Positions 1 through 64,000 of a stretch of DNA of 64,000 nucleotides are shown piece by piece. The notes beneath the pieces are model-generated. The model did no database searches. It saw only the letters and a list, made by a program, of their open reading frames with translations, and had not been told where the DNA came from. Position numbers and translations under genes: made by a program. The first letter of the stretch is position 1, and each line of letters begins with the position of its first letter. Source of the DNA: a virus (Duplodnaviria > Caudoviricetes); the IMG/VR virus record IMGVR_UViG_3300032138_000942, positions 1 to 64,000 of that record, one strand, 5' to 3'.

Positions 1-171
1 CTTAATGATCCAGTAGCCGTGGGTGACCACGCCACTTTGGTTGACGATATCGTTAAATTAACAAGTAAATTAACAGAGGCTGAGGATAATATAAATACTC
101 TCAGGACTATCGATCACTATGAAGGAGCAAAGAATCGTGACAGACACCACAACGACAGAACCAAAGATTAA
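1..171 (+). CDS. 3' end of small hypothetical phage protein (PVAVGDH motif), truncated by window start
   Basis: Frame 1 is open from base 1 to TAA at 169-171 (LNDPVAVGDHATLVDDIVKL...). Resembles the PxGIGEH small proteins of T4-like marine phages, recalled from memory. Confidence 0.55.
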   Translation, partial: LNDPVAVGDHATLVDDIVKLTSKLTEAEDNINTLRTIDHYEGAKNRDRHHNDRTKD

Positions 172-349
172 AAAACAAGGAAAAACTTGGAAAAATAGCC
201 GCTTATTCACCAATTATGAAGAGGCGGATTTAGAACGACTAAAACTATTAACAGAAGGAGCCTGTGATATCAAAATTAAGAAAAGATCCGGAGGCAAATT
301 CGTGGTTAAATCAAGGAAAAAGGCAAATGAGCGACAACAAAATAACTGA
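137..349 (+). CDS. small basic hypothetical protein
   Basis: ORF track 119..349; GTG at 137 preferred because AAGGAG lies just upstream. Confidence 0.55.
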   Translation: MTDTTTTEPKIKKQGKTWKNSRLFTNYEEADLERLKLLTEGACDIKIKKRSGGKFVVKSRKKANERQQNN

Positions 350-674
350 CTGGTTTAATGAAGCGCCGTCGGCGCCTAATCCATGGCAAGAAGCCAAACC
401 AAAATTAACCAAATCAGAAATAGAGAAAGCCGCGGCCATTTATATATCTTTTGTCGACCCAGATGGTCAATCAGTCCTATATCATATCATCAGAAACAAG
501 TGTCACAGAGAAACTTTTAATAAATGGTGGCCATTAGTGTGTGGACACAACAGAAACCCGGTAGACAATCCTTATTCGGTGGATCAGTATATTAAAGATA
601 AAAATATTGCCGCCATACCCAATGATTGTCCTAATGCTCCATGTCATTGTGGGGCTTGTGATTGTGAATCATGA
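327..674 (+). CDS. hypothetical protein with Cys-rich C-terminus (CxxxxCxCxxCxC)
   Basis: ORF track 264..674; ATG at 327 overlaps the previous gene and is the likelier start. Confidence 0.55.
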   Translation: MSDNKITDWFNEAPSAPNPWQEAKPKLTKSEIEKAAAIYISFVDPDGQSVLYHIIRNKCHRETFNKWWPLVCGHNRNPVDNPYSVDQYIKDKNIAAIPNDCPNAPCHCGACDCES

Positions 675-856
675 TTCTGGGCGAAACCACAGAAATAGCT
701 AAATTTAGGTCATATCAGCAGGCTTTTATAGAAATGAAAGAAATATTAGCCATGACAACCGATAATTCTAAATTTATTACTTTACCAAAAATAACAAAAG
801 ACCATGAAGGGTGGTATGTGGTCACTATCACTATAAAAAAACGAGAAACTGTTTGA
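671..856 (+). CDS. hypothetical protein
   Basis: 61-aa ORF with ATGA overlap to the upstream gene. Confidence 0.55.
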   Translation: MILGETTEIAKFRSYQQAFIEMKEILAMTTDNSKFITLPKITKDHEGWYVVTITIKKRETV

Positions 857-881
857 CATTAACTGGCACTAGTGATATACT
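853..881 (+). promoter_or_regulatory. sigma70-type promoter for tRNA-Arg
   Basis: TTGACA (853-858), 17-bp spacer, TATACT (876-881); tRNA begins at 888. Confidence 0.85.
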
Positions 882-887
882 GTAAGT

Positions 888-964
888 GCCCTCTTAGCTC
901 AGCCGGATAGAGCAACAGACTTCTAATCTGTAGGTCATTGGTTCAAATCCAATAGAGGGTGCCA
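888..964 (+). tRNA. tRNA-Arg (anticodon UCU)
   Basis: Acceptor stem GCCCTCT/AGAGGGT, D-arm GCTC..GAGC, anticodon arm ACAGA-CTTCTAA-TCTGT, T-loop GTTCAAATC, encoded CCA end. Confidence 0.96.
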
Positions 965-966
965 AT

Positions 967-1059
967 ATGAGTGATTTTTTATTATTTAGCCTCATTGTAT
1001 TTTACCACGTAATGTTGGTATACACGATGACAAGGAATCCAAACGATTATGACAAATAG
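967..1059 (+). CDS. possible 30-aa hydrophobic peptide
   Basis: MSDFLLFSLIVFYHVMLVYTMTRNPNDYDK*; fills the gap between the tRNA and the next ORF; no clear SD. Confidence 0.3.
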   Translation: MSDFLLFSLIVFYHVMLVYTMTRNPNDYDK

Positions 1060-1300
1060 CCCAAAAACAGGTGATTTAGTTTACATTATCGACCCCAACG
1101 GCGATGAACCTATCATGATGGGTATTGGTTTGGTTGTCGGAGAAACGAAAAAGCACGAGCATGCTCCGGGTATGAATTGGAAAAGTTCAACGCCGGTTTT
1201 ATGGAACGGCAGAGTAGAATATCTAGATAAGCCATCCTGGATGTTAGAAGTGCTGAGCGCCGCTTCAGACCCCAAGGCAACGCTTAATTTAAATCATTAA
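1049..1300 (+). CDS. small hypothetical protein (KTGDLV start, possibly SH3/KOW-like beta fold)
   Basis: 83-aa ORF; has a paralogous fragment at 1744-1854. Confidence 0.65.
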   Translation: MTNSPKTGDLVYIIDPNGDEPIMMGIGLVVGETKKHEHAPGMNWKSSTPVLWNGRVEYLDKPSWMLEVLSAASDPKATLNLNH

Positions 1301-1306
1301 CTAATA

Positions 1307-1672
1307 TTAGCTGGTGACGTAAAGAACTGTAGGCGTCGTTGATGGGGCGGTAGCGTCTGATTCAGCCACGCCAGTCGTACACCAGTGACTAAACCCAGCA
1401 CCAAAAGTAATTCCCCCTGGAAATACATAGCTTCGTTTGACGCTGGCAGGACAAAGAAACACCATTGTCGCGGCTGTAGTACCGGCTGTGGCAGTAGCGG
1501 CGTTAACGATCTTAAAATAAACAGCAGTGCCATAGCTTGAATTATCGATCTCGACCATATATAATATCCCGCCACCACCGGTCGTATTATCTACTGCCGT
1601 CGCCGTTGCTGCTGTATCCTGAACCAATTTGTCGCCCAGCGGAGTGCTTTGATTAGTAACTGTAACTGCCAT
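1307..1672 (-). CDS. Thr/Ala-rich beta-strand protein, probable virion/decoration protein
   Basis: 121-aa ORF with AAGGG SD-like site and CTATTTA late motif upstream on the minus strand. Confidence 0.6.
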   Translation of the reverse strand: MAVTVTNQSTPLGDKLVQDTAATATAVDNTTGGGGILYMVEIDNSSYGTAVYFKIVNAATATAGTTAATMVFLCPASVKRSYVFPGGITFGAGFSHWCTTGVAESDATAPSTTPTVLYVTS

Positions 1673-1695
1673 AATTTATAACCCTTCTTTCGTCC

Positions 1696-1702
1696 TAAAT
1701 AG
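1696..1702 (-). promoter_or_regulatory. candidate late promoter CTATTTA
   Basis: Reverse complement of taaatag, about 24 nt upstream of the ATG at 1672. Confidence 0.55.
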
Positions 1703-1743
1703 TGCCTTGAAAATAAAATAGGCGACGCACTTGACTTTTAAAA

Positions 1744-1854
1744 ATGAATAATTATACAATGCAGGACACCCACTCCACTCCCGTCTTATGGAATGATCGA
1801 ATTCATTATTTTGACAAGCCATATTGGATGTTGGAAGTGTTAAAGGGGTCTTAG
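1744..1854 (+). pseudogene. short ORF or remnant paralogous to the C-terminal half of 1049..1300
   Basis: STPVLWNDRIHYFDKPYWMLEVL versus STPVLWNGRVEYLDKPSWMLEVL; N-terminal half absent. Confidence 0.65.
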
Positions 1855-1896
1855 CTGCTAAAGGGGTCTTAAAAAGTTAAAGACCCCTTAAAAAGT
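1841..1896. repeat. direct plus inverted repeat cluster (AAGGGGTCTT)
   Basis: TAAAGGGGTCTTA at 1841-1853 and 1859-1871; inverted AAGACCCCTT at 1880-1889; CTTAAAAAGT at 1868-1877 and 1887-1896. Confidence 0.8.
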
Positions 1897-1945
1897 AAGA
1901 CAAAATGTAATATAATGTTTTTATTATATTCTTAAAGGAGTCGTA

Positions 1946-2185
1946 ATGAGTGAAACAGAAAATGCCGTCTGGTCGTTAGTCTTATCGGCCATATTAATTA
2001 CAAGTCTTCTCCAGGAAATGACCCCCGTGATCGTGGGTGCCTGTTTTCTCTTATCATATGTAAAATATGATGCTTGGAAGACATTTGAACAAAGAAAGCG
2101 CTGGAATAAATTTTACTTTGTATCGTATTTGACACTTGGTGTCGCCTACATACTAATGTATGTTTATTTCGGAGCGCTAACATGA
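1946..2185 (+). CDS. small multi-pass membrane protein
   Basis: AAGGAG SD; two to three hydrophobic segments in 79 aa. Confidence 0.65.
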   Translation: MSETENAVWSLVLSAILITSLLQEMTPVIVGACFLLSYVKYDAWKTFEQRKRWNKFYFVSYLTLGVAYILMYVYFGALT

Positions 2186-2847
2186 AAGATATATTTTGGT
2201 TAGGTGGGCAAGATCCCACACAAAAAAAAGAAGAATTAGATAAAGTATCAGAACTTGCCGGAGCCTTATCATGGCTCGGTTTCCCCACTGCAGGAAGTAA
2301 GGATGACGATAATGTTGTTGAGGTAAAGAACAACGATATATATTTCTATTCTGAGGTCACCCGACCCAAGATACTGCTGTTAAACAAGAATCTTTTGGAA
2401 CTTGGTAAAAATCTAGTCAATCAGGCTAATCTTCTATCCCTTTCAGAACCAGCTAAAATTCAGCTTCGTATTAACAGCTACGGAGGGAGCGTGTTTGCTG
2501 GTCTGGCAGCGGTCGACTATATCAAGCAGTCCCCAGTGCCTGTTACGAGCATTATAGAGGGTTGTGCTGCCTCAGCAGCCACCATCATGAGCGTCACCGC
2601 CCATCACCGTCAAATTAAACCCAACTCGTTTATGCTTATCCACCAACTTTCAGCTGGAATGTGGGGGAAATATGAGGAAATGAAGGATCAGATGGATAAC
2701 AATGATCGGCTGATGGGCCTCATTAAAGATATCTATATTGAACACACGAAGATTCCTAGAAAGAAACTTAATGAGATGCTTAAGAAGGACCTCTGGTTTG
2801 ATGCCGACACATGCTTGGAATATGGACTTGTTGACGAGATCGTTTGA
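2182..2847 (+). CDS. clpP: ClpP-like (S14) protease
   Basis: INSYGGSV, AASAAT (catalytic Ser), MLIHQ (His), DLWFDA..LEYGLVD. Confidence 0.9.
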   Translation: MKDIFWLGGQDPTQKKEELDKVSELAGALSWLGFPTAGSKDDDNVVEVKNNDIYFYSEVTRPKILLLNKNLLELGKNLVNQANLLSLSEPAKIQLRINSYGGSVFAGLAAVDYIKQSPVPVTSIIEGCAASAATIMSVTAHHRQIKPNSFMLIHQLSAGMWGKYEEMKDQMDNNDRLMGLIKDIYIEHTKIPRKKLNEMLKKDLWFDADTCLEYGLVDEIV

Positions 2848-3056
2848 TGCCCATTTATGAGTATTATTGTGAGAAATGTGACTGCCATGTCGAAAGGCTT
2901 CAAAAAGTTGGAGACCAGCCCCCTCAGTGTCCCACTAATCGGGATAAAAACGACCCCTGCGGCCTTTTGAAGATTATGTCTAAATCCTCGTTTCGCCTTA
3001 AAGGAGAAGGGTGGTATAAAGACGGATATCAAAAAAAGGAAAAAGATAAAAGTTAA
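2847..3056 (+). CDS. FmdB-family zinc-ribbon protein
   Basis: MPIYEYxCxxC...C...C, FxLKGxGWYxDGY. Confidence 0.85.
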   Translation: MPIYEYYCEKCDCHVERLQKVGDQPPQCPTNRDKNDPCGLLKIMSKSSFRLKGEGWYKDGYQKKEKDKS

Positions 3057-3087
3057 GACTATATATTCCTTAAAAAGGAGCCACATC

Positions 3088-3162
3088 ATGCTTGAAAGCC
3101 ACCCTATTTTACAGAATATTTTAGTGTCTTTTTGTTTAGCAATTGCCTTAGTTTGTCTTTAA
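3088..3162 (+). CDS. possible 24-aa hydrophobic micropeptide
   Basis: AAGGAG SD 7 nt before ATG; MLESHPILQNILVSFCLAIALVCL*. Confidence 0.4.
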   Translation: MLESHPILQNILVSFCLAIALVCL

Positions 3163-3924
3163 TCGAATATACTTCTGAGCCATCTCTCTGATCTCTTCAA
3201 GAGTGGGAGAAAAGGTCAAGAATTGAAACCGGGTGTGGACGGAATGAATCATCCCGATCACCTCACCAGAGGCGTTGAACACCGGACTACCACTGCTGCC
3301 CCCAACAGCGGGGACAGAATAAGAAGCATATCGAGTAAACTTTCCGTTGTAATAACCATCTAATGTGGGAATAACACCGGCAGCAAAGAATCCAACGGGA
3401 GCAGCAAGGTTAAACGCCCGATCTCCAGGCACGGGTCCCTCACTAGCGATGACAACAGGTTTCCCTTGAAGCCCATGAACAAAAGCGGTGCATAAATCTG
3501 CCTCTTTATTCATTTCTAAGATTACAGCGGCATATTGATGACCCTTCTCATCATAAACAAAAAATTCGTCTCCAACGTGCTTGATCTGTGGACTCTCGAT
3601 ATACTTCACCATGTCCGTTACATCACAAACGTGAGCAGCCGTCATCATAAACGCCCCATATGGGACAGTTCCAATTAAAAAACCGGAACCACTCGACCTC
3701 ATTTTTCTATTAATACATTCATCTGGCTTTCTTAAATTGGGGCAGTACTTCAACTTTACATTCCGATCTATTTTTAAGAAAGCCTGCCTCGGAAGAGTCT
3801 GTGGTCTATTTTGTATTAAGGTGTTCGGTATTAAAGATCGGACATCCCGTTCTGTACACCCCACAGCAGCACATGAAAATAGACCCAGAGAGAAAATAAT
3901 AAGTAAAGTGTGTAAATATTTCAT
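3148..3924 (-). CDS. trypsin-like (S1) serine protease with signal/lipoprotein leader
   Basis: SGSGF, TAAHVC (His), DLC (Asp), GSSGSP (Ser); hydrophobic N-terminus followed by Cys. Confidence 0.88.
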   Translation of the reverse strand: MKYLHTLLIIFSLGLFSCAAVGCTERDVRSLIPNTLIQNRPQTLPRQAFLKIDRNVKLKYCPNLRKPDECINRKMRSSGSGFLIGTVPYGAFMMTAAHVCDVTDMVKYIESPQIKHVGDEFFVYDEKGHQYAAVILEMNKEADLCTAFVHGLQGKPVVIASEGPVPGDRAFNLAAPVGFFAAGVIPTLDGYYNGKFTRYASYSVPAVGGSSGSPVFNASGEVIGMIHSVHTRFQFLTFSPTLEEIREMAQKYIRLKTN

Positions 3925-3940
3925 AATAGCACCCTTAAAA

Positions 3941-3973
3941 TAACTAGGCGTTATTCCACGAAAAAACTAATTA
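3941..3973. promoter_or_regulatory. back-to-back candidate late promoters
   Basis: CTAGTTA on the minus strand (3941-3947) faces 3924; CTAATTA on the plus strand (3967-3973) faces 3999. Confidence 0.55.
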
Positions 3974-3998
3974 CTAGTGATTAAACGGTGACAATCCC

Positions 3999-4310
3999 AT
4001 GAAAATACACAACATATTCCTTTTATCCTCAGTTTTAGCTTTGCTATTAGTGGCCTCTTGCGGCACAATTTCTTTTACGACCTCTAGGGCTTCCCACAAG
4101 GTCTTCCCCCCATCAGATCAAGAAAGCAAGGTGAAATATCCCTGTGTGATAGATTTGGAAGAATCAGAAGGCAGCACAGATATGATGATATGCCCACAAC
4201 CTGATGGAGACTTTGATCGACTTTATGCCATCGATGCTTATATTGTTAACGACCTTAGTACTAAAGAAGGTCACCTAATCTCTAGAATGCCAGAATTTGA
4301 TATTGAATAA
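3999..4310 (+). CDS. putative lipoprotein
   Basis: MK, hydrophobic core, then LVASC lipobox-like site. Confidence 0.6.
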   Translation: MKIHNIFLLSSVLALLLVASCGTISFTTSRASHKVFPPSDQESKVKYPCVIDLEESEGSTDMMICPQPDGDFDRLYAIDAYIVNDLSTKEGHLISRMPEFDIE

Positions 4311-4322
4311 AATAGGTTGGTA

Positions 4323-5639
4323 ATGACTAAAAAAAAGTATGTTTTAGACACCTGTGTGTGTCTCACAGACGCTAACTCGCTGTTTTCATATGAAGACAAC
4401 GACATCATAATACCTTTTAAGGTTTTAGAGGAAATCGATAATCACAAAAAAAGGCAAGATAGTGTTGGCATTAATGCTCGAGAAACAATTCGTACTTTAG
4501 ATGAACTCCGATTAGCCGGAACCCTGAAAGACGGCGTGAAATTAGGCGAGGGAAAAGGTGTGTTGACAGTCAACACCAGTTCTTTGGACAAGCTTAATTC
4601 CAGCTTTAATAGATCGTCCCCTGATAACGAAATCATTAGTGTGGCTCTGGCTACTCAAGAAGAATATAAAGACTCGGAAGTAATCCTTGTTTCTCGTGAT
4701 ATCAATATGAGAATTAAGTGTGATTCTATTGGAATGAAAACCCAAGATTACATCGAGGGAGAGACCATTAAACGAAGCGACGGCCTCTATACAGGATTCA
4801 CTAGCTATCTGGTCGATGATGAAACCGTAGATCGATTTTATGAAGGAGAAGAGATTTATGCCGCTGAAGAGGAAGTCCAACTTTTTTCAAATGAGTTGGT
4901 CATGCTAGTTTCTAATGCCAATGAGAAAAAAACAGCTTTAAGCCGCTTTTATGATTATGGAACCCCTTTAAAAAAATTGGTTAAATATGACGAAATCTGG
5001 GGCATCCGTCCTCGAAATAAAGAACAAACTTTCGCCTTAGAACTTTTAATGGATCGAAACATTCCCGTGGTTACACTGATTGGTCGAGCAGGAAGCGGTA
5101 AAACCCTGTGTGCTATTGCTGCAGCCTTAGAACAAACACTCGAACATGGCCGAGCCGAGTCTCCATATAAAAGAGTAATTGTCTCCCGCCCCGTCGAGCC
5201 CATGGGAAAAGACATCGGGTTTTTACCAGGAACTTTAGAAGAAAAAATGCTTCCATGGCTCTCACCCATAAAAGATAACTTAGAGTTTCTAATGGGGGAC
5301 AAGAAAAATATGGATATGTATATGGAAGAGGGCATGATTGAGATTGAAGCCCTCACTTATATTCGTGGTCGATCTATCTCTAATGCCTTCATTATCATTG
5401 ATGAAGCTCAACAGTTAACAAAACATGAAATAAAGACTATACTCACAAGAGTGGGAGAGGGAACAAAGATTGTATTTACCGGAGATATCGAGCAAATTGA
5501 TAATGTATATGTTAACGAAACAACCAATGGGCTCACTTATGTTGTGGAAAAGTTTAAAAACCATGACATCTCCGGTCATATAACTTTAAAAAAGGGCGAA
5601 CGATCAAAAGTCGCCACTATATCAGCAGATATATTATAA
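4323..5639 (+). CDS. phoH: PIN-PhoH (PhoH2/YlaK-type) ATPase
   Basis: PIN motifs VLDT, EEID, DNEI, SRD; Walker A GRAGSGKT; GFLPG; RGRS; DEAQ; GDxxQxD. Confidence 0.93.
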   Translation: MTKKKYVLDTCVCLTDANSLFSYEDNDIIIPFKVLEEIDNHKKRQDSVGINARETIRTLDELRLAGTLKDGVKLGEGKGVLTVNTSSLDKLNSSFNRSSPDNEIISVALATQEEYKDSEVILVSRDINMRIKCDSIGMKTQDYIEGETIKRSDGLYTGFTSYLVDDETVDRFYEGEEIYAAEEEVQLFSNELVMLVSNANEKKTALSRFYDYGTPLKKLVKYDEIWGIRPRNKEQTFALELLMDRNIPVVTLIGRAGSGKTLCAIAAALEQTLEHGRAESPYKRVIVSRPVEPMGKDIGFLPGTLEEKMLPWLSPIKDNLEFLMGDKKNMDMYMEEGMIEIEALTYIRGRSISNAFIIIDEAQQLTKHEIKTILTRVGEGTKIVFTGDIEQIDNVYVNETTNGLTYVVEKFKNHDISGHITLKKGERSKVATISADIL

Positions 5640-5650
5640 GGAGCAAAATA

Positions 5651-5947
5651 ATGGCTGAAATCGAATTTAATGAAAATGAACAAGTGGTCAACACAGACCT
5701 GGAAAAAGTAGTAAACGAAGAGACCCCTGTCAAGGAGTGGCTTGTGAACTACGTGGGGGACAAGATTAGTCCGGAGAATGGTGACGTCACCGTTGGCATG
5801 ATAGTTGAAACCCTGGCCGAGGAATTCCCAGAGTTCCTTCTGGTGTTAGCGGAAGAAAACTTCATCCGTGGTTACGAACAAGCACTTACTGATGTGGAAG
5901 TTGGTCGAGCCATAGCCGAAACCGAAGATTTCACTAATAATGAGTAA
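5651..5947 (+). CDS. acidic hypothetical phage protein
   Basis: AAGGAG SD; 98-aa ORF (EENFIRGY). Confidence 0.7.
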   Translation: MAEIEFNENEQVVNTDLEKVVNEETPVKEWLVNYVGDKISPENGDVTVGMIVETLAEEFPEFLLVLAEENFIRGYEQALTDVEVGRAIAETEDFTNNE

Positions 5948-6620
5948 ATTTAGGGAATACATTATAGAAAAGGAAAAAAACACTCGTAAAAATTATATTT
6001 ATTTTTATGGGAATATTCCGGTATATATCAAAGACTCGTTGCCTAAAGGTGTCAATATCGAAAGAGTGCTTTCAAAAGTAGAGAAGGCGATTCCTAGATC
6101 GCTTATTTACGATCTAGACATGGTGGTGGTTGGCCATATTCCTGAATTTGAGGACCGACAGATTAACGCCTTATATAAAGACAGTGCCATTTATGTCACT
6201 AACGCCCAATCATCCAACCAAGATATGGTGGACGACATTATTCATGAAATGGCTCACTGTTTTGAGGAGCGCCACGCTCAAGACATATACAGCGATATGA
6301 CAATCGAAAATGAGTTTGTCGAGAAAAGAAAGAAACTGTTCCAAATGTTGGCGGACAATGGTCATGACATCCCCGCGAAATATTTTTTAGACCCTGAATA
6401 TGATGAAGACTTCGACATGTTCTTATATACAGTGGTGGGATATCCAGCTTTATTGACAATGACTTATGACATATTCAGCAGCCCTTACGCCATTACGTCT
6501 CTAAGAGAGTATTTTGCCAAAGGTTTCGAAGAATATTTTATTGGAAATGAAAAAAACCTTAAAGAAGTAAGTCCCGTATTGTATAATAAGCTTGTAAAGG
6601 TGACAACAAATGAAAATTAA
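5940..6620 (+). CDS. zincin-like HExxH metallopeptidase-fold protein
   Basis: IIHEMAHCFE plus downstream YA..SLREYFA.GF third-ligand motif. Confidence 0.65.
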   Translation: MSKFREYIIEKEKNTRKNYIYFYGNIPVYIKDSLPKGVNIERVLSKVEKAIPRSLIYDLDMVVVGHIPEFEDRQINALYKDSAIYVTNAQSSNQDMVDDIIHEMAHCFEERHAQDIYSDMTIENEFVEKRKKLFQMLADNGHDIPAKYFLDPEYDEDFDMFLYTVVGYPALLTMTYDIFSSPYAITSLREYFAKGFEEYFIGNEKNLKEVSPVLYNKLVKVTTNEN

Positions 6621-6963
6621 TATTAAAATTAAAAATGGCCAAGCCATCTGTGAAATAAAATTAATAGAATCTACTCCAATATATAAACACCCTGGCAACA
6701 CAGGGCGTCTCATAGACTATGGGAATTTTGAAAAGATCAAACTTGAACAGGTCCAGCAAAAGGTCCAAGAGGCCCTGGGTTCCAAGAGTTCAGTTGATTC
6801 CTGTGAATCAGGGCCGCCAGTGCTCCACAATAAAGACAACACGAATAGATCAGCAACCTGGGTTTTTAAAATTAAATCCTTGACATCTGGCCGAAAAAGT
6901 GGTAATGTAGTTAGAAAGCAATCTTCTTCCGTAAATAAGAAGACAACAAAATCTAACAAATAA
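6610..6963 (+). CDS. basic hypothetical protein
   Basis: 117-aa ORF overlapping the upstream stop. Confidence 0.6.
   Translation: MKINIKIKNGQAICEIKLIESTPIYKHPGNTGRLIDYGNFEKIKLEQVQQKVQEALGSKSSVDSCESGPPVLHNKDNTNRSATWVFKIKSLTSGRKSGNVVRKQSSSVNKKTTKSNK
6880..6908 (+). promoter_or_regulatory. sigma70-type promoter upstream of nuclease and glycan island
   Basis: TTGACA (6880-6885), 17-bp spacer, TAATGT (6903-6908) preceded by TGn extended -10. Confidence 0.6.
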
Positions 6964-6970
6964 AAATAGT

Positions 6971-7729
6971 ATGAGCCACATATCCTTTTCAGAAATTAAA
7001 AACTGGAGCAAGTGCCCCTTTTATCACAAGCTTTCTTATATCGACAAAATTAAGCTTTTTCAGGGAAATCTCCACACCGCCTTCGGAACCGCCATTCACT
7101 CAGCTTGTGAAAAGGTTTCCGAAAAAGAAGTGGGAGAACTTATAGAAATATTTCTTACTCAATTTGAGGAAGAAGTTCAACAACTGAAGGAATGTGATAA
7201 AACCCTTCATGATGAAATGAAACAGCAAGGTCCAAAGATTCTACGTCACCTAAAGGGGGCGATGAGTGAATACTTTGGTGAGTTTGAGGTTCTTTCTGTG
7301 GAAGAGCCCCTTTACGAAAATATTTGGAGTTCCAAAGAGCTGTTGAACTTCAAGGGCTTTATTGATATGGTCATTAGCTCGAACAACAAAATCCACATTA
7401 TCGACTGGAAGACCTCTACTAAAGGATGGTCACCTCGCCAACGAGACAATGAAATAACTCAATATCAGCTTGTCTATTATAAATATTATTATGCTCAAAA
7501 ATACGGCATAAACCCAGACGATATTAAAGTTCATTTCGGACTACTTAAACGACAGTATGGCGGCAAGAATAGAGTTGAATTGTTCGAAATAGAGAGTGAC
7601 AGAAAAAAAATTACAGAATCCCTTAACTATATGGAAAAATTTCTATATAATGTAAAAAGAGAAAAATTCATTAAGAATCGGTTATCCTGTACTTATTGTG
7701 AGTTTAAGGGAACCGAACACTGTCCATAA
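6971..7729 (+). CDS. PD-(D/E)XK nuclease (RecB/Cas4-like) with Fe-S staple cysteines
   Basis: ISFS..CP, GTAIH, GFID..IIDWKT, QLxxY, C-terminal CxxC...C. Confidence 0.88.
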   Translation: MSHISFSEIKNWSKCPFYHKLSYIDKIKLFQGNLHTAFGTAIHSACEKVSEKEVGELIEIFLTQFEEEVQQLKECDKTLHDEMKQQGPKILRHLKGAMSEYFGEFEVLSVEEPLYENIWSSKELLNFKGFIDMVISSNNKIHIIDWKTSTKGWSPRQRDNEITQYQLVYYKYYYAQKYGINPDDIKVHFGLLKRQYGGKNRVELFEIESDRKKITESLNYMEKFLYNVKREKFIKNRLSCTYCEFKGTEHCP

Positions 7730-7744
7730 TATTGTGAGGTTAAA

Positions 7745-9016
7745 GTGACAAAGAAAATTAAAGTTCTAACTCTGAGTGATCACCCGATGTCCCCCTCGGG
7801 AGTTGGAACTCAAACTAAATATATGATCGAAGCCCTACTTGGAACAGGAGAGTTTCAGGTTTATTCTTTTGGAGGGGCGATTGCTCATGAAAACTACGAT
7901 GCCACAGCCGTGGATGGTTATGGGAACGATTGGATTATCCAACCAGTCGACGGTTATGGGAACAAGAATCAGATTAGAGAATTCCTTCATCGTTGGAAAC
8001 CCGACATCATATGGTTTATGACTGATCCCCGCTTTTATCCCTGGTTATGGGATATTGAAAATGAGGTAAGGAGCCACACTCCGATGGTTTATTATCACGT
8101 CTGGGACAATTACCCACCCCCTCAGTTCAACCGAAATTTCTATTTGTCTACTGATTTCGTCGCCACTATTTCGAAGGTTACAGACGATATCGTCAAAACA
8201 GTGGCTCCTGAAGTAGAAAGTATGTATATTCCCCATGCTGTATCCGACGATGTGTTCAAGAAGCTTGATGAGGAAAAGGTTAAGGAATATAAGGAGAACA
8301 CTTTACCTCCCAACTCTCGAGACAAATTTATCTTTTTTTGGAACAACAGAAACGCCAAACGAAAAATGTCAGGCTCGATTCTTTATTGGTTTAACGACTT
8401 TTTACATGAGGTGGGCCACGATAAGGCAATGTTAATTATGCATACAGACCCGAAGGATCCTCATGGTCAAGACCTCCAGGCGATTATTGGTCATCTTGGC
8501 CTGTCCGACCCCTCTCACGGCAACGTCTTGTTGTCTGTGGACAAATACCCTTCCGAGGTATTGGCTCAAATTTATAATTTGGCGGATTGCACAATAAACA
8601 TTTCGGATGCTGAAGGTTTTGGTCTCGCCACTTTAGAATCTCTCTCTTGTGAGACCCCTATTCTTGTGAATATGACGGGCGGCCTCCAAGAGCAGGTCAC
8701 TGATGGGGAAAATTGGTTCGGAATTGGAATAGAACCAGCTTCCAAAGCGATAATTGGCTCTCAGGACGTCCCGTGGATTTATGAAGATCGAGTCGCCAAA
8801 GAAGACTTTATTAATGCTTTGAAAGCCATGCTTGAGATGCCTCCCGAGGAGAGGGAGGCCATGGGCAAGCTTGGTCGAGCCCATGTTGAAAAGAATTATA
8901 GCTTTAACAAATTTTGTGACACCTGGAAGGTGGTTATGAAGGACATTCATGAAAGGCTTGGTTCATGGGATACTCGAAAAGGTTACGATACTTGGCACTT
9001 AAAGGAGATGGAATGA
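7745..9016 (+). CDS. GT4-like (GT-B) glycosyltransferase
   Basis: SGVG N-terminal loop, RNxxRK, EGFGLxxLE motif. Confidence 0.9.
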   Translation: MTKKIKVLTLSDHPMSPSGVGTQTKYMIEALLGTGEFQVYSFGGAIAHENYDATAVDGYGNDWIIQPVDGYGNKNQIREFLHRWKPDIIWFMTDPRFYPWLWDIENEVRSHTPMVYYHVWDNYPPPQFNRNFYLSTDFVATISKVTDDIVKTVAPEVESMYIPHAVSDDVFKKLDEEKVKEYKENTLPPNSRDKFIFFWNNRNAKRKMSGSILYWFNDFLHEVGHDKAMLIMHTDPKDPHGQDLQAIIGHLGLSDPSHGNVLLSVDKYPSEVLAQIYNLADCTINISDAEGFGLATLESLSCETPILVNMTGGLQEQVTDGENWFGIGIEPASKAIIGSQDVPWIYEDRVAKEDFINALKAMLEMPPEEREAMGKLGRAHVEKNYSFNKFCDTWKVVMKDIHERLGSWDTRKGYDTWHLKEME

Positions 9017-10263
9017 GAAAAAAAGTATTAATTAAAGCCCCGCTTTTGAGCATGTCGGGATATGGAGTTCAAGCCAGATTTGCTTTAAATTGCTTGAAGA
9101 GCCGTGAAGATGTGTTTGACATTTATGCCCTCAACATTCCGTGGGGAGACACCGGCTGTATTACAGAGGAGACAGCTGAGAAGAAGCATATTGACTTTTT
9201 GCTCCACAAAACAGTTGCCCATGTTCAAGAGGGGGGAACCTTTGATGTATCTGTTCAGGTCACCATCCCATCCGAATTTGAGCGTATCGCCCCTTATAAT
9301 ATCGGATATACAGCAGGCGCTGAAACTAGTTTGATATCAGGGCCATGGCTTCAGAAAATTAACACTATGGATCGGATTATCACAACCTCTGAGCACACTA
9401 AGAACAGCATTATCAGCACCGTGTATAATGTTAACGACACGACAACAGGGCAATATAAGGGTGAGCTATCTGCTCGACCTCCCGTCGAAGCTGTAAATTA
9501 CGCTGTAAGAGATATTGAGCCCCAAGAACTGGATCTTGATTTTTCCACTCCCTTTAATTTCTTAGTGGTGGCCCAGTGGTGTGTGAGGAAAAATATGGAA
9601 AACACAATCGCCTGGTTCGTCGAAGAATTTAAATTAAATGGAGATGTGGGGCTCGTCCTCAAGATTAACACTGTTAAAAACTCCCTGATGGACCGAGAAT
9701 ATACGACGGCTCGACTTCAGGGCTGGTTGAACACTCTAGGCCCCCGAGACTGTAAAGTCTATCTTTTACACGGTGATTTGAAAGAGGGTCAATTAACGAC
9801 CCTTTATAATCACAAGAAGATCAAGGCGCTGGTCAGCTTAGCTCATGGAGAAGGTTTTGGCCTTCCGATTTTCGAAGCGGCGTATAATGGCCTTCCGATT
9901 GTGGCGCCCGCCTGGAGCGGCCACGTTGACTTTCTAAATGCACCAGAAAGGGGAAAACTAAAGCCCCATTATAATATTGTGAGCCATCAGTTAGATAAGA
10001 TCCAACCCGAGGCGGTGTGGAAAGGGGTCTTAGAGGCCGATTCTCAATGGTGTTACCCTCAGAAAAATTCTTATCGAAACGCCCTTCGGTCTGTTATGAA
10101 TGACTACGGAGCGGTGAAAAAGAAAGCCAAGAAGTTACAAAAGTATGTTTTAAAGAACTGGTCACCCGAGGTTATTCATAAACAATTTGTTGATGCCATG
10201 GGCGTGGACTTGACTGTCACAGAAGGCGAGTCTTCGAATGAGGACGTTGTAGTTTTTGATTGA
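9013..10263 (+). CDS. GT4-like (GT-B) glycosyltransferase
   Basis: SGYG, RKN, GEGFGLPIFEA; start set at the ATGA overlap (9013). Confidence 0.9.
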   Translation: MRKKVLIKAPLLSMSGYGVQARFALNCLKSREDVFDIYALNIPWGDTGCITEETAEKKHIDFLLHKTVAHVQEGGTFDVSVQVTIPSEFERIAPYNIGYTAGAETSLISGPWLQKINTMDRIITTSEHTKNSIISTVYNVNDTTTGQYKGELSARPPVEAVNYAVRDIEPQELDLDFSTPFNFLVVAQWCVRKNMENTIAWFVEEFKLNGDVGLVLKINTVKNSLMDREYTTARLQGWLNTLGPRDCKVYLLHGDLKEGQLTTLYNHKKIKALVSLAHGEGFGLPIFEAAYNGLPIVAPAWSGHVDFLNAPERGKLKPHYNIVSHQLDKIQPEAVWKGVLEADSQWCYPQKNSYRNALRSVMNDYGAVKKKAKKLQKYVLKNWSPEVIHKQFVDAMGVDLTVTEGESSNEDVVVFD

Positions 10264-11894
10264 TGAGAGATATAGTCTGGATAGCTGATTTTTCCGTTCA
10301 GGAGATTAGAGGGGGAGGAGAGATCGTCGACGCCCATCTCATGGATCTCCTGAGCCAAAATGGTTATAACGTTTTATTTGCCAAGGCTTCGACTGTTCAG
10401 CCAAATCAGGTCAAGGCCAATTTAGATAAGCTTTATATTGTTTCCAACTTTGTTTCGTTAAGAGAGGAAGCCAAAAAGATTTTGGAGCAAGCGGATTATT
10501 ATATTGTCGAACACGACCATAAATATCTGAGAACCAGAGACCCTTCTCCCTTTCCCGATTATAAAGCCCCACTTAATCAAATAATCAACAAATCGTTTTA
10601 TAAAAAGGCTAAAAAGGTGTTTTGTCAAAGCACCAAGCACGGCGAAGTGGCGATGAAAAACCTGGGTTTATCAAATATTGTTTCTTTCGGTTGTACCTTC
10701 TGGAGCCATGAAGAAAAGGAGGCTCTCAAAGAAGGAACTACAGCCGAGAAATCCGAGAAAGTGGGAGTATTAGAGAGTCAAAATTCAGTCAAAGGCCAAT
10801 TACAATCGGAAATCTATTGTCGAGACAATCAACTAGATTATGAGTTATTCTCAGATCCTGATTATCACAAATTCATAAACAAATTGGCCACTTATCAGAA
10901 ACTCGTGTTCTTTCCTCAAGTTTTTGAAACATTTAGTCGACTAGCAGTTGAGGCTCGAATCCTAAATTGTGAGCTAGTTGGAAATAAGAACATAAGTGCC
11001 GCTTACGAGCCGTGGTTTAAGCTAAAGGGTCTAGACCTTCTAGAAGCTGTTAACGAGCACCAGACGAACGCTGAGGCCCTTTTTATCGATACAATTGGGG
11101 AATTGACCCAAGATGATCGAGAAGTAGCTGATATTACAGTGATTTTGAACATGTATCGCCGCCCCAGCAATATGCCAATGCAGATTAAAGCGATCAAAGA
11201 ACAAACCGTCAAACCTAAACAAGTTTGGACGTGGATAAACGCTCACGAAGACAACGAAAATTTTAATAGAGACAGTCTTGATGTAGACCGAATTTTTGAT
11301 AATGATCACAATTGGAAGTTTTATGGGCGCTTTGCCGCTGCTCTTTTAGCCGATACTGAATACGTGGTTGTGTTTGATGACGACACAATTCCCGGTAACC
11401 GATGGTTCGAAAATTGCCTGAATACCATGAAAACTCACGAAGGAATGTTAGGAACTCACGGTCTCACACAGGTGGACGAACATTCTTGGTCTGTTAAACG
11501 CTCTGGCTGGCCAAGCAAAAACGAAGATGTTGAAAGAGTTGATTATGTCGGCCATTGTTGGTTCTTTAAAAGAGAGTGGTTACAATATTTATGGAAAGAA
11601 AAACCGCCAATGTGGGGTAATGGGGAGGATATGAATTTCTCTTATGCTATACAAAGATATGCCGGATTACAGACATATGTTCCTCCTCACCCAGAAGATG
11701 AACCCGCCCTACATGGCTCCCTTTTGGGTTATGAATTGGGAGTTGATAGTAAAGCCACTTCTAACAACAATGCTCACAAAACTCACCAAATGTTTTTTAC
11801 CGAAAGAGACATGTGTGTAAATTATGCTCTTAAAAATGGGTGGAAGACGGTGTATAATATTAAAATTAAAGGAGAAAAAAATGATTTGGAATGA
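10263..11894 (+). CDS. two-domain glycosyltransferase (GT-B-like N-half, GT-A C-half)
   Basis: GGGE and ETFSRLAVEA in the N-half; ITVILNMYRR, FDDD, GED in the C-half. Confidence 0.75.
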   Translation: MRDIVWIADFSVQEIRGGGEIVDAHLMDLLSQNGYNVLFAKASTVQPNQVKANLDKLYIVSNFVSLREEAKKILEQADYYIVEHDHKYLRTRDPSPFPDYKAPLNQIINKSFYKKAKKVFCQSTKHGEVAMKNLGLSNIVSFGCTFWSHEEKEALKEGTTAEKSEKVGVLESQNSVKGQLQSEIYCRDNQLDYELFSDPDYHKFINKLATYQKLVFFPQVFETFSRLAVEARILNCELVGNKNISAAYEPWFKLKGLDLLEAVNEHQTNAEALFIDTIGELTQDDREVADITVILNMYRRPSNMPMQIKAIKEQTVKPKQVWTWINAHEDNENFNRDSLDVDRIFDNDHNWKFYGRFAAALLADTEYVVVFDDDTIPGNRWFENCLNTMKTHEGMLGTHGLTQVDEHSWSVKRSGWPSKNEDVERVDYVGHCWFFKREWLQYLWKEKPPMWGNGEDMNFSYAIQRYAGLQTYVPPHPEDEPALHGSLLGYELGVDSKATSNNNAHKTHQMFFTERDMCVNYALKNGWKTVYNIKIKGEKNDLE

Positions 11895-12435
11895 AATAGT
11901 TTGTCTTGGAGATAGTTTAACATATGGGGCTAGAGATAGGTTTGGCCGCTCTTATCCCGCCGAGTTGGGAAAGATTCTTTCTGAAAAAACAGGTGAATTT
12001 TATATTTGTCACAATTATGGGATAAATGGAGAAACTAGCTCTGATTTGCTAAGGAGAACCTGGAATATATTAAAGGGGAATAAGAGCGCCAAAATATGTT
12101 GCCTAATGATCGGAACCAATGATACAAAGAATCCAACCCCTCTTTCGATTTATAATGATAACCTCAAACAAATAATTAACTCTATAAGGGCAAACGGGAT
12201 GACGCCTGTTGTTTCAACGTTACCAGAACTAGAGTTTTCTCCATATTATCAAAGGAATAGAGGATATATTGAACTCTATAATTCAGAAATAGTCAGGCTC
12301 TCAATTGAGCTTAGCTTTGATATATGTAAAATGTCCAACATGGCCGATCTCTTGATCGACGGCGTTCATTTTGACCACGAGGGTTATGTTGAAATTGCCA
12401 AAAGATTTTCTAAATCAATTTTGGAACTAAAATGA
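11881..12435 (+). CDS. SGNH/GDSL hydrolase (acetylesterase or O-acetyltransferase)
   Basis: GDSLT, GING, GTND, DGVH. Confidence 0.9.
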   Translation: MIWNEIVCLGDSLTYGARDRFGRSYPAELGKILSEKTGEFYICHNYGINGETSSDLLRRTWNILKGNKSAKICCLMIGTNDTKNPTPLSIYNDNLKQIINSIRANGMTPVVSTLPELEFSPYYQRNRGYIELYNSEIVRLSIELSFDICKMSNMADLLIDGVHFDHEGYVEIAKRFSKSILELK

Positions 12436-13193
12436 GAGTTGGGGTAATTGGGAATACATTGTTAACTTCGAAGTGTGTGGATCTAATAATATCTGAGGGG
12501 CACACCATTGATTACGTTTTCGGATTATCAAAGGATAAACTCACAGGCAAGGCAAATAGTTGTTTGGAGTTAAAAAGTAAGTGTGAGAGAAGAAATATAT
12601 CTTTTATAGATTCTGGGGATTGGGAGGACATTGTTGATCGAAATGTAGAGGTCGTAATAGAGATGGGGGATTCTAGAATTGTGCCGGAATCTTTTCTCAA
12701 TAAAAACAAGGTTATAGGAAATCATGGCGCTTTATTACCTTATATTAAAGGGGGGGCGTCTTTAACCTGGGGAAGGATGCTAGGGACGGGCGAATGGGGC
12801 GTTTCTATATTTGAACTAACCGACGAGTTAGATAATGGCGACATAATCAAGACAAAAAAAGTAAAATATACACCAGAAAACACCACAATGGAAGAATTTG
12901 TTGAAATTTGTGACCAAGCCACAGTTGATTGTTTAAAGGATTTTTTACAAGGAAATTACAGTCCCACTGGGAACCGGCAATGGCGAGTTAAAGTTAGGAA
13001 ACACGTTGATTCACACAAAGGTGCCTCGATATTAGACAGGTGCGTGGAGAATAATATTGTTGTTTATATGCCAACGAGAAACACTATAGACTCAGAACTT
13101 AAAGAAAAATGGCCGCAGGATTTTAAAAACAATTTTAAGAAAGCAAATAACTCACCATATCCAAAATGGTATGAAAAAGGAGAAAAATCATGA
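12432..13193 (+). CDS. N10-formyl-THF-dependent formyltransferase family protein (sugar N-formyltransferase-like)
   Basis: HGALLPYIKGGAS..W, GVS, LDNGDII. Confidence 0.75.
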   Translation: MRVGVIGNTLLTSKCVDLIISEGHTIDYVFGLSKDKLTGKANSCLELKSKCERRNISFIDSGDWEDIVDRNVEVVIEMGDSRIVPESFLNKNKVIGNHGALLPYIKGGASLTWGRMLGTGEWGVSIFELTDELDNGDIIKTKKVKYTPENTTMEEFVEICDQATVDCLKDFLQGNYSPTGNRQWRVKVRKHVDSHKGASILDRCVENNIVVYMPTRNTIDSELKEKWPQDFKNNFKKANNSPYPKWYEKGEKS

Positions 13194-14212
13194 TCTTACT
13201 TTGTTATGGAACAAGGCCAGAATATATTAAAATGGCGCCCATGATTGTGGCACTTGAGGACTCTGGAATAGAATTTAAAGTTTTGTTTACAGGCCAACAT
13301 CTAGATCTTTTACCCAGTCAGGCAACTGAAAAAGTAGATTATACTGTAACCATTAACCCCGGAACGAATCGTTTGGATAGTATTGTTAGTACCGTCATGA
13401 ATATGAAAGACGTGTGGGAAGAGAGTTACGATTTTGTTTTGGTACAGGGAGATACAACATCTTCCTTTGCGTGTGCTTTAGCCTCATTTCACAGAAACAT
13501 TCCTGTTGTACACCTGGAAGCGGGTTTGAGAACTTACGATAACCACAACCCATATCCAGAAGAGTTTAATAGACAGGCTATATCACGGCTCGCCTCTGTA
13601 CACCTTTGCCCTACAAATTTCGATGCTCACAACTTGAAAAGTGAAAGCGTTCAGGGAAACATTTACATTGTTGGCAATACAGTGTTGGACAATTTAAGAA
13701 CTAAAAATATGCCAATTGGTTGGAATAACAGAGTTATTGTAACAATGCACCGCCGAGAAAACCATGAGATAATTCCAGAATGGTTTGAACAACTTAATAG
13801 AATAGCTAAGGCATTTGATGAACTTGAATTTGTTTATTATGCCCACCCTAACCCAAATGTTCAACAGCACCTTCATTTGTTGGAGAGTGTAAAGGTTGAA
13901 AACGCACTAGATTACGACTCCTTTATCGCTGAAGTCTCGAAATGTAGATTCATAATAACTGACTCAGGTGGTCTCCAAGAAGAGTCTGCTTTTTTGAGAA
14001 AAAAGAGCGTAGTTTGCAGAAAAAAAACAGAAAGAATGTCGGGAATTGGCACTTTTTCAACTTTATGCTTCAATCCTATCGATTTGTATGGTATAGTGAA
14101 TGAGGTGGAAAAAACACATCGAGTACCAGACGAATGGTCGTGCCCATATGGCGATGGTAATACTTCCGCCGCAATAGTCAGTATACTTACGAGCTTTGAG
14201 AAGAATGAGTAA
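13190..14212 (+). CDS. wecB: UDP-N-acetylglucosamine 2-epimerase (non-hydrolysing)
   Basis: GTRPE, TGQH, QGDT, HLEAGLR, PYPEExNR, HRREN, DSGGLQEE, PYGDG. Confidence 0.95.
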   Translation: MILLCYGTRPEYIKMAPMIVALEDSGIEFKVLFTGQHLDLLPSQATEKVDYTVTINPGTNRLDSIVSTVMNMKDVWEESYDFVLVQGDTTSSFACALASFHRNIPVVHLEAGLRTYDNHNPYPEEFNRQAISRLASVHLCPTNFDAHNLKSESVQGNIYIVGNTVLDNLRTKNMPIGWNNRVIVTMHRRENHEIIPEWFEQLNRIAKAFDELEFVYYAHPNPNVQQHLHLLESVKVENALDYDSFIAEVSKCRFIITDSGGLQEESAFLRKKSVVCRKKTERMSGIGTFSTLCFNPIDLYGIVNEVEKTHRVPDEWSCPYGDGNTSAAIVSILTSFEKNE

Positions 14213-14987
14213 AGGTTTTAAAGAAGATTTTTTTGAAATATTAGGAAAACTAAAGAAAGGCGAACATTTTGCCTTCACCAGATTCTCTGATGGCGAAACC
14301 TGTATTATGAGAAACGAGAAGCTAGTTCTTGGAAGCGAACAGGTCCAAGTGGGTGAAACCATTCATGATTTTGGATATTCAGAGGACGATCACAAAGAGT
14401 TTATTCCCGAAGAACACGCTTTTGTCCGAGAAGCTTTGATTGATTCATTTAAATTTAAAAAAAAGAATTACTTCGTGGGGGCTGGCTGTGGAAACTGTAC
14501 TTGTTTGATCCGAGAAGATATCCCAATGTTAAAGGAATTACGCCCTGGCGATGAAGAGCACTGGACGAGCCCTAACCTTCTGGTGAATTCGAATTATCCT
14601 TTATTCCTCAACCACTTCTTACCTCAATTTAAGAAAAACAAGGTCGTCATGATCTGTAGCAAAGACGCTAGTTTTGACAAGCTTCCTTTTGAAGTGACCA
14701 AAGATTTCCGAGTGGGAAGAAATTGTATTGTTAACGACCATCAATTAGAAGGGGAAATAAGAACATGGATGGAAAAGAACCAGATTAAGAATCATGTTTT
14801 CTTGTTTTCCGCGAGTAGTTTAAGTGAGATCCTGATTCATAAATTGTTCGAACACGATGATGAAAACACATATATTGATATTGGAACAACTCTTCATTGG
14901 CACCTGAACCTGGGCATCGAGAGGGATTACCTCCGAGGATATTGGAATAATATCCCATTCCCCGATTTATACAAGGACTGTAACTAA
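14205..14987 (+). CDS. GT-D-fold-like (DUF1792-related) putative glycosyltransferase
   Basis: RFSDGE near the N-terminus and YIDIG near the C-terminus, matching the RxGDGE...IDIG pattern. Confidence 0.55.
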   Translation: MSKGFKEDFFEILGKLKKGEHFAFTRFSDGETCIMRNEKLVLGSEQVQVGETIHDFGYSEDDHKEFIPEEHAFVREALIDSFKFKKKNYFVGAGCGNCTCLIREDIPMLKELRPGDEEHWTSPNLLVNSNYPLFLNHFLPQFKKNKVVMICSKDASFDKLPFEVTKDFRVGRNCIVNDHQLEGEIRTWMEKNQIKNHVFLFSASSLSEILIHKLFEHDDENTYIDIGTTLHWHLNLGIERDYLRGYWNNIPFPDLYKDCN

Positions 14988-15382
14988 TGAAGCTTGTCAG
15001 AAATAATTTTAAATATTGGGAGTTTATCAGACAATTGAGAAATGATGAAGAGGTCAAAGAAGGGTTTGTCCAACAGTCTCATATTACTAAACTCCAGCAC
15101 CTAAAGTTCATGCTTAAGCATGGGAAAAACTATTATATCTGTTTAAGTGAAAACAATTACACTCCTTTGGGGTTTGTGGGCCAAATTAACGGTGATATTC
15201 GTGTGGCTGCCCATCCAGAACATCAGGGAAAAGGCGTTGGTAAGTTTATGATAAATGAGCTAATGAAAAAATACCCACAGAGCTTTGCAAAGGTAAAGTT
15301 GGATAATGAAGCCAGTATAAAGTTATTTGAATCTTGTGGGTTTAAAAAGAAATACTATATTTTGGAGAAAGATGCTTCATAA
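14987..15382 (+). CDS. GNAT N-acetyltransferase (PseH-like)
   Basis: LRND.EV, HPEHQGKGVG, NxASxxLFxxxGF. Confidence 0.85.
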   Translation: MKLVRNNFKYWEFIRQLRNDEEVKEGFVQQSHITKLQHLKFMLKHGKNYYICLSENNYTPLGFVGQINGDIRVAAHPEHQGKGVGKFMINELMKKYPQSFAKVKLDNEASIKLFESCGFKKKYYILEKDAS

Positions 15383-15995
15383 CCCTTATAAGATAGTCAA
15401 AATGTTTGAAGAAGAAATGGCACACTATACGGGCGCCCCTTATGCTGTTTCCGTCAATAGTTGTACGAACGCTTTATTTCTCGCTTGCAAATATGAAAAG
15501 GTCGAGGGCAAAGAAGTCATCATTCCGAAACGAACGTATTTGTCCCCACCCCAGTCCATTTTACAAGCCGGTGGAAAATTGGTGTTTGAGGATGTTAAGT
15601 GGCAAGGAATTTATCAATTTAAACCCTTCCCGATATATGATGCTGCCAAACGTTTAACCTCTGGAATGTATATTCCTGGGACCCACATGTGTCTTTCTTT
15701 TCATATTAAGAAGCACTTAAAGATCGGAAAGGGCGGAATGATTTTGACAGATAACTTAGAAGCTGTTGAATACTTTCGGAAAGCACGATATGAGGGAAGA
15801 GGAGAGGTTAAATATCACGAGGATATAATAGACGAAGAGGGTTGGAATATGTATATGACACCAGAGCAGGCAGCAAGAGGGCTTATGCTAATACAGAATT
15901 ACCCCGAACACATGCCGGATATTCCAGAGGACCCTCCCTATAGAGACCTCACTGAATTTGAAATATTTAAGGAGATTGAAATCAGATGCCCATAA
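15372..15995 (+). CDS. short DegT/DnrJ/EryC1/StrS PLP sugar aminotransferase
   Basis: FEEE.A.Y.GA.YAV.VNSCTNAL, DAA, SFHxKKHL..GKGG. Confidence 0.85.
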   Translation: MLHNPYKIVKMFEEEMAHYTGAPYAVSVNSCTNALFLACKYEKVEGKEVIIPKRTYLSPPQSILQAGGKLVFEDVKWQGIYQFKPFPIYDAAKRLTSGMYIPGTHMCLSFHIKKHLKIGKGGMILTDNLEAVEYFRKARYEGRGEVKYHEDIIDEEGWNMYMTPEQAARGLMLIQNYPEHMPDIPEDPPYRDLTEFEIFKEIEIRCP

Positions 15996-16735
15996 ACCTA
16001 GATCATATAGATCTCACAAAAATAAACAAAAGCAACATCAAAGTTGATGTTGGCTTAGCCATTGATGCCCCTCATTCTGCCCACTGGTTGTTAACGGAGC
16101 CCCGTTCTTTAGTTATTGGGATAGAGCCAAATCCAGGAAATGTAGAAATACTCAGAAGAGGTCGTGCTGCCCCCGAATTAGATTTCCCATATTTAATAAT
16201 GGATGAAAACGCCATTTGTAAGCAGGGGGTAAAAATAGGAAATTATGACCCTTCACGACTTGTACTTATCGAGGGGGCTGTGGACAATGTGGGGAATACA
16301 CCAACCACGATGGATTTTTATTGTACTGCTGCTTCTAACAGCGGCTGCTCGAGTCTCCTCAAGCCCACCGAAAAACTGCCTCACAAAGTCGAAAGCAAAA
16401 TTGAGGTGGATGTTTACTCATTAGAATACATTTTTGACCAATTGGGCTTTCAAGATGTGGAGGTTATCCCGTTCGTGAAAACAGACACTCAGGGAAAAGA
16501 CTTTGATGTTGTAAAGAGTTTGGGGAAGTATCTTCCCCGAGTGTTAGCACTAAAGTGTGAACACAATGTACTCGACGACTATGAAAACCCCAATTCCTCA
16601 GAGGAATTTTTTGAATATATGTCTCAGAACGGATTTCAGCAGGTTTCCAATAACGGCTGGGATGCTCACTTCTTTAACCGCCGCTATAAAATAACGGGAG
16701 GAGGGACTCCCTTTAACTTGCCACATGGAGTATAA
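15986..16735 (+). CDS. FkbM-family methyltransferase
   Basis: VDVG, GIEPNP, SSLL, KTDTQGxDxxV. Confidence 0.8.
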   Translation: MPINLDHIDLTKINKSNIKVDVGLAIDAPHSAHWLLTEPRSLVIGIEPNPGNVEILRRGRAAPELDFPYLIMDENAICKQGVKIGNYDPSRLVLIEGAVDNVGNTPTTMDFYCTAASNSGCSSLLKPTEKLPHKVESKIEVDVYSLEYIFDQLGFQDVEVIPFVKTDTQGKDFDVVKSLGKYLPRVLALKCEHNVLDDYENPNSSEEFFEYMSQNGFQQVSNNGWDAHFFNRRYKITGGGTPFNLPHGV

Positions 16736-16738
16736 AAA

Positions 16739-17371
16739 ATGAATGAACCTAATTTTATCATTGACATGGGGACCAGAAGAACCTTAGTTGAGAGCTTAAG
16801 TTCGCCCCAATTTAAAATTGGTGTTGAAGTCGGTGTCCGAACCGGATGGTTCAGCAAATACATATTAGACCACACACAGATGAAGGTCTATGCTGTTGAT
16901 CCATGGGAAGATAATGACGAATTGGTAGATGCGGAGCATGTCTACGACTCCTGTAAAAAAAGACTTCGGTCCTATAAACACAGGGTGAAACTAATAAAAG
17001 GATGGAGCCCCCAAGAGGCAGCTAGATTCAAAGATGGCGAAGTTGACTTTGTATATATTGACGCTCTTCATGATTATGAATCGGTTAAGAAAGATATAGA
17101 AGGTTGGTGGCCCAAGATCCGACCAGGCGGCGTCATTTCTGGTCATGACTTTAATAGAATAAAGTGGCCCGGAGTTGTAAAGGCCGTGGAAGAATTTTGT
17201 GAAAAAAACCGTGTTCCCTATTTTTTGACCGGTTTTGTTGGAAATGCTGACGCTTCCAGAACCGGAGACTCGGATGAATATGACGGAGATGAACAAAGCT
17301 GGGTAGTGGTAAAGGGAGTGTCCAGGCCGTTCCTGGTGGTAAAGGGAACGATAAAACAAGAAGAGGCGTAA
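16739..17371 (+). CDS. class I SAM methyltransferase (Methyltransf_24-like)
   Basis: VEVGVxxG, VDPW, DFVYIDALHDY, PGGVISGHDF. Confidence 0.88.
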   Translation: MNEPNFIIDMGTRRTLVESLSSPQFKIGVEVGVRTGWFSKYILDHTQMKVYAVDPWEDNDELVDAEHVYDSCKKRLRSYKHRVKLIKGWSPQEAARFKDGEVDFVYIDALHDYESVKKDIEGWWPKIRPGGVISGHDFNRIKWPGVVKAVEEFCEKNRVPYFLTGFVGNADASRTGDSDEYDGDEQSWVVVKGVSRPFLVVKGTIKQEEA

Positions 17372-17380
17372 AAACTTAAT

Positions 17381-18268
17381 ATGATTACCTTTTATCAACT
17401 TGGACAACTTGGACGCCTCGGCAACCAGCTTTTTCAATATGCTGCTCTTCGGGGCCTTAGTCTTGAACGAGGATACACAGCCAAGATTCCCCACCCCGAC
17501 ACAAGATCCTGGCACGGCCAGTCATGCCTTTTGGAGAGTTTTAATATTGAAGCGGAATATTATCAAGAACCAGAGCTACTGACAATCAAACAGGCATATA
17601 ATGAACCGGATTATATGAAGTATGACAGCCGATTTTATCAAATTCCAGACAACACTAATTTGACTGGATTTTTTCAAAGCACATTTTATTTTCAAGGACA
17701 TGAAGACCAGATCAAAAAAGAACTAACCCCCCACGCCGATCTAATGAAGAGCGCCTCAGCAACCATGGCAAAAATTAAAAGGGACCATCCTGGTTATAAA
17801 ATCGTTTCTCTTCATTTAAGGCGTGGAGACAATACGGACAACACAGATTCTGGTCAAGTGGAGCTTAATAATTCATATGGTGGAGAAGATCTCACAGAAG
17901 ATAGTTTTTATTATCAATATTATAAAAAAGCCACTGATATTTTTAAGGAAGAGAGAGTAAAATACTTAATCTTTTCGGGAGGAAAAAGAGAATCAGATGA
18001 TAATAGTGAAGATATGGAGTGGTGTAAAAGAAATTTTGTGGGAGATAATTTTTTATTTTCCGAAGGGAAAAGCACAATGGAAGATTTTTGCTTAATAATA
18101 TCGTGTGATTATAATATAATAAGTCATGTCAGTAGTTTTGGGTGGTGGGCAGCCTATTTGAATCCAAGTGAAGATAAGAAAGTGGTCGCCCCTTTACAAT
18201 ACCACCCTGATAGATTAGATATAAATTATAGAGAAGGGTTTTACCCCGAGGAATGGATATTAGTATGA
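17381..18268 (+). CDS. GT11 alpha-1,2-fucosyltransferase-like
   Basis: GRLGNQLFQYA, GFFQS, HLRRGD, SSFGWWAAYL. Confidence 0.9.
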   Translation: MITFYQLGQLGRLGNQLFQYAALRGLSLERGYTAKIPHPDTRSWHGQSCLLESFNIEAEYYQEPELLTIKQAYNEPDYMKYDSRFYQIPDNTNLTGFFQSTFYFQGHEDQIKKELTPHADLMKSASATMAKIKRDHPGYKIVSLHLRRGDNTDNTDSGQVELNNSYGGEDLTEDSFYYQYYKKATDIFKEERVKYLIFSGGKRESDDNSEDMEWCKRNFVGDNFLFSEGKSTMEDFCLIISCDYNIISHVSSFGWWAAYLNPSEDKKVVAPLQYHPDRLDINYREGFYPEEWILV

Positions 18269-18960
18269 ATTTAGTTTTTGATATAGGATTTAACAAAGGT
18301 GAGTTTACTCACGAGTGTTTGAGACAATACCCCGATTGTAAAATTGTTGGGGTTGAAGCCAATCTCCGATTGTGTGAAGACGCCCCTCGCCATCCCAACC
18401 TCACTATTATTCATGCCGTTGCATCCGATAAAATTGATCAAAAAGTGGAGTTCTTCATTGAGCCTGGTCAAGATGGCATTTCCACAGCCTCTAAAAGTTT
18501 TATGGAAAATTCACGGTTTACAAAAGGGAGTTTATATCTCCACCCTAATTCGGCCCATTGGCTTCCCCCCATTGAGGTTAACTCCACGACAGTCGACAAT
18601 ATTATAGATCGATTCGGAAAGCCATCATTGATTAAAATAGATGTGGAGGGTTACGAATACGAGGTCATCAGAGGCCTCAACCAAAAAAGCGGCCAAATTT
18701 GTTTTGAGTGGCATGAGGAAGGATATGATATTTTATTGAAGACTATCTCACACTTACGAAGTATTGGTTATGAAAAATTTGGCATGATTGGGTATATGGA
18801 AGAGGGTGACGTGTTTGAGAGGGTAACCTACTCGGAGAAAGGAGATCCATATTTGGAGGAACCCAATGAATATTTTTCGTGGGAAGAACTCAAAGAAGAA
18901 ATGGACACTTTTTGTAAGCCAGAACGCCGAGTTGATTATGGAATGATATGGTGTAAATAA
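18265..18960 (+). CDS. FkbM-family methyltransferase
   Basis: FDIGFNKG, VEAN, IKIDVEGYE. Confidence 0.9.
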   Translation: MNLVFDIGFNKGEFTHECLRQYPDCKIVGVEANLRLCEDAPRHPNLTIIHAVASDKIDQKVEFFIEPGQDGISTASKSFMENSRFTKGSLYLHPNSAHWLPPIEVNSTTVDNIIDRFGKPSLIKIDVEGYEYEVIRGLNQKSGQICFEWHEEGYDILLKTISHLRSIGYEKFGMIGYMEEGDVFERVTYSEKGDPYLEEPNEYFSWEELKEEMDTFCKPERRVDYGMIWCK

Positions 18961-19901
18961 TGAAGATAGTTTCAGACATGTCTGGAGATTACGCCGATGG
19001 CGTCCCGGCCCACTTGAAATTGGAAGAGCACTCCCTGGAGAGTAACAAAGAGGTTCTATTTTATGGATATAGTTCGGTGGAAAACCCCTCTATTCAAAAG
19101 ACTTATGAGTCCTTTGGAAGAAAAGCGTTACTAAACTTGTGGGCTCCTTGTGAATACATGAACCAGGGGGATAGGCACGGTCGACATGCCATGGGTCAAG
19201 TTAATTTTTTCGATGAAGTCTACACCATCTGCCCCCACACTATAGAATGGCACAAGACCCATTTTGAGGGACCCAGTTACAAATATATCTTCCATCCGTT
19301 TGATGGAAGTTATTCTCCGAAAGATTATGAAAAAGATGCCGATGTTTGCTATTTTGGAGGCGTCCACGGACAAGATCACGTAGAGATGCTTAAGGCGATG
19401 GTCCGGTTTGACTATAGGCTGATATCGATGAGAAACAACCGCCTTGTGACTCACCACAACGTACCTCACCGAACAAAGCTTGATTTAGTGGCAAAAACAA
19501 AAATTAGCCTGTGTTGTAATCTTCTTCCTCTAGAGGACATTCATATCGGATTCATTAAACAGTATCCGAGGTGGGATAAAAACGAAGCATTTTCTCACGT
19601 AGATAAGCGTATCGCCCCTCAATATAAGTGCCGAGCAGCGGAGGCAGCTTTTTGTCGAAGCTTGTTGATGGTTAAGAGAGATCCGTGGAACCTTATTGAA
19701 CACTACTTTGTGCCCGACGAAGAATTCATTTATTTTGACAGCAAAGAAGACTTAGTCGAAAAGATTACAGAAGTGTTGGCAAATTATGACAAATATGAAG
19801 GGATGATCGAAAAAGCATATCAACGATCTTTAAACTATACATCCAAGCCATTAGTTGATATAATACGAAACAAACAGGAGTGGAAGCATTTAAATGTATG
19901 A
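18960..19901 (+). CDS. CgeB-like GT-B glycosyltransferase
   Basis: DVCYFG, KxRxxEA, F.PDEEFIYF...L.EKI in the C-terminal domain. Confidence 0.65.
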   Translation: MKIVSDMSGDYADGVPAHLKLEEHSLESNKEVLFYGYSSVENPSIQKTYESFGRKALLNLWAPCEYMNQGDRHGRHAMGQVNFFDEVYTICPHTIEWHKTHFEGPSYKYIFHPFDGSYSPKDYEKDADVCYFGGVHGQDHVEMLKAMVRFDYRLISMRNNRLVTHHNVPHRTKLDLVAKTKISLCCNLLPLEDIHIGFIKQYPRWDKNEAFSHVDKRIAPQYKCRAAEAAFCRSLLMVKRDPWNLIEHYFVPDEEFIYFDSKEDLVEKITEVLANYDKYEGMIEKAYQRSLNYTSKPLVDIIRNKQEWKHLNV

Positions 19902-20841
19902 CGTGAAAAACAAAAATATCTTAATTACGGGAGGAACTGGCTTTCTGGGAAAGAACATCGTCCCCATCTTGGAAGAAAGAGGGGCGACCGTGACAGCCAC
20001 AGGGAGAAACTACGACCTCTCGGATTATTCTAAAGCTAAAGAGCTTTTTACATTAAAAAGATATGACCTGATTATCCATGGAGCAGCTTTTCAAGGAGCA
20101 GGCGACTTCCCATTAAAATATCCAGCCGATCAATTTATGATCAATAATCTAATTCACACTCACGCCCTTCACATGTGGAAACAGCATCAGCCCCAGGCCC
20201 GTTTTGTTGGAATTGGAAGCACTTGTTCATATCCAGGGAATCTCACTGTGTTGTCAGAGGATGATTACTTTACAGGCCCGCTTCATAAATCGGTGGAGAC
20301 ATATGGTCTCACCAAATGTGTCTTACAAAAAGGAATCGAGGCATATAAAAAACAATATAAGCTCCAGGGAACCACGGTGGTTTTTGCCACCTTATATGGC
20401 CCCCACGATGAGTTTGACCTTGAAAAGAGTCATGTTGTATCTGCTTTGGTGAAAAAGTTTTGTGATGCAAAAGAGAACAACAGCCCTGAAGTGGAAATTT
20501 GGGGTGACGGAACCCAAACGAGAGAGTTAATTTATATTGAGGACCAAATCAACGGGTTACTTACAACGTGTGAGCATGATGGGGGCCTAATCAACATTGG
20601 AACAGGCATCGAGACTTCTATCCGAGATTTGGCAGAGACCATTAACGAACTTACAGGATATGAAGGAAGGGTTTGTTATAACACAGATCGATTTGTCGGC
20701 GTCAAGCGAAAAGTATTAGATATTTCATTAGCCCAGGAACTTTATGGATGGACAGTCAGTGAAGAAACAAAGCTCACCTCTCTCAGAGAAGGGCTGAAAA
20801 GAACCATCGACTGGTATAGAGCCACTTATTTGGAGAAATAA
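19894..20841 (+). CDS. fcl: GDP-L-fucose synthase-like epimerase/reductase (paralog 1)
   Basis: GGTGFLG, GSTCSYP, YGLTK, LYGPHD, SHV..L..KF, WGDG..TRE. Confidence 0.82.
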   Translation: MYDVKNKNILITGGTGFLGKNIVPILEERGATVTATGRNYDLSDYSKAKELFTLKRYDLIIHGAAFQGAGDFPLKYPADQFMINNLIHTHALHMWKQHQPQARFVGIGSTCSYPGNLTVLSEDDYFTGPLHKSVETYGLTKCVLQKGIEAYKKQYKLQGTTVVFATLYGPHDEFDLEKSHVVSALVKKFCDAKENNSPEVEIWGDGTQTRELIYIEDQINGLLTTCEHDGGLINIGTGIETSIRDLAETINELTGYEGRVCYNTDRFVGVKRKVLDISLAQELYGWTVSEETKLTSLREGLKRTIDWYRATYLEK

Positions 20842-21783
20842 ATGAGTTCAGATTTTTGGAAAGATAAAAGGGTTTTGGTCACTGGAGGGAACGGCTTCGT
20901 TGGCAAAAACTTGATGATTAAACTTCAATCGGTGGGAGCCGAGAAGGTGTACGCCCCTCGAAGCACTGAGTGTGACTTGACGGAAAAGATAAATGTTGAT
21001 CTGCTTTTTGAAACTTATCGCCCTCATATTGCCATTCATCTGGCTGGCAAGGTGGGGGGCATATATGCCAACAAAACTTTGCCTGGTGAGTTCTTTTATA
21101 AAAACATTATAATGGGAACGCTAGTCATGGACGCCGCTTATAACTACGGATGTGAAAAGACAGTTGCTCTTGCTGCCGGATGTGGATATCCCAAAAATAT
21201 AGAAGTGCCCTATTCGGAAGAAGATTTCTGGAAGGGGCTTCCTGATGAAAACACCAGAGCCTATTCTATGGCCAAGAAAAATCTGATTATTCAATCATGG
21301 GCTTACCGAGAACAATATGGCTTTAACTCCACGATCTTATTGCCTGCCAATTTATATGGGCCTCATGACAACTTTGATTTAGAAATGTCACATGTTGTGC
21401 CTGCTCTCGTTAGAAAATTTGTTGAAGCCAAAGAGAACGGAGACAAACATGTGGTTGTTTGGGGCACTGGAGTTGCAACTCGAGAGTTTTTATATGTCGA
21501 AGACACAGTTCAGGCCATCCTGGACATAACCGAAAAGTGTGATGAAAGCGGCCCCTTTAATCTGGGGACAGGAAAGGAAACCTCCATTAAAGAGTTGGTC
21601 GAAACTATTTCTCGACTGGTGGAGTTTGATGGAGATATTGTTTGGGACACCACAAAGCCAAATGGCCAGTTAAGAAGGTTTTACGACATGTCGAAGTTTG
21701 AGGAAACGGTGGGATATGTCCCCGGCACCACACTTGAAGAGGGTTTACGACAAACAATTGACTGGTATAAAATTAATAAATGA
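20842..21783 (+). CDS. fcl: GDP-L-fucose synthase-like epimerase/reductase (paralog 2)
   Basis: GGNGFVG, KVGGIYAN, YSMAK, NLYGPHDNF, SHVVPAL, WGTG..TREF. Confidence 0.88.
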   Translation: MSSDFWKDKRVLVTGGNGFVGKNLMIKLQSVGAEKVYAPRSTECDLTEKINVDLLFETYRPHIAIHLAGKVGGIYANKTLPGEFFYKNIIMGTLVMDAAYNYGCEKTVALAAGCGYPKNIEVPYSEEDFWKGLPDENTRAYSMAKKNLIIQSWAYREQYGFNSTILLPANLYGPHDNFDLEMSHVVPALVRKFVEAKENGDKHVVVWGTGVATREFLYVEDTVQAILDITEKCDESGPFNLGTGKETSIKELVETISRLVEFDGDIVWDTTKPNGQLRRFYDMSKFEETVGYVPGTTLEEGLRQTIDWYKINK

Positions 21784-22781
21784 GTTTTTGGCACAGTAAG
21801 GAAGTCCTCATCACAGGGGCAGCAGGGTTCATTGGCTCCAATTTGGCAGAAGACCTGTTGGGCGAAGGAGCCCGACTAACTTTGGTTGACAATCTGGAAA
21901 GAGGAAAGGTCGAATATATTGAACATATTTTAGGAGAGGTGGAGTTTATTGTTGAAGACCTCAGAAATGAAGAGTTCTGTAATAAAATATGTGAGGGAAA
22001 AGACATCGTTATTCATCTGGCCTCGAAGGTGGGAGGAATTGGATATTACACGTCTAAGCCATACCAGGTCATCAATGCCAATACTCAGATTGATTCTAAC
22101 GTTTTAAATGCCGTAATTGCCAATGGAATAAATTATTATTGTTATGCCAGCAGTGCCCATGTTTATCCTATTGAATTACAAGGAACGGCTGATTCTCCTC
22201 TTATATTAGAGGCAGAGGCTTATCCGGCAAATCCTGAACTTTCTTATGGGTGGGCAAAGTTGGTGGCCGAGAAACAAATAGAATATGCCTGTGTGGAAAA
22301 TCCTAATTTAAATGTGGCAATTGCTCGTTATATCGGGATATATGGCAAAAACCAAGATTACGGGCTGGATACTGGATCTGTAATTCCTGTTTTTTGTAAT
22401 AGAGCTATAACTTATCCAGATATTAATTTTAATGTGTGGGGAACTGGCCAAGAGACTCGTTCTTATTGTTATATTCAGGACGCGATTGACGGAACAAAGT
22501 TGATGATCGAGAATCTGCTTAACAAACAGATCGTGGGGCCGTATAATGTGGGACAACAGTCAAGAATAACAATAGAAGATATTGCTCATTTGGTTATTAA
22601 CACATCGGGCAAAGACATCCCTATTGAGTTTGATAAAACCAAAGAAACTCTAATCTGGGGCCAGTGGTGTGATTGTTCAAAGATAAAACAGGAAATTGGG
22701 TGGGAAGCCACCACTCCATTAGCCGAAGGTCTTTTGAGCGTATATTCGGATGTTGAACGGAGATTAAAAAATGAAAAATAG
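21780..22781 (+). CDS. GDP-mannose 3,5-epimerase-like extended SDR
   Basis: GAAGFIG, DLR, VGGIGY, ASSA.VYP, YGWAK, WGxGxETRSY. Confidence 0.75.
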   Translation: MSFWHSKEVLITGAAGFIGSNLAEDLLGEGARLTLVDNLERGKVEYIEHILGEVEFIVEDLRNEEFCNKICEGKDIVIHLASKVGGIGYYTSKPYQVINANTQIDSNVLNAVIANGINYYCYASSAHVYPIELQGTADSPLILEAEAYPANPELSYGWAKLVAEKQIEYACVENPNLNVAIARYIGIYGKNQDYGLDTGSVIPVFCNRAITYPDINFNVWGTGQETRSYCYIQDAIDGTKLMIENLLNKQIVGPYNVGQQSRITIEDIAHLVINTSGKDIPIEFDKTKETLIWGQWCDCSKIKQEIGWEATTPLAEGLLSVYSDVERRLKNEK

Positions 22782-23178
22782 AAAATACTTACCAACCTTA
22801 TCTGAGCTTGTCGATAGATTGTCGATTGCTCAACTTAAAGAAGTCTTTATTGCCGAGCACAAAGAAGAATACGCTCAGGAAATACAAGATATTGTCCACG
22901 ACATTCAACTTTGTTTGGACGAAAATAAAGGAAACATCACAGCCGACACAATCAGGGCCATTGTTGTCCTCTCACAGATGAACCTTCATATCTGGCATAA
23001 TGAATCAAATTACCGTAAAGGAATAAAAGATGGGAATAATCTTGAATTAACTCATGGACTTAACGGGATACGAAACACCGCCAAAAACAAGATTCAAGAA
23101 ATTGTGGGAGGCAGGAAGGATTATAAGATTGATTGTTTAGCTGCCGACTTTAAGGATTGGGAAATTAGCTGGGAATGA
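22771..23178 (+). CDS. helical hypothetical protein (DUF4254-like DRLSIxxLK motif)
   Basis: LSELVDRLSIAQLK; IWHxE; NxxRxxxK. Confidence 0.5.
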   Translation: MKNRKYLPTLSELVDRLSIAQLKEVFIAEHKEEYAQEIQDIVHDIQLCLDENKGNITADTIRAIVVLSQMNLHIWHNESNYRKGIKDGNNLELTHGLNGIRNTAKNKIQEIVGGRKDYKIDCLAADFKDWEISWE

Positions 23179-23927
23179 AAGTTCTTGTGATAGGAGATGC
23201 CTGTGAAGATGTCTATGTTTACGGGAAGTGTGACCGGTTAGCCCCAGAAGCTCCGGTCCCTGTTTTTAAAAAGGTTCATGAAAAGAGAAACGGGGGTATG
23301 GCCCTTAACGTCTTGAACAATCTTGAGGCTCTCGGGGTTGAATGTAAGATACTTCATAATAACGAAAATATAGAGAAAACACGATATGTGGACACCCAAA
23401 CTAACCACATCTTTATCCGAATTGATTCCGACGAAGACAATATCCAACGAATCGATAAAGAATTTCTCACTAAAGAATTTCTTAATCAATATAAAGCCGT
23501 TGTTATATCGGATTACGATAAGGGGTTTTTAGCGGAAGAGGACATAGAAAAGATTTGTTTTTATCACCCTCTAACTTTTATGGACACCAAGAAAAAGTTA
23601 GGAAGATGGGCCGAGGATTGCAAATGGATAAAGATCAACGAACCCGAATATGAAGCCACCAGGGACTTAATTCAAGAGAGAATGTATGTATTCGATGACA
23701 AACTAATAGTCACTTTGGGATCTCACGGGTGCCGATATCAAGAAGAGACCTATCCAGTTGGCAAGGTGGAGATTAAAGACCTCGTGGGAGCAGGGGACAC
23801 ATTCTTGGCAGGCTTTGTGTCAAAATATTTGGAAAACAGAGATGTCGAAGAATCATTAAAATTTGCCAACGATTGTGCTACAATAGTGGTTCAGCAAAAA
23901 GGAGTTAACATTGTTGAACGAACTTAA
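23175..23927 (+). CDS. PfkB-family kinase, RfaE/HldE kinase-domain (HldA)-like
   Basis: VIGD...D.Y.YG..DRL.PEAPVPV, GG.A.NV..NL, SDYDKG, D.VGAGDT. Confidence 0.88.
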   Translation: MKVLVIGDACEDVYVYGKCDRLAPEAPVPVFKKVHEKRNGGMALNVLNNLEALGVECKILHNNENIEKTRYVDTQTNHIFIRIDSDEDNIQRIDKEFLTKEFLNQYKAVVISDYDKGFLAEEDIEKICFYHPLTFMDTKKKLGRWAEDCKWIKINEPEYEATRDLIQERMYVFDDKLIVTLGSHGCRYQEETYPVGKVEIKDLVGAGDTFLAGFVSKYLENRDVEESLKFANDCATIVVQQKGVNIVERT

Positions 23928-24204
23928 AGAATATTATCAATATTATCTTACACTACATCAGAATAGATGGAATAGGCGCCTTCATGCTGTGGGACAGGTT
24001 TGTACTATCCTATTTGTGGCATGGTGCTTGAATAACTCATTGTTATTGCTGGCCCTGGCACCGTTTGTTGTTTATCCATTTGCCTGGACAGGCCACCTTG
24101 TTTTTGAAAAAAACAAACCAGCAGCATGGAGCAGGCCTTTATTTGCTAAATTGTGTGATTGGATTATGTTAAAGGATATGATAATGGGAAGACTTGAGAA
24201 ATGA
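23911..24204 (+). CDS. DUF962/Mpo1-like small membrane protein
   Basis: YL..H.N..NRRLH.VG and AW.GH..FEKNKPA. Confidence 0.8.
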   Translation: MLNELKEYYQYYLTLHQNRWNRRLHAVGQVCTILFVAWCLNNSLLLLALAPFVVYPFAWTGHLVFEKNKPAAWSRPLFAKLCDWIMLKDMIMGRLEK

Positions 24205-25127
24205 AAATATTAATTACAGGAGGAGCCGGATATATTGGCAGCGAGCTAATCAACTATTTGATTCCAAACCATGAGGTTCTTGTGGTGGATAACTTGATGT
24301 ATGACAAAACCTCTCTGCTTCGATATGTTGGGAAATGTAATTTTCATTTTGAGAAAGGCGACGTAAGAAGCCAAGGTCTGATGAAAAAATATATGGCAAA
24401 GTGTGATGTAATCATCCCTTTGGCTGCTCTAGTCGGATTTCCATTATGTGACCGAATGCCTAAAGATGCCGTAGAAATCAACTATGAAGCAAACAAATGG
24501 ATTGCTGAAAATAAGTCAAAAGATCAAAGGGTTATTTATCCCTGTACGAATTCGGGATATGGCAAAAGCCTTGACGGAGAACCGATCACCGAATCGGCCC
24601 CTTTAAACCCCATTTCCCTTTATGGAAAGACCAAGGTCGACGCAGAAACAGTTTATAGAAATACCGATAACTGCTGTACTTATCGATTAGCCACGGTCTA
24701 TGGTCCGTCTACACGACCGAGAACTGATTTACTTGTGAACAACTTTGTCCTCAAGGCCTTAAAAGATCGAGTTCTTGTGCTTTATGAATGTGGGTTCATG
24801 AGAAACTATGTTCATATTTGGGATATTTGTCGCTCATTTAAATATGCCATTGACTGGTGGGACCTGTTCGAGAATGAAACATTCAATGTTGGAAATGACG
24901 AGATAAACATGAATAAACTTCAATTAGCTGAAAAGATTGCCGATCATCTCCCGCTGGAAATTATAAAAGCGGAGTTCACATCAGATCCAGATAAAAGAGA
25001 CTATACTGTCAGCAGTGAAAAAATGTATGAAACAGGATTTGGTTGTGCTTATAATTTGGATATTGGCATTGAACAGCTAATTCAGATGTATTCCATGCTG
25101 GACAGCCCATGGCATGCCAATTATTAG
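24201..25127 (+). CDS. NAD-dependent epimerase/dehydratase
   Basis: GGAGYIG, LAALVG.P.C, YGKTK, RLATVYG.S.R.R.DL.VN. Confidence 0.9.
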   Translation: MKILITGGAGYIGSELINYLIPNHEVLVVDNLMYDKTSLLRYVGKCNFHFEKGDVRSQGLMKKYMAKCDVIIPLAALVGFPLCDRMPKDAVEINYEANKWIAENKSKDQRVIYPCTNSGYGKSLDGEPITESAPLNPISLYGKTKVDAETVYRNTDNCCTYRLATVYGPSTRPRTDLLVNNFVLKALKDRVLVLYECGFMRNYVHIWDICRSFKYAIDWWDLFENETFNVGNDEINMNKLQLAEKIADHLPLEIIKAEFTSDPDKRDYTVSSEKMYETGFGCAYNLDIGIEQLIQMYSMLDSPWHANY

Positions 25128-25136
25128 GAGAATGGA

Positions 25137-25529
25137 ATGATAAAAGTGTGGGTAAATGGATGTTTCGATGTTTTACACAGGGGGCACATTGAGATGCTTA
25201 AATACGCTAAATCCTTGGGCGACGAACTGGTCGTTGGCCTTGATTCCGACAGGAGAGTCCGAGAAGCAAAGGGCCTTGATCGACCTTATAATATTCTTCA
25301 AGACAGAGAATACATTGTTAGTTCTTTGAGATATGTGGATGAGGTGGTGTCATTCGGCTCCGACGAACAACTGAAACAACATTTACAGAATCACGATATC
25401 GATATTATGGTCGTGGGGTCCGATTGGGCTGGAAAGCCCATTGTTGGATCGGACGTGGTTCCCCATATTCACTATTTTAGGAGGATTGGTAACTTTTCGA
25501 CAACAAATATTTTGGAGAATAAAAGATGA
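25137..25529 (+). CDS. RfaE/HldE nucleotidyltransferase-domain (HldC)-like protein
   Basis: NGCFDVLHRGH, GLDSD..V...KG..RP, C-terminal STT. Confidence 0.88.
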   Translation: MIKVWVNGCFDVLHRGHIEMLKYAKSLGDELVVGLDSDRRVREAKGLDRPYNILQDREYIVSSLRYVDEVVSFGSDEQLKQHLQNHDIDIMVVGSDWAGKPIVGSDVVPHIHYFRRIGNFSTTNILENKR

Positions 25530-25849
25530 TTTATGTAGTTGATATTGATGGCACGATCTGTGACATGTCAGAAAATAACGATTATCAAAGGTGTGCCCCA
25601 AATGTTGTCCGAATTGAGAGGCTCAACAGTCTTTATGACGAGGGAAATACAATAATTTATCAAACAGCCAGAGGAATGGGGCGTCACAACAATAATCCCC
25701 TTCTGGCAATACAGGAGTTTTATAAGCTGACAATGGAACAACTAGAGTCTTGGGGCGCAAAATATCATCACTTGGTCCTTGGCAAACCAGCCGGGGATGT
25801 TTATATTGATGATAAAGGAGTGAAAGATGTCGACTTCTTCGTCGAATAA
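25526..25849 (+). CDS. minimal HAD-family phosphatase
   Basis: DIDGT, TARG, GKP, YIDD. Confidence 0.82.
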   Translation: MIYVVDIDGTICDMSENNDYQRCAPNVVRIERLNSLYDEGNTIIYQTARGMGRHNNNPLLAIQEFYKLTMEQLESWGAKYHHLVLGKPAGDVYIDDKGVKDVDFFVE

Positions 25850-26201
25850 AACACCAGAAATGAAATTTGTAAAGAAAGGCTGGGGCCATGAGCTTTGGAT
25901 CGTAAACAAAAAAGAATACTGTGGCAAACTGCTTTTCTTTGAAGAGGGAAAAAGGTGCTCCTGGCACCATCATAAAATTAAGGACGAGGTATTTTACTTA
26001 CAATCCGGCAGACTTTTAGTTAAGTTTTCAGAATATGATGATGTAGATTTAGCCGAAGAGCTTATTTTGGAGCCAGGACAAAACTTCTATATCTATCAGG
26101 GGTTACGTCATCAGATGATCGCTCTGGAAGATTCCGAATTATTTGAGTTTTCGACAGAACATTTCGATTCAGACTCTCACAGAATTGTGAAGGGGGACTG
26201 A
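25827..26201 (+). CDS. cupin (sugar isomerase/epimerase-like)
   Basis: KGWGHE, SxHxHxxKxE, H in the second cupin motif; start may be the ATG at 25860. Confidence 0.8.
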   Translation: MSTSSSNKTPEMKFVKKGWGHELWIVNKKEYCGKLLFFEEGKRCSWHHHKIKDEVFYLQSGRLLVKFSEYDDVDLAEELILEPGQNFYIYQGLRHQMIALEDSELFEFSTEHFDSDSHRIVKGD

Positions 26202-27166
26202 TGAAGCTCGTTGTTATAACAGGGTGCCTCGGATTGATCGGGAACTATGTGACTCGAAAATGTCTGGAGAAAGGTTGGAAAGTTTATGGCGTGGACTCTT
26301 TGACTTACGCCTCAACACCAGATTTTCTTTATGAGTTTCGAGGACATAACACAATGGAGGAGGACAACTTTACGTTTGTCAATCAAGACATATGTGATAT
26401 GAAATTTCTTCCGGATTGTGATTATGTGATCAATGTGGCAGCAGAGTCTCATGTTGGAAACAGTATTATTGACAGCACAGACTTTCTTAAATCCAATGTC
26501 GAGGGAGTCCGTAACTTATTGGACTTAATTCGTCGTAAGCCCAGCAACATCGCCAACAAGCCCATCTTTTTTCATTTTAGCACCGATGAGGTTTACGGGG
26601 ATATTGAAGAGGGAGAATTCGTGGAGACAGATTTGTTAAACCCCAGCAACCCTTATTCAGCCTCCAAGGCAGCTGCAGATATGCTTATTTTAGCCTGGGC
26701 GAGAACATATGGAATTCAATATAATATAATTCGGCCCACCAACAATTATGGAATTGGCCAATATCCAGAAAAACTAATTCCAGTTTCTGTAAAGTTGCTT
26801 CAGAGGCAAAAGAAGATTCGCCTTCATAACGAAGGCGAGCCCGTGAGAAACTGGCTCCATGCCGACGACACCGCTTCAGCAGTTATATCAATTATAGAAA
26901 GGGGCCAGATTAATGAAATCTATAATGTTGCTGGGAACTTACAACAAAAGAATAAAGATGCTGTGAGAAAAATCATTAACATTTTTCACAATAATGAGTA
27001 TAATTGGGAAGAGTTTGTAGATTTATCATATGTAAGGGAAGGACAGGATGTCCGATATGCCTTAAACGATAATAAACTACGAGCACTTGGTTGGGACAAT
27101 CAAAAAAACTTTGATAAAGAACTGCCAAAATTAGTTGAATACTATAAACATAATTTCAAATGGTAA
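26201..27166 (+). CDS. rfbB: dTDP-glucose 4,6-dehydratase
   Basis: D.LTYA, AAESHV, STDEVYG, PYSASKA, NNYG..Q.PEKLIP, G.D.RY. Confidence 0.9.
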   Translation: MKLVVITGCLGLIGNYVTRKCLEKGWKVYGVDSLTYASTPDFLYEFRGHNTMEEDNFTFVNQDICDMKFLPDCDYVINVAAESHVGNSIIDSTDFLKSNVEGVRNLLDLIRRKPSNIANKPIFFHFSTDEVYGDIEEGEFVETDLLNPSNPYSASKAAADMLILAWARTYGIQYNIIRPTNNYGIGQYPEKLIPVSVKLLQRQKKIRLHNEGEPVRNWLHADDTASAVISIIERGQINEIYNVAGNLQQKNKDAVRKIINIFHNNEYNWEEFVDLSYVREGQDVRYALNDNKLRALGWDNQKNFDKELPKLVEYYKHNFKW

Positions 27167-27178
27167 AAGGAGAAAATA

Positions 27179-27433
27179 ATGACAACCACTGAAACAAAAA
27201 CAACCGACGGGATTGAAAGCTATACGCTTACGGACCAAGCACTGGGCGCCGTAATGATGGCTCTTCAAAAATCTCTTCTGGAGCAAAGCGATATTGTTCC
27301 TGTCCTTAAAGGCTTTAAGTTGGCCAATGATGGCACTGGGCACCTAGTTGTTCTGAACCCACCCTTAGTCAAGATGGCTCATGAAGATGCTGCTGTATTG
27401 ACAGGGGGAGGAACAACAGACACAGACTCTTAA
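27179..27433 (+). CDS. hypothetical phage protein
   Basis: AAGGAG SD; 84-aa ORF. Confidence 0.7.
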   Translation: MTTTETKTTDGIESYTLTDQALGAVMMALQKSLLEQSDIVPVLKGFKLANDGTGHLVVLNPPLVKMAHEDAAVLTGGGTTDTDS

Positions 27434-27441
27434 ACTTTTTT

Positions 27442-27699
27442 ATGCCTCGATACGATTATAAATGCTTGGAATGTGAAGCTGAGTTTACCGTAGTTCATTT
27501 GATGTGTGAGACTTTGGAGAAATGCCCAGAGTGTGACTCGGAAGGTGAGTTTCAAAAAATATATTCCACTCTTCGTAAGACCATTCGAGGCAGCAAAAAA
27601 AAGAGGGTTGGAGAGGTTGTGAACGAATTTATTGAGGACACTAAAAAAACTGTGAAACAAGAAAAACAAAGATTACAAAAAGAGGAATATAAGTCATGA
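27442..27699 (+). CDS. FmdB-family zinc-ribbon protein
   Basis: MPRYDYKCxxC...CPxC. Confidence 0.8.
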   Translation: MPRYDYKCLECEAEFTVVHLMCETLEKCPECDSEGEFQKIYSTLRKTIRGSKKKRVGEVVNEFIEDTKKTVKQEKQRLQKEEYKS

Positions 27700-28007
27700 T
27701 TTGGGGTGCCCTTATATCATCGTTCATTCTTAATGTTTTCTGCTTGTGGTACATCAGAAACCTTATTCGAGATTATTTCTATGTTCTAGAGAATATGGAA
27801 GATCTTTTTGATTCTATCGATGGCTTAACAGATCATCTTGAGAGTGTACACTCATTGGAAACATTTTATGGAGAACCCACTTTACAACGCCTAATCGAAC
27901 ACTCGAAAACAGTGGTCGAAGATGTTAAGGCTTTGAAAGGGGTTCTGGCAGTGGGCGACGACAACGAGGAAAAAGATGACACGAAAGCGCCGAAAGAAGA
28001 CAACTAG
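27696..28007 (+). CDS. N-terminally membrane-anchored hypothetical protein
   Basis: hydrophobic first ~18 aa followed by helical acidic region. Confidence 0.65.
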   Translation: MIWGALISSFILNVFCLWYIRNLIRDYFYVLENMEDLFDSIDGLTDHLESVHSLETFYGEPTLQRLIEHSKTVVEDVKALKGVLAVGDDNEEKDDTKAPKEDN

Positions 28008-28668
28008 ACATTATTTTACTAAAGTTCACGAAGATGCGATTGTTCAGTATGCCAGATCAGACAATCGAGACGAAAAACAAAAGCTTTATATCGACCTGAT
28101 TCAACCCGCTTTTCATGAGTTGGTAAATAAGATTGTTTATACATATAAGTTTTCCAATCTTCCCAATATTGAATTTTTGATGGAAGAGTGTAAAATTTGG
28201 TTGACCACGATTTTAGACAAGTACGACCCAGATAAAGGATCAAAAGCCTTTTCCTATTTTAGTGTTATCACCAAAAATTGGTTTATTCACAAAGTAAAGA
28301 AAAATGCCACCAAAATAAGAAGAGAGATTGCTTTTGATGACATAAGAGGGGGACTTGAAGAGCGTTATCTTTCCATGGAAGAGGTGTATGTTTCCAATCG
28401 GGAAAATGATGAGTTCTGGAGTCTTTTTAAAGAAGAGGTTGCCTCCTGGCATCAACTTAATTTAAAGCCGAATGAAGAAAAGGTCTTAAAAGCTATTGAC
28501 GTTTTATTCGAGAGTTCCGATGACATTGAAATATTCAATAAAAAAGCAGTTTATTTATATCTTCGAGAATTGACAGGGCTAAACACCAAGCAAGTGGTGA
28601 GCAGCTTGACAAAACTGAGGGCAAGATACAAAGCTTTTAGAACAGATTGGAACGATGGAAAAATATAA
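27976..28668 (+). CDS. phage late sigma factor (T4 gp55-like)
   Basis: Region-2-like KYDPDKGSKAFSYFSVITKN.F; N-terminal HYF; lies immediately before the structural genes. Confidence 0.75.
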   Translation: MTRKRRKKTTRHYFTKVHEDAIVQYARSDNRDEKQKLYIDLIQPAFHELVNKIVYTYKFSNLPNIEFLMEECKIWLTTILDKYDPDKGSKAFSYFSVITKNWFIHKVKKNATKIRREIAFDDIRGGLEERYLSMEEVYVSNRENDEFWSLFKEEVASWHQLNLKPNEEKVLKAIDVLFESSDDIEIFNKKAVYLYLRELTGLNTKQVVSSLTKLRARYKAFRTDWNDGKI

Positions 28669-28674
28669 ATCCTT

Positions 28675-28681
28675 CTAATTA
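28675..28681 (+). promoter_or_regulatory. candidate late promoter CTAATTA
   Basis: In a 41-bp intergenic gap, 28 nt before the ATG at 28710. Confidence 0.6.
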
Positions 28682-28709
28682 TTGAAGATACTAATATCGG
28701 AGAAAGAAA

Positions 28710-29003
28710 ATGAAGGACCTAGAGCACTATCTTCAGGAGGCCATAAACAACATTAACGAGGACAGGGATGTGACCAAATCTTTGTTAAAGGACGTAATGG
28801 AATTATTGGCCAGCAATGATATGCACCACAAAGAAGTCGGCCTAATAGCCGCCAAATATGTTGAAACGCTCCAGCGATCCAACGAACAACTCGTAAAGAT
28901 CTCTGCTTTATTGCAAAAAAGTTCCAACAAGACCGTGGGACTTTCGCCCGACGACAAAAAAGACCTTTATGATCTAATACAGGGCGAGGCGGAGGAGAAA
29001 TAG
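28710..29003 (+). CDS. helical hypothetical protein
   Basis: 97-aa ORF, GGAG SD (KYVETLQRSNEQL). Confidence 0.7.
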   Translation: MKDLEHYLQEAINNINEDRDVTKSLLKDVMELLASNDMHHKEVGLIAAKYVETLQRSNEQLVKISALLQKSSNKTVGLSPDDKKDLYDLIQGEAEEK

Positions 29004-31103
29004 TTGGCAGCCCCGGTAATAGTATATTATGACATTGACCCTTCCGAGTTAAATCCCCATATTTTCCGAGCCACAGGGGAAAGGCCGGTATATTCTCAAC
29101 AATCATCGGGACCCTATTTGGTCCGAGAAATGATGGAAAAATACCTTCAGGGATCAATAGAGGCCGGAAAACCGGCATATTTGAACGCCATCGTCCTGGC
29201 CGCCGATGAATATACTAATGACGAAGGGAAAACAGTGCCGTGTGCTATTTGTCGAATTCCTGGCTGGGATAGTGTTCCTCCACCATATGACACTCAAAAC
29301 TGTATTCCCGCTTTCGCCGGTCTTATTTATGGAGACAATGCCGAAAGCAATTGGTCAACTTTCAAATACGTTGATTTTAATTTAATTTTTCAACATTCCG
29401 TATATTTCGCCGCCACCGACACTGATATAAGCTTATCGGCTCTTTTGCCGAAAGTGGGAGATAACCTTATCAATGCCCAGCCAGATGCCGGATCTATAGT
29501 AAATGTTTCGATTGTGAAAGTCACGTTTGCTGATTTTAAGGATTATTCTCGTGCTGAAATCATCGGAGTAAGCAAGGAAACCTTCTCAGCAGTAGCTAAG
29601 GTTGATCCAACTGCCATGGCATCATATGTGGCCCCCAGTTCTGGCTCACCAGCAACAACTGGGGCGCCTCCCGGCAGCCCCACAAGTCGAACCGTGTCAA
29701 CCACAACAACGTGTTCAGAAGCCGGCACCACCGCCAGCGATCCCCAGATCAATTCAGCGAGCCCTTTTCAATTATGTAGTAGAGGTGACTTTTTTCCTCT
29801 TCCTCCGGCAGGACAAGCACCCGACCCCGCGGGCTCCTTCGTCGGCCCCGCCGACGACCCATGGATATTTCCTTCTCAACTGTCCAGCCGAAACCCTCGA
29901 GTGGGAAAGGCATATATAAAAGATAACATTAATCCCGATGGGACAAAACCATGGAAATATCTCCACGTTGCAGAGCGGAAAGCTCTGGCCGATTCAAACA
30001 ACAACGGTCGAGATATCGTAAAGTTTTTAGCAATTCATTGGCCTGTAGTGGGCGCGGTCGGCTCTCGCCGTGGAATAGATAATTGGGCGCCCTCCCCAGA
30101 TTCTAAAAGCGGAGGAAGGGTGGCAACTTATCAAACTTTTCTTCGCTCTGAATCATCTACATCGGTTCATTTTGATGTGGGCTGGGATGGAAGCGCTTTT
30201 CAATATATATCCGATCCATGGAGAGCCAGGGCAATACATGGTGACTCATCCACGGGTCCCCTCGCCGGCCTTCCTGGCAAGAATGGGGTGCCATGGGTAA
30301 ATAACGTATCTATTGGAATAGAGGTTTTAAACCCTATATTCACAAAAAGCAGAAGCGGAAGAAATAGAACCTCGGAGCCGTGGAAATCAGCAACCCCGGC
30401 CCAGCCAGAATCCAAATATTCTGACTGGGATGGATTAGTGGTAATCCCCAAGGCAGGATCCTTTTTTAACTATAGCCAGCGCCCCATACAATTTCAGCCA
30501 AAGGAACAGCTGGAGGCTGCCTGGAGCCTGTGCCACACCCTGATGATGGATTCAGAATGGCAAGATCAGCACTTGGATGAAAAGGGCAGAGCAACATTTA
30601 GGGTGGCCGGAGGACCCTTCCCGAAAGCAGGGGGTTCAACAACTAAATTGGAGTTCGAATATATTGTGGGCTATACAGGGATGCCTCATATGATCTCTTT
30701 TGAAAATCCATGGCCCGATACAAGAACTAGGGTAAAAGGTCACCAGATTGGTGGTCATTTTCGGTGGTCTACCGTCAAACAAGACGATTATTTCACTGAA
30801 TATTACATTGCTTTAAGGCTGGGGAGATTTGATCACAATACGGGAAGCCGTCTGCCTGGTCATGCTCCTGATGCTGCTTATGAATTGACAAGACAACTTT
30901 TTTGGAGGTTAACTCATGAACCAGCGAACGGCCCTAGATATCCTGAGTGGAAAGCATCATATCTCAAGACTCTAAAAACCAACTGGGGGACCCCCCAGGG
31001 GACAGGGCCGGGACCTAGCACCGCTGTAAACTCTTCTGGGTGGCCAAAGCTCTTTAGAGTTGATTGGGCTAAACCAGGCGACCCACTCCCAACATTACCA
31101 TGA
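29004..31103 (+). CDS. baseplate hub-like protein with C-terminal Amidase_2-like domain
   Basis: AIHW, SVHF.V..DG...Q, AIHG, N..SIGIE, GH; Pro/Ser/Thr linker; TTG start after GGAGGAG. Confidence 0.6.
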   Translation: MAAPVIVYYDIDPSELNPHIFRATGERPVYSQQSSGPYLVREMMEKYLQGSIEAGKPAYLNAIVLAADEYTNDEGKTVPCAICRIPGWDSVPPPYDTQNCIPAFAGLIYGDNAESNWSTFKYVDFNLIFQHSVYFAATDTDISLSALLPKVGDNLINAQPDAGSIVNVSIVKVTFADFKDYSRAEIIGVSKETFSAVAKVDPTAMASYVAPSSGSPATTGAPPGSPTSRTVSTTTTCSEAGTTASDPQINSASPFQLCSRGDFFPLPPAGQAPDPAGSFVGPADDPWIFPSQLSSRNPRVGKAYIKDNINPDGTKPWKYLHVAERKALADSNNNGRDIVKFLAIHWPVVGAVGSRRGIDNWAPSPDSKSGGRVATYQTFLRSESSTSVHFDVGWDGSAFQYISDPWRARAIHGDSSTGPLAGLPGKNGVPWVNNVSIGIEVLNPIFTKSRSGRNRTSEPWKSATPAQPESKYSDWDGLVVIPKAGSFFNYSQRPIQFQPKEQLEAAWSLCHTLMMDSEWQDQHLDEKGRATFRVAGGPFPKAGGSTTKLEFEYIVGYTGMPHMISFENPWPDTRTRVKGHQIGGHFRWSTVKQDDYFTEYYIALRLGRFDHNTGSRLPGHAPDAAYELTRQLFWRLTHEPANGPRYPEWKASYLKTLKTNWGTPQGTGPGPSTAVNSSGWPKLFRVDWAKPGDPLPTLP

Positions 31104-31153
31104 CAAGAATCATAAACCACAATAATTACAAGTAGAACGGAGACACACAGCAT

Positions 31154-32053
31154 ATGCCCAAAGAGCAACCAAAAATTTTCTGGGATGAAGGAGAAGATCC
31201 AAACAAAGCCCCCGGATTGCCCATATTTCGATGGGCGCCTTATGAGAGAAAAGATCTCGTTTATGGCAATTCTTGGATTGTGATGGGAAAAGACCGACCC
31301 GCTGGAAAAGATAGTGGCCACTCATATCAAGAAACTCACAATTATGCTATTGATATAGTAGTTGGCCGTTCAGGGCTCAATGTGAACAAGGTGGACCCCC
31401 AATTTAAAACAGATTCAGCCCGAATTTACATTTCTCAAAAAGCAGATATCGATGATCCAATTTATCTTGATTTAAAAGATCGTCGAGCAGAGGGCGGAAA
31501 TGGAAATGTAAAGGCCAAATCAGCCATCGCCGTTAAAGCTGACGCCGTAAGAATAGTGGGTCGAGAAGGGGTTAAAATCGTCACCTCCGACGTTTACAAT
31601 TCATTTGGGGCTGAGATTAGCAGCAAGCCCGGTATTGATCTTATTGCTGGAAATTATAAAGGCCCACCCCTTCAACCGCTGGTCAAAGGAAACAATATGA
31701 AGAAATGTGTTGAGAGGCTTTTAGACCTTATTAACATGCTCCAAAACGCCTTGATGGAGACAGTTAATTATCAAGCTCAAATTAACACCAATCAAGCATC
31801 CATAAACTCAAATTTGATGACCCACATCCACCCTCCGATTCCACCAATCGTTGGAGGCCCAGTTGTTCCTTCTCCCATATTAATAAGTCAGGTTACCTCA
31901 CTTCAGGCAGGAAGCTCGGGCGTAGCGCTCGCCCAGGCCACTAAAGCAACAGGACTGGCCGTAGAGGCCGCCAACCTCGCTGCCACCAAATACAACTATC
32001 TCAACCCCACTAGTCGTGATTATATCTGCAGTAACTATAATAATACTAACTAA
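31154..32053 (+). CDS. baseplate spike-like protein (gp5/gpV C-terminal type)
   Basis: beta-repeat region, PLVKG, then HxH (THIHP) apex-like motif; position in baseplate block. Confidence 0.55.
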   Translation: MPKEQPKIFWDEGEDPNKAPGLPIFRWAPYERKDLVYGNSWIVMGKDRPAGKDSGHSYQETHNYAIDIVVGRSGLNVNKVDPQFKTDSARIYISQKADIDDPIYLDLKDRRAEGGNGNVKAKSAIAVKADAVRIVGREGVKIVTSDVYNSFGAEISSKPGIDLIAGNYKGPPLQPLVKGNNMKKCVERLLDLINMLQNALMETVNYQAQINTNQASINSNLMTHIHPPIPPIVGGPVVPSPILISQVTSLQAGSSGVALAQATKATGLAVEAANLAATKYNYLNPTSRDYICSNYNNTN

Positions 32054-32064
32054 TACTTAAACTA

Positions 32065-35000
32065 ATGTCCAAAGACAAAACTCCATATTTACCTTATAAA
32101 ACCGATAACGGAGATTACGCTGTTAATCTCGCTTTTCTATGTACATCGGATTGGGACCGAATGTTCACAACGATGAATTCATCAAGCCCAATGTTGGACA
32201 AGCTTCGATTTCACAATACGAGCATAGGAGAAGAGGGAACCAACACCGACAGGTGGATGGGCGTAAGCACTTCTCAGATACTGGGAGCAATAGGGTCAGC
32301 CCTCTTATGTAATCGCTATGGAAAAGATTTTTACGATGTTTTCTCTTTGGGGGTTTCGGAAGAAAGGTATTTTCAACTGATGAAACAAAACTCTCCGAGC
32401 GATATTACAACAATTTTTGAAAATCTTATACAGACGGGAGATTACCAACTGTCGGACACAAGAGAAAACTTTCCTCCTTATCCTAACAGTGTTTACTGGC
32501 ACTTGACAGGGCCTCCTTCTGAGAAAGTTCTACAACGAAAGCCCGACTTATCAAATAAATTAGCCCTTATTCCAGACACCATGTATACAAGGGATGGATT
32601 TCCACGAATTCAAGTTAAGTATTTGGGGATTAACCATGATCTAACAAAAGCCGCGTTGGCCACCCCAGGGGTGGACGATGAAGACCCAGACAACCTCCCC
32701 CCTTTGATCGAGCTTAAGGCTTCAGTCTCCATTGTTCAGGTTATATATCCTAAGTTGGCATTCGAATCATTACCAGACGGAGACTTTTCACAAAAAATCA
32801 GTATACTTGCCCAAAGCCAGATAAGTGGTTCGCCCATCTTTGAAGGAAGTCAAAAAACCCCATATGAGTTCGCTGGCATCCCCGATTTCGAAGAAAAAAT
32901 GGAGGCAGTAAAAAATCTATTAGAATATTATCAAGAGGCTCAAACAGAAGCAGCACTCGTCTTCTCTGAGAGCGGCGCCCCTTTTGACTTCTTAGCTTAT
33001 CTGAGCCAAATAGACGAATTTAAGTCCGAAGTTAAAGAGCACTTTGAGATCAACGGGAAGAGCACTAATTCTTCTCAAAAGTTCCAAATCACGATGGCCG
33101 TTGATCTGAAGGTCGCTAACTACGCGATCGACGCACCCCTCCTTGTAACTGGTCGAAACCAGGACTTGGTTAAAAAAATAAACCAAGTAGGTCCGACCAG
33201 TCTAGAATATATAGATTTATTAGGGTCCTTACGAGAGGAGATTTCGAAAAATTATTTATATAAGGGAGCCTATATGCCAAGCGAGCCCGCCGGCCCCCAA
33301 GTCTCACACCAGCTTTTTGAAGATGGTAAGCTGAATCGAATTGAAAATTTATTTTCTCAAGAAATTTATACGAGATTTATAAAAACCTCATCAGGTTCTG
33401 GCCCAGCGATCTCCTGGCTTTCATCACTGATAAATTCCCTGGTTTACACCCAGGATTCAGAAGACAAGAAGGGGAAACTTCCCCCGCTTTATACTCCGTC
33501 TGCTTCTGGGCCGCCTTTGTCTTATAACCCAGATTCACTTGAGGACACCTTCCATCCCGGCACCCACGCAACTGCTGAGGAGATTTTCAGCACTACCACT
33601 TTTTTAAAAAGCGTAAGGGCTCAATACAGCACCCCAATCAAATACACTAATCCCCGTTTAATTTATTTCTTATATCACCTGAGATCACTGGTTAAAATGT
33701 CTGAAAAAACGTTTTCGGCCATTCACGGAGGTTGTGTGGCTGATATGAAGTCTAAAGCGGAAGCAATGAGGACAGCAGCTAAACTAATTTCCGATACGTC
33801 CACCATGACTCCCGCCCAATTGGCAGAGCAAGATCCTGGCCAAGCAGCCGCTGATGAATTAAAAGACGCCGAACTACAAGAGCCGCTTGATCCAAGTGTT
33901 TTCGCCAAAAGATATTTTCAGTGGCCACAGAGGGTCGACAATTCGTATGTTATCCCCTCCCGAGCATGGATGGTTCCGAACTCGCCACTGGTGACAAACC
34001 CTGAGACATATAAGGGCATCAGAGTTTCGCTCGTCGACGAACTATCCAACAAAGAAAAGATTAAAATTATAGAGACAGTTCGTAATCAACCCCCTCAGAC
34101 AACAGTTCCCGAGGTCCTGAAAAAGAGGCTGGCTCTTCAGGGGATCTCTCCGAACCGCCGGCTAACATCTCTTAGTCTGGGCGGGGCGTCGTCTTTTATC
34201 AACTCCAAGGGGGAGTTTGAGTTTAGTTATGATATAAATGACCTCATGGCAAAAAGAAATCGTAGTGCTGCCGATCAAATAGGGGATGAACTTTTCAAAA
34301 TCACGCCCCGAGCGCCAGCCAAGATTAGAAATCTTGATGATGCTTATAAATTTTTCTTGGCAAAGCTGGACTTAGCGTCTATTGCCCGAGAAGCCCTTAA
34401 ATGTACTTTTTTGAAGCACTCATTAGACGACGTAATCGAGATGATGTGTGATGAGTTACTGGAGAAGTTTTTCGGGATGTTTGGTTCAGATCCAGACGAG
34501 TTTGTTAAAGAACTTAACAGGATTAAAGCAAAGCAATATAAAGCAGGCCCTCTTGACTTAACATATTCGGTTCAACAAGTTTTAAAAGATCTGGAAGACA
34601 AATTCAGGGAATGGTCCCAGGCCCAAATGGTCCAAATGAGCGAGAATATAGTGGGCGAAAAAGCCGACGCTGTAGACAGCAGCAAGCCCCCTCCTGTCGG
34701 CTCCCCTTCGTTTTATGCCTCTGTTTCTTCAGGTTTTGACGGCAGCACGAAAAGAATGTTGTGTGAATTATTGATTGGAGGTGCAATGGGGGTCATCAAC
34801 TTGTTAGGCACCCTTTTCAAAAAATTGGATGAAACCCCGACAACCGAAGAGCTTAATCGTCCGGGAAACGAGTTAAAATTTAAAGAATGTGATTTTTCGT
34901 TAAGCTTGGATCTTCCCGACAGGCTCCCTCATTGGAGTAAAATCTTAGAGTCCATACTTGTTCAGGTTGAAGGGCTGGCCCGAGATTATGTGGAGCAATT

Positions 35001-38000
35001 TGTTATTATACCTTTGAGGAATAGCTTGTTAGAGATCCTCTCTTGTAATGAGTCTGATGACGCTTCCGTCGATGACTTCCTCGATGAATCCTCGCTGGAC
35101 GCCCTCTTCGGGGCACTTAGCACCGATCCAGAACTTACGAGACTGTTAAAGCTTTATGTTAAGGATGTGCTGGGGAATTTAACTATTTTAGAATCATGTG
35201 GCCTGTTAAAGGGAGAGCCGTCCACAAACGCCATGGGCGTGTGTTCTATGGTTCTTACTTTCGAGAAATATAGCACGAGTGAGCTTCAAACCCTTCTCAG
35301 CACAGAGGGTAACAAGATCAACTTCTTTAAGAGTATGGGAGAGAAAGCAGATTTTGAAGTGTGTAGAGTAATGGCCGCTATTGGCCAAACTTCTGATTTG
35401 TGCCGAGAATCGCCAAGCCCAAGTGTGGTGAGGCTGAGAACCATGTTAGCGAGCTATGGCTTTAGTCCGGAAGAAGTAGACTATCAAATGTCTTTGGAAG
35501 CCGAACAAGATAAGGCAAAGCTAAAGCACACCTTAACCGCCTTTTTCGGAAGTCCCGAGAACATCGTAAGCCCCTCACAAATTCAGGATATTGTTTCGAG
35601 ATCCGACGCCCTTACAAAGATAAACACAAAGGCCCTAAGTCAAGTGATGGACCCCATCAATATAGCAATGAGAAACTATGATTATAATGATTTCCAGACG
35701 GGATATCCTTATGTTGTGGGGCGAAAGCACCTCACTCAACTTCAAGATAATGTGGCCAATGACCCGTCTCAGTCAAACCAAGATGCCCTAGATAGTTTTT
35801 TGGCCGACCTTCAAAACAATGGGTGGACAGGAGCAACTCAGTTCATGAAACTCATTGGGTTATGGAAATATGATAAGCTCGAAGGGGCCAATACAGACGT
35901 TTCAGTAAGCATCCAAAAAAATAATATCTCCATAGACAATTATGATTATCACGAAGAAAAAGTTTTAGGCGACCCCGTTCAATTAGCTAATTCAATCTAT
36001 GGGCTGTCTCAAATCTCCGAATTCTTAGCAAACATTTACGGAAGTTCTTTTATTGACCCGTTTTTCAGCATTGACACCTCCCAACTGGATCCTCAGAAAG
36101 CAGATACTTATTCGGCCAATTTTAGATGGATTGGCGAAGGCGTAGCCGAGGTTTTTAAAAATTATGTAGCGTCCACTTCTGATGCCGAGACGACCGACTC
36201 TCTCGTAAGAAGCCTAACTCAGATGCCCTTTTCTGATTTTATTTTAGACGTGGACAATTTAAAACCCATAATATCCAACCTCAGTTCTCAAAATTTTAGA
36301 GAGTTGCCGGAAGGAGGTGATGTGCCCCCAACTCACCTTTATGATGCTGTGTTTGAAGGGGTGGTTGTTCTTTATACACGTATTTTTCTGGTTGAGCTTA
36401 TGCTAAGTGCCCCTTACATATATAAAGTTTTCTCCCCTGAACGAATTCTTGATTCTTGTATGGTTCGTGATTATATAGCAAAAGAGATGTATCCGGATTT
36501 AGGTGAGGGGTTCAATAAAATAAAAGAACAACTGGCAAGGATATCGGCAACTTATTTGGTTCCCAAGACGAATGTTAACATAAATTACGAAGCAAGCTTG
36601 GCTCAGTTAAATCAACTAAGTGCAGAGTTTTTCAATAAGCTTAAAAATACCCCATGTAAAGCCGTAGAGAGCCACCAGCAAGCAGTTCCTCTAAGCTTTG
36701 AGGATTCTCAAAAGGTCTTCAACTATGTGGATGCTGGAGATACGATGTTATTTCAAAATTCTTTGTTGGAAAATGAAGAAAAATTTGTTTTTGAAAAATA
36801 TTGTACTTTCGACAAGGTAAATATAGATCAGCTTACCTCCACTCAAGTTCAGGCACTTTCCAGCACGGGGATACTTAACACCCAGAATACAGCAAAACAA
36901 GTGCTCAGTGAAAAAGATCTGTTTAAAGTATATAAGATTCTTTATGATCAGACAGACTGGAGTTCAGAAAGTCACCGAAATTTAATTCCGCTGGGATTCT
37001 ATGTTGATGAAAGTACGGCGCCTGGGTGGGAGATAAGGAACGAAGCCGCCGAGGGCCGTAATAAAAACTTGTTTTATTCCCCCAATTTCCAAACTTATAA
37101 AATGTGGTATGGGTTGATGGCTCAGAAATATTTTAGAACCCTTATTCTGCAATTTGGAAATGGCCCTGTCGATCCCAAACCCAAGCCGGGTGTTGAAGGA
37201 GCAAAAGCTTGGCCCTCTTCTTGGTTTGAAATGATGCCTATTGAAGAATGGAAAGAGGGAGAAAGTGTATATGAGGCATATCCGGGTCACCTTCAAGATT
37301 TTGTATATGATCCTTCGATATCGGTTATAGGCAGCGGCCTTTCAAGCAAGGGCTTTTCAACACAGGCCATCATCGCTAAACTGCTGAATTATGAAACTTC
37401 GTTTTCAGACTTTATCGGGTATGAAGATTTGGACTCCCCAGATAAGCTGTTGGGAGAAGGCATCGGCCTCGGTCTATATGAGATACCCTACGACGCTTTT
37501 GCCACTCAGTTACAAAACCCCGGAGACCTGACGGAAGAGGAGTTCAACCTCGCCAAAGTCCAGATCGAAACACTTTATTGGCTTCCGCTTATTGGAGCGA
37601 CCAAGCTTAGTGAATTGGGGTATGATGTCGAAAGTATGTACGAATCTCTAAAGCCCCCACCGCCGACTCCCGAGCAGATAGCCGCCATGGAGGGAGTAAA
37701 AATAGCTGACATTCGAGATTTGTTCCTAAGAATAGAACGAGAGTTTTTCCCCGAGAGTAATTCAAGCATAAACAATTTTAAAGTTGAAATTCTTAAAAAT
37801 GTAGATGACGAATGGGATATGGACGGCCCAAGGGATAAAACATTCAAGAAATATTATAACCCAGAGGATTACACTCATAACGAATGGTATGCTGACCGAG
37901 AGGTGAAAGAAAAGTGGCTTTATAAAATGTTTTTCCCCAACTATTACAGGAGACACGACGGAGTAAACGTGGCCCCACGAGCAGTGTTCAGAACCGAAGA

Positions 38001-39603
38001 CTGGACCCAAGACGCCGATCTTATTTTGGAAGGGCCAATAAGCCAGCCCAGCTTCGACCCTGAAATAGCGATGACCACAAATCCAGTTTTCGTGAGAGAC
38101 TTTACTTACAAACACTTTAACGGTCTCGTTAAAGTAGGCGGCAACACGAAGGACATAGACGGAACAACGAAGGGGAGTGACCTCCCACAGATTCGGAAAG
38201 CCCCAGGCACCCCAGGTCGCCTTGTTGGTAAATTTATGTTTGACGAGATGTGGCCCGGAGGTTCGAAATATCTCCTTAACGAAGAAACTTCAACTAAGCT
38301 GATCACCCAAAACCAACCTCACTCCATGAGTTTATTAAGTAAAGAAGAATTTATATCTTCTTTTAATGAATACAGAAATTCTATTAATGAAATGTACGGA
38401 GAGCTTATATCAGCAGTAACCGATTCGGCACTTTCTTTTCTTGGTTCTGAGGGCACACCAGGCGAAGCCGCATCTATCGAGGGACATGGCATACCTACAA
38501 GCATTATTAAATTAGAAGATATCCCCAACACAAACTATATGAAAGCTATCGATGAAGAAGGGAATGAAAAGACTCTTTACTTCAAGCGGATTAACGTCAG
38601 AGTACCGACTCGATTGTTTCAGGAAAAGGGAAATGAGGACGGAGATTGGTTTAGTTCAAATGAGTTTCATCTGACCAAATCAGGAGTTTCTTACGTTGAC
38701 GACGCCGGGACATTATGCTTTATTGACACAAAAGTGATTCCAGTTATTCGAGTTTATTTAGTGGAGGATCCTTTAGAAGATTACACCGCTCTCCCATATT
38801 ACAATGGCAAATTTGAGCTTCAAAGCAGTTCAGAAAACATTTTAGCAGAGACAAAAATATGTGACATTTTTGAGAACTTCCGTTATGGCTTGAGGTTGTC
38901 ACTCCCAATTGCTCCCGGATTCTCAGGCGAGAAATCATTTGTGTGGCAAAAGAAAACCGAAGATGCTATTTTGTTCTCTTATGGTCTTGGTGTCGAGTCA
39001 GAAGTTAGATTGAGAGACATCTTCAGAGATGCCTTTAACGCTCCCAACGCTTATTTACAAATGTATTATCGAGAGAAAAAATATTTAAACGAACTTATTA
39101 GCGGAGCGGATACGATCACATTTGCCGAAGCTTTTAAAAACAATGAATATATTTCAGATGAGAACCCTGCTGTCCCAGGTCCCGCCATGTTGTTGCCTCT
39201 AGCATCTTATGAGTATTCGCTGGAAGATATAAGGAACTCCGAAAGTGGAATGCCCCTTAAAACAAATTATATGAAAGACGTGTTTAAGAATTTCCCAATT
39301 GAAGCCAATGCCTCCCCTCAAAGCAAGGTGAGCCCCTATTTGGACGCTTCCGAGACATATGGGGAAAAAATGGCATATGAGCTTTATTGTCGATTAACTC
39401 ACGACAATCCTGAATTGAAGAAACTATTTGCGGAAGGACTTAAAGTACAAAATATCGCCAGCTTCTTAACAATTCAAGCCAGAGCACAGCTTCAACTTAA
39501 TTTTGAACAGTATCAGGGGAAGGTTCCATTTAAAGTTACAAAAGATGCTTTACAAAATATTGTTGATTACATAATTAATAATAGAAATGGAGACGATATA
39601 TAA
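32065..39603 (+). CDS. 2512-aa hypothetical protein in the baseplate block
   Basis: uninterrupted ORF with TAATG coupling to the gp25-like gene; no recognised motif. Confidence 0.7.
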   Translation: MSKDKTPYLPYKTDNGDYAVNLAFLCTSDWDRMFTTMNSSSPMLDKLRFHNTSIGEEGTNTDRWMGVSTSQILGAIGSALLCNRYGKDFYDVFSLGVSEERYFQLMKQNSPSDITTIFENLIQTGDYQLSDTRENFPPYPNSVYWHLTGPPSEKVLQRKPDLSNKLALIPDTMYTRDGFPRIQVKYLGINHDLTKAALATPGVDDEDPDNLPPLIELKASVSIVQVIYPKLAFESLPDGDFSQKISILAQSQISGSPIFEGSQKTPYEFAGIPDFEEKMEAVKNLLEYYQEAQTEAALVFSESGAPFDFLAYLSQIDEFKSEVKEHFEINGKSTNSSQKFQITMAVDLKVANYAIDAPLLVTGRNQDLVKKINQVGPTSLEYIDLLGSLREEISKNYLYKGAYMPSEPAGPQVSHQLFEDGKLNRIENLFSQEIYTRFIKTSSGSGPAISWLSSLINSLVYTQDSEDKKGKLPPLYTPSASGPPLSYNPDSLEDTFHPGTHATAEEIFSTTTFLKSVRAQYSTPIKYTNPRLIYFLYHLRSLVKMSEKTFSAIHGGCVADMKSKAEAMRTAAKLISDTSTMTPAQLAEQDPGQAAADELKDAELQEPLDPSVFAKRYFQWPQRVDNSYVIPSRAWMVPNSPLVTNPETYKGIRVSLVDELSNKEKIKIIETVRNQPPQTTVPEVLKKRLALQGISPNRRLTSLSLGGASSFINSKGEFEFSYDINDLMAKRNRSAADQIGDELFKITPRAPAKIRNLDDAYKFFLAKLDLASIAREALKCTFLKHSLDDVIEMMCDELLEKFFGMFGSDPDEFVKELNRIKAKQYKAGPLDLTYSVQQVLKDLEDKFREWSQAQMVQMSENIVGEKADAVDSSKPPPVGSPSFYASVSSGFDGSTKRMLCELLIGGAMGVINLLGTLFKKLDETPTTEELNRPGNELKFKECDFSLSLDLPDRLPHWSKILESILVQVEGLARDYVEQFVIIPLRNSLLEILSCNESDDASVDDFLDESSLDALFGALSTDPELTRLLKLYVKDVLGNLTILESCGLLKGEPSTNAMGVCSMVLTFEKYSTSELQTLLSTEGNKINFFKSMGEKADFEVCRVMAAIGQTSDLCRESPSPSVVRLRTMLASYGFSPEEVDYQMSLEAEQDKAKLKHTLTAFFGSPENIVSPSQIQDIVSRSDALTKINTKALSQVMDPINIAMRNYDYNDFQTGYPYVVGRKHLTQLQDNVANDPSQSNQDALDSFLADLQNNGWTGATQFMKLIGLWKYDKLEGANTDVSVSIQKNNISIDNYDYHEEKVLGDPVQLANSIYGLSQISEFLANIYGSSFIDPFFSIDTSQLDPQKADTYSANFRWIGEGVAEVFKNYVASTSDAETTDSLVRSLTQMPFSDFILDVDNLKPIISNLSSQNFRELPEGGDVPPTHLYDAVFEGVVVLYTRIFLVELMLSAPYIYKVFSPERILDSCMVRDYIAKEMYPDLGEGFNKIKEQLARISATYLVPKTNVNINYEASLAQLNQLSAEFFNKLKNTPCKAVESHQQAVPLSFEDSQKVFNYVDAGDTMLFQNSLLENEEKFVFEKYCTFDKVNIDQLTSTQVQALSSTGILNTQNTAKQVLSEKDLFKVYKILYDQTDWSSESHRNLIPLGFYVDESTAPGWEIRNEAAEGRNKNLFYSPNFQTYKMWYGLMAQKYFRTLILQFGNGPVDPKPKPGVEGAKAWPSSWFEMMPIEEWKEGESVYEAYPGHLQDFVYDPSISVIGSGLSSKGFSTQAIIAKLLNYETSFSDFIGYEDLDSPDKLLGEGIGLGLYEIPYDAFATQLQNPGDLTEEEFNLAKVQIETLYWLPLIGATKLSELGYDVESMYESLKPPPPTPEQIAAMEGVKIADIRDLFLRIEREFFPESNSSINNFKVEILKNVDDEWDMDGPRDKTFKKYYNPEDYTHNEWYADREVKEKWLYKMFFPNYYRRHDGVNVAPRAVFRTEDWTQDADLILEGPISQPSFDPEIAMTTNPVFVRDFTYKHFNGLVKVGGNTKDIDGTTKGSDLPQIRKAPGTPGRLVGKFMFDEMWPGGSKYLLNEETSTKLITQNQPHSMSLLSKEEFISSFNEYRNSINEMYGELISAVTDSALSFLGSEGTPGEAASIEGHGIPTSIIKLEDIPNTNYMKAIDEEGNEKTLYFKRINVRVPTRLFQEKGNEDGDWFSSNEFHLTKSGVSYVDDAGTLCFIDTKVIPVIRVYLVEDPLEDYTALPYYNGKFELQSSSENILAETKICDIFENFRYGLRLSLPIAPGFSGEKSFVWQKKTEDAILFSYGLGVESEVRLRDIFRDAFNAPNAYLQMYYREKKYLNELISGADTITFAEAFKNNEYISDENPAVPGPAMLLPLASYEYSLEDIRNSESGMPLKTNYMKDVFKNFPIEANASPQSKVSPYLDASETYGEKMAYELYCRLTHDNPELKKLFAEGLKVQNIASFLTIQARAQLQLNFEQYQGKVPFKVTKDALQNIVDYIINNRNGDDI

Positions 39604-39998
39604 TGGCTTATGGAGTATCAGTTCAATTGCCGCTTTCTTTAGATGTGAACGACGGGGCGTATACGCTCAATAAAGATGTCAAACAAAGCGTCAAGCAAAA
39701 TTTTAAAAACCTTATTTTAACAGCACCCGGTGAGAGGATCATGGACCCAGGTTTTGGGGTGGGGATTAGAAACTATCTATTTGAGAATAGCGACGACTTT
39801 ACTTCAGATGATATTAAATCTAAAATTAATGAGCAGGTCGGCATTTATTTGCCATTCATTAGCATTCTCGAAATTCGAATTGCCAATGCTCAAAACGTAG
39901 CTCCTCTCTCTGATCTTGGACGAAACGAGATCCATGTGAGTATTGTTTACCATATAAAACAGCTTAACGCTTCCGATACATTAGACATAAAATTTTGA
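39603..39998 (+). CDS. baseplate wedge / sheath initiator (T4 gp25-like)
   Basis: QN.KNLILT.PGER.M.P.FG......LFE. Confidence 0.9.
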   Translation: MAYGVSVQLPLSLDVNDGAYTLNKDVKQSVKQNFKNLILTAPGERIMDPGFGVGIRNYLFENSDDFTSDDIKSKINEQVGIYLPFISILEIRIANAQNVAPLSDLGRNEIHVSIVYHIKQLNASDTLDIKF

Positions 39999-40003
39999 TT
40001 TAA

Positions 40004-40010
40004 CTAATTA
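40004..40010 (+). promoter_or_regulatory. candidate late promoter CTAATTA
   Basis: In a 39-bp gap, 27 nt before the ATG at 40038. Confidence 0.6.
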
Positions 40011-40037
40011 TTTTGTGTTTTGGAGATAAATTAAGTC

Positions 40038-41870
40038 ATGGCTAAAAAAGATGTGCCCATAAGATATACGAGTAGAGATTACGATAGCATTAGAAATGAT
40101 CTTCTGGATCATGCGAAGAGATATTATTCTTCGAACTATAAAGATTTTAACGAGGCCACATTTGGGGCGATGATGGTGGATGCTGTTGCTTACATCGGTG
40201 ACATCTTATCGTTTTACACTGATTATCAGGCCAACGAATCCTTTTTTGACACCGCTATTGAATACGAAAATGTGGTAAAACAGGCTCGACAATTAGGTTA
40301 TAAGTTTAATTATACAGCTATAGCCACAGGAAAAATAGATATATTCTTGTCCATTCCAGCCAATAACATGGGGGGAATAGATTCTACATATTTGCCTGTT
40401 TTGAAGCGTGGAACAACTATGTCCGCCGGAAATAACACTTATACTTTAATGGAAGACGTAGACTTTGGCGATACTGATCTTATTTCTCAGGCTGTGGGGA
40501 CCGTTAATCAAACCACAGGCCTGGTAGAAACATTTGCTGTCCGAGCGACTGGGAGGGTCATTTCGGGAGAGCTATCTTATATGACTTACGACGTGGGAAA
40601 CTTTCGAAAGTTTCTATCAGTCGATATTGAGAATTCGAATGTAGTGGAAGTGCTGGAAGTCACCGATTCAGAAGGACACAAATATATAGAGGTCGAAAAT
40701 TTAGCTCAAAATGTGGTTTACAAGGCCATCAAGAGTAAGCGAACAGATAAAAACTTGGCACCCTATCTTCTTAAGCCCTTTATGGCGAGCAGAAGATTCA
40801 CCGTGGAAAAGTCACGATTTAAGACCACGCTCCAATTTGGTCATGGGTCTGATAGTGAAATCAAAAATCCTTCCGTAGCTGACCCAAGCGATGTGATTCT
40901 GGATGTCTATGGAAAGGAATATGTTTCGGACCCCTCTTTTGATCCCGCTAAGCTTAACTCGACTGACAAGTTCGGAATAGCTCCGGCCAACACCACCCTT
41001 TCGATCAGCTATCGGGTTGCCACGAGCGAGAATATGAACGCTGCCCCTGGAGCGATAACTCAGGTTGGAAATGCAGTTTTTGAATTTGATGTTAATCAAA
41101 CTTTAACTGGCCCTAACACCCAGTTGGTTCGAGGAAGTATTGAGGTAAACAATCCCGAAGCTATAGTGGGAGACTCTACTCTTCCCACAATCGACGAATT
41201 AAAAATGCTGGCCAAAAACCATTTTGCCGCCCAGAATAGAGCAGTAACTAAACAGGACTATATTAGTTTGACATATGCTATGCCAAGCAAGTTTGGCGCT
41301 GTAAAAAGAGCCAGCGTTGTTCAGGATACAGATTCATTTAAGCGAAACCTTAATTTATATGCTATTTGCCAAGACGTTAATAACAACTTGATTACGGCCA
41401 CTGGCACTATTAAAGAAAACTTAAAAACGTGGTTGAATAACTATAAAATGATTAACGACACGATTGATTTGTTGGACGCTCAAATTATAAATATTGGTAT
41501 TAATTTTTCCCTTGTGGGAGAAAGGAATGTCGACCCAACAGATCTTTTACTTTCATGCCGCTCTCAACTAACCCAATTATATGCCGAAAAGTTTAATATT
41601 GGAGAGCCGCTTAATATAGCCGAGGTTTACCAGACCCTTAATCGGGTAGAAGGGGTAATCGACACCACGGATGTCACGATAGTTAAGAAAACTGGCACCA
41701 ATTATGCTGACACCAAATATAATGTAGACGAGCATATGTCGGAAGATGGAAGGCTTTTGTTCGTTCCTCAAGATACAATTTTAGAAATTAAATTTATGGC
41801 ATCGGATATAGTCGGAGATGTGATTGGCAAGAACGTCGATGCCTTTAAATCCGGCGGAGGAACAACATAG
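40038..41870 (+). CDS. baseplate wedge protein (T4 gp6-like)
   Basis: YTSRDYDSIR..L, DF.E...G.M, NESF.DTA, A..LGYK, QFG.G, AQNRAVT.QDY. Confidence 0.9.
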   Translation: MAKKDVPIRYTSRDYDSIRNDLLDHAKRYYSSNYKDFNEATFGAMMVDAVAYIGDILSFYTDYQANESFFDTAIEYENVVKQARQLGYKFNYTAIATGKIDIFLSIPANNMGGIDSTYLPVLKRGTTMSAGNNTYTLMEDVDFGDTDLISQAVGTVNQTTGLVETFAVRATGRVISGELSYMTYDVGNFRKFLSVDIENSNVVEVLEVTDSEGHKYIEVENLAQNVVYKAIKSKRTDKNLAPYLLKPFMASRRFTVEKSRFKTTLQFGHGSDSEIKNPSVADPSDVILDVYGKEYVSDPSFDPAKLNSTDKFGIAPANTTLSISYRVATSENMNAAPGAITQVGNAVFEFDVNQTLTGPNTQLVRGSIEVNNPEAIVGDSTLPTIDELKMLAKNHFAAQNRAVTKQDYISLTYAMPSKFGAVKRASVVQDTDSFKRNLNLYAICQDVNNNLITATGTIKENLKTWLNNYKMINDTIDLLDAQIINIGINFSLVGERNVDPTDLLLSCRSQLTQLYAEKFNIGEPLNIAEVYQTLNRVEGVIDTTDVTIVKKTGTNYADTKYNVDEHMSEDGRLLFVPQDTILEIKFMASDIVGDVIGKNVDAFKSGGGTT

Positions 41871-41875
41871 TAAAA

Positions 41876-43507
41876 ATGAGTATTAAACGCTACATAGCTG
41901 ACGCTGACAACACAATTACGAACGCCTTTAAGGCTAGTCTTACCACTCGTGGAACAGGCTCTAATATGGGCGCCTCTGACGTTTTAGAGGTATTCTCAAT
42001 TTACGGACAAGTATCCAGTTCTGCGCCAGTTGGCTATACTGAGGAATTGGCGAGAATTCTCATTCGCTTTCCAGTTGATGATATCGCCACAGATCGAACT
42101 AATAAAAATATACCAGCCAGTGGAAATGTTTCTTTTTTCCTTAGAATGTACAATGCCAAACACTCTTTTACATTGCCCACTGACATGAAATTGGTTGTTG
42201 CCCCACTTAAGCAGTATTGGGAAGAAGGCTTCGGTCTGGATATGGAAGAATATACTGATCTCACATATGATGGCTCAGGGTCTAACTGGCTTAGAAGGGC
42301 CACCTCTTCTGCAGGAACCCTGAGTTGGGACGGGATCGGAGGAGACTATTACGATCATACCCATCTGGGAACCAACTACACCGTCAACTTTGCTCATGGG
42401 TGGGAAGACATGGAGGTGGATATATCCGGACTAGTTGAGGAGTGGATTGCTGGCACCAAAACCAATCATGGAATAATTATAAAGCTTACTGGATCACAGG
42501 AAGCCTTTTCGGACACCGAGAGTTCAACCGCTGTTCTCCTTAACGACACGGGCTCTAAACGATCTTACTATACTAAAAGATTTTTCGCTCGAACAAGTGA
42601 ATATTTCTTTAAGCGCCCTTGTATTGAGGCTCGCTTCGATGAGTCGATTAAAGATGATCGAGGAAATTTTTATTATAGTAGCTCGTTAGCACCAAAAGAT
42701 GATAATGTGAGTCACCTTTATCTTTATAATTACGTGAGAGGTAAACTGGCCGACATCCCAGGTATTTCTTCGGATTACAAGGGAGAGATCTATGTCTCTT
42801 TCTTCTCGGGGAATTTGGCCAACTCGGCAGCCACCGAGAAGGGAGGCCCCATTGAGTGTGTGGATACCACGGGGTTCGTAAACCAGCCGAATCCGTATGT
42901 CGTGTCAGGCGGCTATGTTTCTACTGGAATTTATTCTGCTTCAGTATGCCTCACGGCAGCATCCGATCCTTTAACACGGATCTACGATGTCTGGTTCACG
43001 GGCAGCATCCAGGTCGGAAACCCGACTATGGACAATGCTATAATTTTTAAAACAGGAAGTTTTGTGCCGAACATTTTGAGTAGTTCCCCCATTTATGAGA
43101 CACCTCGTTACAGCACTAAAATTACTAACTTAAAAACACTTTATGGATCTAATGAGAAGCCTCGTTTGAGAGCGTTTGTCAGAACCGTCGGAGAAGATTA
43201 CAATATTTACACCAGAGTTAACGCCGAGGCACAAAATACTATTATTGAAGACGCTTGTTATAAGGTTTACAGATTGACTGACGATTTAACGGCAGTAAGC
43301 TACGGAACCGGCTCCTCTCCTGGTGTAACAGGGTCAAAAGAAGATTATACTCGCCTTTCTTTTGACGTTTCAGGGGGGTATTTCGACTTTGATATGTCCC
43401 TCCTTGAAAAGGGATATGGTTATGGTATTAAATTCGCTTACTATAACGGAATAGAGTATTTAGAACAACCGGAGATTTTTAAATTTAGGATCGAAGACAA
43501 GTCATGA
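41876..43507 (+). CDS. baseplate/tail-associated structural protein, TGS/SGS-rich
   Basis: beta-rich ORF following gp6-like; ADxDNTI, RILIRF, WEEG.G motifs. Confidence 0.65.
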   Translation: MSIKRYIADADNTITNAFKASLTTRGTGSNMGASDVLEVFSIYGQVSSSAPVGYTEELARILIRFPVDDIATDRTNKNIPASGNVSFFLRMYNAKHSFTLPTDMKLVVAPLKQYWEEGFGLDMEEYTDLTYDGSGSNWLRRATSSAGTLSWDGIGGDYYDHTHLGTNYTVNFAHGWEDMEVDISGLVEEWIAGTKTNHGIIIKLTGSQEAFSDTESSTAVLLNDTGSKRSYYTKRFFARTSEYFFKRPCIEARFDESIKDDRGNFYYSSSLAPKDDNVSHLYLYNYVRGKLADIPGISSDYKGEIYVSFFSGNLANSAATEKGGPIECVDTTGFVNQPNPYVVSGGYVSTGIYSASVCLTAASDPLTRIYDVWFTGSIQVGNPTMDNAIIFKTGSFVPNILSSSPIYETPRYSTKITNLKTLYGSNEKPRLRAFVRTVGEDYNIYTRVNAEAQNTIIEDACYKVYRLTDDLTAVSYGTGSSPGVTGSKEDYTRLSFDVSGGYFDFDMSLLEKGYGYGIKFAYYNGIEYLEQPEIFKFRIEDKS

Positions 43508-46500
43508 GTTTAAAAGACTTATTTAAGCAAGGAAATATTTCAAAAATTCTTGTGGCTAAAAGTGCCGAAGAGATCGGAAAAGAAGCCGAATCCGAGAGAT
43601 ATGTGTGGTCCAGAAAAGAAGAGAGAAACCGCCTTATTCCTCAAATCGACTTCTCGGATCCAAAAAACTTTGCTAAATTTGGTTCTGCTGAAGAATATTA
43701 TGTTCAATCGATTAAGAGAATATACAGCACCTATCCATATGATGGGTCTCGTTATGAAAAGCAGGCTTGGGAAAATAGCTCTTCTTATTTAGACTTATAT
43801 GTTTTCGAGGAGCTTTATCCACGAACCACAGGGCATGCCATCTTTTCTCCCGATAATGCCGGAAACGGATGGGGAACTATTTCCAACACCATTGGACAAT
43901 ACGACCTTCCTTCAGATCAAGAATATATCTTTTTCAAAGGTGGCCCTCATCCTAACCGGAATAGTTCAAAAATTAAAGAAGCCTTCCCCAATTTAGAAAC
44001 CCGGCAGTCGGGAAATGTTGGAGCCAATTTATATGAGTTAGCCGATCACAGAGAATCCAACCTTAAAATTGGAGGAATCGACGGGAACACAGTTGAATTT
44101 TGGCTTAAAAAGCCCAATCTCTTGCCGGATATTAATGACGGAGGCTTTGAAGTTCTCTTTGATTGTTACACCACAAGCAGCGTTTCTTCCAGCACTGACT
44201 ATGCCAGACTGAGAATTGAAATTTCCGGAGCGACCACCGACGACGCTACTGTGGGGGCGACGAGTGGTTCTCCGTTTTATGTTACTTATATGTCGGGAAC
44301 TAATGGCCTCCATCGAGAGCAAATCGGAAACATCACCGCGGAAGATGTGGCTGATGAGAAATGGCACCATTACGCCCTCACATTTAAGAATACGGGAGCT
44401 TTAGGCCCTGTCGAAGATCAACTACCTCCTATTTGGCAAAATAATAGAAAAGATATTCAAGTCAACTTTTATGTAGATGGTCGCTATGATGCCGGAATCG
44501 TTACAGGTTCTAGCGTAGATTATGTAAGTGGCGCCCTGGTGGCAAACATCGGATCCCTCGTGGCAGCGCCCTCGGCCTCCGGCATGACAGACTCGGCAGT
44601 CTTTTCGGCTACCCCTGGTAATGGCACCCTTGTGGATATGGGGTTTATGAAAGGTTATGGAAAACTATCAGGATCTCTGGACGAATTCCGATTTTGGAAG
44701 GAGGGGCGAACAGCGAGAGAAGTTGGATTAAACTGGAAAAGCCCGATTGGTGCCGGAACAAACTTGGATCTGGCCAACACCCAACTCGGAGTCTATTATA
44801 AGTTCAACGAAGGAATAACCCAAACCTCAAGTGTCGACTCGACGGTTATCGACTATTCGGGCCGTGTAACAAACGGCTACTGGACAGGCTATGTGGAAGC
44901 CGCTCGTGCCACAGGTTCGGCAATTGTAGAGTCTTCAGCTTCTGCAGAAGAATTTAAAGACCCAATTTTATACTCTTTCCACCCTAAAGTGGACAGCTTA
45001 GAGTATCATAAAAAATATGAGGGACGAGCTTACGACCTTAACAACCCCGGTAGTTTCTATAGAATGTTTCCGGACTGGATTCTGTCGGAGGACTCCGAAA
45101 GCGGACAGAATTTATTAAAATTAACACAGATAATGTCGAGTTATTTCGACACCTTATATCTACAACTGAAACAACTCCCGGCCATTAAAAATGTCCAATA
45201 TTTAAGCTCTAGTGTTGGGGCAACCGGAAGTTACAAACCTCTTCCTTTTATGGATCGAGTCTTGGAATCTCAAGGTTTTGTTACAGCCGACATGTTTGCT
45301 GACGCCACAATTATAGAAAAATATCTTGATAAAGATGATCACAAACTCTTCACTGAAAAACTGTCGGATATCAAAAATCTAATTTATCAAAACATTCATA
45401 ACAACCTTGTGAACATTTACAAAACTAAAGGAACAGAAAACTCTTTTAGAAACTTTATTCGATGCTTTGGAATAGACGAAGATTTAATTCAGTTAAACAT
45501 CTACACCAATAATCAATCATATGAAATAAAACAAAATTATCGATATCGCTCTGAACGTAAAAATTATATTGACTTCGGAACTTATGGAGATCATGAAGCG
45601 GCTGTATATCAATTTAAATCAGGATCTGCTAGTTCGGGCTTTCTTTCGGCTTCCAAGACAGCGTTTTCGGAATCGGGCATGTCTCAAACTTTTGAGTGTG
45701 AGCTTATTGCTCCGCCACCTCCAAACCCCACAGTTCAGGGAGTCTCTCTATATCCCTATATTACTTCCTCAGTTTTTGGAGTTCAGCAGGTTAATTATTC
45801 CGCGGACGGGACTGTCGATGAAGACGACACCAGTTGGGAGCTTGGTCGAACAGAAGATGATTACGCCAACTTCCAGGTATTTATAGCTCGTCCTGGAGTG
45901 GGCTCAACAACAGGCAAGTTTGTCTTAACAGGCTCAAACGCCAGCGGAATTACAGAACTCACCAGTAGCTATTATGTAGATTTGTATGATGATCGAAAAT
46001 GGAATCTCGCCGTTAGAGTTGTGCCCAAGGCTAGTCCATGGATGGACACCGTGTCGGGAAGCGAACCCCAAGGGGACGAGGATGGTCTTGGATATCGAGT
46101 AGAATTTTATGGGGTAAATTATGATGCTAATACCGTGAGGGACAGTTTTTATTTGACCGCATCTTTAGCCCCACAAGCATCATCGGCTGATACGAATGAT
46201 GCCCGAGGAGATGGCTTCTTACAAAACGGCAAACGAATGTATATCGGAGCTTTAAGGACTAACTTTACAGGAGCAGTGGTTCAACGAACAGACCTCAAAA
46301 TCTCTTCGACGAGAGCCTGGATGGGGAATATTTCCAATGAAGTTGTTAACGCCCATGCTATTGATGCTTCTAACATCGGAACTCTACGCCCTTATGAAAG
46401 CGCCTATTTGTTTGAAAACAGTGCCTCTTACGCCCTCAGCCCGGTGAGCCCGATGTCAAAAACAAACCAGGGAAGCAACCAATATGTCCCAAGTATCGCC

Positions 46501-49500
46501 ACTTTAGCTCTTAACTGGGACTTTAAAACGCTTACTGGCTCTTCAGGCGGCGGAACGTTCTCAGTATTGGACGCTTCTTCTGGATCTACGGCAGATATCG
46601 GTCGTTATGGTTGGTTAGGAAATATTCTAGAAATGCAACACCCAGGAAAGGGAAGCTTTTTCCGAAACAGTCAAACTAACGTTGTCGACACAAATTACTT
46701 AAACTCGGCCAAACAACTTGACCCTGAATCAGTTAATAGCTTGGATATGGTTGAAATATTAAGTCGAGATGACACTTATTTCACCCGAGAGACTCGGCCC
46801 ATTAACTATTATTTCATGCTTGAAAAAAGTATGTATCGAACCATTACGGAGCAGATGTTGAATTATTTCGGAACGATTAAGGATTTTAATGACTTAATCG
46901 GAAGTCCGGTTTATCGCTACAGGAAAGAGTATAAAGCGATGGAAAAACTTCGACAGCTTTTCTTTGAGAAAGTTGGGAACACACCGGATCTCGATAAGTA
47001 TATTGAGTATTATCGATGGCTTGACTCCGCAATTGGAACCATGGCTGAACAACTTTACCCAGCTTCAGCAGACCACACCCAAGGCCTCAAAACAGTTATT
47101 GAAAGCCATGTTTTAGAGAGGAACAAGTATCAGTATAAGTATCCCTCCATCGAACGAGGACGAGACTATGATAAAATCGGAGAAGGGGAGTCCCAAATCC
47201 GATTTGCCGCTGGGCAAACAATGAGAGAGACGGTGGGTAACTGGTTTACTTATGGATATCCCATAAAACTAAATCCTCTTGACCTTGCCGCGGCCCCCAA
47301 CTGGTGGAACGCCCGAGCAGAAAGAGACAAAACACCAGAAATTACTTCGGGAGTGGCCAGTGTTGATGTTCTAAGGGAAATATATAGAAAAATTATCTAT
47401 AACCCCAAGACTTTGGCTTTAGGGGCGTACAACTACAGAAGAGGGACAAAAACTAATTTAAATGATGTTTATAATCCCCCCACGGCCAAGTCCGGACCAT
47501 CCAGAGCTTATCCTCAAACTCGTCTAACTCACGGTTTCGCCAATGGGGCGAACTCATTTAGAGACAGCAGTTCAGATCTTATCAAGCCAGATCTTCAACT
47601 TGAGTCCGGCTCCGTCCCTGACCTGAGATATAATCAGTCACCAGATGTTCAACCAAGCCCCCTTCATGACGTCGATGTTAATCTTGAAAGGTTCCCTAAA
47701 ATTAAAATTGAGCCGAAAATAAATATATTAGATGAGGAGCGAGCAGAACGAAATCAAATTAAAACGATGGAAGGGCTCCCCTCTTTGTATAGTAGTAGTC
47801 TGGGCCTTCGGTTTGCCAATATTCAGCAAGATGTCTCTCATGGCGCTGAGGTCCCCCTCCAAGGTCCTTTTGTAAAAAAATATGTTGGAGGATACGAAAG
47901 TCGGAATGTGCCGATCAGCACAGCATCTCAAGGCTCCTCGGATAGAATCGAAAGATTTAGAATCTCCGCGCCCGCCAGTGATCTAGTTGCTTCAACTGCC
48001 GCTTCTTTGGCTGATATTTTAACATTAGCTGGCTTCAGCGATAATGATAAATTTACAGTTAACATACCCTCCGCCATGGGAGGCACCGGCACAGATATAA
48101 CTATCAAAATGGTGGGTGGAACCCCATCAGCCGCCACCTCGAACCAAGTAGAAATTAGCACAGCGGGAACCGTCGCCGCAATTCTTGCCCGATTTGTTAT
48201 TGCTATTGCTGGAGGCACTCCGTCGCCTTCCACCTCTGTCGCATATGGAGCGGGATCCGGCGATGTAACTAATGGTGTGGCAGGCATCACCGCCGCCCTC
48301 GGGACCAGCCCGACGCTAACTGTAACTGCAACTAATACGGGACGAGCAGGAAATGACATTATTTTCACAGATGTTGTGGGAACAATGGTCGCTGGTGGAT
48401 CCCACGGATCATCCCCGGCCTATCTGATCGGTGGCGTCGGCGGCGATGTTTATATTTACCCCCCAACCAAGACAAACGCTGGCGTTGAGAACTTACACTT
48501 GCCTCGTGCTGATATTAATCGAGGAACTCGACGACCTTACAATATTCGTAATATCCAACAATTAACAGCTTCCGCCTTACAAACATCGACGGTGCTCGGA
48601 AATTACGAAGAGAACTATCAAATTGTAATGACATCAGGTCGAAGCATCAACGACCCATGGTTTGCTAAAAACTCCGGCAGCATCGGAAGCACCACTCCTG
48701 AGATGCCATTTTTAACTGGAACATTGAATTATGAAATTCCAGTGAGAACAGTTGTTAAATCAATTATAGTGGAGCGCTTTTCTAGTCCGGGAGGGTTTGA
48801 AGTTCAATCACTTGGCTATCTCGACCCTCAAGCTGAAGAAAAATCTGTCTACAACGCGTTACCCTTCAAGAATCGAATGGTTCTAAACGGATCAGGCAGT
48901 TCAGATTGGACAACCACAGAAGACAACGACAGAACTCATTTAGGAATTTATACAAACATTCATTCCGCTTCCGGCGATGGTTATAATCTACTCTCTAGTC
49001 GCCATTGTGGCAAATTCGGAATTGATAGTGTTTATGGAACGATCCGAGCCAATGACTATGACACCGTTCCATCATATCAGAACGTTCCTCGAAACACCTT
49101 ACACACTCTTAAATATAGTAATACGGCCTTCAGTGACGCTCTTGTGGAGTACAACTCTCTAAACTACATCACCGCCTCAGTTTATAATAACCTCTTTTAT
49201 AATGCCCCCATTCCCCAAAGTGAGCTTCAATATGCTTGGATCAGCGCATCATTAGAAAGCGCTTCTATTCACCCGTTGGTGGGCTATACATCAAATGGTC
49301 GAGTGTTTAACGGGCTAGTATCGGGATCCAATGGGTTTGAAGATCCCATTCACTTTTATAAAGGAGAGGAAGCCTCAGCTTATTACGGCGGATATCCCTC
49401 CGATTTGGTCGGCCTTAATACTTTAGTGGTCGACACTATTTTAACAGCAAGTAATCTTATCTCAGCATCGACGACCACAGATTATAGAAACACCGCTTTC

Positions 49501-52500
49501 GCCACTGTAACTGATGGGCAGCAATTCATGGTTTTGATGAATCATAGAAACGCGGGCCTACAGGCCCCGAGTTGGAAGTTAACTTTTAAATCTTCTAATC
49601 CGTTGGTGAGAAAACAACGAGAGAATAACTTAATTAATATTCTCGAATATAAAACACTTCCCAAGCCTTATAAAGGGGACACAACGACTAATCTGAATTT
49701 AGATAACTTAAATCAAATACCACAGACAAGAGTCGTGAGACAATACATCGTGCCAGCCCCGACAAGCAAGTTTAAGCCACTAACGTTGACTCTTGTGAAT
49801 AAAGATGGCACAGGCCCCGAGATGACCGTAAAGACTACTTATTCCAATAATTTTGATTTTATGACCACCCCAGAAATCGATTTGAAACTTGGCCTGAGTC
49901 AAACTAATCAGCAGGAGTTTGACACAATCAAAAATTCAGGCGATCTTTCAATTTGTAAATTGATTTATCCGGAGACGATTTATCCTAAAGAGCAATACAC
50001 TTATTTGGCAAAGGTTCGTGGAAGAATTTCTTACTTCGAGTCCAGCGCAAGTGTTGACTTTAATCGGCAATTGGGGACACAAAGAACCTTCTGGAGAGAT
50101 ACTCCTAAAAACAGAAGACGAAGCAGCGACCATCAAGCTGTAAATTCACAAGGAATTCTTCTTTATCAAGGAGTTGGTTCGGCTTCTGTGGACGCGGGAT
50201 CAGGAGAGCTTTATAATCAATTCCGAGAATATTCGTGTGCCCTGTCTGTTTGGCCTCTTGATGCCGGCTATTTAAGTAACTCTTACGGTGAAGAATTTGC
50301 CAACTATTGGTATGACCCCGCGGGAGGAGACACTCTTGCCCTAGAGCCCCCTCAAGGGGCCTGGTACGACCAGCCTAACGGTGAACTTCTGACGCCCACA
50401 ATCAACCAGCTTTTGGCAGCAGTTTCACAAGAAGAGTTCCCAAGCGTGGATGATGACTATGATTGGAGAGGCCCCGTAACGGCGTCCCAGCAGCTTCTCT
50501 ATCCTAATAAATGGACGTCCAATCTCTCCGAGTCTGACGGAACTGTGGGAAGTAATCGTGGATATGACCAACGATATTTAACTTATAACTTTTATCGAGC
50601 AGACTCTCAATCCGGCAATCGTCCCTGGCTAGATTCATATGATGAATACGCTTCGGACATTAGAGTTATGGCTCAAGGCCACACTGTTCTGCCCGAGTTT
50701 AGAATTTCCGAACATATGGAATATTATATTGACAACGGGTTTGACTTCAATAATAAGTTTTTAACTTTGGCAGGAGCAAATATATCGGCCAGCGCCAATA
50801 CTGCCACTTCTAGTTATAATGAAGACTTCTTTAAGATATACTCTCATTCTGACTTCATGAAACACTTTGCCGCCCTGGATACTGCCGACAACAAGCTTTC
50901 GAGAATGACACTTAAATGCCACGGAATTAAAAAATTGCTTCCATATAATGGATTTTATCCAGCCCTTCGAACCACTCAATTAGGGAGTATGTTCTCTCAG
51001 TCATTTGGTCCATATATTTCAGGCTCCACGGCGGCTCAAACCGGCTCTTACGATGGGGAACGTATGAAGTCTATTCTTCAGCCTTTCTTCGCTCCTGGGA
51101 TCATGTACAACACAATTAAATCAGGTATCGCTGTTGACTTTCCCGTTTATACTGGCTCGATAGGGGGCGGAAGCTCATTCCTGGGCCGGTTCAGAAGACT
51201 GAGTGTGGCAGAGGGGTCTTTTTATAATTATAGAATGCCGTTTGAAGCCATTGTTGAACCCCAAAGATATCTCCCAGTCGACAACCCAACGGATTCCACC
51301 TCCGCTGCCATTTCCTTTCTTTATAATTGGACCGGCAGCACAGGCGTGAATCCCCCTATTTTTCCAGAACAAATATATGGGTCATGGACAGGAGAGTCGG
51401 ACTATAATTATAATTTGGCGATGAACAACTTCTTGGCGGAAGTTCCCAAGTTTTTCTTGAAAGACGGGAGCTTCACAACTTTTACATCAAAACCAGAAAA
51501 TCAATTTAAAACAATGAAGTCTGGGTCGACTTATTATATGGATGTCGTATTGGCTAAAACCTCTAAAATGATAATGGCTCAAGGACTGGGCAATGTTCCC
51601 CTTTTAGAGGTTACAGCGAGCGACGACAGCAGCAAAGGCCTTGTGGGTAATGATTTCCATGGACAGATCTTTGGACCAGCGTGTGAATACTTTAGAACAT
51701 CTGATGATATTCCTCATCCGAATTATGCTTCTGGCCAAGGTGCATATTATGCCGACACCATTTGTCAGGCAGATCCAGGGTTCGCCCCTCATACTCCCCC
51801 TTATTTTTACGGAGACGCCATAGCCAGAGTTTCTTTCACGCCAGAAAATCATGTGGTTCTTTTGGAAGGGGAAAGTAAATTCTTTACTTTAGATGAGATA
51901 TTAGCAGGTTGTAAAATCGACACCATTTACACATCGAGTTACACAGAGAATACCAATTGGCTACAGTTTGCTGTAAACAACTCTTATCCCGCTGGCTTAT
52001 CACAAATGAGATTATCCTCCTCAGTTAACCTTTTTGGAAAAAGCAGTATTAAAAAGGTAACCTATCAAGCTAATGCTCAAGAAGAGGGCAAGTTTGTGGC
52101 AGACACTGCCGAGGATCCCTCCGATTCGTCTTTTGATTTGTGGACCATTAGTCCTAAATTCGAATGTCCAGTTATAAATGTCTCATCGTCCACAGCTTCG
52201 GGCTCAGCCTACTCAACGTTGAAAGAAGCCTCCTTTGGTTATCAAACTGGCGATAGTGACGATCTATCAAACAAGCAAGGTCAATTTGGAGACATCACCT
52301 CAGTTAAATCTGTGTGGGGCCAGTATGGCACCCCCCCAAGTTCGTCCGAGGGAATTTTCCTCAAGCTCAAAGAAAGCTATCCAGACGTCTTAGAGGATCC
52401 GTCTTCAGGAGCACAGACCACGGGCTCGCTCATTGACATCTGTGGATTTCAACAGAGCACGAAAAGAGTTGGAGAGCTATCAGCAGAAAAAACAATTTCT

Positions 52501-53259
52501 GAAGCTGTTGTGGCAGTTCCTTTCGTTCAAAAAGCCGGGAAAAGAAAGTTCTTCCCTGTGTTAAAAACTCAGGTTAAATATGTTTTGGGAACGGCCACGA
52601 AGGGGGAAACCACGAAATTAACCAATAACGGGAAACTGCCGGGAGAGTCTATTACAACGATGGTGACGGCTTTACAAAAATATGTGCTCCCTCCTCATCT
52701 AGATTTCATCAATAACAAATCAGTTCAACCTTATGTTGCTTATGTTTTCGAGTTCGAACACAAACTAGACAGAAATGATTTATCGGACATTTGGCAAAAT
52801 CTCATGCCACAGATTGCCAAGACGGCTCAAGAGCAGACTGTTACTCTTTCTCACTCAATGGACAAGAACGAATTCTTCGCTGGATGCTCCATCCCACCAG
52901 AAACTCAATGGATGATCTTTAAGGTCAAGAGGCGAGCTTCATTTAATTATTTTGCGGCGACAGCGGATTCCACAGACGATGATCGATTTGCTTTCCAGTT
53001 CGAGGTTGGCGGAGAGAAGAAGGTTCCAGATTATAGTTATAACTGGCCTTATGATTATTTCTCTCTCGTTGAATTGGCAAAGATTGACGCCGAAGCTGAG
53101 TTTGACTTTCCTCATTGTAAGCCCCCTCCTGGAACACCACCCCCACCATCAGCAGAAGCAGGGGGAGATTCCCAAGATAACGGCACCAGTCCACCACCGC
53201 CCCCAGATCCACCCACTCCTCCTTCCCCCGGTAATGTTGGTGGCACCGTAGTCTATTAA
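43504..53259 (+). CDS. 3251-aa virion protein with LamG/ConA-like domain and baseplate-wedge-like YKxKGT motif
   Basis: TVEFW.K, WHHYA.T, FYVDG, G.LDEFRFW; IYKTKGTENS; Pro-rich C-terminus. Confidence 0.75.
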   Translation: MSLKDLFKQGNISKILVAKSAEEIGKEAESERYVWSRKEERNRLIPQIDFSDPKNFAKFGSAEEYYVQSIKRIYSTYPYDGSRYEKQAWENSSSYLDLYVFEELYPRTTGHAIFSPDNAGNGWGTISNTIGQYDLPSDQEYIFFKGGPHPNRNSSKIKEAFPNLETRQSGNVGANLYELADHRESNLKIGGIDGNTVEFWLKKPNLLPDINDGGFEVLFDCYTTSSVSSSTDYARLRIEISGATTDDATVGATSGSPFYVTYMSGTNGLHREQIGNITAEDVADEKWHHYALTFKNTGALGPVEDQLPPIWQNNRKDIQVNFYVDGRYDAGIVTGSSVDYVSGALVANIGSLVAAPSASGMTDSAVFSATPGNGTLVDMGFMKGYGKLSGSLDEFRFWKEGRTAREVGLNWKSPIGAGTNLDLANTQLGVYYKFNEGITQTSSVDSTVIDYSGRVTNGYWTGYVEAARATGSAIVESSASAEEFKDPILYSFHPKVDSLEYHKKYEGRAYDLNNPGSFYRMFPDWILSEDSESGQNLLKLTQIMSSYFDTLYLQLKQLPAIKNVQYLSSSVGATGSYKPLPFMDRVLESQGFVTADMFADATIIEKYLDKDDHKLFTEKLSDIKNLIYQNIHNNLVNIYKTKGTENSFRNFIRCFGIDEDLIQLNIYTNNQSYEIKQNYRYRSERKNYIDFGTYGDHEAAVYQFKSGSASSGFLSASKTAFSESGMSQTFECELIAPPPPNPTVQGVSLYPYITSSVFGVQQVNYSADGTVDEDDTSWELGRTEDDYANFQVFIARPGVGSTTGKFVLTGSNASGITELTSSYYVDLYDDRKWNLAVRVVPKASPWMDTVSGSEPQGDEDGLGYRVEFYGVNYDANTVRDSFYLTASLAPQASSADTNDARGDGFLQNGKRMYIGALRTNFTGAVVQRTDLKISSTRAWMGNISNEVVNAHAIDASNIGTLRPYESAYLFENSASYALSPVSPMSKTNQGSNQYVPSIATLALNWDFKTLTGSSGGGTFSVLDASSGSTADIGRYGWLGNILEMQHPGKGSFFRNSQTNVVDTNYLNSAKQLDPESVNSLDMVEILSRDDTYFTRETRPINYYFMLEKSMYRTITEQMLNYFGTIKDFNDLIGSPVYRYRKEYKAMEKLRQLFFEKVGNTPDLDKYIEYYRWLDSAIGTMAEQLYPASADHTQGLKTVIESHVLERNKYQYKYPSIERGRDYDKIGEGESQIRFAAGQTMRETVGNWFTYGYPIKLNPLDLAAAPNWWNARAERDKTPEITSGVASVDVLREIYRKIIYNPKTLALGAYNYRRGTKTNLNDVYNPPTAKSGPSRAYPQTRLTHGFANGANSFRDSSSDLIKPDLQLESGSVPDLRYNQSPDVQPSPLHDVDVNLERFPKIKIEPKINILDEERAERNQIKTMEGLPSLYSSSLGLRFANIQQDVSHGAEVPLQGPFVKKYVGGYESRNVPISTASQGSSDRIERFRISAPASDLVASTAASLADILTLAGFSDNDKFTVNIPSAMGGTGTDITIKMVGGTPSAATSNQVEISTAGTVAAILARFVIAIAGGTPSPSTSVAYGAGSGDVTNGVAGITAALGTSPTLTVTATNTGRAGNDIIFTDVVGTMVAGGSHGSSPAYLIGGVGGDVYIYPPTKTNAGVENLHLPRADINRGTRRPYNIRNIQQLTASALQTSTVLGNYEENYQIVMTSGRSINDPWFAKNSGSIGSTTPEMPFLTGTLNYEIPVRTVVKSIIVERFSSPGGFEVQSLGYLDPQAEEKSVYNALPFKNRMVLNGSGSSDWTTTEDNDRTHLGIYTNIHSASGDGYNLLSSRHCGKFGIDSVYGTIRANDYDTVPSYQNVPRNTLHTLKYSNTAFSDALVEYNSLNYITASVYNNLFYNAPIPQSELQYAWISASLESASIHPLVGYTSNGRVFNGLVSGSNGFEDPIHFYKGEEASAYYGGYPSDLVGLNTLVVDTILTASNLISASTTTDYRNTAFATVTDGQQFMVLMNHRNAGLQAPSWKLTFKSSNPLVRKQRENNLINILEYKTLPKPYKGDTTTNLNLDNLNQIPQTRVVRQYIVPAPTSKFKPLTLTLVNKDGTGPEMTVKTTYSNNFDFMTTPEIDLKLGLSQTNQQEFDTIKNSGDLSICKLIYPETIYPKEQYTYLAKVRGRISYFESSASVDFNRQLGTQRTFWRDTPKNRRRSSDHQAVNSQGILLYQGVGSASVDAGSGELYNQFREYSCALSVWPLDAGYLSNSYGEEFANYWYDPAGGDTLALEPPQGAWYDQPNGELLTPTINQLLAAVSQEEFPSVDDDYDWRGPVTASQQLLYPNKWTSNLSESDGTVGSNRGYDQRYLTYNFYRADSQSGNRPWLDSYDEYASDIRVMAQGHTVLPEFRISEHMEYYIDNGFDFNNKFLTLAGANISASANTATSSYNEDFFKIYSHSDFMKHFAALDTADNKLSRMTLKCHGIKKLLPYNGFYPALRTTQLGSMFSQSFGPYISGSTAAQTGSYDGERMKSILQPFFAPGIMYNTIKSGIAVDFPVYTGSIGGGSSFLGRFRRLSVAEGSFYNYRMPFEAIVEPQRYLPVDNPTDSTSAAISFLYNWTGSTGVNPPIFPEQIYGSWTGESDYNYNLAMNNFLAEVPKFFLKDGSFTTFTSKPENQFKTMKSGSTYYMDVVLAKTSKMIMAQGLGNVPLLEVTASDDSSKGLVGNDFHGQIFGPACEYFRTSDDIPHPNYASGQGAYYADTICQADPGFAPHTPPYFYGDAIARVSFTPENHVVLLEGESKFFTLDEILAGCKIDTIYTSSYTENTNWLQFAVNNSYPAGLSQMRLSSSVNLFGKSSIKKVTYQANAQEEGKFVADTAEDPSDSSFDLWTISPKFECPVINVSSSTASGSAYSTLKEASFGYQTGDSDDLSNKQGQFGDITSVKSVWGQYGTPPSSSEGIFLKLKESYPDVLEDPSSGAQTTGSLIDICGFQQSTKRVGELSAEKTISEAVVAVPFVQKAGKRKFFPVLKTQVKYVLGTATKGETTKLTNNGKLPGESITTMVTALQKYVLPPHLDFINNKSVQPYVAYVFEFEHKLDRNDLSDIWQNLMPQIAKTAQEQTVTLSHSMDKNEFFAGCSIPPETQWMIFKVKRRASFNYFAATADSTDDDRFAFQFEVGGEKKVPDYSYNWPYDYFSLVELAKIDAEAEFDFPHCKPPPGTPPPPSAEAGGDSQDNGTSPPPPPDPPTPPSPGNVGGTVVY

Positions 53260-53306
53260 TTTAGTTGATGTTAAAAGTTATAAAGCTGGATAATTATTGA
53301 AAGAAT

Positions 53307-54320
53307 ATGAAGTTTTTTAATCCTAAAGAAGAAGTTATTGATATACAGCTTAGCCCATATGGGAAACGTCTGCTGGCCAAAGGGGAGCTTAAGCCCGTTT
53401 ATTATGCTTTTTATGATGATGACATTCTATATGACGGAGCACTCGGTGGAATAACTGAGAATCAAAACGAGGCTCAAGAGAGGATTAAAAACAACACTCC
53501 AAGATTACAAACACAAGGTGTTCATGAAAGTATCCGTTCTACAATTGGACAGAACTTAGAAATATTAGATAATCAATATCAATATCAGACTTTCAAAGAA
53601 AGTGAACATGTTCTTGGCCTTCCATTGGGGCAGTCTTCTTTATCTGGAAATGTCGCTCCGGCTTGGAATATAAAATATTATCATAATAAACTTAACGAAT
53701 GTAACTCTTATATCACTAGCTCTGGCGGGACTTTAAGGGTCCCCCAATTGGATTCCAAGATTGAATACACCACATATATCTCTTATTTAACACCAGGTGG
53801 CGGGGCTCCCACAGAAGAAATGGCCCGACGACAACAAAATTATATAGCCAATAGTTTTCCAAGCTTAGATGAGGAGCCAGGTGAAAGTGATCCGAGCCCA
53901 CCAGGCCCTGGAATGTATCTGGAAAATTATATATTCGATGATTATTCTAAGATATTTGTTAAAGAAGACGGCATCTTTTTAGACGTTAGAGAGGCAAATA
54001 CTCAATATCTCCGAGAGAATTTTGATATTGAAGTTTATATAAGTGATATCGAAGGGGGCGAAGAAAAAAACACCAGTCAACTTTATTTTAGAGGAGACGT
54101 ATTGTCGGACCCAACTCCGGCTAATGTCGAATACTGGTTAGAAATCGCCGCCGACGGAGAAATACCAGAAGCAGCCTATTGCCAATTACAGATCCCATTA
54201 ACAAAGAAAGAAACAATGGGGGATTCAGTATATGGATGTCCTGATATAAGTGGAGATAAGGGCGGAACCACCTTGAGAAACCTCTATGCTCAGGTTGAGC
54301 CCGACGAGGAGCCCTGCTAA
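53307..54320 (+). CDS. structural protein, N-terminus related to 60831..61796
   Basis: D.QLS.YGKRLLA...YYAFYDDDILY versus DAVLT.TGRMRLA...KFALGDDEINY; ATAATTA motif upstream. Confidence 0.6.
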   Translation: MKFFNPKEEVIDIQLSPYGKRLLAKGELKPVYYAFYDDDILYDGALGGITENQNEAQERIKNNTPRLQTQGVHESIRSTIGQNLEILDNQYQYQTFKESEHVLGLPLGQSSLSGNVAPAWNIKYYHNKLNECNSYITSSGGTLRVPQLDSKIEYTTYISYLTPGGGAPTEEMARRQQNYIANSFPSLDEEPGESDPSPPGPGMYLENYIFDDYSKIFVKEDGIFLDVREANTQYLRENFDIEVYISDIEGGEEKNTSQLYFRGDVLSDPTPANVEYWLEIAADGEIPEAAYCQLQIPLTKKETMGDSVYGCPDISGDKGGTTLRNLYAQVEPDEEPC

Positions 54321-57247
54321 TGGCGTATCAGGATTATAAAAATTCACTTGTAAAATTAATGAATCCTCGAATTTTTATCGAAGGAACGCCCACTGCTCCT
54401 CTGGCGACTGTAGATTTCGAAGCAGAAATGCTCATTTCGGGAATCAACGGAGTGTATAATCTTCAATCTGGGTGGTTTTTTGATTCCTATTTTAATAAGT
54501 CTTTGGTGGTGTATGTTTTTCAAATTCAGGATACAGAACAGTTTAATTTGCTTCAACAAATGAACATTAATGATTTAGCAACCTTTCTTTACGACATAAA
54601 AAAGAATCTTGCCCATCAAGCCGCCACCACCCCCAAGTTGGATGCCTCTGACATTGAAAAGCTCGGATTTGCTTACGACGATAAAGGAAACAAGGTTTAT
54701 AAAATCCCCTTTAATCTAGATAAACCATTTCAATTGACACCAAACTCCCCAACTTTGGCTTATATTTTCCTCCCAGTTGTGGAGACGGGCACAAAGCCGG
54801 TTTTTGGAGGAGCTATTTGGAAAGAGGCACTTCGTAATGGAGATGTGGCAACAGAGACTAAACAATATGTGGTCAGTCCCACTAATGCCGAGCGGCTCCC
54901 CAGGACAACCGTCGAACAAAAACATTATCATGTTTATTCTATTGACGATAGCGGGAATGGCACAGCCACCTCAGCTTTTCCAGAAGGAGCAAGCCCCACC
55001 GCGGAAAACTATAACGAATCTGCCCAACACCAGCATAACGTTGTTAACGGAAAAGTCCAGTCATCCGTGTCCACCGTAACTGGCAAGGCCCACATTCATG
55101 AGCTAGAAGATGTTTCGGTCGTTTCTAAAGAAAACACAGGGGTGGTTAAAGTTTCCGTTGTTTCAAAAGAACACCTGGGCGATCTTTTGGGCGAAAAAAC
55201 CCCACTCCAAAAAGAGGTGCCCATGCTTCGAACGCCAATTGGAACAGTGCCCACTGTGCCGTCACTAGTGGGAAATTTAAGTAAAACGAATATTTTAAGA
55301 GAAATGAACCGGATGCCCATGTTTTCAGAATTAATGCTTTCAAAAAACGAACAAAATGTAAATGTCTTTATATTTGGCATTAATTTGAATCAGGTTATCA
55401 AGAAAAGCACAGTGTTTCCACACTTGTCACCTTCTAGTCCCCTTAAACGACAATTGGTCTCTAATTCACGAATATCTTCACTTAAGGTTTATCGGATACA
55501 AATAGGCGCTGGAGATAAAACACCAGAAGTGAACTCATTTGAATCACCTTTTTTGGTGGCCAGTTCGCTCGATGGTCCGGTTTCGGGGGTCCTTGAAACA
55601 CAAAAACGATATCTCAACCACCAGAATCAGGTCACCATCCCAAAAACATCCAAGGCCGCGGCGAAGCTGAAATACATCGGAGAGATCCGGCAGATAAACA
55701 TTCCAAATATTAATCCAGGGGTTAGACATTATCAAGTAACGGACCACAATTCTTCCACTTTAATCAATGGGAATTTTAAATATTATGTTGAGGTGGAAAT
55801 CGAAGATGCCATCTTCGCCGCCCTTACGGGAGCAATTCAAAAACTGAAATCCTCAGAGACTAATCTGAGCACGTATTTAACCACAGCAGAAGCTAATTTT
55901 GATCCAATAAGTCAACGATTTAGACCTGACTTCGTAAACGAAACCCACAAAAATTCTAATTTTATGGGGGAGCTATCCAACTATGCCAGCACTTACATTA
56001 ACATACTTTCCTATTTTTCTTCAACAGTCAATATTACTCCCAAACTAGTGATGGGCCTATTGGATCCGAAGACTGCAACCTTGACCACTATAAGTCGAGT
56101 TGTTGAGGCTCACAACACTTTAATTGAGTTTATAAACTCTATATTAAACAAGTCTGTGGGAGGGGAAACCAAGAAGACCGCCGTTGAGGGTATTCGTGCT
56201 GATGAGTCGGGAAAGAACTCTCTTAAACGAAAAATTGAATTGATCCACAACTTTAATAATAACCCCTTTTTAAGATCGGTCATGAGCCCTCGGTCGGTGG
56301 GATATGCTTTTTTTGACAGGGTTGACTCGCCCCAAGCAGCCATCAACTCGTTCCCTCACATAAGCACGACCCAGCTAAGAAGCAGGTTCCAAAAAGAAAT
56401 AAAAAAAGTAAATTTACCTTCGGGAGGAGAAAACATTACTATATTAGGAAAACAGGTCCCAATTAACTCGGTGGGAGAACTCACCCCTTCAAGAGTATTG
56501 TTGGGATCCCCGGAAGACAAGCTCGTTAACACTTCAAGTAATTTAGAAAATCTTAATGTAAATTTACAAATAACTCAAATAAACGACAATGACAATATAC
56601 ATGTGACCCAAAAAAGATCAACAGAAGAAGAAACACTCAGTAACTTATATAAATGTAATCATGATAATAACATGTGTGTTCAGGAGGCCACCCAGATCGA
56701 GGGCTGTGTACAATCCCATTCTCTGGTGGATGTCGTGGATGACAAAACAGAAATGACCCAACCAGGAGAAGACACAACTCAGATAGAGAAAGAAATACAA
56801 AGTAAAGAACATACCAACTTGGCCAACTTGACTCTTTTAGAGGGCTTGTTCAATGCTTCTTTTTCGAATAACCCCTTTATAAAAAATAGCCAATTCGTCT
56901 CAGAAATTAAAAAAATGACCCAAGAAGAACTGAATACTCTTCCTTTTCACATTTTAGCTTTAGCTCCCCAGGCATTGTCCCCAAAGCCAACCATTAATTG
57001 GTCTCAAGCTTATCAAAGTTATATGAACGTATATAAGATGGAGGTTTTCAATGGTTATGAGGTCTTGGGAGATGGAGAGTGTTCTGTCCTTTCTCCAATT
57101 TTTCAAGAAGTAACAAGCCTAGATCAGGTTAAGAGTCCATCAATTTGTCGATTGGTAAGTTATGAAAATGCTTTACTAAAAGTTGGGAAAGAAGAGAGGC
57201 TTTCACTCCCACTAATTGGGACTTATTTTCTTGGAGGCGGTGAATAA
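54320..57247 (+). CDS. 975-aa hypothetical (probable structural) protein with HxH insert
   Basis: TAATG-coupled ORF; HYH, HQH and HIH motifs. Confidence 0.65.
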   Translation: MAYQDYKNSLVKLMNPRIFIEGTPTAPLATVDFEAEMLISGINGVYNLQSGWFFDSYFNKSLVVYVFQIQDTEQFNLLQQMNINDLATFLYDIKKNLAHQAATTPKLDASDIEKLGFAYDDKGNKVYKIPFNLDKPFQLTPNSPTLAYIFLPVVETGTKPVFGGAIWKEALRNGDVATETKQYVVSPTNAERLPRTTVEQKHYHVYSIDDSGNGTATSAFPEGASPTAENYNESAQHQHNVVNGKVQSSVSTVTGKAHIHELEDVSVVSKENTGVVKVSVVSKEHLGDLLGEKTPLQKEVPMLRTPIGTVPTVPSLVGNLSKTNILREMNRMPMFSELMLSKNEQNVNVFIFGINLNQVIKKSTVFPHLSPSSPLKRQLVSNSRISSLKVYRIQIGAGDKTPEVNSFESPFLVASSLDGPVSGVLETQKRYLNHQNQVTIPKTSKAAAKLKYIGEIRQINIPNINPGVRHYQVTDHNSSTLINGNFKYYVEVEIEDAIFAALTGAIQKLKSSETNLSTYLTTAEANFDPISQRFRPDFVNETHKNSNFMGELSNYASTYINILSYFSSTVNITPKLVMGLLDPKTATLTTISRVVEAHNTLIEFINSILNKSVGGETKKTAVEGIRADESGKNSLKRKIELIHNFNNNPFLRSVMSPRSVGYAFFDRVDSPQAAINSFPHISTTQLRSRFQKEIKKVNLPSGGENITILGKQVPINSVGELTPSRVLLGSPEDKLVNTSSNLENLNVNLQITQINDNDNIHVTQKRSTEEETLSNLYKCNHDNNMCVQEATQIEGCVQSHSLVDVVDDKTEMTQPGEDTTQIEKEIQSKEHTNLANLTLLEGLFNASFSNNPFIKNSQFVSEIKKMTQEELNTLPFHILALAPQALSPKPTINWSQAYQSYMNVYKMEVFNGYEVLGDGECSVLSPIFQEVTSLDQVKSPSICRLVSYENALLKVGKEERLSLPLIGTYFLGGGE

Positions 57248-60200
57248 TGAACGGCTACAACCCCCCATTTGATCTTAAGAAGGCTTTTAAAGAATTTGTA
57301 GAAAAAACTGAAGCTTCTAAAGAGTTTAAAAAAGTAGAAACAAACCCAGGCAAAAAAGGCCCCGCCGTTGTAGAAAAAACTGAAGCTTCTAAAGAGTTTA
57401 AAAAAGTAGAGACAGCACCAGGCAAGAATAACAATGTTTCCCCTCAAGATATCCCTTTCGAGACCATAGCTCAGATTGCCGAGTTCAACGCCAAGCCACT
57501 CCCCCAGGCACCATCGGTGTTTGGCCCTCGATTTTTTAATGCCGGAACGCTCGTTAATGATAATACTCATCCCGACGTGTGGCCGATGTTAAAAACCTCG
57601 TTACAGTTGGACTCGACGAATTTTAAATACATTGCCTGGAGCCAGCCAAGTAAGTTAGTAAAGGTGGACCACGGACGACTCTATACTGGAAATACGTGGA
57701 CAACTTCTCGCCCCTTAAACGCCCAACCAGGCTCCCAGGCCTCCCTGTTGTTGATGAAAGATCTGCTTGGTCCGCAACAAAACTATGGAGCGCCAAATGG
57801 AGTCACTATCGTTACAAAGGATTTTGTAGATGTGGTCAAGCTTCCCTTCACTTTAGAAATAAAAGATGCTATAGTTTATTTAAATGAAAACACTTTTTCT
57901 AAACTTTATGAGAATAATAATATGGCAGAAAGGCTGGTGTCTCTCTATTATGGCACTCCCTCATACACAGTAAAGGTCTGGGCCAACCCTTCAGGTCTTG
58001 GCTGGTCCCTAGACAATACAGTCCACGAGCCAGATCCTTCAACAGGAGTGGGAACAATTGTTGGGGATAAAAACACCTGTGTCAAAGAGTCCTTTCTGTT
58101 CAGGGTGCCGCCCAACACCCCTAACGATACGGGACCATATCGAGATCAGCTTCAAGCATTACGATATTTAAGGACTAAAGTGGCACAGTCATCTGGGGCG
58201 ACTAACGGGATGTGGTACGACCATGTGTGTGAATATGACACTCCCGCCTTCACTGATAATTTTCAAGAAATCACAAGCCAACTCACCACGGAACGATCTT
58301 TAAAGATAGAGTCTTCGGCCACCTATAATTACTATAAGCCGGGATACGAGAAAGTTATCGCCCCCACTGAATTCTCTCACAATTCGTTACCCGATTATAA
58401 TATTATGGCGGCCCACCAAAGATGGTCCCCATCTCAGAAAGCAATGCTGGAGACTTTTGATAATGACGAAAGCATGGTTAATAATTCAGATTTCAATGCT
58501 TATTATAAATATGTGTCATTGGAGGCCCAACTAGATAGCGATATTGAAAAGCCATTTGCCAACTATGGGTCTTTACAAGGAAACACATGGTATTATCTGG
58601 ACAAATGGACCAAGGTTATGGAAGCTGGATATCCTAATCAGTGGTTCGATAAAAAGTATAGTAATTTAACATTCCCTGCTTTCGCCATGATGGATCATTG
58701 CTTAAAAGAACTTCCGGGAGGAACCATTAATCAGTATCCCATGTTTAACCACATTCGCCTGAAACTGCCTAATTCTAAGCCAGTATCTCCCAACACTACT
58801 GAGGACTCACCCATGAAGTGGAATTATAAAATGTTCACTGGCGTAGAAGATGGCATAAAACGACAGTCTCTAGACTTAGCCTACTTAAGCCGTTTTAATA
58901 AATACCAAGAGGGAACAAAGGCTGGAGGACCCCAGGTTTACCCCACTTTTGTTCAAGGAGATTCGGCTGTTAATCCCTGGAGCGAGGCTCAATATTGGAA
59001 AGACTTGAGCCCTGTGAAGGGGAATTATGTTCAGCCTTATAAGTCGGGGCTGGAGTGGAAATACACCACTACTGGGGGTCACGATGGGGACCTCCACACG
59101 GCCATGGATTTCATCAAGTTTTTGGGGAATTTATTAAAATTTGGGTCTAGACTTTATGGCTACACGTATGGCCTCCTTAATGATCCCTGGCCCGATTCGT
59201 TGCCGTTTTTAATGAGCAACAATAAAAATGTGGAAGTAGCTTTACAAATGATAGAACCAAATTGGATAGGCGGACACAATAATACACTAGATAACTGGCT
59301 TGACCGCCTAACTCCCTATCTGAGACGAACTAGGAGTTTTTCTGAAATACTGGAAGGGAAACTCGCCCCCTCTATCACCCTTGGTTTTAAAATATTAAAA
59401 TATGGTTTTGACGCCCAGGGGAACAGGACACCCGATCCTATTTCAACCTATTTTCTTTCCAACACCAATGATCTAAAAGAGCAAAAAAATAAATATTTTG
59501 ATTTTTACGACACACGAGTAAAATACGGAGAAAAATATCAATATGATATTGTTGGACTACACCTGATCCTGGGCACTCGTTACGCCTATACTCATGTGGG
59601 TGACAAAGTTATAGAGGGCGACCCCACCGGTGACATAGGTCCTTTGAATAGTTGGCACAAATTTACAGCAGAAGTAACATCGTGGCCAGATATCAAAATA
59701 GTAGAGCTTCCTTATCAGAATAATATCGTCCTCCGAATGATGGACAAGCCACCTTTGGCACCGGAAATCGAGCCGGTTCCATTTAAAGGGGTCGATAACA
59801 AATTACTCTGGCTTATTCGTCCTCAATATGGCTCTAGAAAAGAGGTTCCTATTTCTATTTTACCCCAAGACACAGGGATTTTCAACAAACAATACGAAGC
59901 CCAATACGGGGGTGTCGTTGGACAAGGAGAATTTTCAAGCGGAACGGGACAAATGGCCGAACAAGAACAGTGGGCTGAAAAGCAACAGGGCTTCGCTGAG
60001 ATCGGGATTACCCCATTGGAATTTAAGGGAGACGACCTTACCCAAAAATATCAAATGTTTAGGCTGTCTACACCGCCTAAGAGTTATGGATCCTTCGCTA
60101 ACGCCGAATTGATAACTGAAATATCAAGCGAAAGATCGACCTCAACAAGCTTTCTCGATACTTTGACCCCAAATCACAAATATTATTATACTTTTAGATC

Positions 60201-60750
60201 GATAGATGTACACAATAATTTGTCTAATCCGTCACCAATCTATGAAATAGAACTGATTAATGATTTGGGGACAATCTATATCGTTACTAAAATATATGAC
60301 TTCCCGACAGAAGTAAAAGTGGGATCTAAATCAGCAAAAAGGTTTATCGCCATCCAGCCCGCTTTAAGCCAGCGGCTTCTAAATATGTCCGCGACAGGAC
60401 TTGAATCAGGCGAAAACGGCGAGATGACCACGGATGGGAAAAGCATGGAAATAAAATTGGGTCTCGATAATGAACTTCTGTTTGGGGGAAATAAGAGGAT
60501 TAAGATACGACTTAATTCCAAAAAGACCAATCGAAAGATCGACTTCAATCTGGACTTTAATTTAAAAAATGTTCAAACCGAGGAGAGCTTAGAACCCGAT
60601 GAATGGAAGTGGGCACCTGATAGTGCCACTACTGGGCAAATACCAGCATCCCCTCCACCCCCGTGTGGAGAAGGTCAGATTTATAATGATGAAACGGGAG
60701 AGTGTGAAGACATCGTGACCACCCCAGAGCCCGATGACGATAAGTGCTAA
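57247..60750 (+). CDS. 1167-aa hypothetical (probable structural) protein with Fn3-like segments
   Basis: DTRVKYGEKYQY and D.L.PN.KYYY.FRS.D...N.SNPS; Pro/Cys C-terminus. Confidence 0.65.
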   Translation: MNGYNPPFDLKKAFKEFVEKTEASKEFKKVETNPGKKGPAVVEKTEASKEFKKVETAPGKNNNVSPQDIPFETIAQIAEFNAKPLPQAPSVFGPRFFNAGTLVNDNTHPDVWPMLKTSLQLDSTNFKYIAWSQPSKLVKVDHGRLYTGNTWTTSRPLNAQPGSQASLLLMKDLLGPQQNYGAPNGVTIVTKDFVDVVKLPFTLEIKDAIVYLNENTFSKLYENNNMAERLVSLYYGTPSYTVKVWANPSGLGWSLDNTVHEPDPSTGVGTIVGDKNTCVKESFLFRVPPNTPNDTGPYRDQLQALRYLRTKVAQSSGATNGMWYDHVCEYDTPAFTDNFQEITSQLTTERSLKIESSATYNYYKPGYEKVIAPTEFSHNSLPDYNIMAAHQRWSPSQKAMLETFDNDESMVNNSDFNAYYKYVSLEAQLDSDIEKPFANYGSLQGNTWYYLDKWTKVMEAGYPNQWFDKKYSNLTFPAFAMMDHCLKELPGGTINQYPMFNHIRLKLPNSKPVSPNTTEDSPMKWNYKMFTGVEDGIKRQSLDLAYLSRFNKYQEGTKAGGPQVYPTFVQGDSAVNPWSEAQYWKDLSPVKGNYVQPYKSGLEWKYTTTGGHDGDLHTAMDFIKFLGNLLKFGSRLYGYTYGLLNDPWPDSLPFLMSNNKNVEVALQMIEPNWIGGHNNTLDNWLDRLTPYLRRTRSFSEILEGKLAPSITLGFKILKYGFDAQGNRTPDPISTYFLSNTNDLKEQKNKYFDFYDTRVKYGEKYQYDIVGLHLILGTRYAYTHVGDKVIEGDPTGDIGPLNSWHKFTAEVTSWPDIKIVELPYQNNIVLRMMDKPPLAPEIEPVPFKGVDNKLLWLIRPQYGSRKEVPISILPQDTGIFNKQYEAQYGGVVGQGEFSSGTGQMAEQEQWAEKQQGFAEIGITPLEFKGDDLTQKYQMFRLSTPPKSYGSFANAELITEISSERSTSTSFLDTLTPNHKYYYTFRSIDVHNNLSNPSPIYEIELINDLGTIYIVTKIYDFPTEVKVGSKSAKRFIAIQPALSQRLLNMSATGLESGENGEMTTDGKSMEIKLGLDNELLFGGNKRIKIRLNSKKTNRKIDFNLDFNLKNVQTEESLEPDEWKWAPDSATTGQIPASPPPPCGEGQIYNDETGECEDIVTTPEPDDDKC
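57296..57425 (+). repeat. in-frame intragenic duplication, 72-bp period
   Basis: 43-bp identical copies at 57296-57338 and 57368-57410, continuing imperfectly (VEKTEASKEFKKVETxPGK twice). Confidence 0.9.
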
Positions 60751-60781
60751 AGGATAATAATTAATTTTTGTGTTACAAGAA

Positions 60782-60806
60782 CTATTTAAGAGGACGAACC
60801 TACTTA
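60782..60806 (+). promoter_or_regulatory. tandem candidate late promoters CTATTTA / CTACTTA
   Basis: 60782-60788 and 60800-60806, upstream of AGAGGAG SD and the ATG at 60831. Confidence 0.6.
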
Positions 60807-60830
60807 TAGTATAAAAAGAGGAGTAAAAAC

Positions 60831-61796
60831 ATGGGGTTTCTTGATAATTCCGGAGATATTATTTTAGATGCTGTTTTGACAGACACGGGCCGAATGAGGC
60901 TCGCTAAGGCTGATGGCAGTTTTAAGATTACAAAATTTGCTCTGGGTGATGATGAAATAAATTATGAGCTTTACAGGAACGCTAACAGCCCAAAGGGTGC
61001 CCACCCCAGCGGCAGCGCTTATTACGATCTAGATATTAAGCAGACTCCGGTTTTAGAAGCTTTCACCAACAATACGTCTCTTTTAAAATCTAAATTAGTA
61101 ACCCTGGCAAACATGAACCACACATATCTGCCTGTTTTGAGGTTGAATGAGGTGGTGGCCGAGAATGCCAGAAACCAATCTACGACCCAGGCTAACGAAA
61201 AGTTTGTTGTAACCGTCAACGACACTACCTCGAAGTTTGTGCCAACAGGCCTCAGAGAGGCGGGCGATCCAGTTGGTATTATTGACGGCGTTACTGGTGA
61301 GGGAGTCACAATTAGAGTCGACCAAGGTCTTGATACTCAGGACATTAGTCCAACTCAGGCTCTCGACCCAGATCTTTATGAAAGTCAATATTTGATAGAG
61401 ATGGATAATCGGTTTGGCTCCATAACGAGTCCCACTTCTCCGGCATCAGCAATGGCTTATTCTTTTCTTGATGACGACAACATCGCCGCTTATTATGTTA
61501 CAGCCACCTCACCTGGCGACTATGTGATGCCGAATGGTAACACCCTGACAACAGAAGAGGCAAGCCAGATAATTTCAGGCCCACGAGGATCCATTTTACA
61601 ATTTAAGCTTTTGGCGAGTACGGATCTTCAAACAAGCAACACCCTCTTTTTGAAAATGGGGGTTAACGACCAAACCTGGACAGATTCAGTCCCCACCGCG
61701 GAGGACGTCCGATACATTGACACCACGGTCAGAGTAACGGGTCTTACAACAGGCTACAGAATCGACATCCCAGTAAGATTTATTAAATTAAGGTAA
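60831..61796 (+). CDS. structural protein (tail-collar/fibre-attachment-like N-terminus)
   Basis: MGFLDN..DAVLT..GR..LA....F.ITKFALGDDEINY; strong SD. Confidence 0.65.
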   Translation: MGFLDNSGDIILDAVLTDTGRMRLAKADGSFKITKFALGDDEINYELYRNANSPKGAHPSGSAYYDLDIKQTPVLEAFTNNTSLLKSKLVTLANMNHTYLPVLRLNEVVAENARNQSTTQANEKFVVTVNDTTSKFVPTGLREAGDPVGIIDGVTGEGVTIRVDQGLDTQDISPTQALDPDLYESQYLIEMDNRFGSITSPTSPASAMAYSFLDDDNIAAYYVTATSPGDYVMPNGNTLTTEEASQIISGPRGSILQFKLLASTDLQTSNTLFLKMGVNDQTWTDSVPTAEDVRYIDTTVRVTGLTTGYRIDIPVRFIKLR

Positions 61797-61801
61797 GAAT
61801 T

Positions 61802-62857
61802 ATGGCAAACGTATTTAAAAGTGTAAACGCTGACGACATCACAGTTACAAGAACCCCTCTTCATGAGGCCATCCCACTTTCGGGAACAATCGTATCGGGA
61901 ACATATCCCGAAGATCAAGGGACCTCACACACCAATATCAAGAATTATTCCCACGGAATATTCGAGTCGGTTTATGACTATCCCTATCTCAGTTCATCGG
62001 CCAATCATATTTTTGACCTTAGTTTTGGATATAGTGCTAATTCTACCATTTCCCAGTCGGTATCACCAGATGTGACCGGATATGCTGGCTTTCAGCAGGA
62101 CAAAAAGATTAATATTTACAATGAGATGGCCCAGGTTTTGATGGGGCACGATGCCACAGGGTCCATTAAAGAGTTCAAAATCCCTGGGGGCGATTATATT
62201 CGGGAAGCAGTCTTTGTTAGTTTTGCTCGGCTTTTATCTAAAGATGAAATTGACAAGAACAACTGGTCGTGGAAGCTGAATAAAAAGCTTGCTTATGCCT
62301 GGACAACAGCCCGAGCAGAGATGATTCTTGATGAGATAACTCTCCCCACTTCCAATAACGAAACAGTGTTCTATACAGACTCGCCAGCAGGCGAATATTC
62401 CGTTTTGTCTAGTGCCATGTCTGGAAATGTTGGACTACTGTTCTATCAGGCCGGCATTGCTGTTCTCGGAACATCTTCTATTTCTCAGTTGACCGGAACG
62501 ATTCTTGGTGGCGGAAACATTTATAACACCATGATTAGTTCTTCGATCAGCGCCTCTTGTGATAGTTTCCGACACCACTGGGCAACACAGAACTTCAACA
62601 ATACGACAGAGTTGAATTCAACAATTTATTTCTGTCGAGCAAACCACAACCAGTTCAATTATAGTGCTAATCCCACCTATTTGACAGGTAGTAAAATTCG
62701 AGTAAAGGCAAGTAGTCTGGACCAGCCAGTCTCATATGTCACCACTGTCGGCCTTTATAGTGCTGATAATGAACTACTCGCCACAGCGAAACTATCCGAG
62801 CCCCTCAAAAAGACTCCTGATACTGAATTGACGCTGAGAGTTCGACTGGACTACTAA
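61802..62857 (+). CDS. structural protein (tail-collar-like C-terminus)
   Basis: FNYS.NPTY...YVTTVGLY...NELLA.AKLS.P.KK......RVRLDY. Confidence 0.65.
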   Translation: MANVFKSVNADDITVTRTPLHEAIPLSGTIVSGTYPEDQGTSHTNIKNYSHGIFESVYDYPYLSSSANHIFDLSFGYSANSTISQSVSPDVTGYAGFQQDKKINIYNEMAQVLMGHDATGSIKEFKIPGGDYIREAVFVSFARLLSKDEIDKNNWSWKLNKKLAYAWTTARAEMILDEITLPTSNNETVFYTDSPAGEYSVLSSAMSGNVGLLFYQAGIAVLGTSSISQLTGTILGGGNIYNTMISSSISASCDSFRHHWATQNFNNTTELNSTIYFCRANHNQFNYSANPTYLTGSKIRVKASSLDQPVSYVTTVGLYSADNELLATAKLSEPLKKTPDTELTLRVRLDY

Positions 62858-62885
62858 AGTGCTAAAAACTTTATCGATCACCTAA

Positions 62886-62892
62886 CTATTTA
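62886..62892 (+). promoter_or_regulatory. candidate late promoter CTATTTA
   Basis: 26 nt before the GTG at 62919. Confidence 0.6.
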
Positions 62893-62918
62893 ATTTAACA
62901 AGGTATAGGTGGATTTAG

Positions 62919-64000
62919 GTGTCTTATTATAGGTTCAAAGAAAACGATATTTTTACCAATACTATAGTGGCTCACCCCCACAGTAGTTTTATGATCTACA
63001 GCGGGAGCGTTTACTATAGAAACACTCCATATGAGAGTGGAAGTATTTTTTATGGGAATGTCACACATGTTCCGGTCGGAGCCATTAGTCTTTACGAAGT
63101 GAACGTTGACCGCCCCGAGAGCGATCATGATTACGATTATGAGAACAACACCGGAACCAAGACCATGATTCATCCCTTTGTGGTGAAAAGTGGTGACAAC
63201 ATCAAATTTAAAACCATCTCCACAGGGTCTTACAATGAAGAAGACTGGGGATCAACTCTCACATCGAGCTTCAATTACCCCCTCTCAGCCAGTCTATCTA
63301 GAGATTTATATCCTGAAAAGCATTTGGCCAGTGCAATTAATTACAGCGCCCAACACAATCTGCAGCTGTCACCTCATGAGTATGATGCTTATAGCGTTGA
63401 TTCGGAATCCGAAGACGCCGGGATCGTTACAGTTTCTAGTTCATATATAGAAGCCCTAAAGAACACTTTGAACTATTACACCCCTCTGAGCGACCAATAC
63501 GCTTTTACTTCTTCTGCTCGAAACGGCGCCGACACAACTGATCAATTCCCGACAGGAACACCCTATTGGGATAAAGGCGTTCAACCCATCAACCTGATTA
63601 GCATCCCTTCGATTTATTATGGAGAGTCAATAAAAAGAGGCTCAGTGAGTGTTAAGTTTTATATTAGTGGAACTCTGGCTGCTGAATGTGCTGATGTTTA
63701 TGAAAATGGAGAATTAATTGAGGTAAGCGGGACTTACGACCGCTTCGAATCGGGGTCTATTGCAGGAGTCGTGCTTTATAATGAAGGTTTTCTCTTACTG
63801 ACAGGCAGTTGGGACATCAGCGCTGGCCATCAAGCACCTTATACTGGAGGCTCCGCCACGAGCCCTTCATGGCTTTACTGGGGCGTTGGGATCACTTCAA
63901 GCCTCAATGCCACCGGATCCCTTGTTCCCGCTGGTTATCAAATAGGCTCAAAGGCAACTTTTAATGGAAGTGTGGACTACACTAAATCCCCCGGATATAA
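62919..64000 (+). CDS. SGS/TGS-rich structural protein, runs off the window (not in the ORF track)
   Basis: Translated by hand from GTG 62919: MSYYRFKENDIF... with no stop to 64000; GVVLYNEGFLLL resembles GLLFYQAGIAVL in 61802..62857. Confidence 0.8.
   Translation, partial: MSYYRFKENDIFTNTIVAHPHSSFMIYSGSVYYRNTPYESGSIFYGNVTHVPVGAISLYEVNVDRPESDHDYDYENNTGTKTMIHPFVVKSGDNIKFKTISTGSYNEEDWGSTLTSSFNYPLSASLSRDLYPEKHLASAINYSAQHNLQLSPHEYDAYSVDSESEDAGIVTVSSSYIEALKNTLNYYTPLSDQYAFTSSARNGADTTDQFPTGTPYWDKGVQPINLISIPSIYYGESIKRGSVSVKFYISGTLAAECADVYENGELIEVSGTYDRFESGSIAGVVLYNEGFLLLTGSWDISAGHQAPYTGGSATSPSWLYWGVGITSSLNATGSLVPAGYQIGSKATFNGSVDYTKSPGY

Follow-up and report, generated by a model that had tools for sequence, protein, structure and literature searches.

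The window analysed here is a 64,000-nucleotide stretch of viral DNA (positions 1 to 64,000 of IMG/VR record IMGVR_UViG_3300032138_000942), which belongs to a 123-kb contig. It carries an island of sugar genes and a set of virion genes. The features considered below all lie on the plus strand:

7745..9016, +, GT4a, 423-aa soluble family-4 glycosyltransferase, the proposed priming enzyme (Pfam Glycos_transf_1, GT4-conflict)
8965..10263, +, GT4b, 432-aa second family-4 glycosyltransferase, the predicted partner of GT4a (Pfam GT4-conflict, Glycos_transf_1)
10260..27166, +, variable sugar-nucleotide and tailoring cassette (Pfam, NCBIfam)
32065..39603, +, p2512, 2512-aa virion protein, internal negative control
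40038..41870, +, gp6-like baseplate wedge protein of 610 aa (PHROG baseplate wedge subunit), internal negative control
41876..43507, +, p543, motif-rich protein of 543 aa, the next gene after that of the gp6-like wedge protein
43504..53259, +, p3251, 3251-aa giant virion protein
61802..62857, +, p351, 351-aa virion protein
62919..64000 in the window, ending at 64430 on the contig, +, p503, 503-aa protein, the motif-richest

The initial annotation had picked out the tripeptide [ST][GAS]S as crowded into some of these proteins. Its hand counts were exact or nearly so: on recounting we obtained 55 in p3251, 13 in p543, 11 in the first 360 aa of p503, 6 in p351, none in the gp6-like protein and 6 in p2512. 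In the first four of these pooled, the 85 copies observed compare with 21.3 expected from global shuffles and 22.0 from shuffles within 40-residue blocks (z of about 14 in both cases), so that the enrichment over composition-preserving controls that had been asked for is present, and local Ser/Gly-rich composition is ruled out as its source by the block shuffles. Moreover, an unbiased scan of all tripeptides ranked TGS first (21 against 2.9 expected), followed closely by SAS and SGS. When these residue classes were put in other orders, the shuffles gave z values of 3-4, and the reverse order, which shares SGS, SAS and SSS with the motif, gave 7.4.

Ser is required at position 3, as [ST][GA]T was seen 15 times against 9.5 expected; Thr at this position is weakly enriched (1.75 against 5.15 for Ser), and [ST][GA][NDQE] is depleted (ratio 0.71). 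As had been noticed by eye, a hydrophobic residue often precedes the motif (45 observed, 6.7 expected). Hydrophobic residues flanking it on both sides are in 9-11-fold excess, and a charged residue following it shows no excess over expectation. The full motif is hydrophobic-[ST]-[GA, less often S]-S-hydrophobic. Codon use is mixed at all three positions, which places the signal in the protein and rules out a DNA-level motif. The sites are scattered through non-repetitive sequence and not through low-complexity runs, as originally described, and BLAST detected no internal repeats in the enriched proteins. Note that the known sequons N-x-[ST] (58 against 69.0 expected) and D-[ST]-[AILVMT] (25 against 24.5) are not enriched in the seven motif-rich proteins of the contig, and that S-G-x-G is at chance level. 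These observations support selection on the motif at the protein level.

Over the whole contig, seven of about 110 proteins are enriched and all seven are virion proteins, in line with the earlier claim that the motif is concentrated in a subset of structural proteins. Pooled, they contain 111 motifs against 28.1 expected, with the remaining late proteins (38 against 44.1) and the early proteins (18 against 13.5) at expectation; the latter count also gives no sign of motif avoidance in non-virion proteins. The enriched set spans baseplate-region proteins, an insertion in the capsid protein, a neck protein and the variable part of the sheath. Baseplate and tail subunits, which had been proposed as the targets, are therefore included, and the motif is not limited to them. 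BLAST found no similarity among the seven, except for a 43-aa C-terminal stretch common to p351 and p503, and this together with the lack of internal repeats rules out a shared repeated domain. Pfam and PHROGs searches with the motif-rich proteins returned no match.

Four other large virion proteins of this phage (gp6-like, p2512, p975 and p1167) carry no more motifs than chance predicts. The absence of the motif from the gp6-like protein (1.2 expected) and the handful in p2512 (6.4 expected) were correctly reported in the initial annotation. There is likewise no enrichment in the long tail fibre (7 against 5.3), where exposure should be greatest. The capsid protein has its six motifs between residues 160 and 250, outside its HK97-type core, and five motifs gained in this insertion are absent from a 58%-identical relative. 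In the sheath, all nine lie in residues 157-679, almost all ahead of the conserved C-terminal core that starts at residue 666. These variable regions outside the conserved cores are probably outer domains. Neither the capsid protein nor the presumed tail tube (the 181-aa ORF that follows the sheath gene) has a Ser/Thr-rich C-terminus.

The enrichment recurs in related proteins. For p543 (13 motifs against 2.4 expected, z 7.1), 14 of 14 homologues keep 12-17 motifs, and the aligned sites interchange TGS, SAS, TAS, TSS and SSS. The orthologues of p3251 (13.5 expected, z 11.7) contain 21, 19 and 44 motifs (z 4-9); about half of the motifs in orthologues are private, and in that of G004, 25 of the 44 are at positions not used in G000. 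Along p3251, motif density and conservation are uncorrelated (rho 0.10). The inclusion of p351 among the motif-rich proteins is marginal in this phage (2.2 expected, z 2.7), but its orthologues are clearly enriched (8 against 2.1 in G001, 11 against 3.2 in G004 and 9 against 2.1 in Mel-JY01; z 4.1-4.6). The gp6-like orthologues in nine other genomes contain 0-2 motifs. The giant proteins found at the p2512 position in relatives, which BLAST does not link to p2512, show no significant excess (12 against 7.1, 6 against 6.6 and 3 against 3.5).

The broadest family is that of p503 (17 motifs against 3.4 expected for the whole protein; 3.1 expected, z 4.7, for its first 360 aa), with 886 representative clusters. 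Each of the 150 best representatives exceeds expectation, 142 of them with z >3, for a total of 1556 against 365. Several sites lie in the most conserved core segment of the family, for example a nearly invariant LLTGSW. After masking of the six conserved motif columns, 37 diverse relatives still contain 244 motifs against 58.6 expected (4.2-fold). As judged from these comparisons, selection is acting on the motif itself and not on fixed sites. In an AF2 model of p503 (pLDDT 64), coil accounts for 76% of motif residues, and the motifs are mostly in loops and at strand edges; Foldseek found no match to this model in the PDB. An AF2 model of p543 built on 9 sequences was too poor to use (pLDDT 38.8). 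No match came from searching PDB sequences with p503, an immuto fibre or a p543 profile, nor from DNA- and protein-level searches of a phage collection with p543 and its locus.

Of the glycosyltransferase pair at the start of the island, GT4a keeps 58-61% identity in relatives that share 35-50% identity in their baseplate proteins. Twelve of 13 long related contigs carry it (E 1e-183 to 1e-202), with GT4b always directly downstream. Across 15 genomes GT4a never varies in its E290-x7-E298 motif, R202 or K207; GT4b likewise retains E296-x7-E304 and R208-K209-N210 throughout 11 genomes, the RM378 copy being the sole degenerate one. From these residues both enzymes look catalytic. They are also predicted to bind each other, since the modelled complex scored 0.86 against 0.40 for the best control. 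Among solved complexes 58 of 80 reach that mark, and among mismatched pairs 2 of 110 do. The model runs agree in at least 97% of contacts with a partner pLDDT of at least 88, and the modelled interface uses the C-terminal tail of GT4a. The nearest solved sequences to GT4a are BshA-like enzymes and a chlorovirus glycosyltransferase (E ~1e-5).

The cassette downstream of the pair encodes sugar-nucleotide and tailoring enzymes: five SDR epimerases/dehydratases, a heptose-type kinase, an adenylyltransferase, a phosphatase, a cupin, GT2, GDSL, formyltransferase, WecB, GNAT, DegT, FkbM and other methyltransferases, GT11 and a CgeB-like glycosyltransferase. In total, the island has the two GT4 enzymes and at least four further glycosyltransferases. 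The cassette is common in part to G004 and hardly at all to G001 or G003, its tailoring enzymes are absent from RM378, and in 16 genomes the distance between GT4a and the conserved gene that comes next ranges from 6.4 to 24.5 kb. Since the GT4 pair is the only part of the island conserved in all relatives and the other ~17 kb is exchangeable, the likely writer of any modification is the pair and not the whole island. No transmembrane segment was detected in GT4a, GT4b or the cassette enzymes, and the island has no Pfam family for a flippase, polymerase, transporter or priming phosphotransferase. The proposal that the phage's own cytoplasmic glycosyltransferases modify the particle is consistent with these soluble enzymes and the lack of a membrane or export component, although the entire island that it named is less likely to be the writer than the pair.

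The pair is found in 4 of 4 related contigs that are at least 90% complete, and the single long related contig without it, among 13, is 56% complete. Three cultured relatives, immuto, RM378 and Mel-JY01, have the pair as well, and all three carry the motif. The expectation that motif density follows the pair was borne out: four phages that have the pair gave genome-wide observed/expected ratios of 1.94, 1.70, 1.80 and 1.57, compared to 1.07 in T4, 1.21 in S-SSM7, 1.24 in LR756511 and 1.22 in XacN1, which lack it. The former have 4, 5, 3 and 9 strongly enriched proteins, and the latter, in the same order, 1, 1, 0 and 2 distinct ones. In sheath orthologues, 43 motifs were counted against 18.7 expected where the pair is present, and 8 against 6.3 where it is absent. 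T4, LR756511 and XacN1 have giant structural proteins at or below chance, and S-SSM7 has one enriched protein among seven large ones (23 against 10.4, z 4.2).

However, this contrast is that of a single clade, in which no member lacking the pair was found, so the association counts as one evolutionary event. Not all members are alike: the motif signal in the sheath and capsid proteins of RM378 is weak, and LR756508 has GT4a, yet in the 400 of 484 kb examined it has one strongly enriched protein and a baseline ratio of 1.22. Tetrasphaera phage TJE1, considered as an independent lineage, has a GT4 beside a small sugar cluster and shows no motif excess (26 against 23); it was dropped as uninformative because its GT4 is too distant (24% identity) to count as the same pair.

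It is, in our judgement, an even call whether the tripeptide is an O-glycosylation tag on a subset of virion proteins. If it is, a soluble GT4a-GT4b heterodimer would act in late infection, using a host or phage nucleotide sugar, and would attach one or two initial sugars to a hydroxyl group within the tag, probably that of the invariant third-position Ser. This would happen in the cytoplasm, on subunits already folded or still assembling. Unusual sugars would come from the exchangeable cassette downstream, which would also extend and decorate the chain, and its exchange would yield glycans that differ between related phages. DNA is an unlikely acceptor of these sugars, because neither this contig nor the complete genomes of RM378 and Mel-JY01 gave a match to a ThyA-type hydroxylase/hydroxymethylase (PF00303), and because LC-MS of immuto DNA showed dA, dC, dT and fdPreQ1 only (bioRxiv 10.1101/2023.04.13.536721). 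The tag reading draws on the specific enrichment of the motif and its turnover, on the conservation and predicted binding of the pair, and on the lack of membrane or export parts. Against it speak the single clade behind the association, the uneven signal in LR756508 and RM378, the periodic motif repeats of immuto, the sites in the conserved core of p503, the unenriched long tail fibre, and the absence of a defined sequon in known stepwise cytoplasmic systems.

The main rival, rather unlikely though substantial, is that the motif is structural. The alternation hydrophobic (in), S/T (out), small G/A (in), S (out), hydrophobic (in) could be a favoured solution for strands or strand edges in the outer domains and fibres of this clade, with the GT4 pair and cassette acting elsewhere, for instance on an envelope glycolipid at the cytoplasmic face of the host membrane or on a small molecule. 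The hydrophobic flanks on both sides would suit it, as would the motif's occurrence in immuto in periodic fibre-like repeats (SGSF and TASY hexads, for example) and the six conserved columns of the p503 family, some of which lie in its best-conserved and best-modelled segment; that the enzymes are generic GT4s and that their association with the motif is confined to one clade point the same way. An outward-facing position, however, should accept other polar residues, and the depletion of [ST][GA][NDQE] and the weak tolerance of Thr argue that it does not. Moreover, the seven enriched proteins lack detectable similarity or internal repeats, four other large virion proteins of the same phage and the giant proteins of T4, LR756511 and XacN1 have no excess (one of seven in S-SSM7 does), and the excess remains at non-conserved positions, with new motifs in variable insertions.

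It is distinctly improbable that the tripeptide is a tag read by another factor, such as an enzyme for a different Ser modification (phosphorylation, acylation or the like), a docking assembly chaperone or decoration protein, or a host polysaccharide bound by its hydroxyl-rich face. The statistics indicate selection and a strict need for a hydroxyl and are silent on the reader, and the island does encode acyl-, methyl- and formyl-transferases; but these tailoring enzymes belong to the variable cassette missing from RM378, we found no kinase or other protein-modifying enzyme tracking the motif, and strict conservation singles out the two GT4 enzymes, which lie beside a soluble sugar pathway, as candidate writers. 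That the excess is an artefact of composition or counting in Ser/Thr/Gly-rich proteins is effectively refuted and has next to no probability left. The enriched proteins are indeed somewhat Ser-rich (9.8-13.9%), but both kinds of shuffle keep composition, other residue orderings score far lower, and p2512, with 8.7% Ser, is at chance.

Comparison with known systems places the proposed O-glycosylation among several partial parallels. Mycobacteriophage virions are glycosylated by phage-encoded glycosyltransferases (Freeman et al. 2023, as cited in PMC12619734), with glycans reportedly at the C-termini of capsid and tail-tube subunits. The likeness lies in soluble phage glycosyltransferases, sometimes with methyltransferases, and in the cytoplasmic O-glycosylation and glycan coat proposed here. 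The differences are that our candidate acceptor is an internal tripeptide in baseplate-region, neck, sheath and capsid-insertion sequence, and that the present system, proposed from sequence, is that of an uncultured, T4-like aquatic phage with a GT4 pair and a cassette of up to 25 genes.

A resemblance in organisation is to GtfA/GtfB, a two-protein GT4-type complex that primes Ser/Thr O-glycosylation of serine-rich-repeat adhesins in the Gram-positive cytoplasm (PMC6973325). Both have a conserved GT4 pair (the complex being predicted here) with variable further glycosyltransferases that extend the glycan (or here would do so), the pair standing alone in S. aureus and in RM378 respectively, and the acceptor, a candidate one in our case, consists of Ser-small-Ser units; GT4a, with its Glycos_transf_1 domain and invariant residues, looks like a catalytic subunit of the same GT4 type. 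In contrast, neither Pfam nor NCBIfam gave a DUF1975 domain or a GtfA/GtfB family match in the pair, GT4b keeps a catalytic motif in 11 genomes, whereas GtfB is a non-catalytic chaperone, the modelled interface involves the C-terminal tail of GT4a, the tripeptides are dispersed singly in non-repetitive virion proteins instead of in long low-complexity repeats, and there is no accessory Sec export.

Chloroviruses such as PBCV-1 glycosylate their capsids autonomously, at non-canonical sites, with virus-encoded soluble glycosyltransferases (PMC4691112, PMC7019647). As proposed here, the virus's own enzymes decorate its own virion protein independently of the host secretory machinery, but theirs are N-linked glycans of a eukaryotic virus with a different capsid fold, and the sole sequence link is a marginal match of GT4a to B736L (E 4e-5). 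Stepwise cytoplasmic O-glycosyltransferases such as the flagellin enzyme Maf have no defined sequon (PMC12645811). Maf and AAH/TibC share with our proposal lipid-independent cytoplasmic modification of many Ser/Thr residues, on surface parts of a self-assembling structure, and the importance of local hydrophobic context (PMC12645811). No Maf or GT9-type heptosyltransferase domain was detected in the island, though the heptose-type kinase, adenylyltransferase and phosphatase are present.

The remaining systems differ more plainly: the sequons of Bacteroidota general O-glycosylation (D-[ST]-[AILVMT]) and of the HMW1C/NGT cytoplasmic N-glycosyltransferase (N-x-[ST]) are the unenriched ones above; phage DNA glycosylation of the T4 alpha/beta-gt or arabinosyl-5hoC type is set apart by the missing ThyA homologue and the immuto nucleosides; and lipid-linked Wzx/Wzy or ABC pathways by the lack of a priming phosphoglycosyltransferase, flippase, polymerase, transporter or transmembrane segment. 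In the literature searched we found no comparable combination of motif and glycosyltransferases.

To our knowledge, virion glycosylation by phage enzymes has been documented only for mycobacteriophages, and there without a sequon. More tentatively, and with somewhat less than even confidence, we propose that a large clade of aquatic T4-like phages, which includes Rhodothermus phage RM378, Flavobacterium phage immuto and many uncultured marine phages, writes a glycan code on its own particles, in which the heterodimer would read the five-residue sequon on outer virion domains and the cassette would build lineage-specific glycans. Because three cultured relatives have both the pair and the motif, the proposal is directly testable by mass spectrometry. 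If true, a stepwise cytoplasmic O-glycosyltransferase would for the first time have a defined sequon, and the short portable tag with its two-enzyme writer could be of use in glycoengineering. The long-puzzling polysaccharide gene clusters of this clade would then have a function: the particles of a very common group of aquatic phages would be coated, at predictable sites, with self-made and lineage-variable glycans. The resulting serotype-like surface diversity would matter for how stable the phages are, how they recognise hosts and how they escape recognition by hosts or grazers.

The tripeptide [ST][GAS]S is enriched in four virion proteins of the window. The initial annotation, which had counted it by hand, gave about 50, 13, 11 and 6 motifs in these proteins, none in the gp6-like wedge protein and a handful in the 2512-aa protein (p2512), and our recount reproduced these values exactly or nearly. 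Composition-preserving shuffles upheld the enrichment it had proposed (pooled, 85 motifs versus 21), with z about 14 whether whole proteins or 40-residue blocks were shuffled.

Motifs observed and expected from shuffles
43504-53259, +, p3251: 55 observed, 13.5 expected
41876-43507, +, p543: 13 observed, 2.4 expected
62919-64430, +, p503 (first 360 aa): 11 observed, 3.1 expected
61802-62857, +, p351: 6 observed, 2.2 expected
40038-41870, +, gp6-like protein: 0 observed, 1.2 expected
32065-39603, +, p2512: 6 observed, 6.4 expected

Since TGS ranked first in a scan of all tripeptides (21 versus 2.9), with SAS and SGS next, the motif was not cherry-picked. The same residue classes in other orders gave a far weaker signal, threonine as the third residue showed no enrichment over shuffles in the four proteins, and a hydrophobic residue directly before the motif sharpened the signal (45 versus 6.7). 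Codons at the motif sites are mixed, which argues for selection on the protein and not on the DNA. By enrichment in these four proteins, PPP came second among all tripeptides (8 versus 0.6).

The window covers the opening 64 kb of a 123 kb IMG/VR virus contig, estimated to be 70% complete, and all large ORFs of the window lie on the + strand. Comparison of capsid proteins places Flavobacterium phage vB_FspM_immuto, Microcystis phage Mel-JY01 and Rhodothermus phage RM378 closest among cultured phages, far ahead of T4 and the cyanomyoviruses.

Layout of the contig
first in window order, before the island, +: PIN-PhoH protein, ATLF-like protein, PD-(D/E)XK nuclease
7745-27166, +: sugar island, about 19 kb
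after the island, +, in order: amidase-containing 699-aa protein, 2512-aa protein, 131-aa ORF, gp6-like wedge protein, motif-rich proteins
90048-91784 (beyond the window): T4-type major capsid protein
92498-93811 (beyond the window): neck/adaptor-like protein
95247-98345 (beyond the window): tail sheath

In the first of these groups, PIN and PhoH are fused in a single 440-aa protein (4317-5639; 54-60% identity in relatives). The 226-aa protein at 5940-6620 weakly matches PF07737 (anthrax lethal factor N/C-terminal domain family); it is kept in three relatives (39-43% identity), adjoining the PD-(D/E)XK nuclease and a pair of GT4 glycosyltransferase genes.

Over the whole contig, strong enrichment was found in only seven of about 110 ORFs: p3251, p543, p351, p503 (17 motifs over its full 503 aa), the capsid protein (6 versus 1.5 expected), the neck protein (5 versus 1.3) and the sheath (9 versus 3.8), summing to 111 motifs versus 28. 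The remaining late proteins (38 versus 44) and the early proteins (18 versus 13.5) were at chance, as were three established sequons (N-x-S/T, D-[ST]-[AILVMT] and S-G-x-G). The initial placement of the motif on a subset of structural proteins holds, but it is not confined to baseplate and tail subunits: it also occurs in the capsid, neck and sheath proteins. All six capsid motifs fall within residues 160-250, outside the HK97-type core (profile match 280-561), and all nine sheath motifs within residues 157-679, nearly all of them before residue 666, where the conserved C-terminal core begins. No similarity was detectable among the seven proteins, and no internal repeats were found in p3251. 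p351 and p503 have only their last ~43 residues in common (33% identity, E 6e-5), a stretch that may serve attachment or assembly in both.

The motif turns over within these families. All 14 IMG/VR homologues of p543 (42-98% identity) carry 12-17 motifs; TGS, SAS, TAS, TSS and SSS interchange at aligned sites, and further sites come and go. In three longer related contigs the orthologues of p543, p3251, p351 and p503 are enriched; those of the gp6-like, 975-aa and 1167-aa proteins, and the giant proteins at the p2512 position, are not. About half of the orthologue motifs sit at lineage-private positions, and five motifs of a capsid insertion are missing from a 58%-identical relative. The p503 family comprises 886 representative clusters, and in its best 150 representatives (38-59% identity) motifs exceed expectation in every one (1556 in total versus 365), with z above 3 in 142. 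An alignment of 37 members places 40% of the motif instances in six conserved columns, and with these masked the excess persists (244 versus 58.6). Among the p503 relatives, [ST][GA]S is enriched 5.2-fold versus 1.75-fold for [ST][GA]T, a hydrophobic residue is enriched 11-fold after the motif and 9-fold before it, charged residues after it show no excess, and [ST][GA][NDQE] is depleted. Together, the turnover, the residual excess after masking and the residue preferences point to selection on the motif itself, with its hydroxyls strictly needed, rather than to a small number of inherited positions.

The island had been proposed as the writer of this signal. Its enzymes were confirmed by Pfam and NCBIfam: two GT4, GT2, GT11 and CgeB-like transferases, WecB, five SDR epimerases/dehydratases, and genes for an aminotransferase, acetyl-, formyl- and methyl-transferases, a GDSL esterase, a heptose-type kinase, an adenylyltransferase and a phosphatase. 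However, only the two GT4 genes, GT4a (7745-9016; 58-61% identity) and GT4b (8965-10263; 43-47%), are conserved in relatives, always downstream of the PhoH/nuclease genes. No membrane segments were found in the island enzymes, and no priming phosphotransferase, flippase, polymerase or transporter in the island. GT4a (E 1e-183 to 1e-202) with an adjoining GT4b occurs in 12 of 13 related contigs above 100 kb, among them every one of the four with a completeness of 90% or more. Between GT4a and the next conserved gene (homologue of 27976-28668) lie 6.4 to 24.5 kb, depending on which of 16 related genomes is considered (this contig, G001, G003, G004, G006 and G008-G018); RM378 has the pair with no adjoining sugar cassette, and immuto the pair with about 8 kb of sugar genes. 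By this comparison, the sugar genes at 10260-27166 form an exchangeable cassette whose position after the pair is fixed.

Within the cassette, separate genes encode a heptose-type set, a sign that the phage may make its own nucleotide-heptose or a similar sugar:
23175-23927, +, heptose-7-phosphate-kinase-like
25137-25529, +, heptose-1-phosphate adenylyltransferase-like
25526-25849, +, capsule-type phosphatase

The island also holds a PF00551 formyltransferase (12432-13193); for DpdN of immuto, from the same Pfam family, formylation of preQ1 in DNA has been proposed (10.1101/2023.04.13.536721).

Both GT4 proteins retain the E-x7-E motif and basic residues. A model of their complex scored 0.86, the best control reaching 0.40; 58 of 80 solved complexes reached that mark, as did 2 of 110 mismatched pairs. 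Runs agreed in at least 97% of contacts, partner pLDDT was at least 88, and in the model GT4b residues 264-272 pack against the conserved C-terminal tail of GT4a. The prediction thus supports binding of GT4a to GT4b. Four relatives have a longer GT4b with a fused C-terminal domain of ~230 aa (total 657-662 aa; L026:14662-16644, L039:327-2315, L236:1499-3475 and L237:899-2872), and in G001 the extra part resembles a GT2-type domain by eye. In Mel-JY01 (PP395634.1, 83444-84917) the GT4a homologue matches in two different reading frames and carries annotations for two glycosyltransferases, for which a frameshift, a sequencing error or a split gene are possible causes.

Motif and GT4 pair by phage (pair; genome-wide observed/expected; strongly enriched proteins)
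This contig: yes; 1.94; 4
immuto: yes; 1.70; 5
RM378: yes; 1.80; 3
Mel-JY01: yes; 1.57; 9
T4: no; 1.07; 1
S-SSM7: no; 1.21; 1
LR756511: no; 1.24; 0
XacN1: no; 1.22; 2 distinct

The expected covariation of motif density with the pair holds in these ratios (1.57-1.94 with, 1.07-1.24 without), but the pair-bearing phages are one clade, making this effectively a single contrast. The huge phage LR756508 has GT4a but just one strongly enriched protein (400 of 484 kb covered). Sheath orthologues carry 43 motifs versus 18.7 expected with the pair, and 8 versus 6.3 without it. The motif is weak in the RM378 sheath and capsid proteins, and Tetrasphaera phage TJE1, which has a distant GT4, shows no motif excess.

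The best reading, to which we give an even chance, is that the motif is an O-glycosylation tag: the GT4a-GT4b complex would write it, and the variable cassette would then extend the glycan. DNA is unlikely to be the sugar acceptor, because the complete RM378 and Mel-JY01 genomes encode no ThyA-type enzyme and published LC-MS of immuto DNA found only dA, dC, dT and formyl-preQ1 (10.1101/2023.04.13.536721); a host glycolipid on the cytoplasmic face may be an alternative acceptor. The main rival, less probable but worth weighing, is a structural strand motif, which would account for the hydrophobic residues on both sides, the periodic SGSF and TASY repeats in immuto fibres and the location of part of the sites inside the most conserved p503 core. 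In the p503 model (pLDDT 64), for which a PDB fold search gave no match, motif residues are 76% coil versus 63% overall; several motifs lie at a strand edge, and 9 of 17 in low-confidence segments. The immuto fibre-like proteins L041 and L042 (97658-100819 and 135075-136196) hold 60 and 17 motifs, arranged periodically in runs such as SGSFSGSF..GDGSxLTG and [ST]AS[YF]xx hexads; of all observations, these hint most clearly that the tripeptide can make up a structural repeat.

Were the motif a tag, its nearest precedents would be the following. In mycobacteriophage virion glycosylation the acceptors are reported to lie at C-termini, unlike the candidate sites here. GtfA/GtfB of serine-rich adhesins likewise combine a conserved pair with variable extenders (PMC6973325), but the phage pair departs from that family because it appears to lack DUF1975 and its second subunit, GT4b, is predicted to be active. 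Since, according to a review (PMC12645811), no sequon is known for the flagellin (Maf) O-glycosyltransferases, which act stepwise, a defined tag, if this reading is true, would be new for stepwise O-glycosyltransferases.
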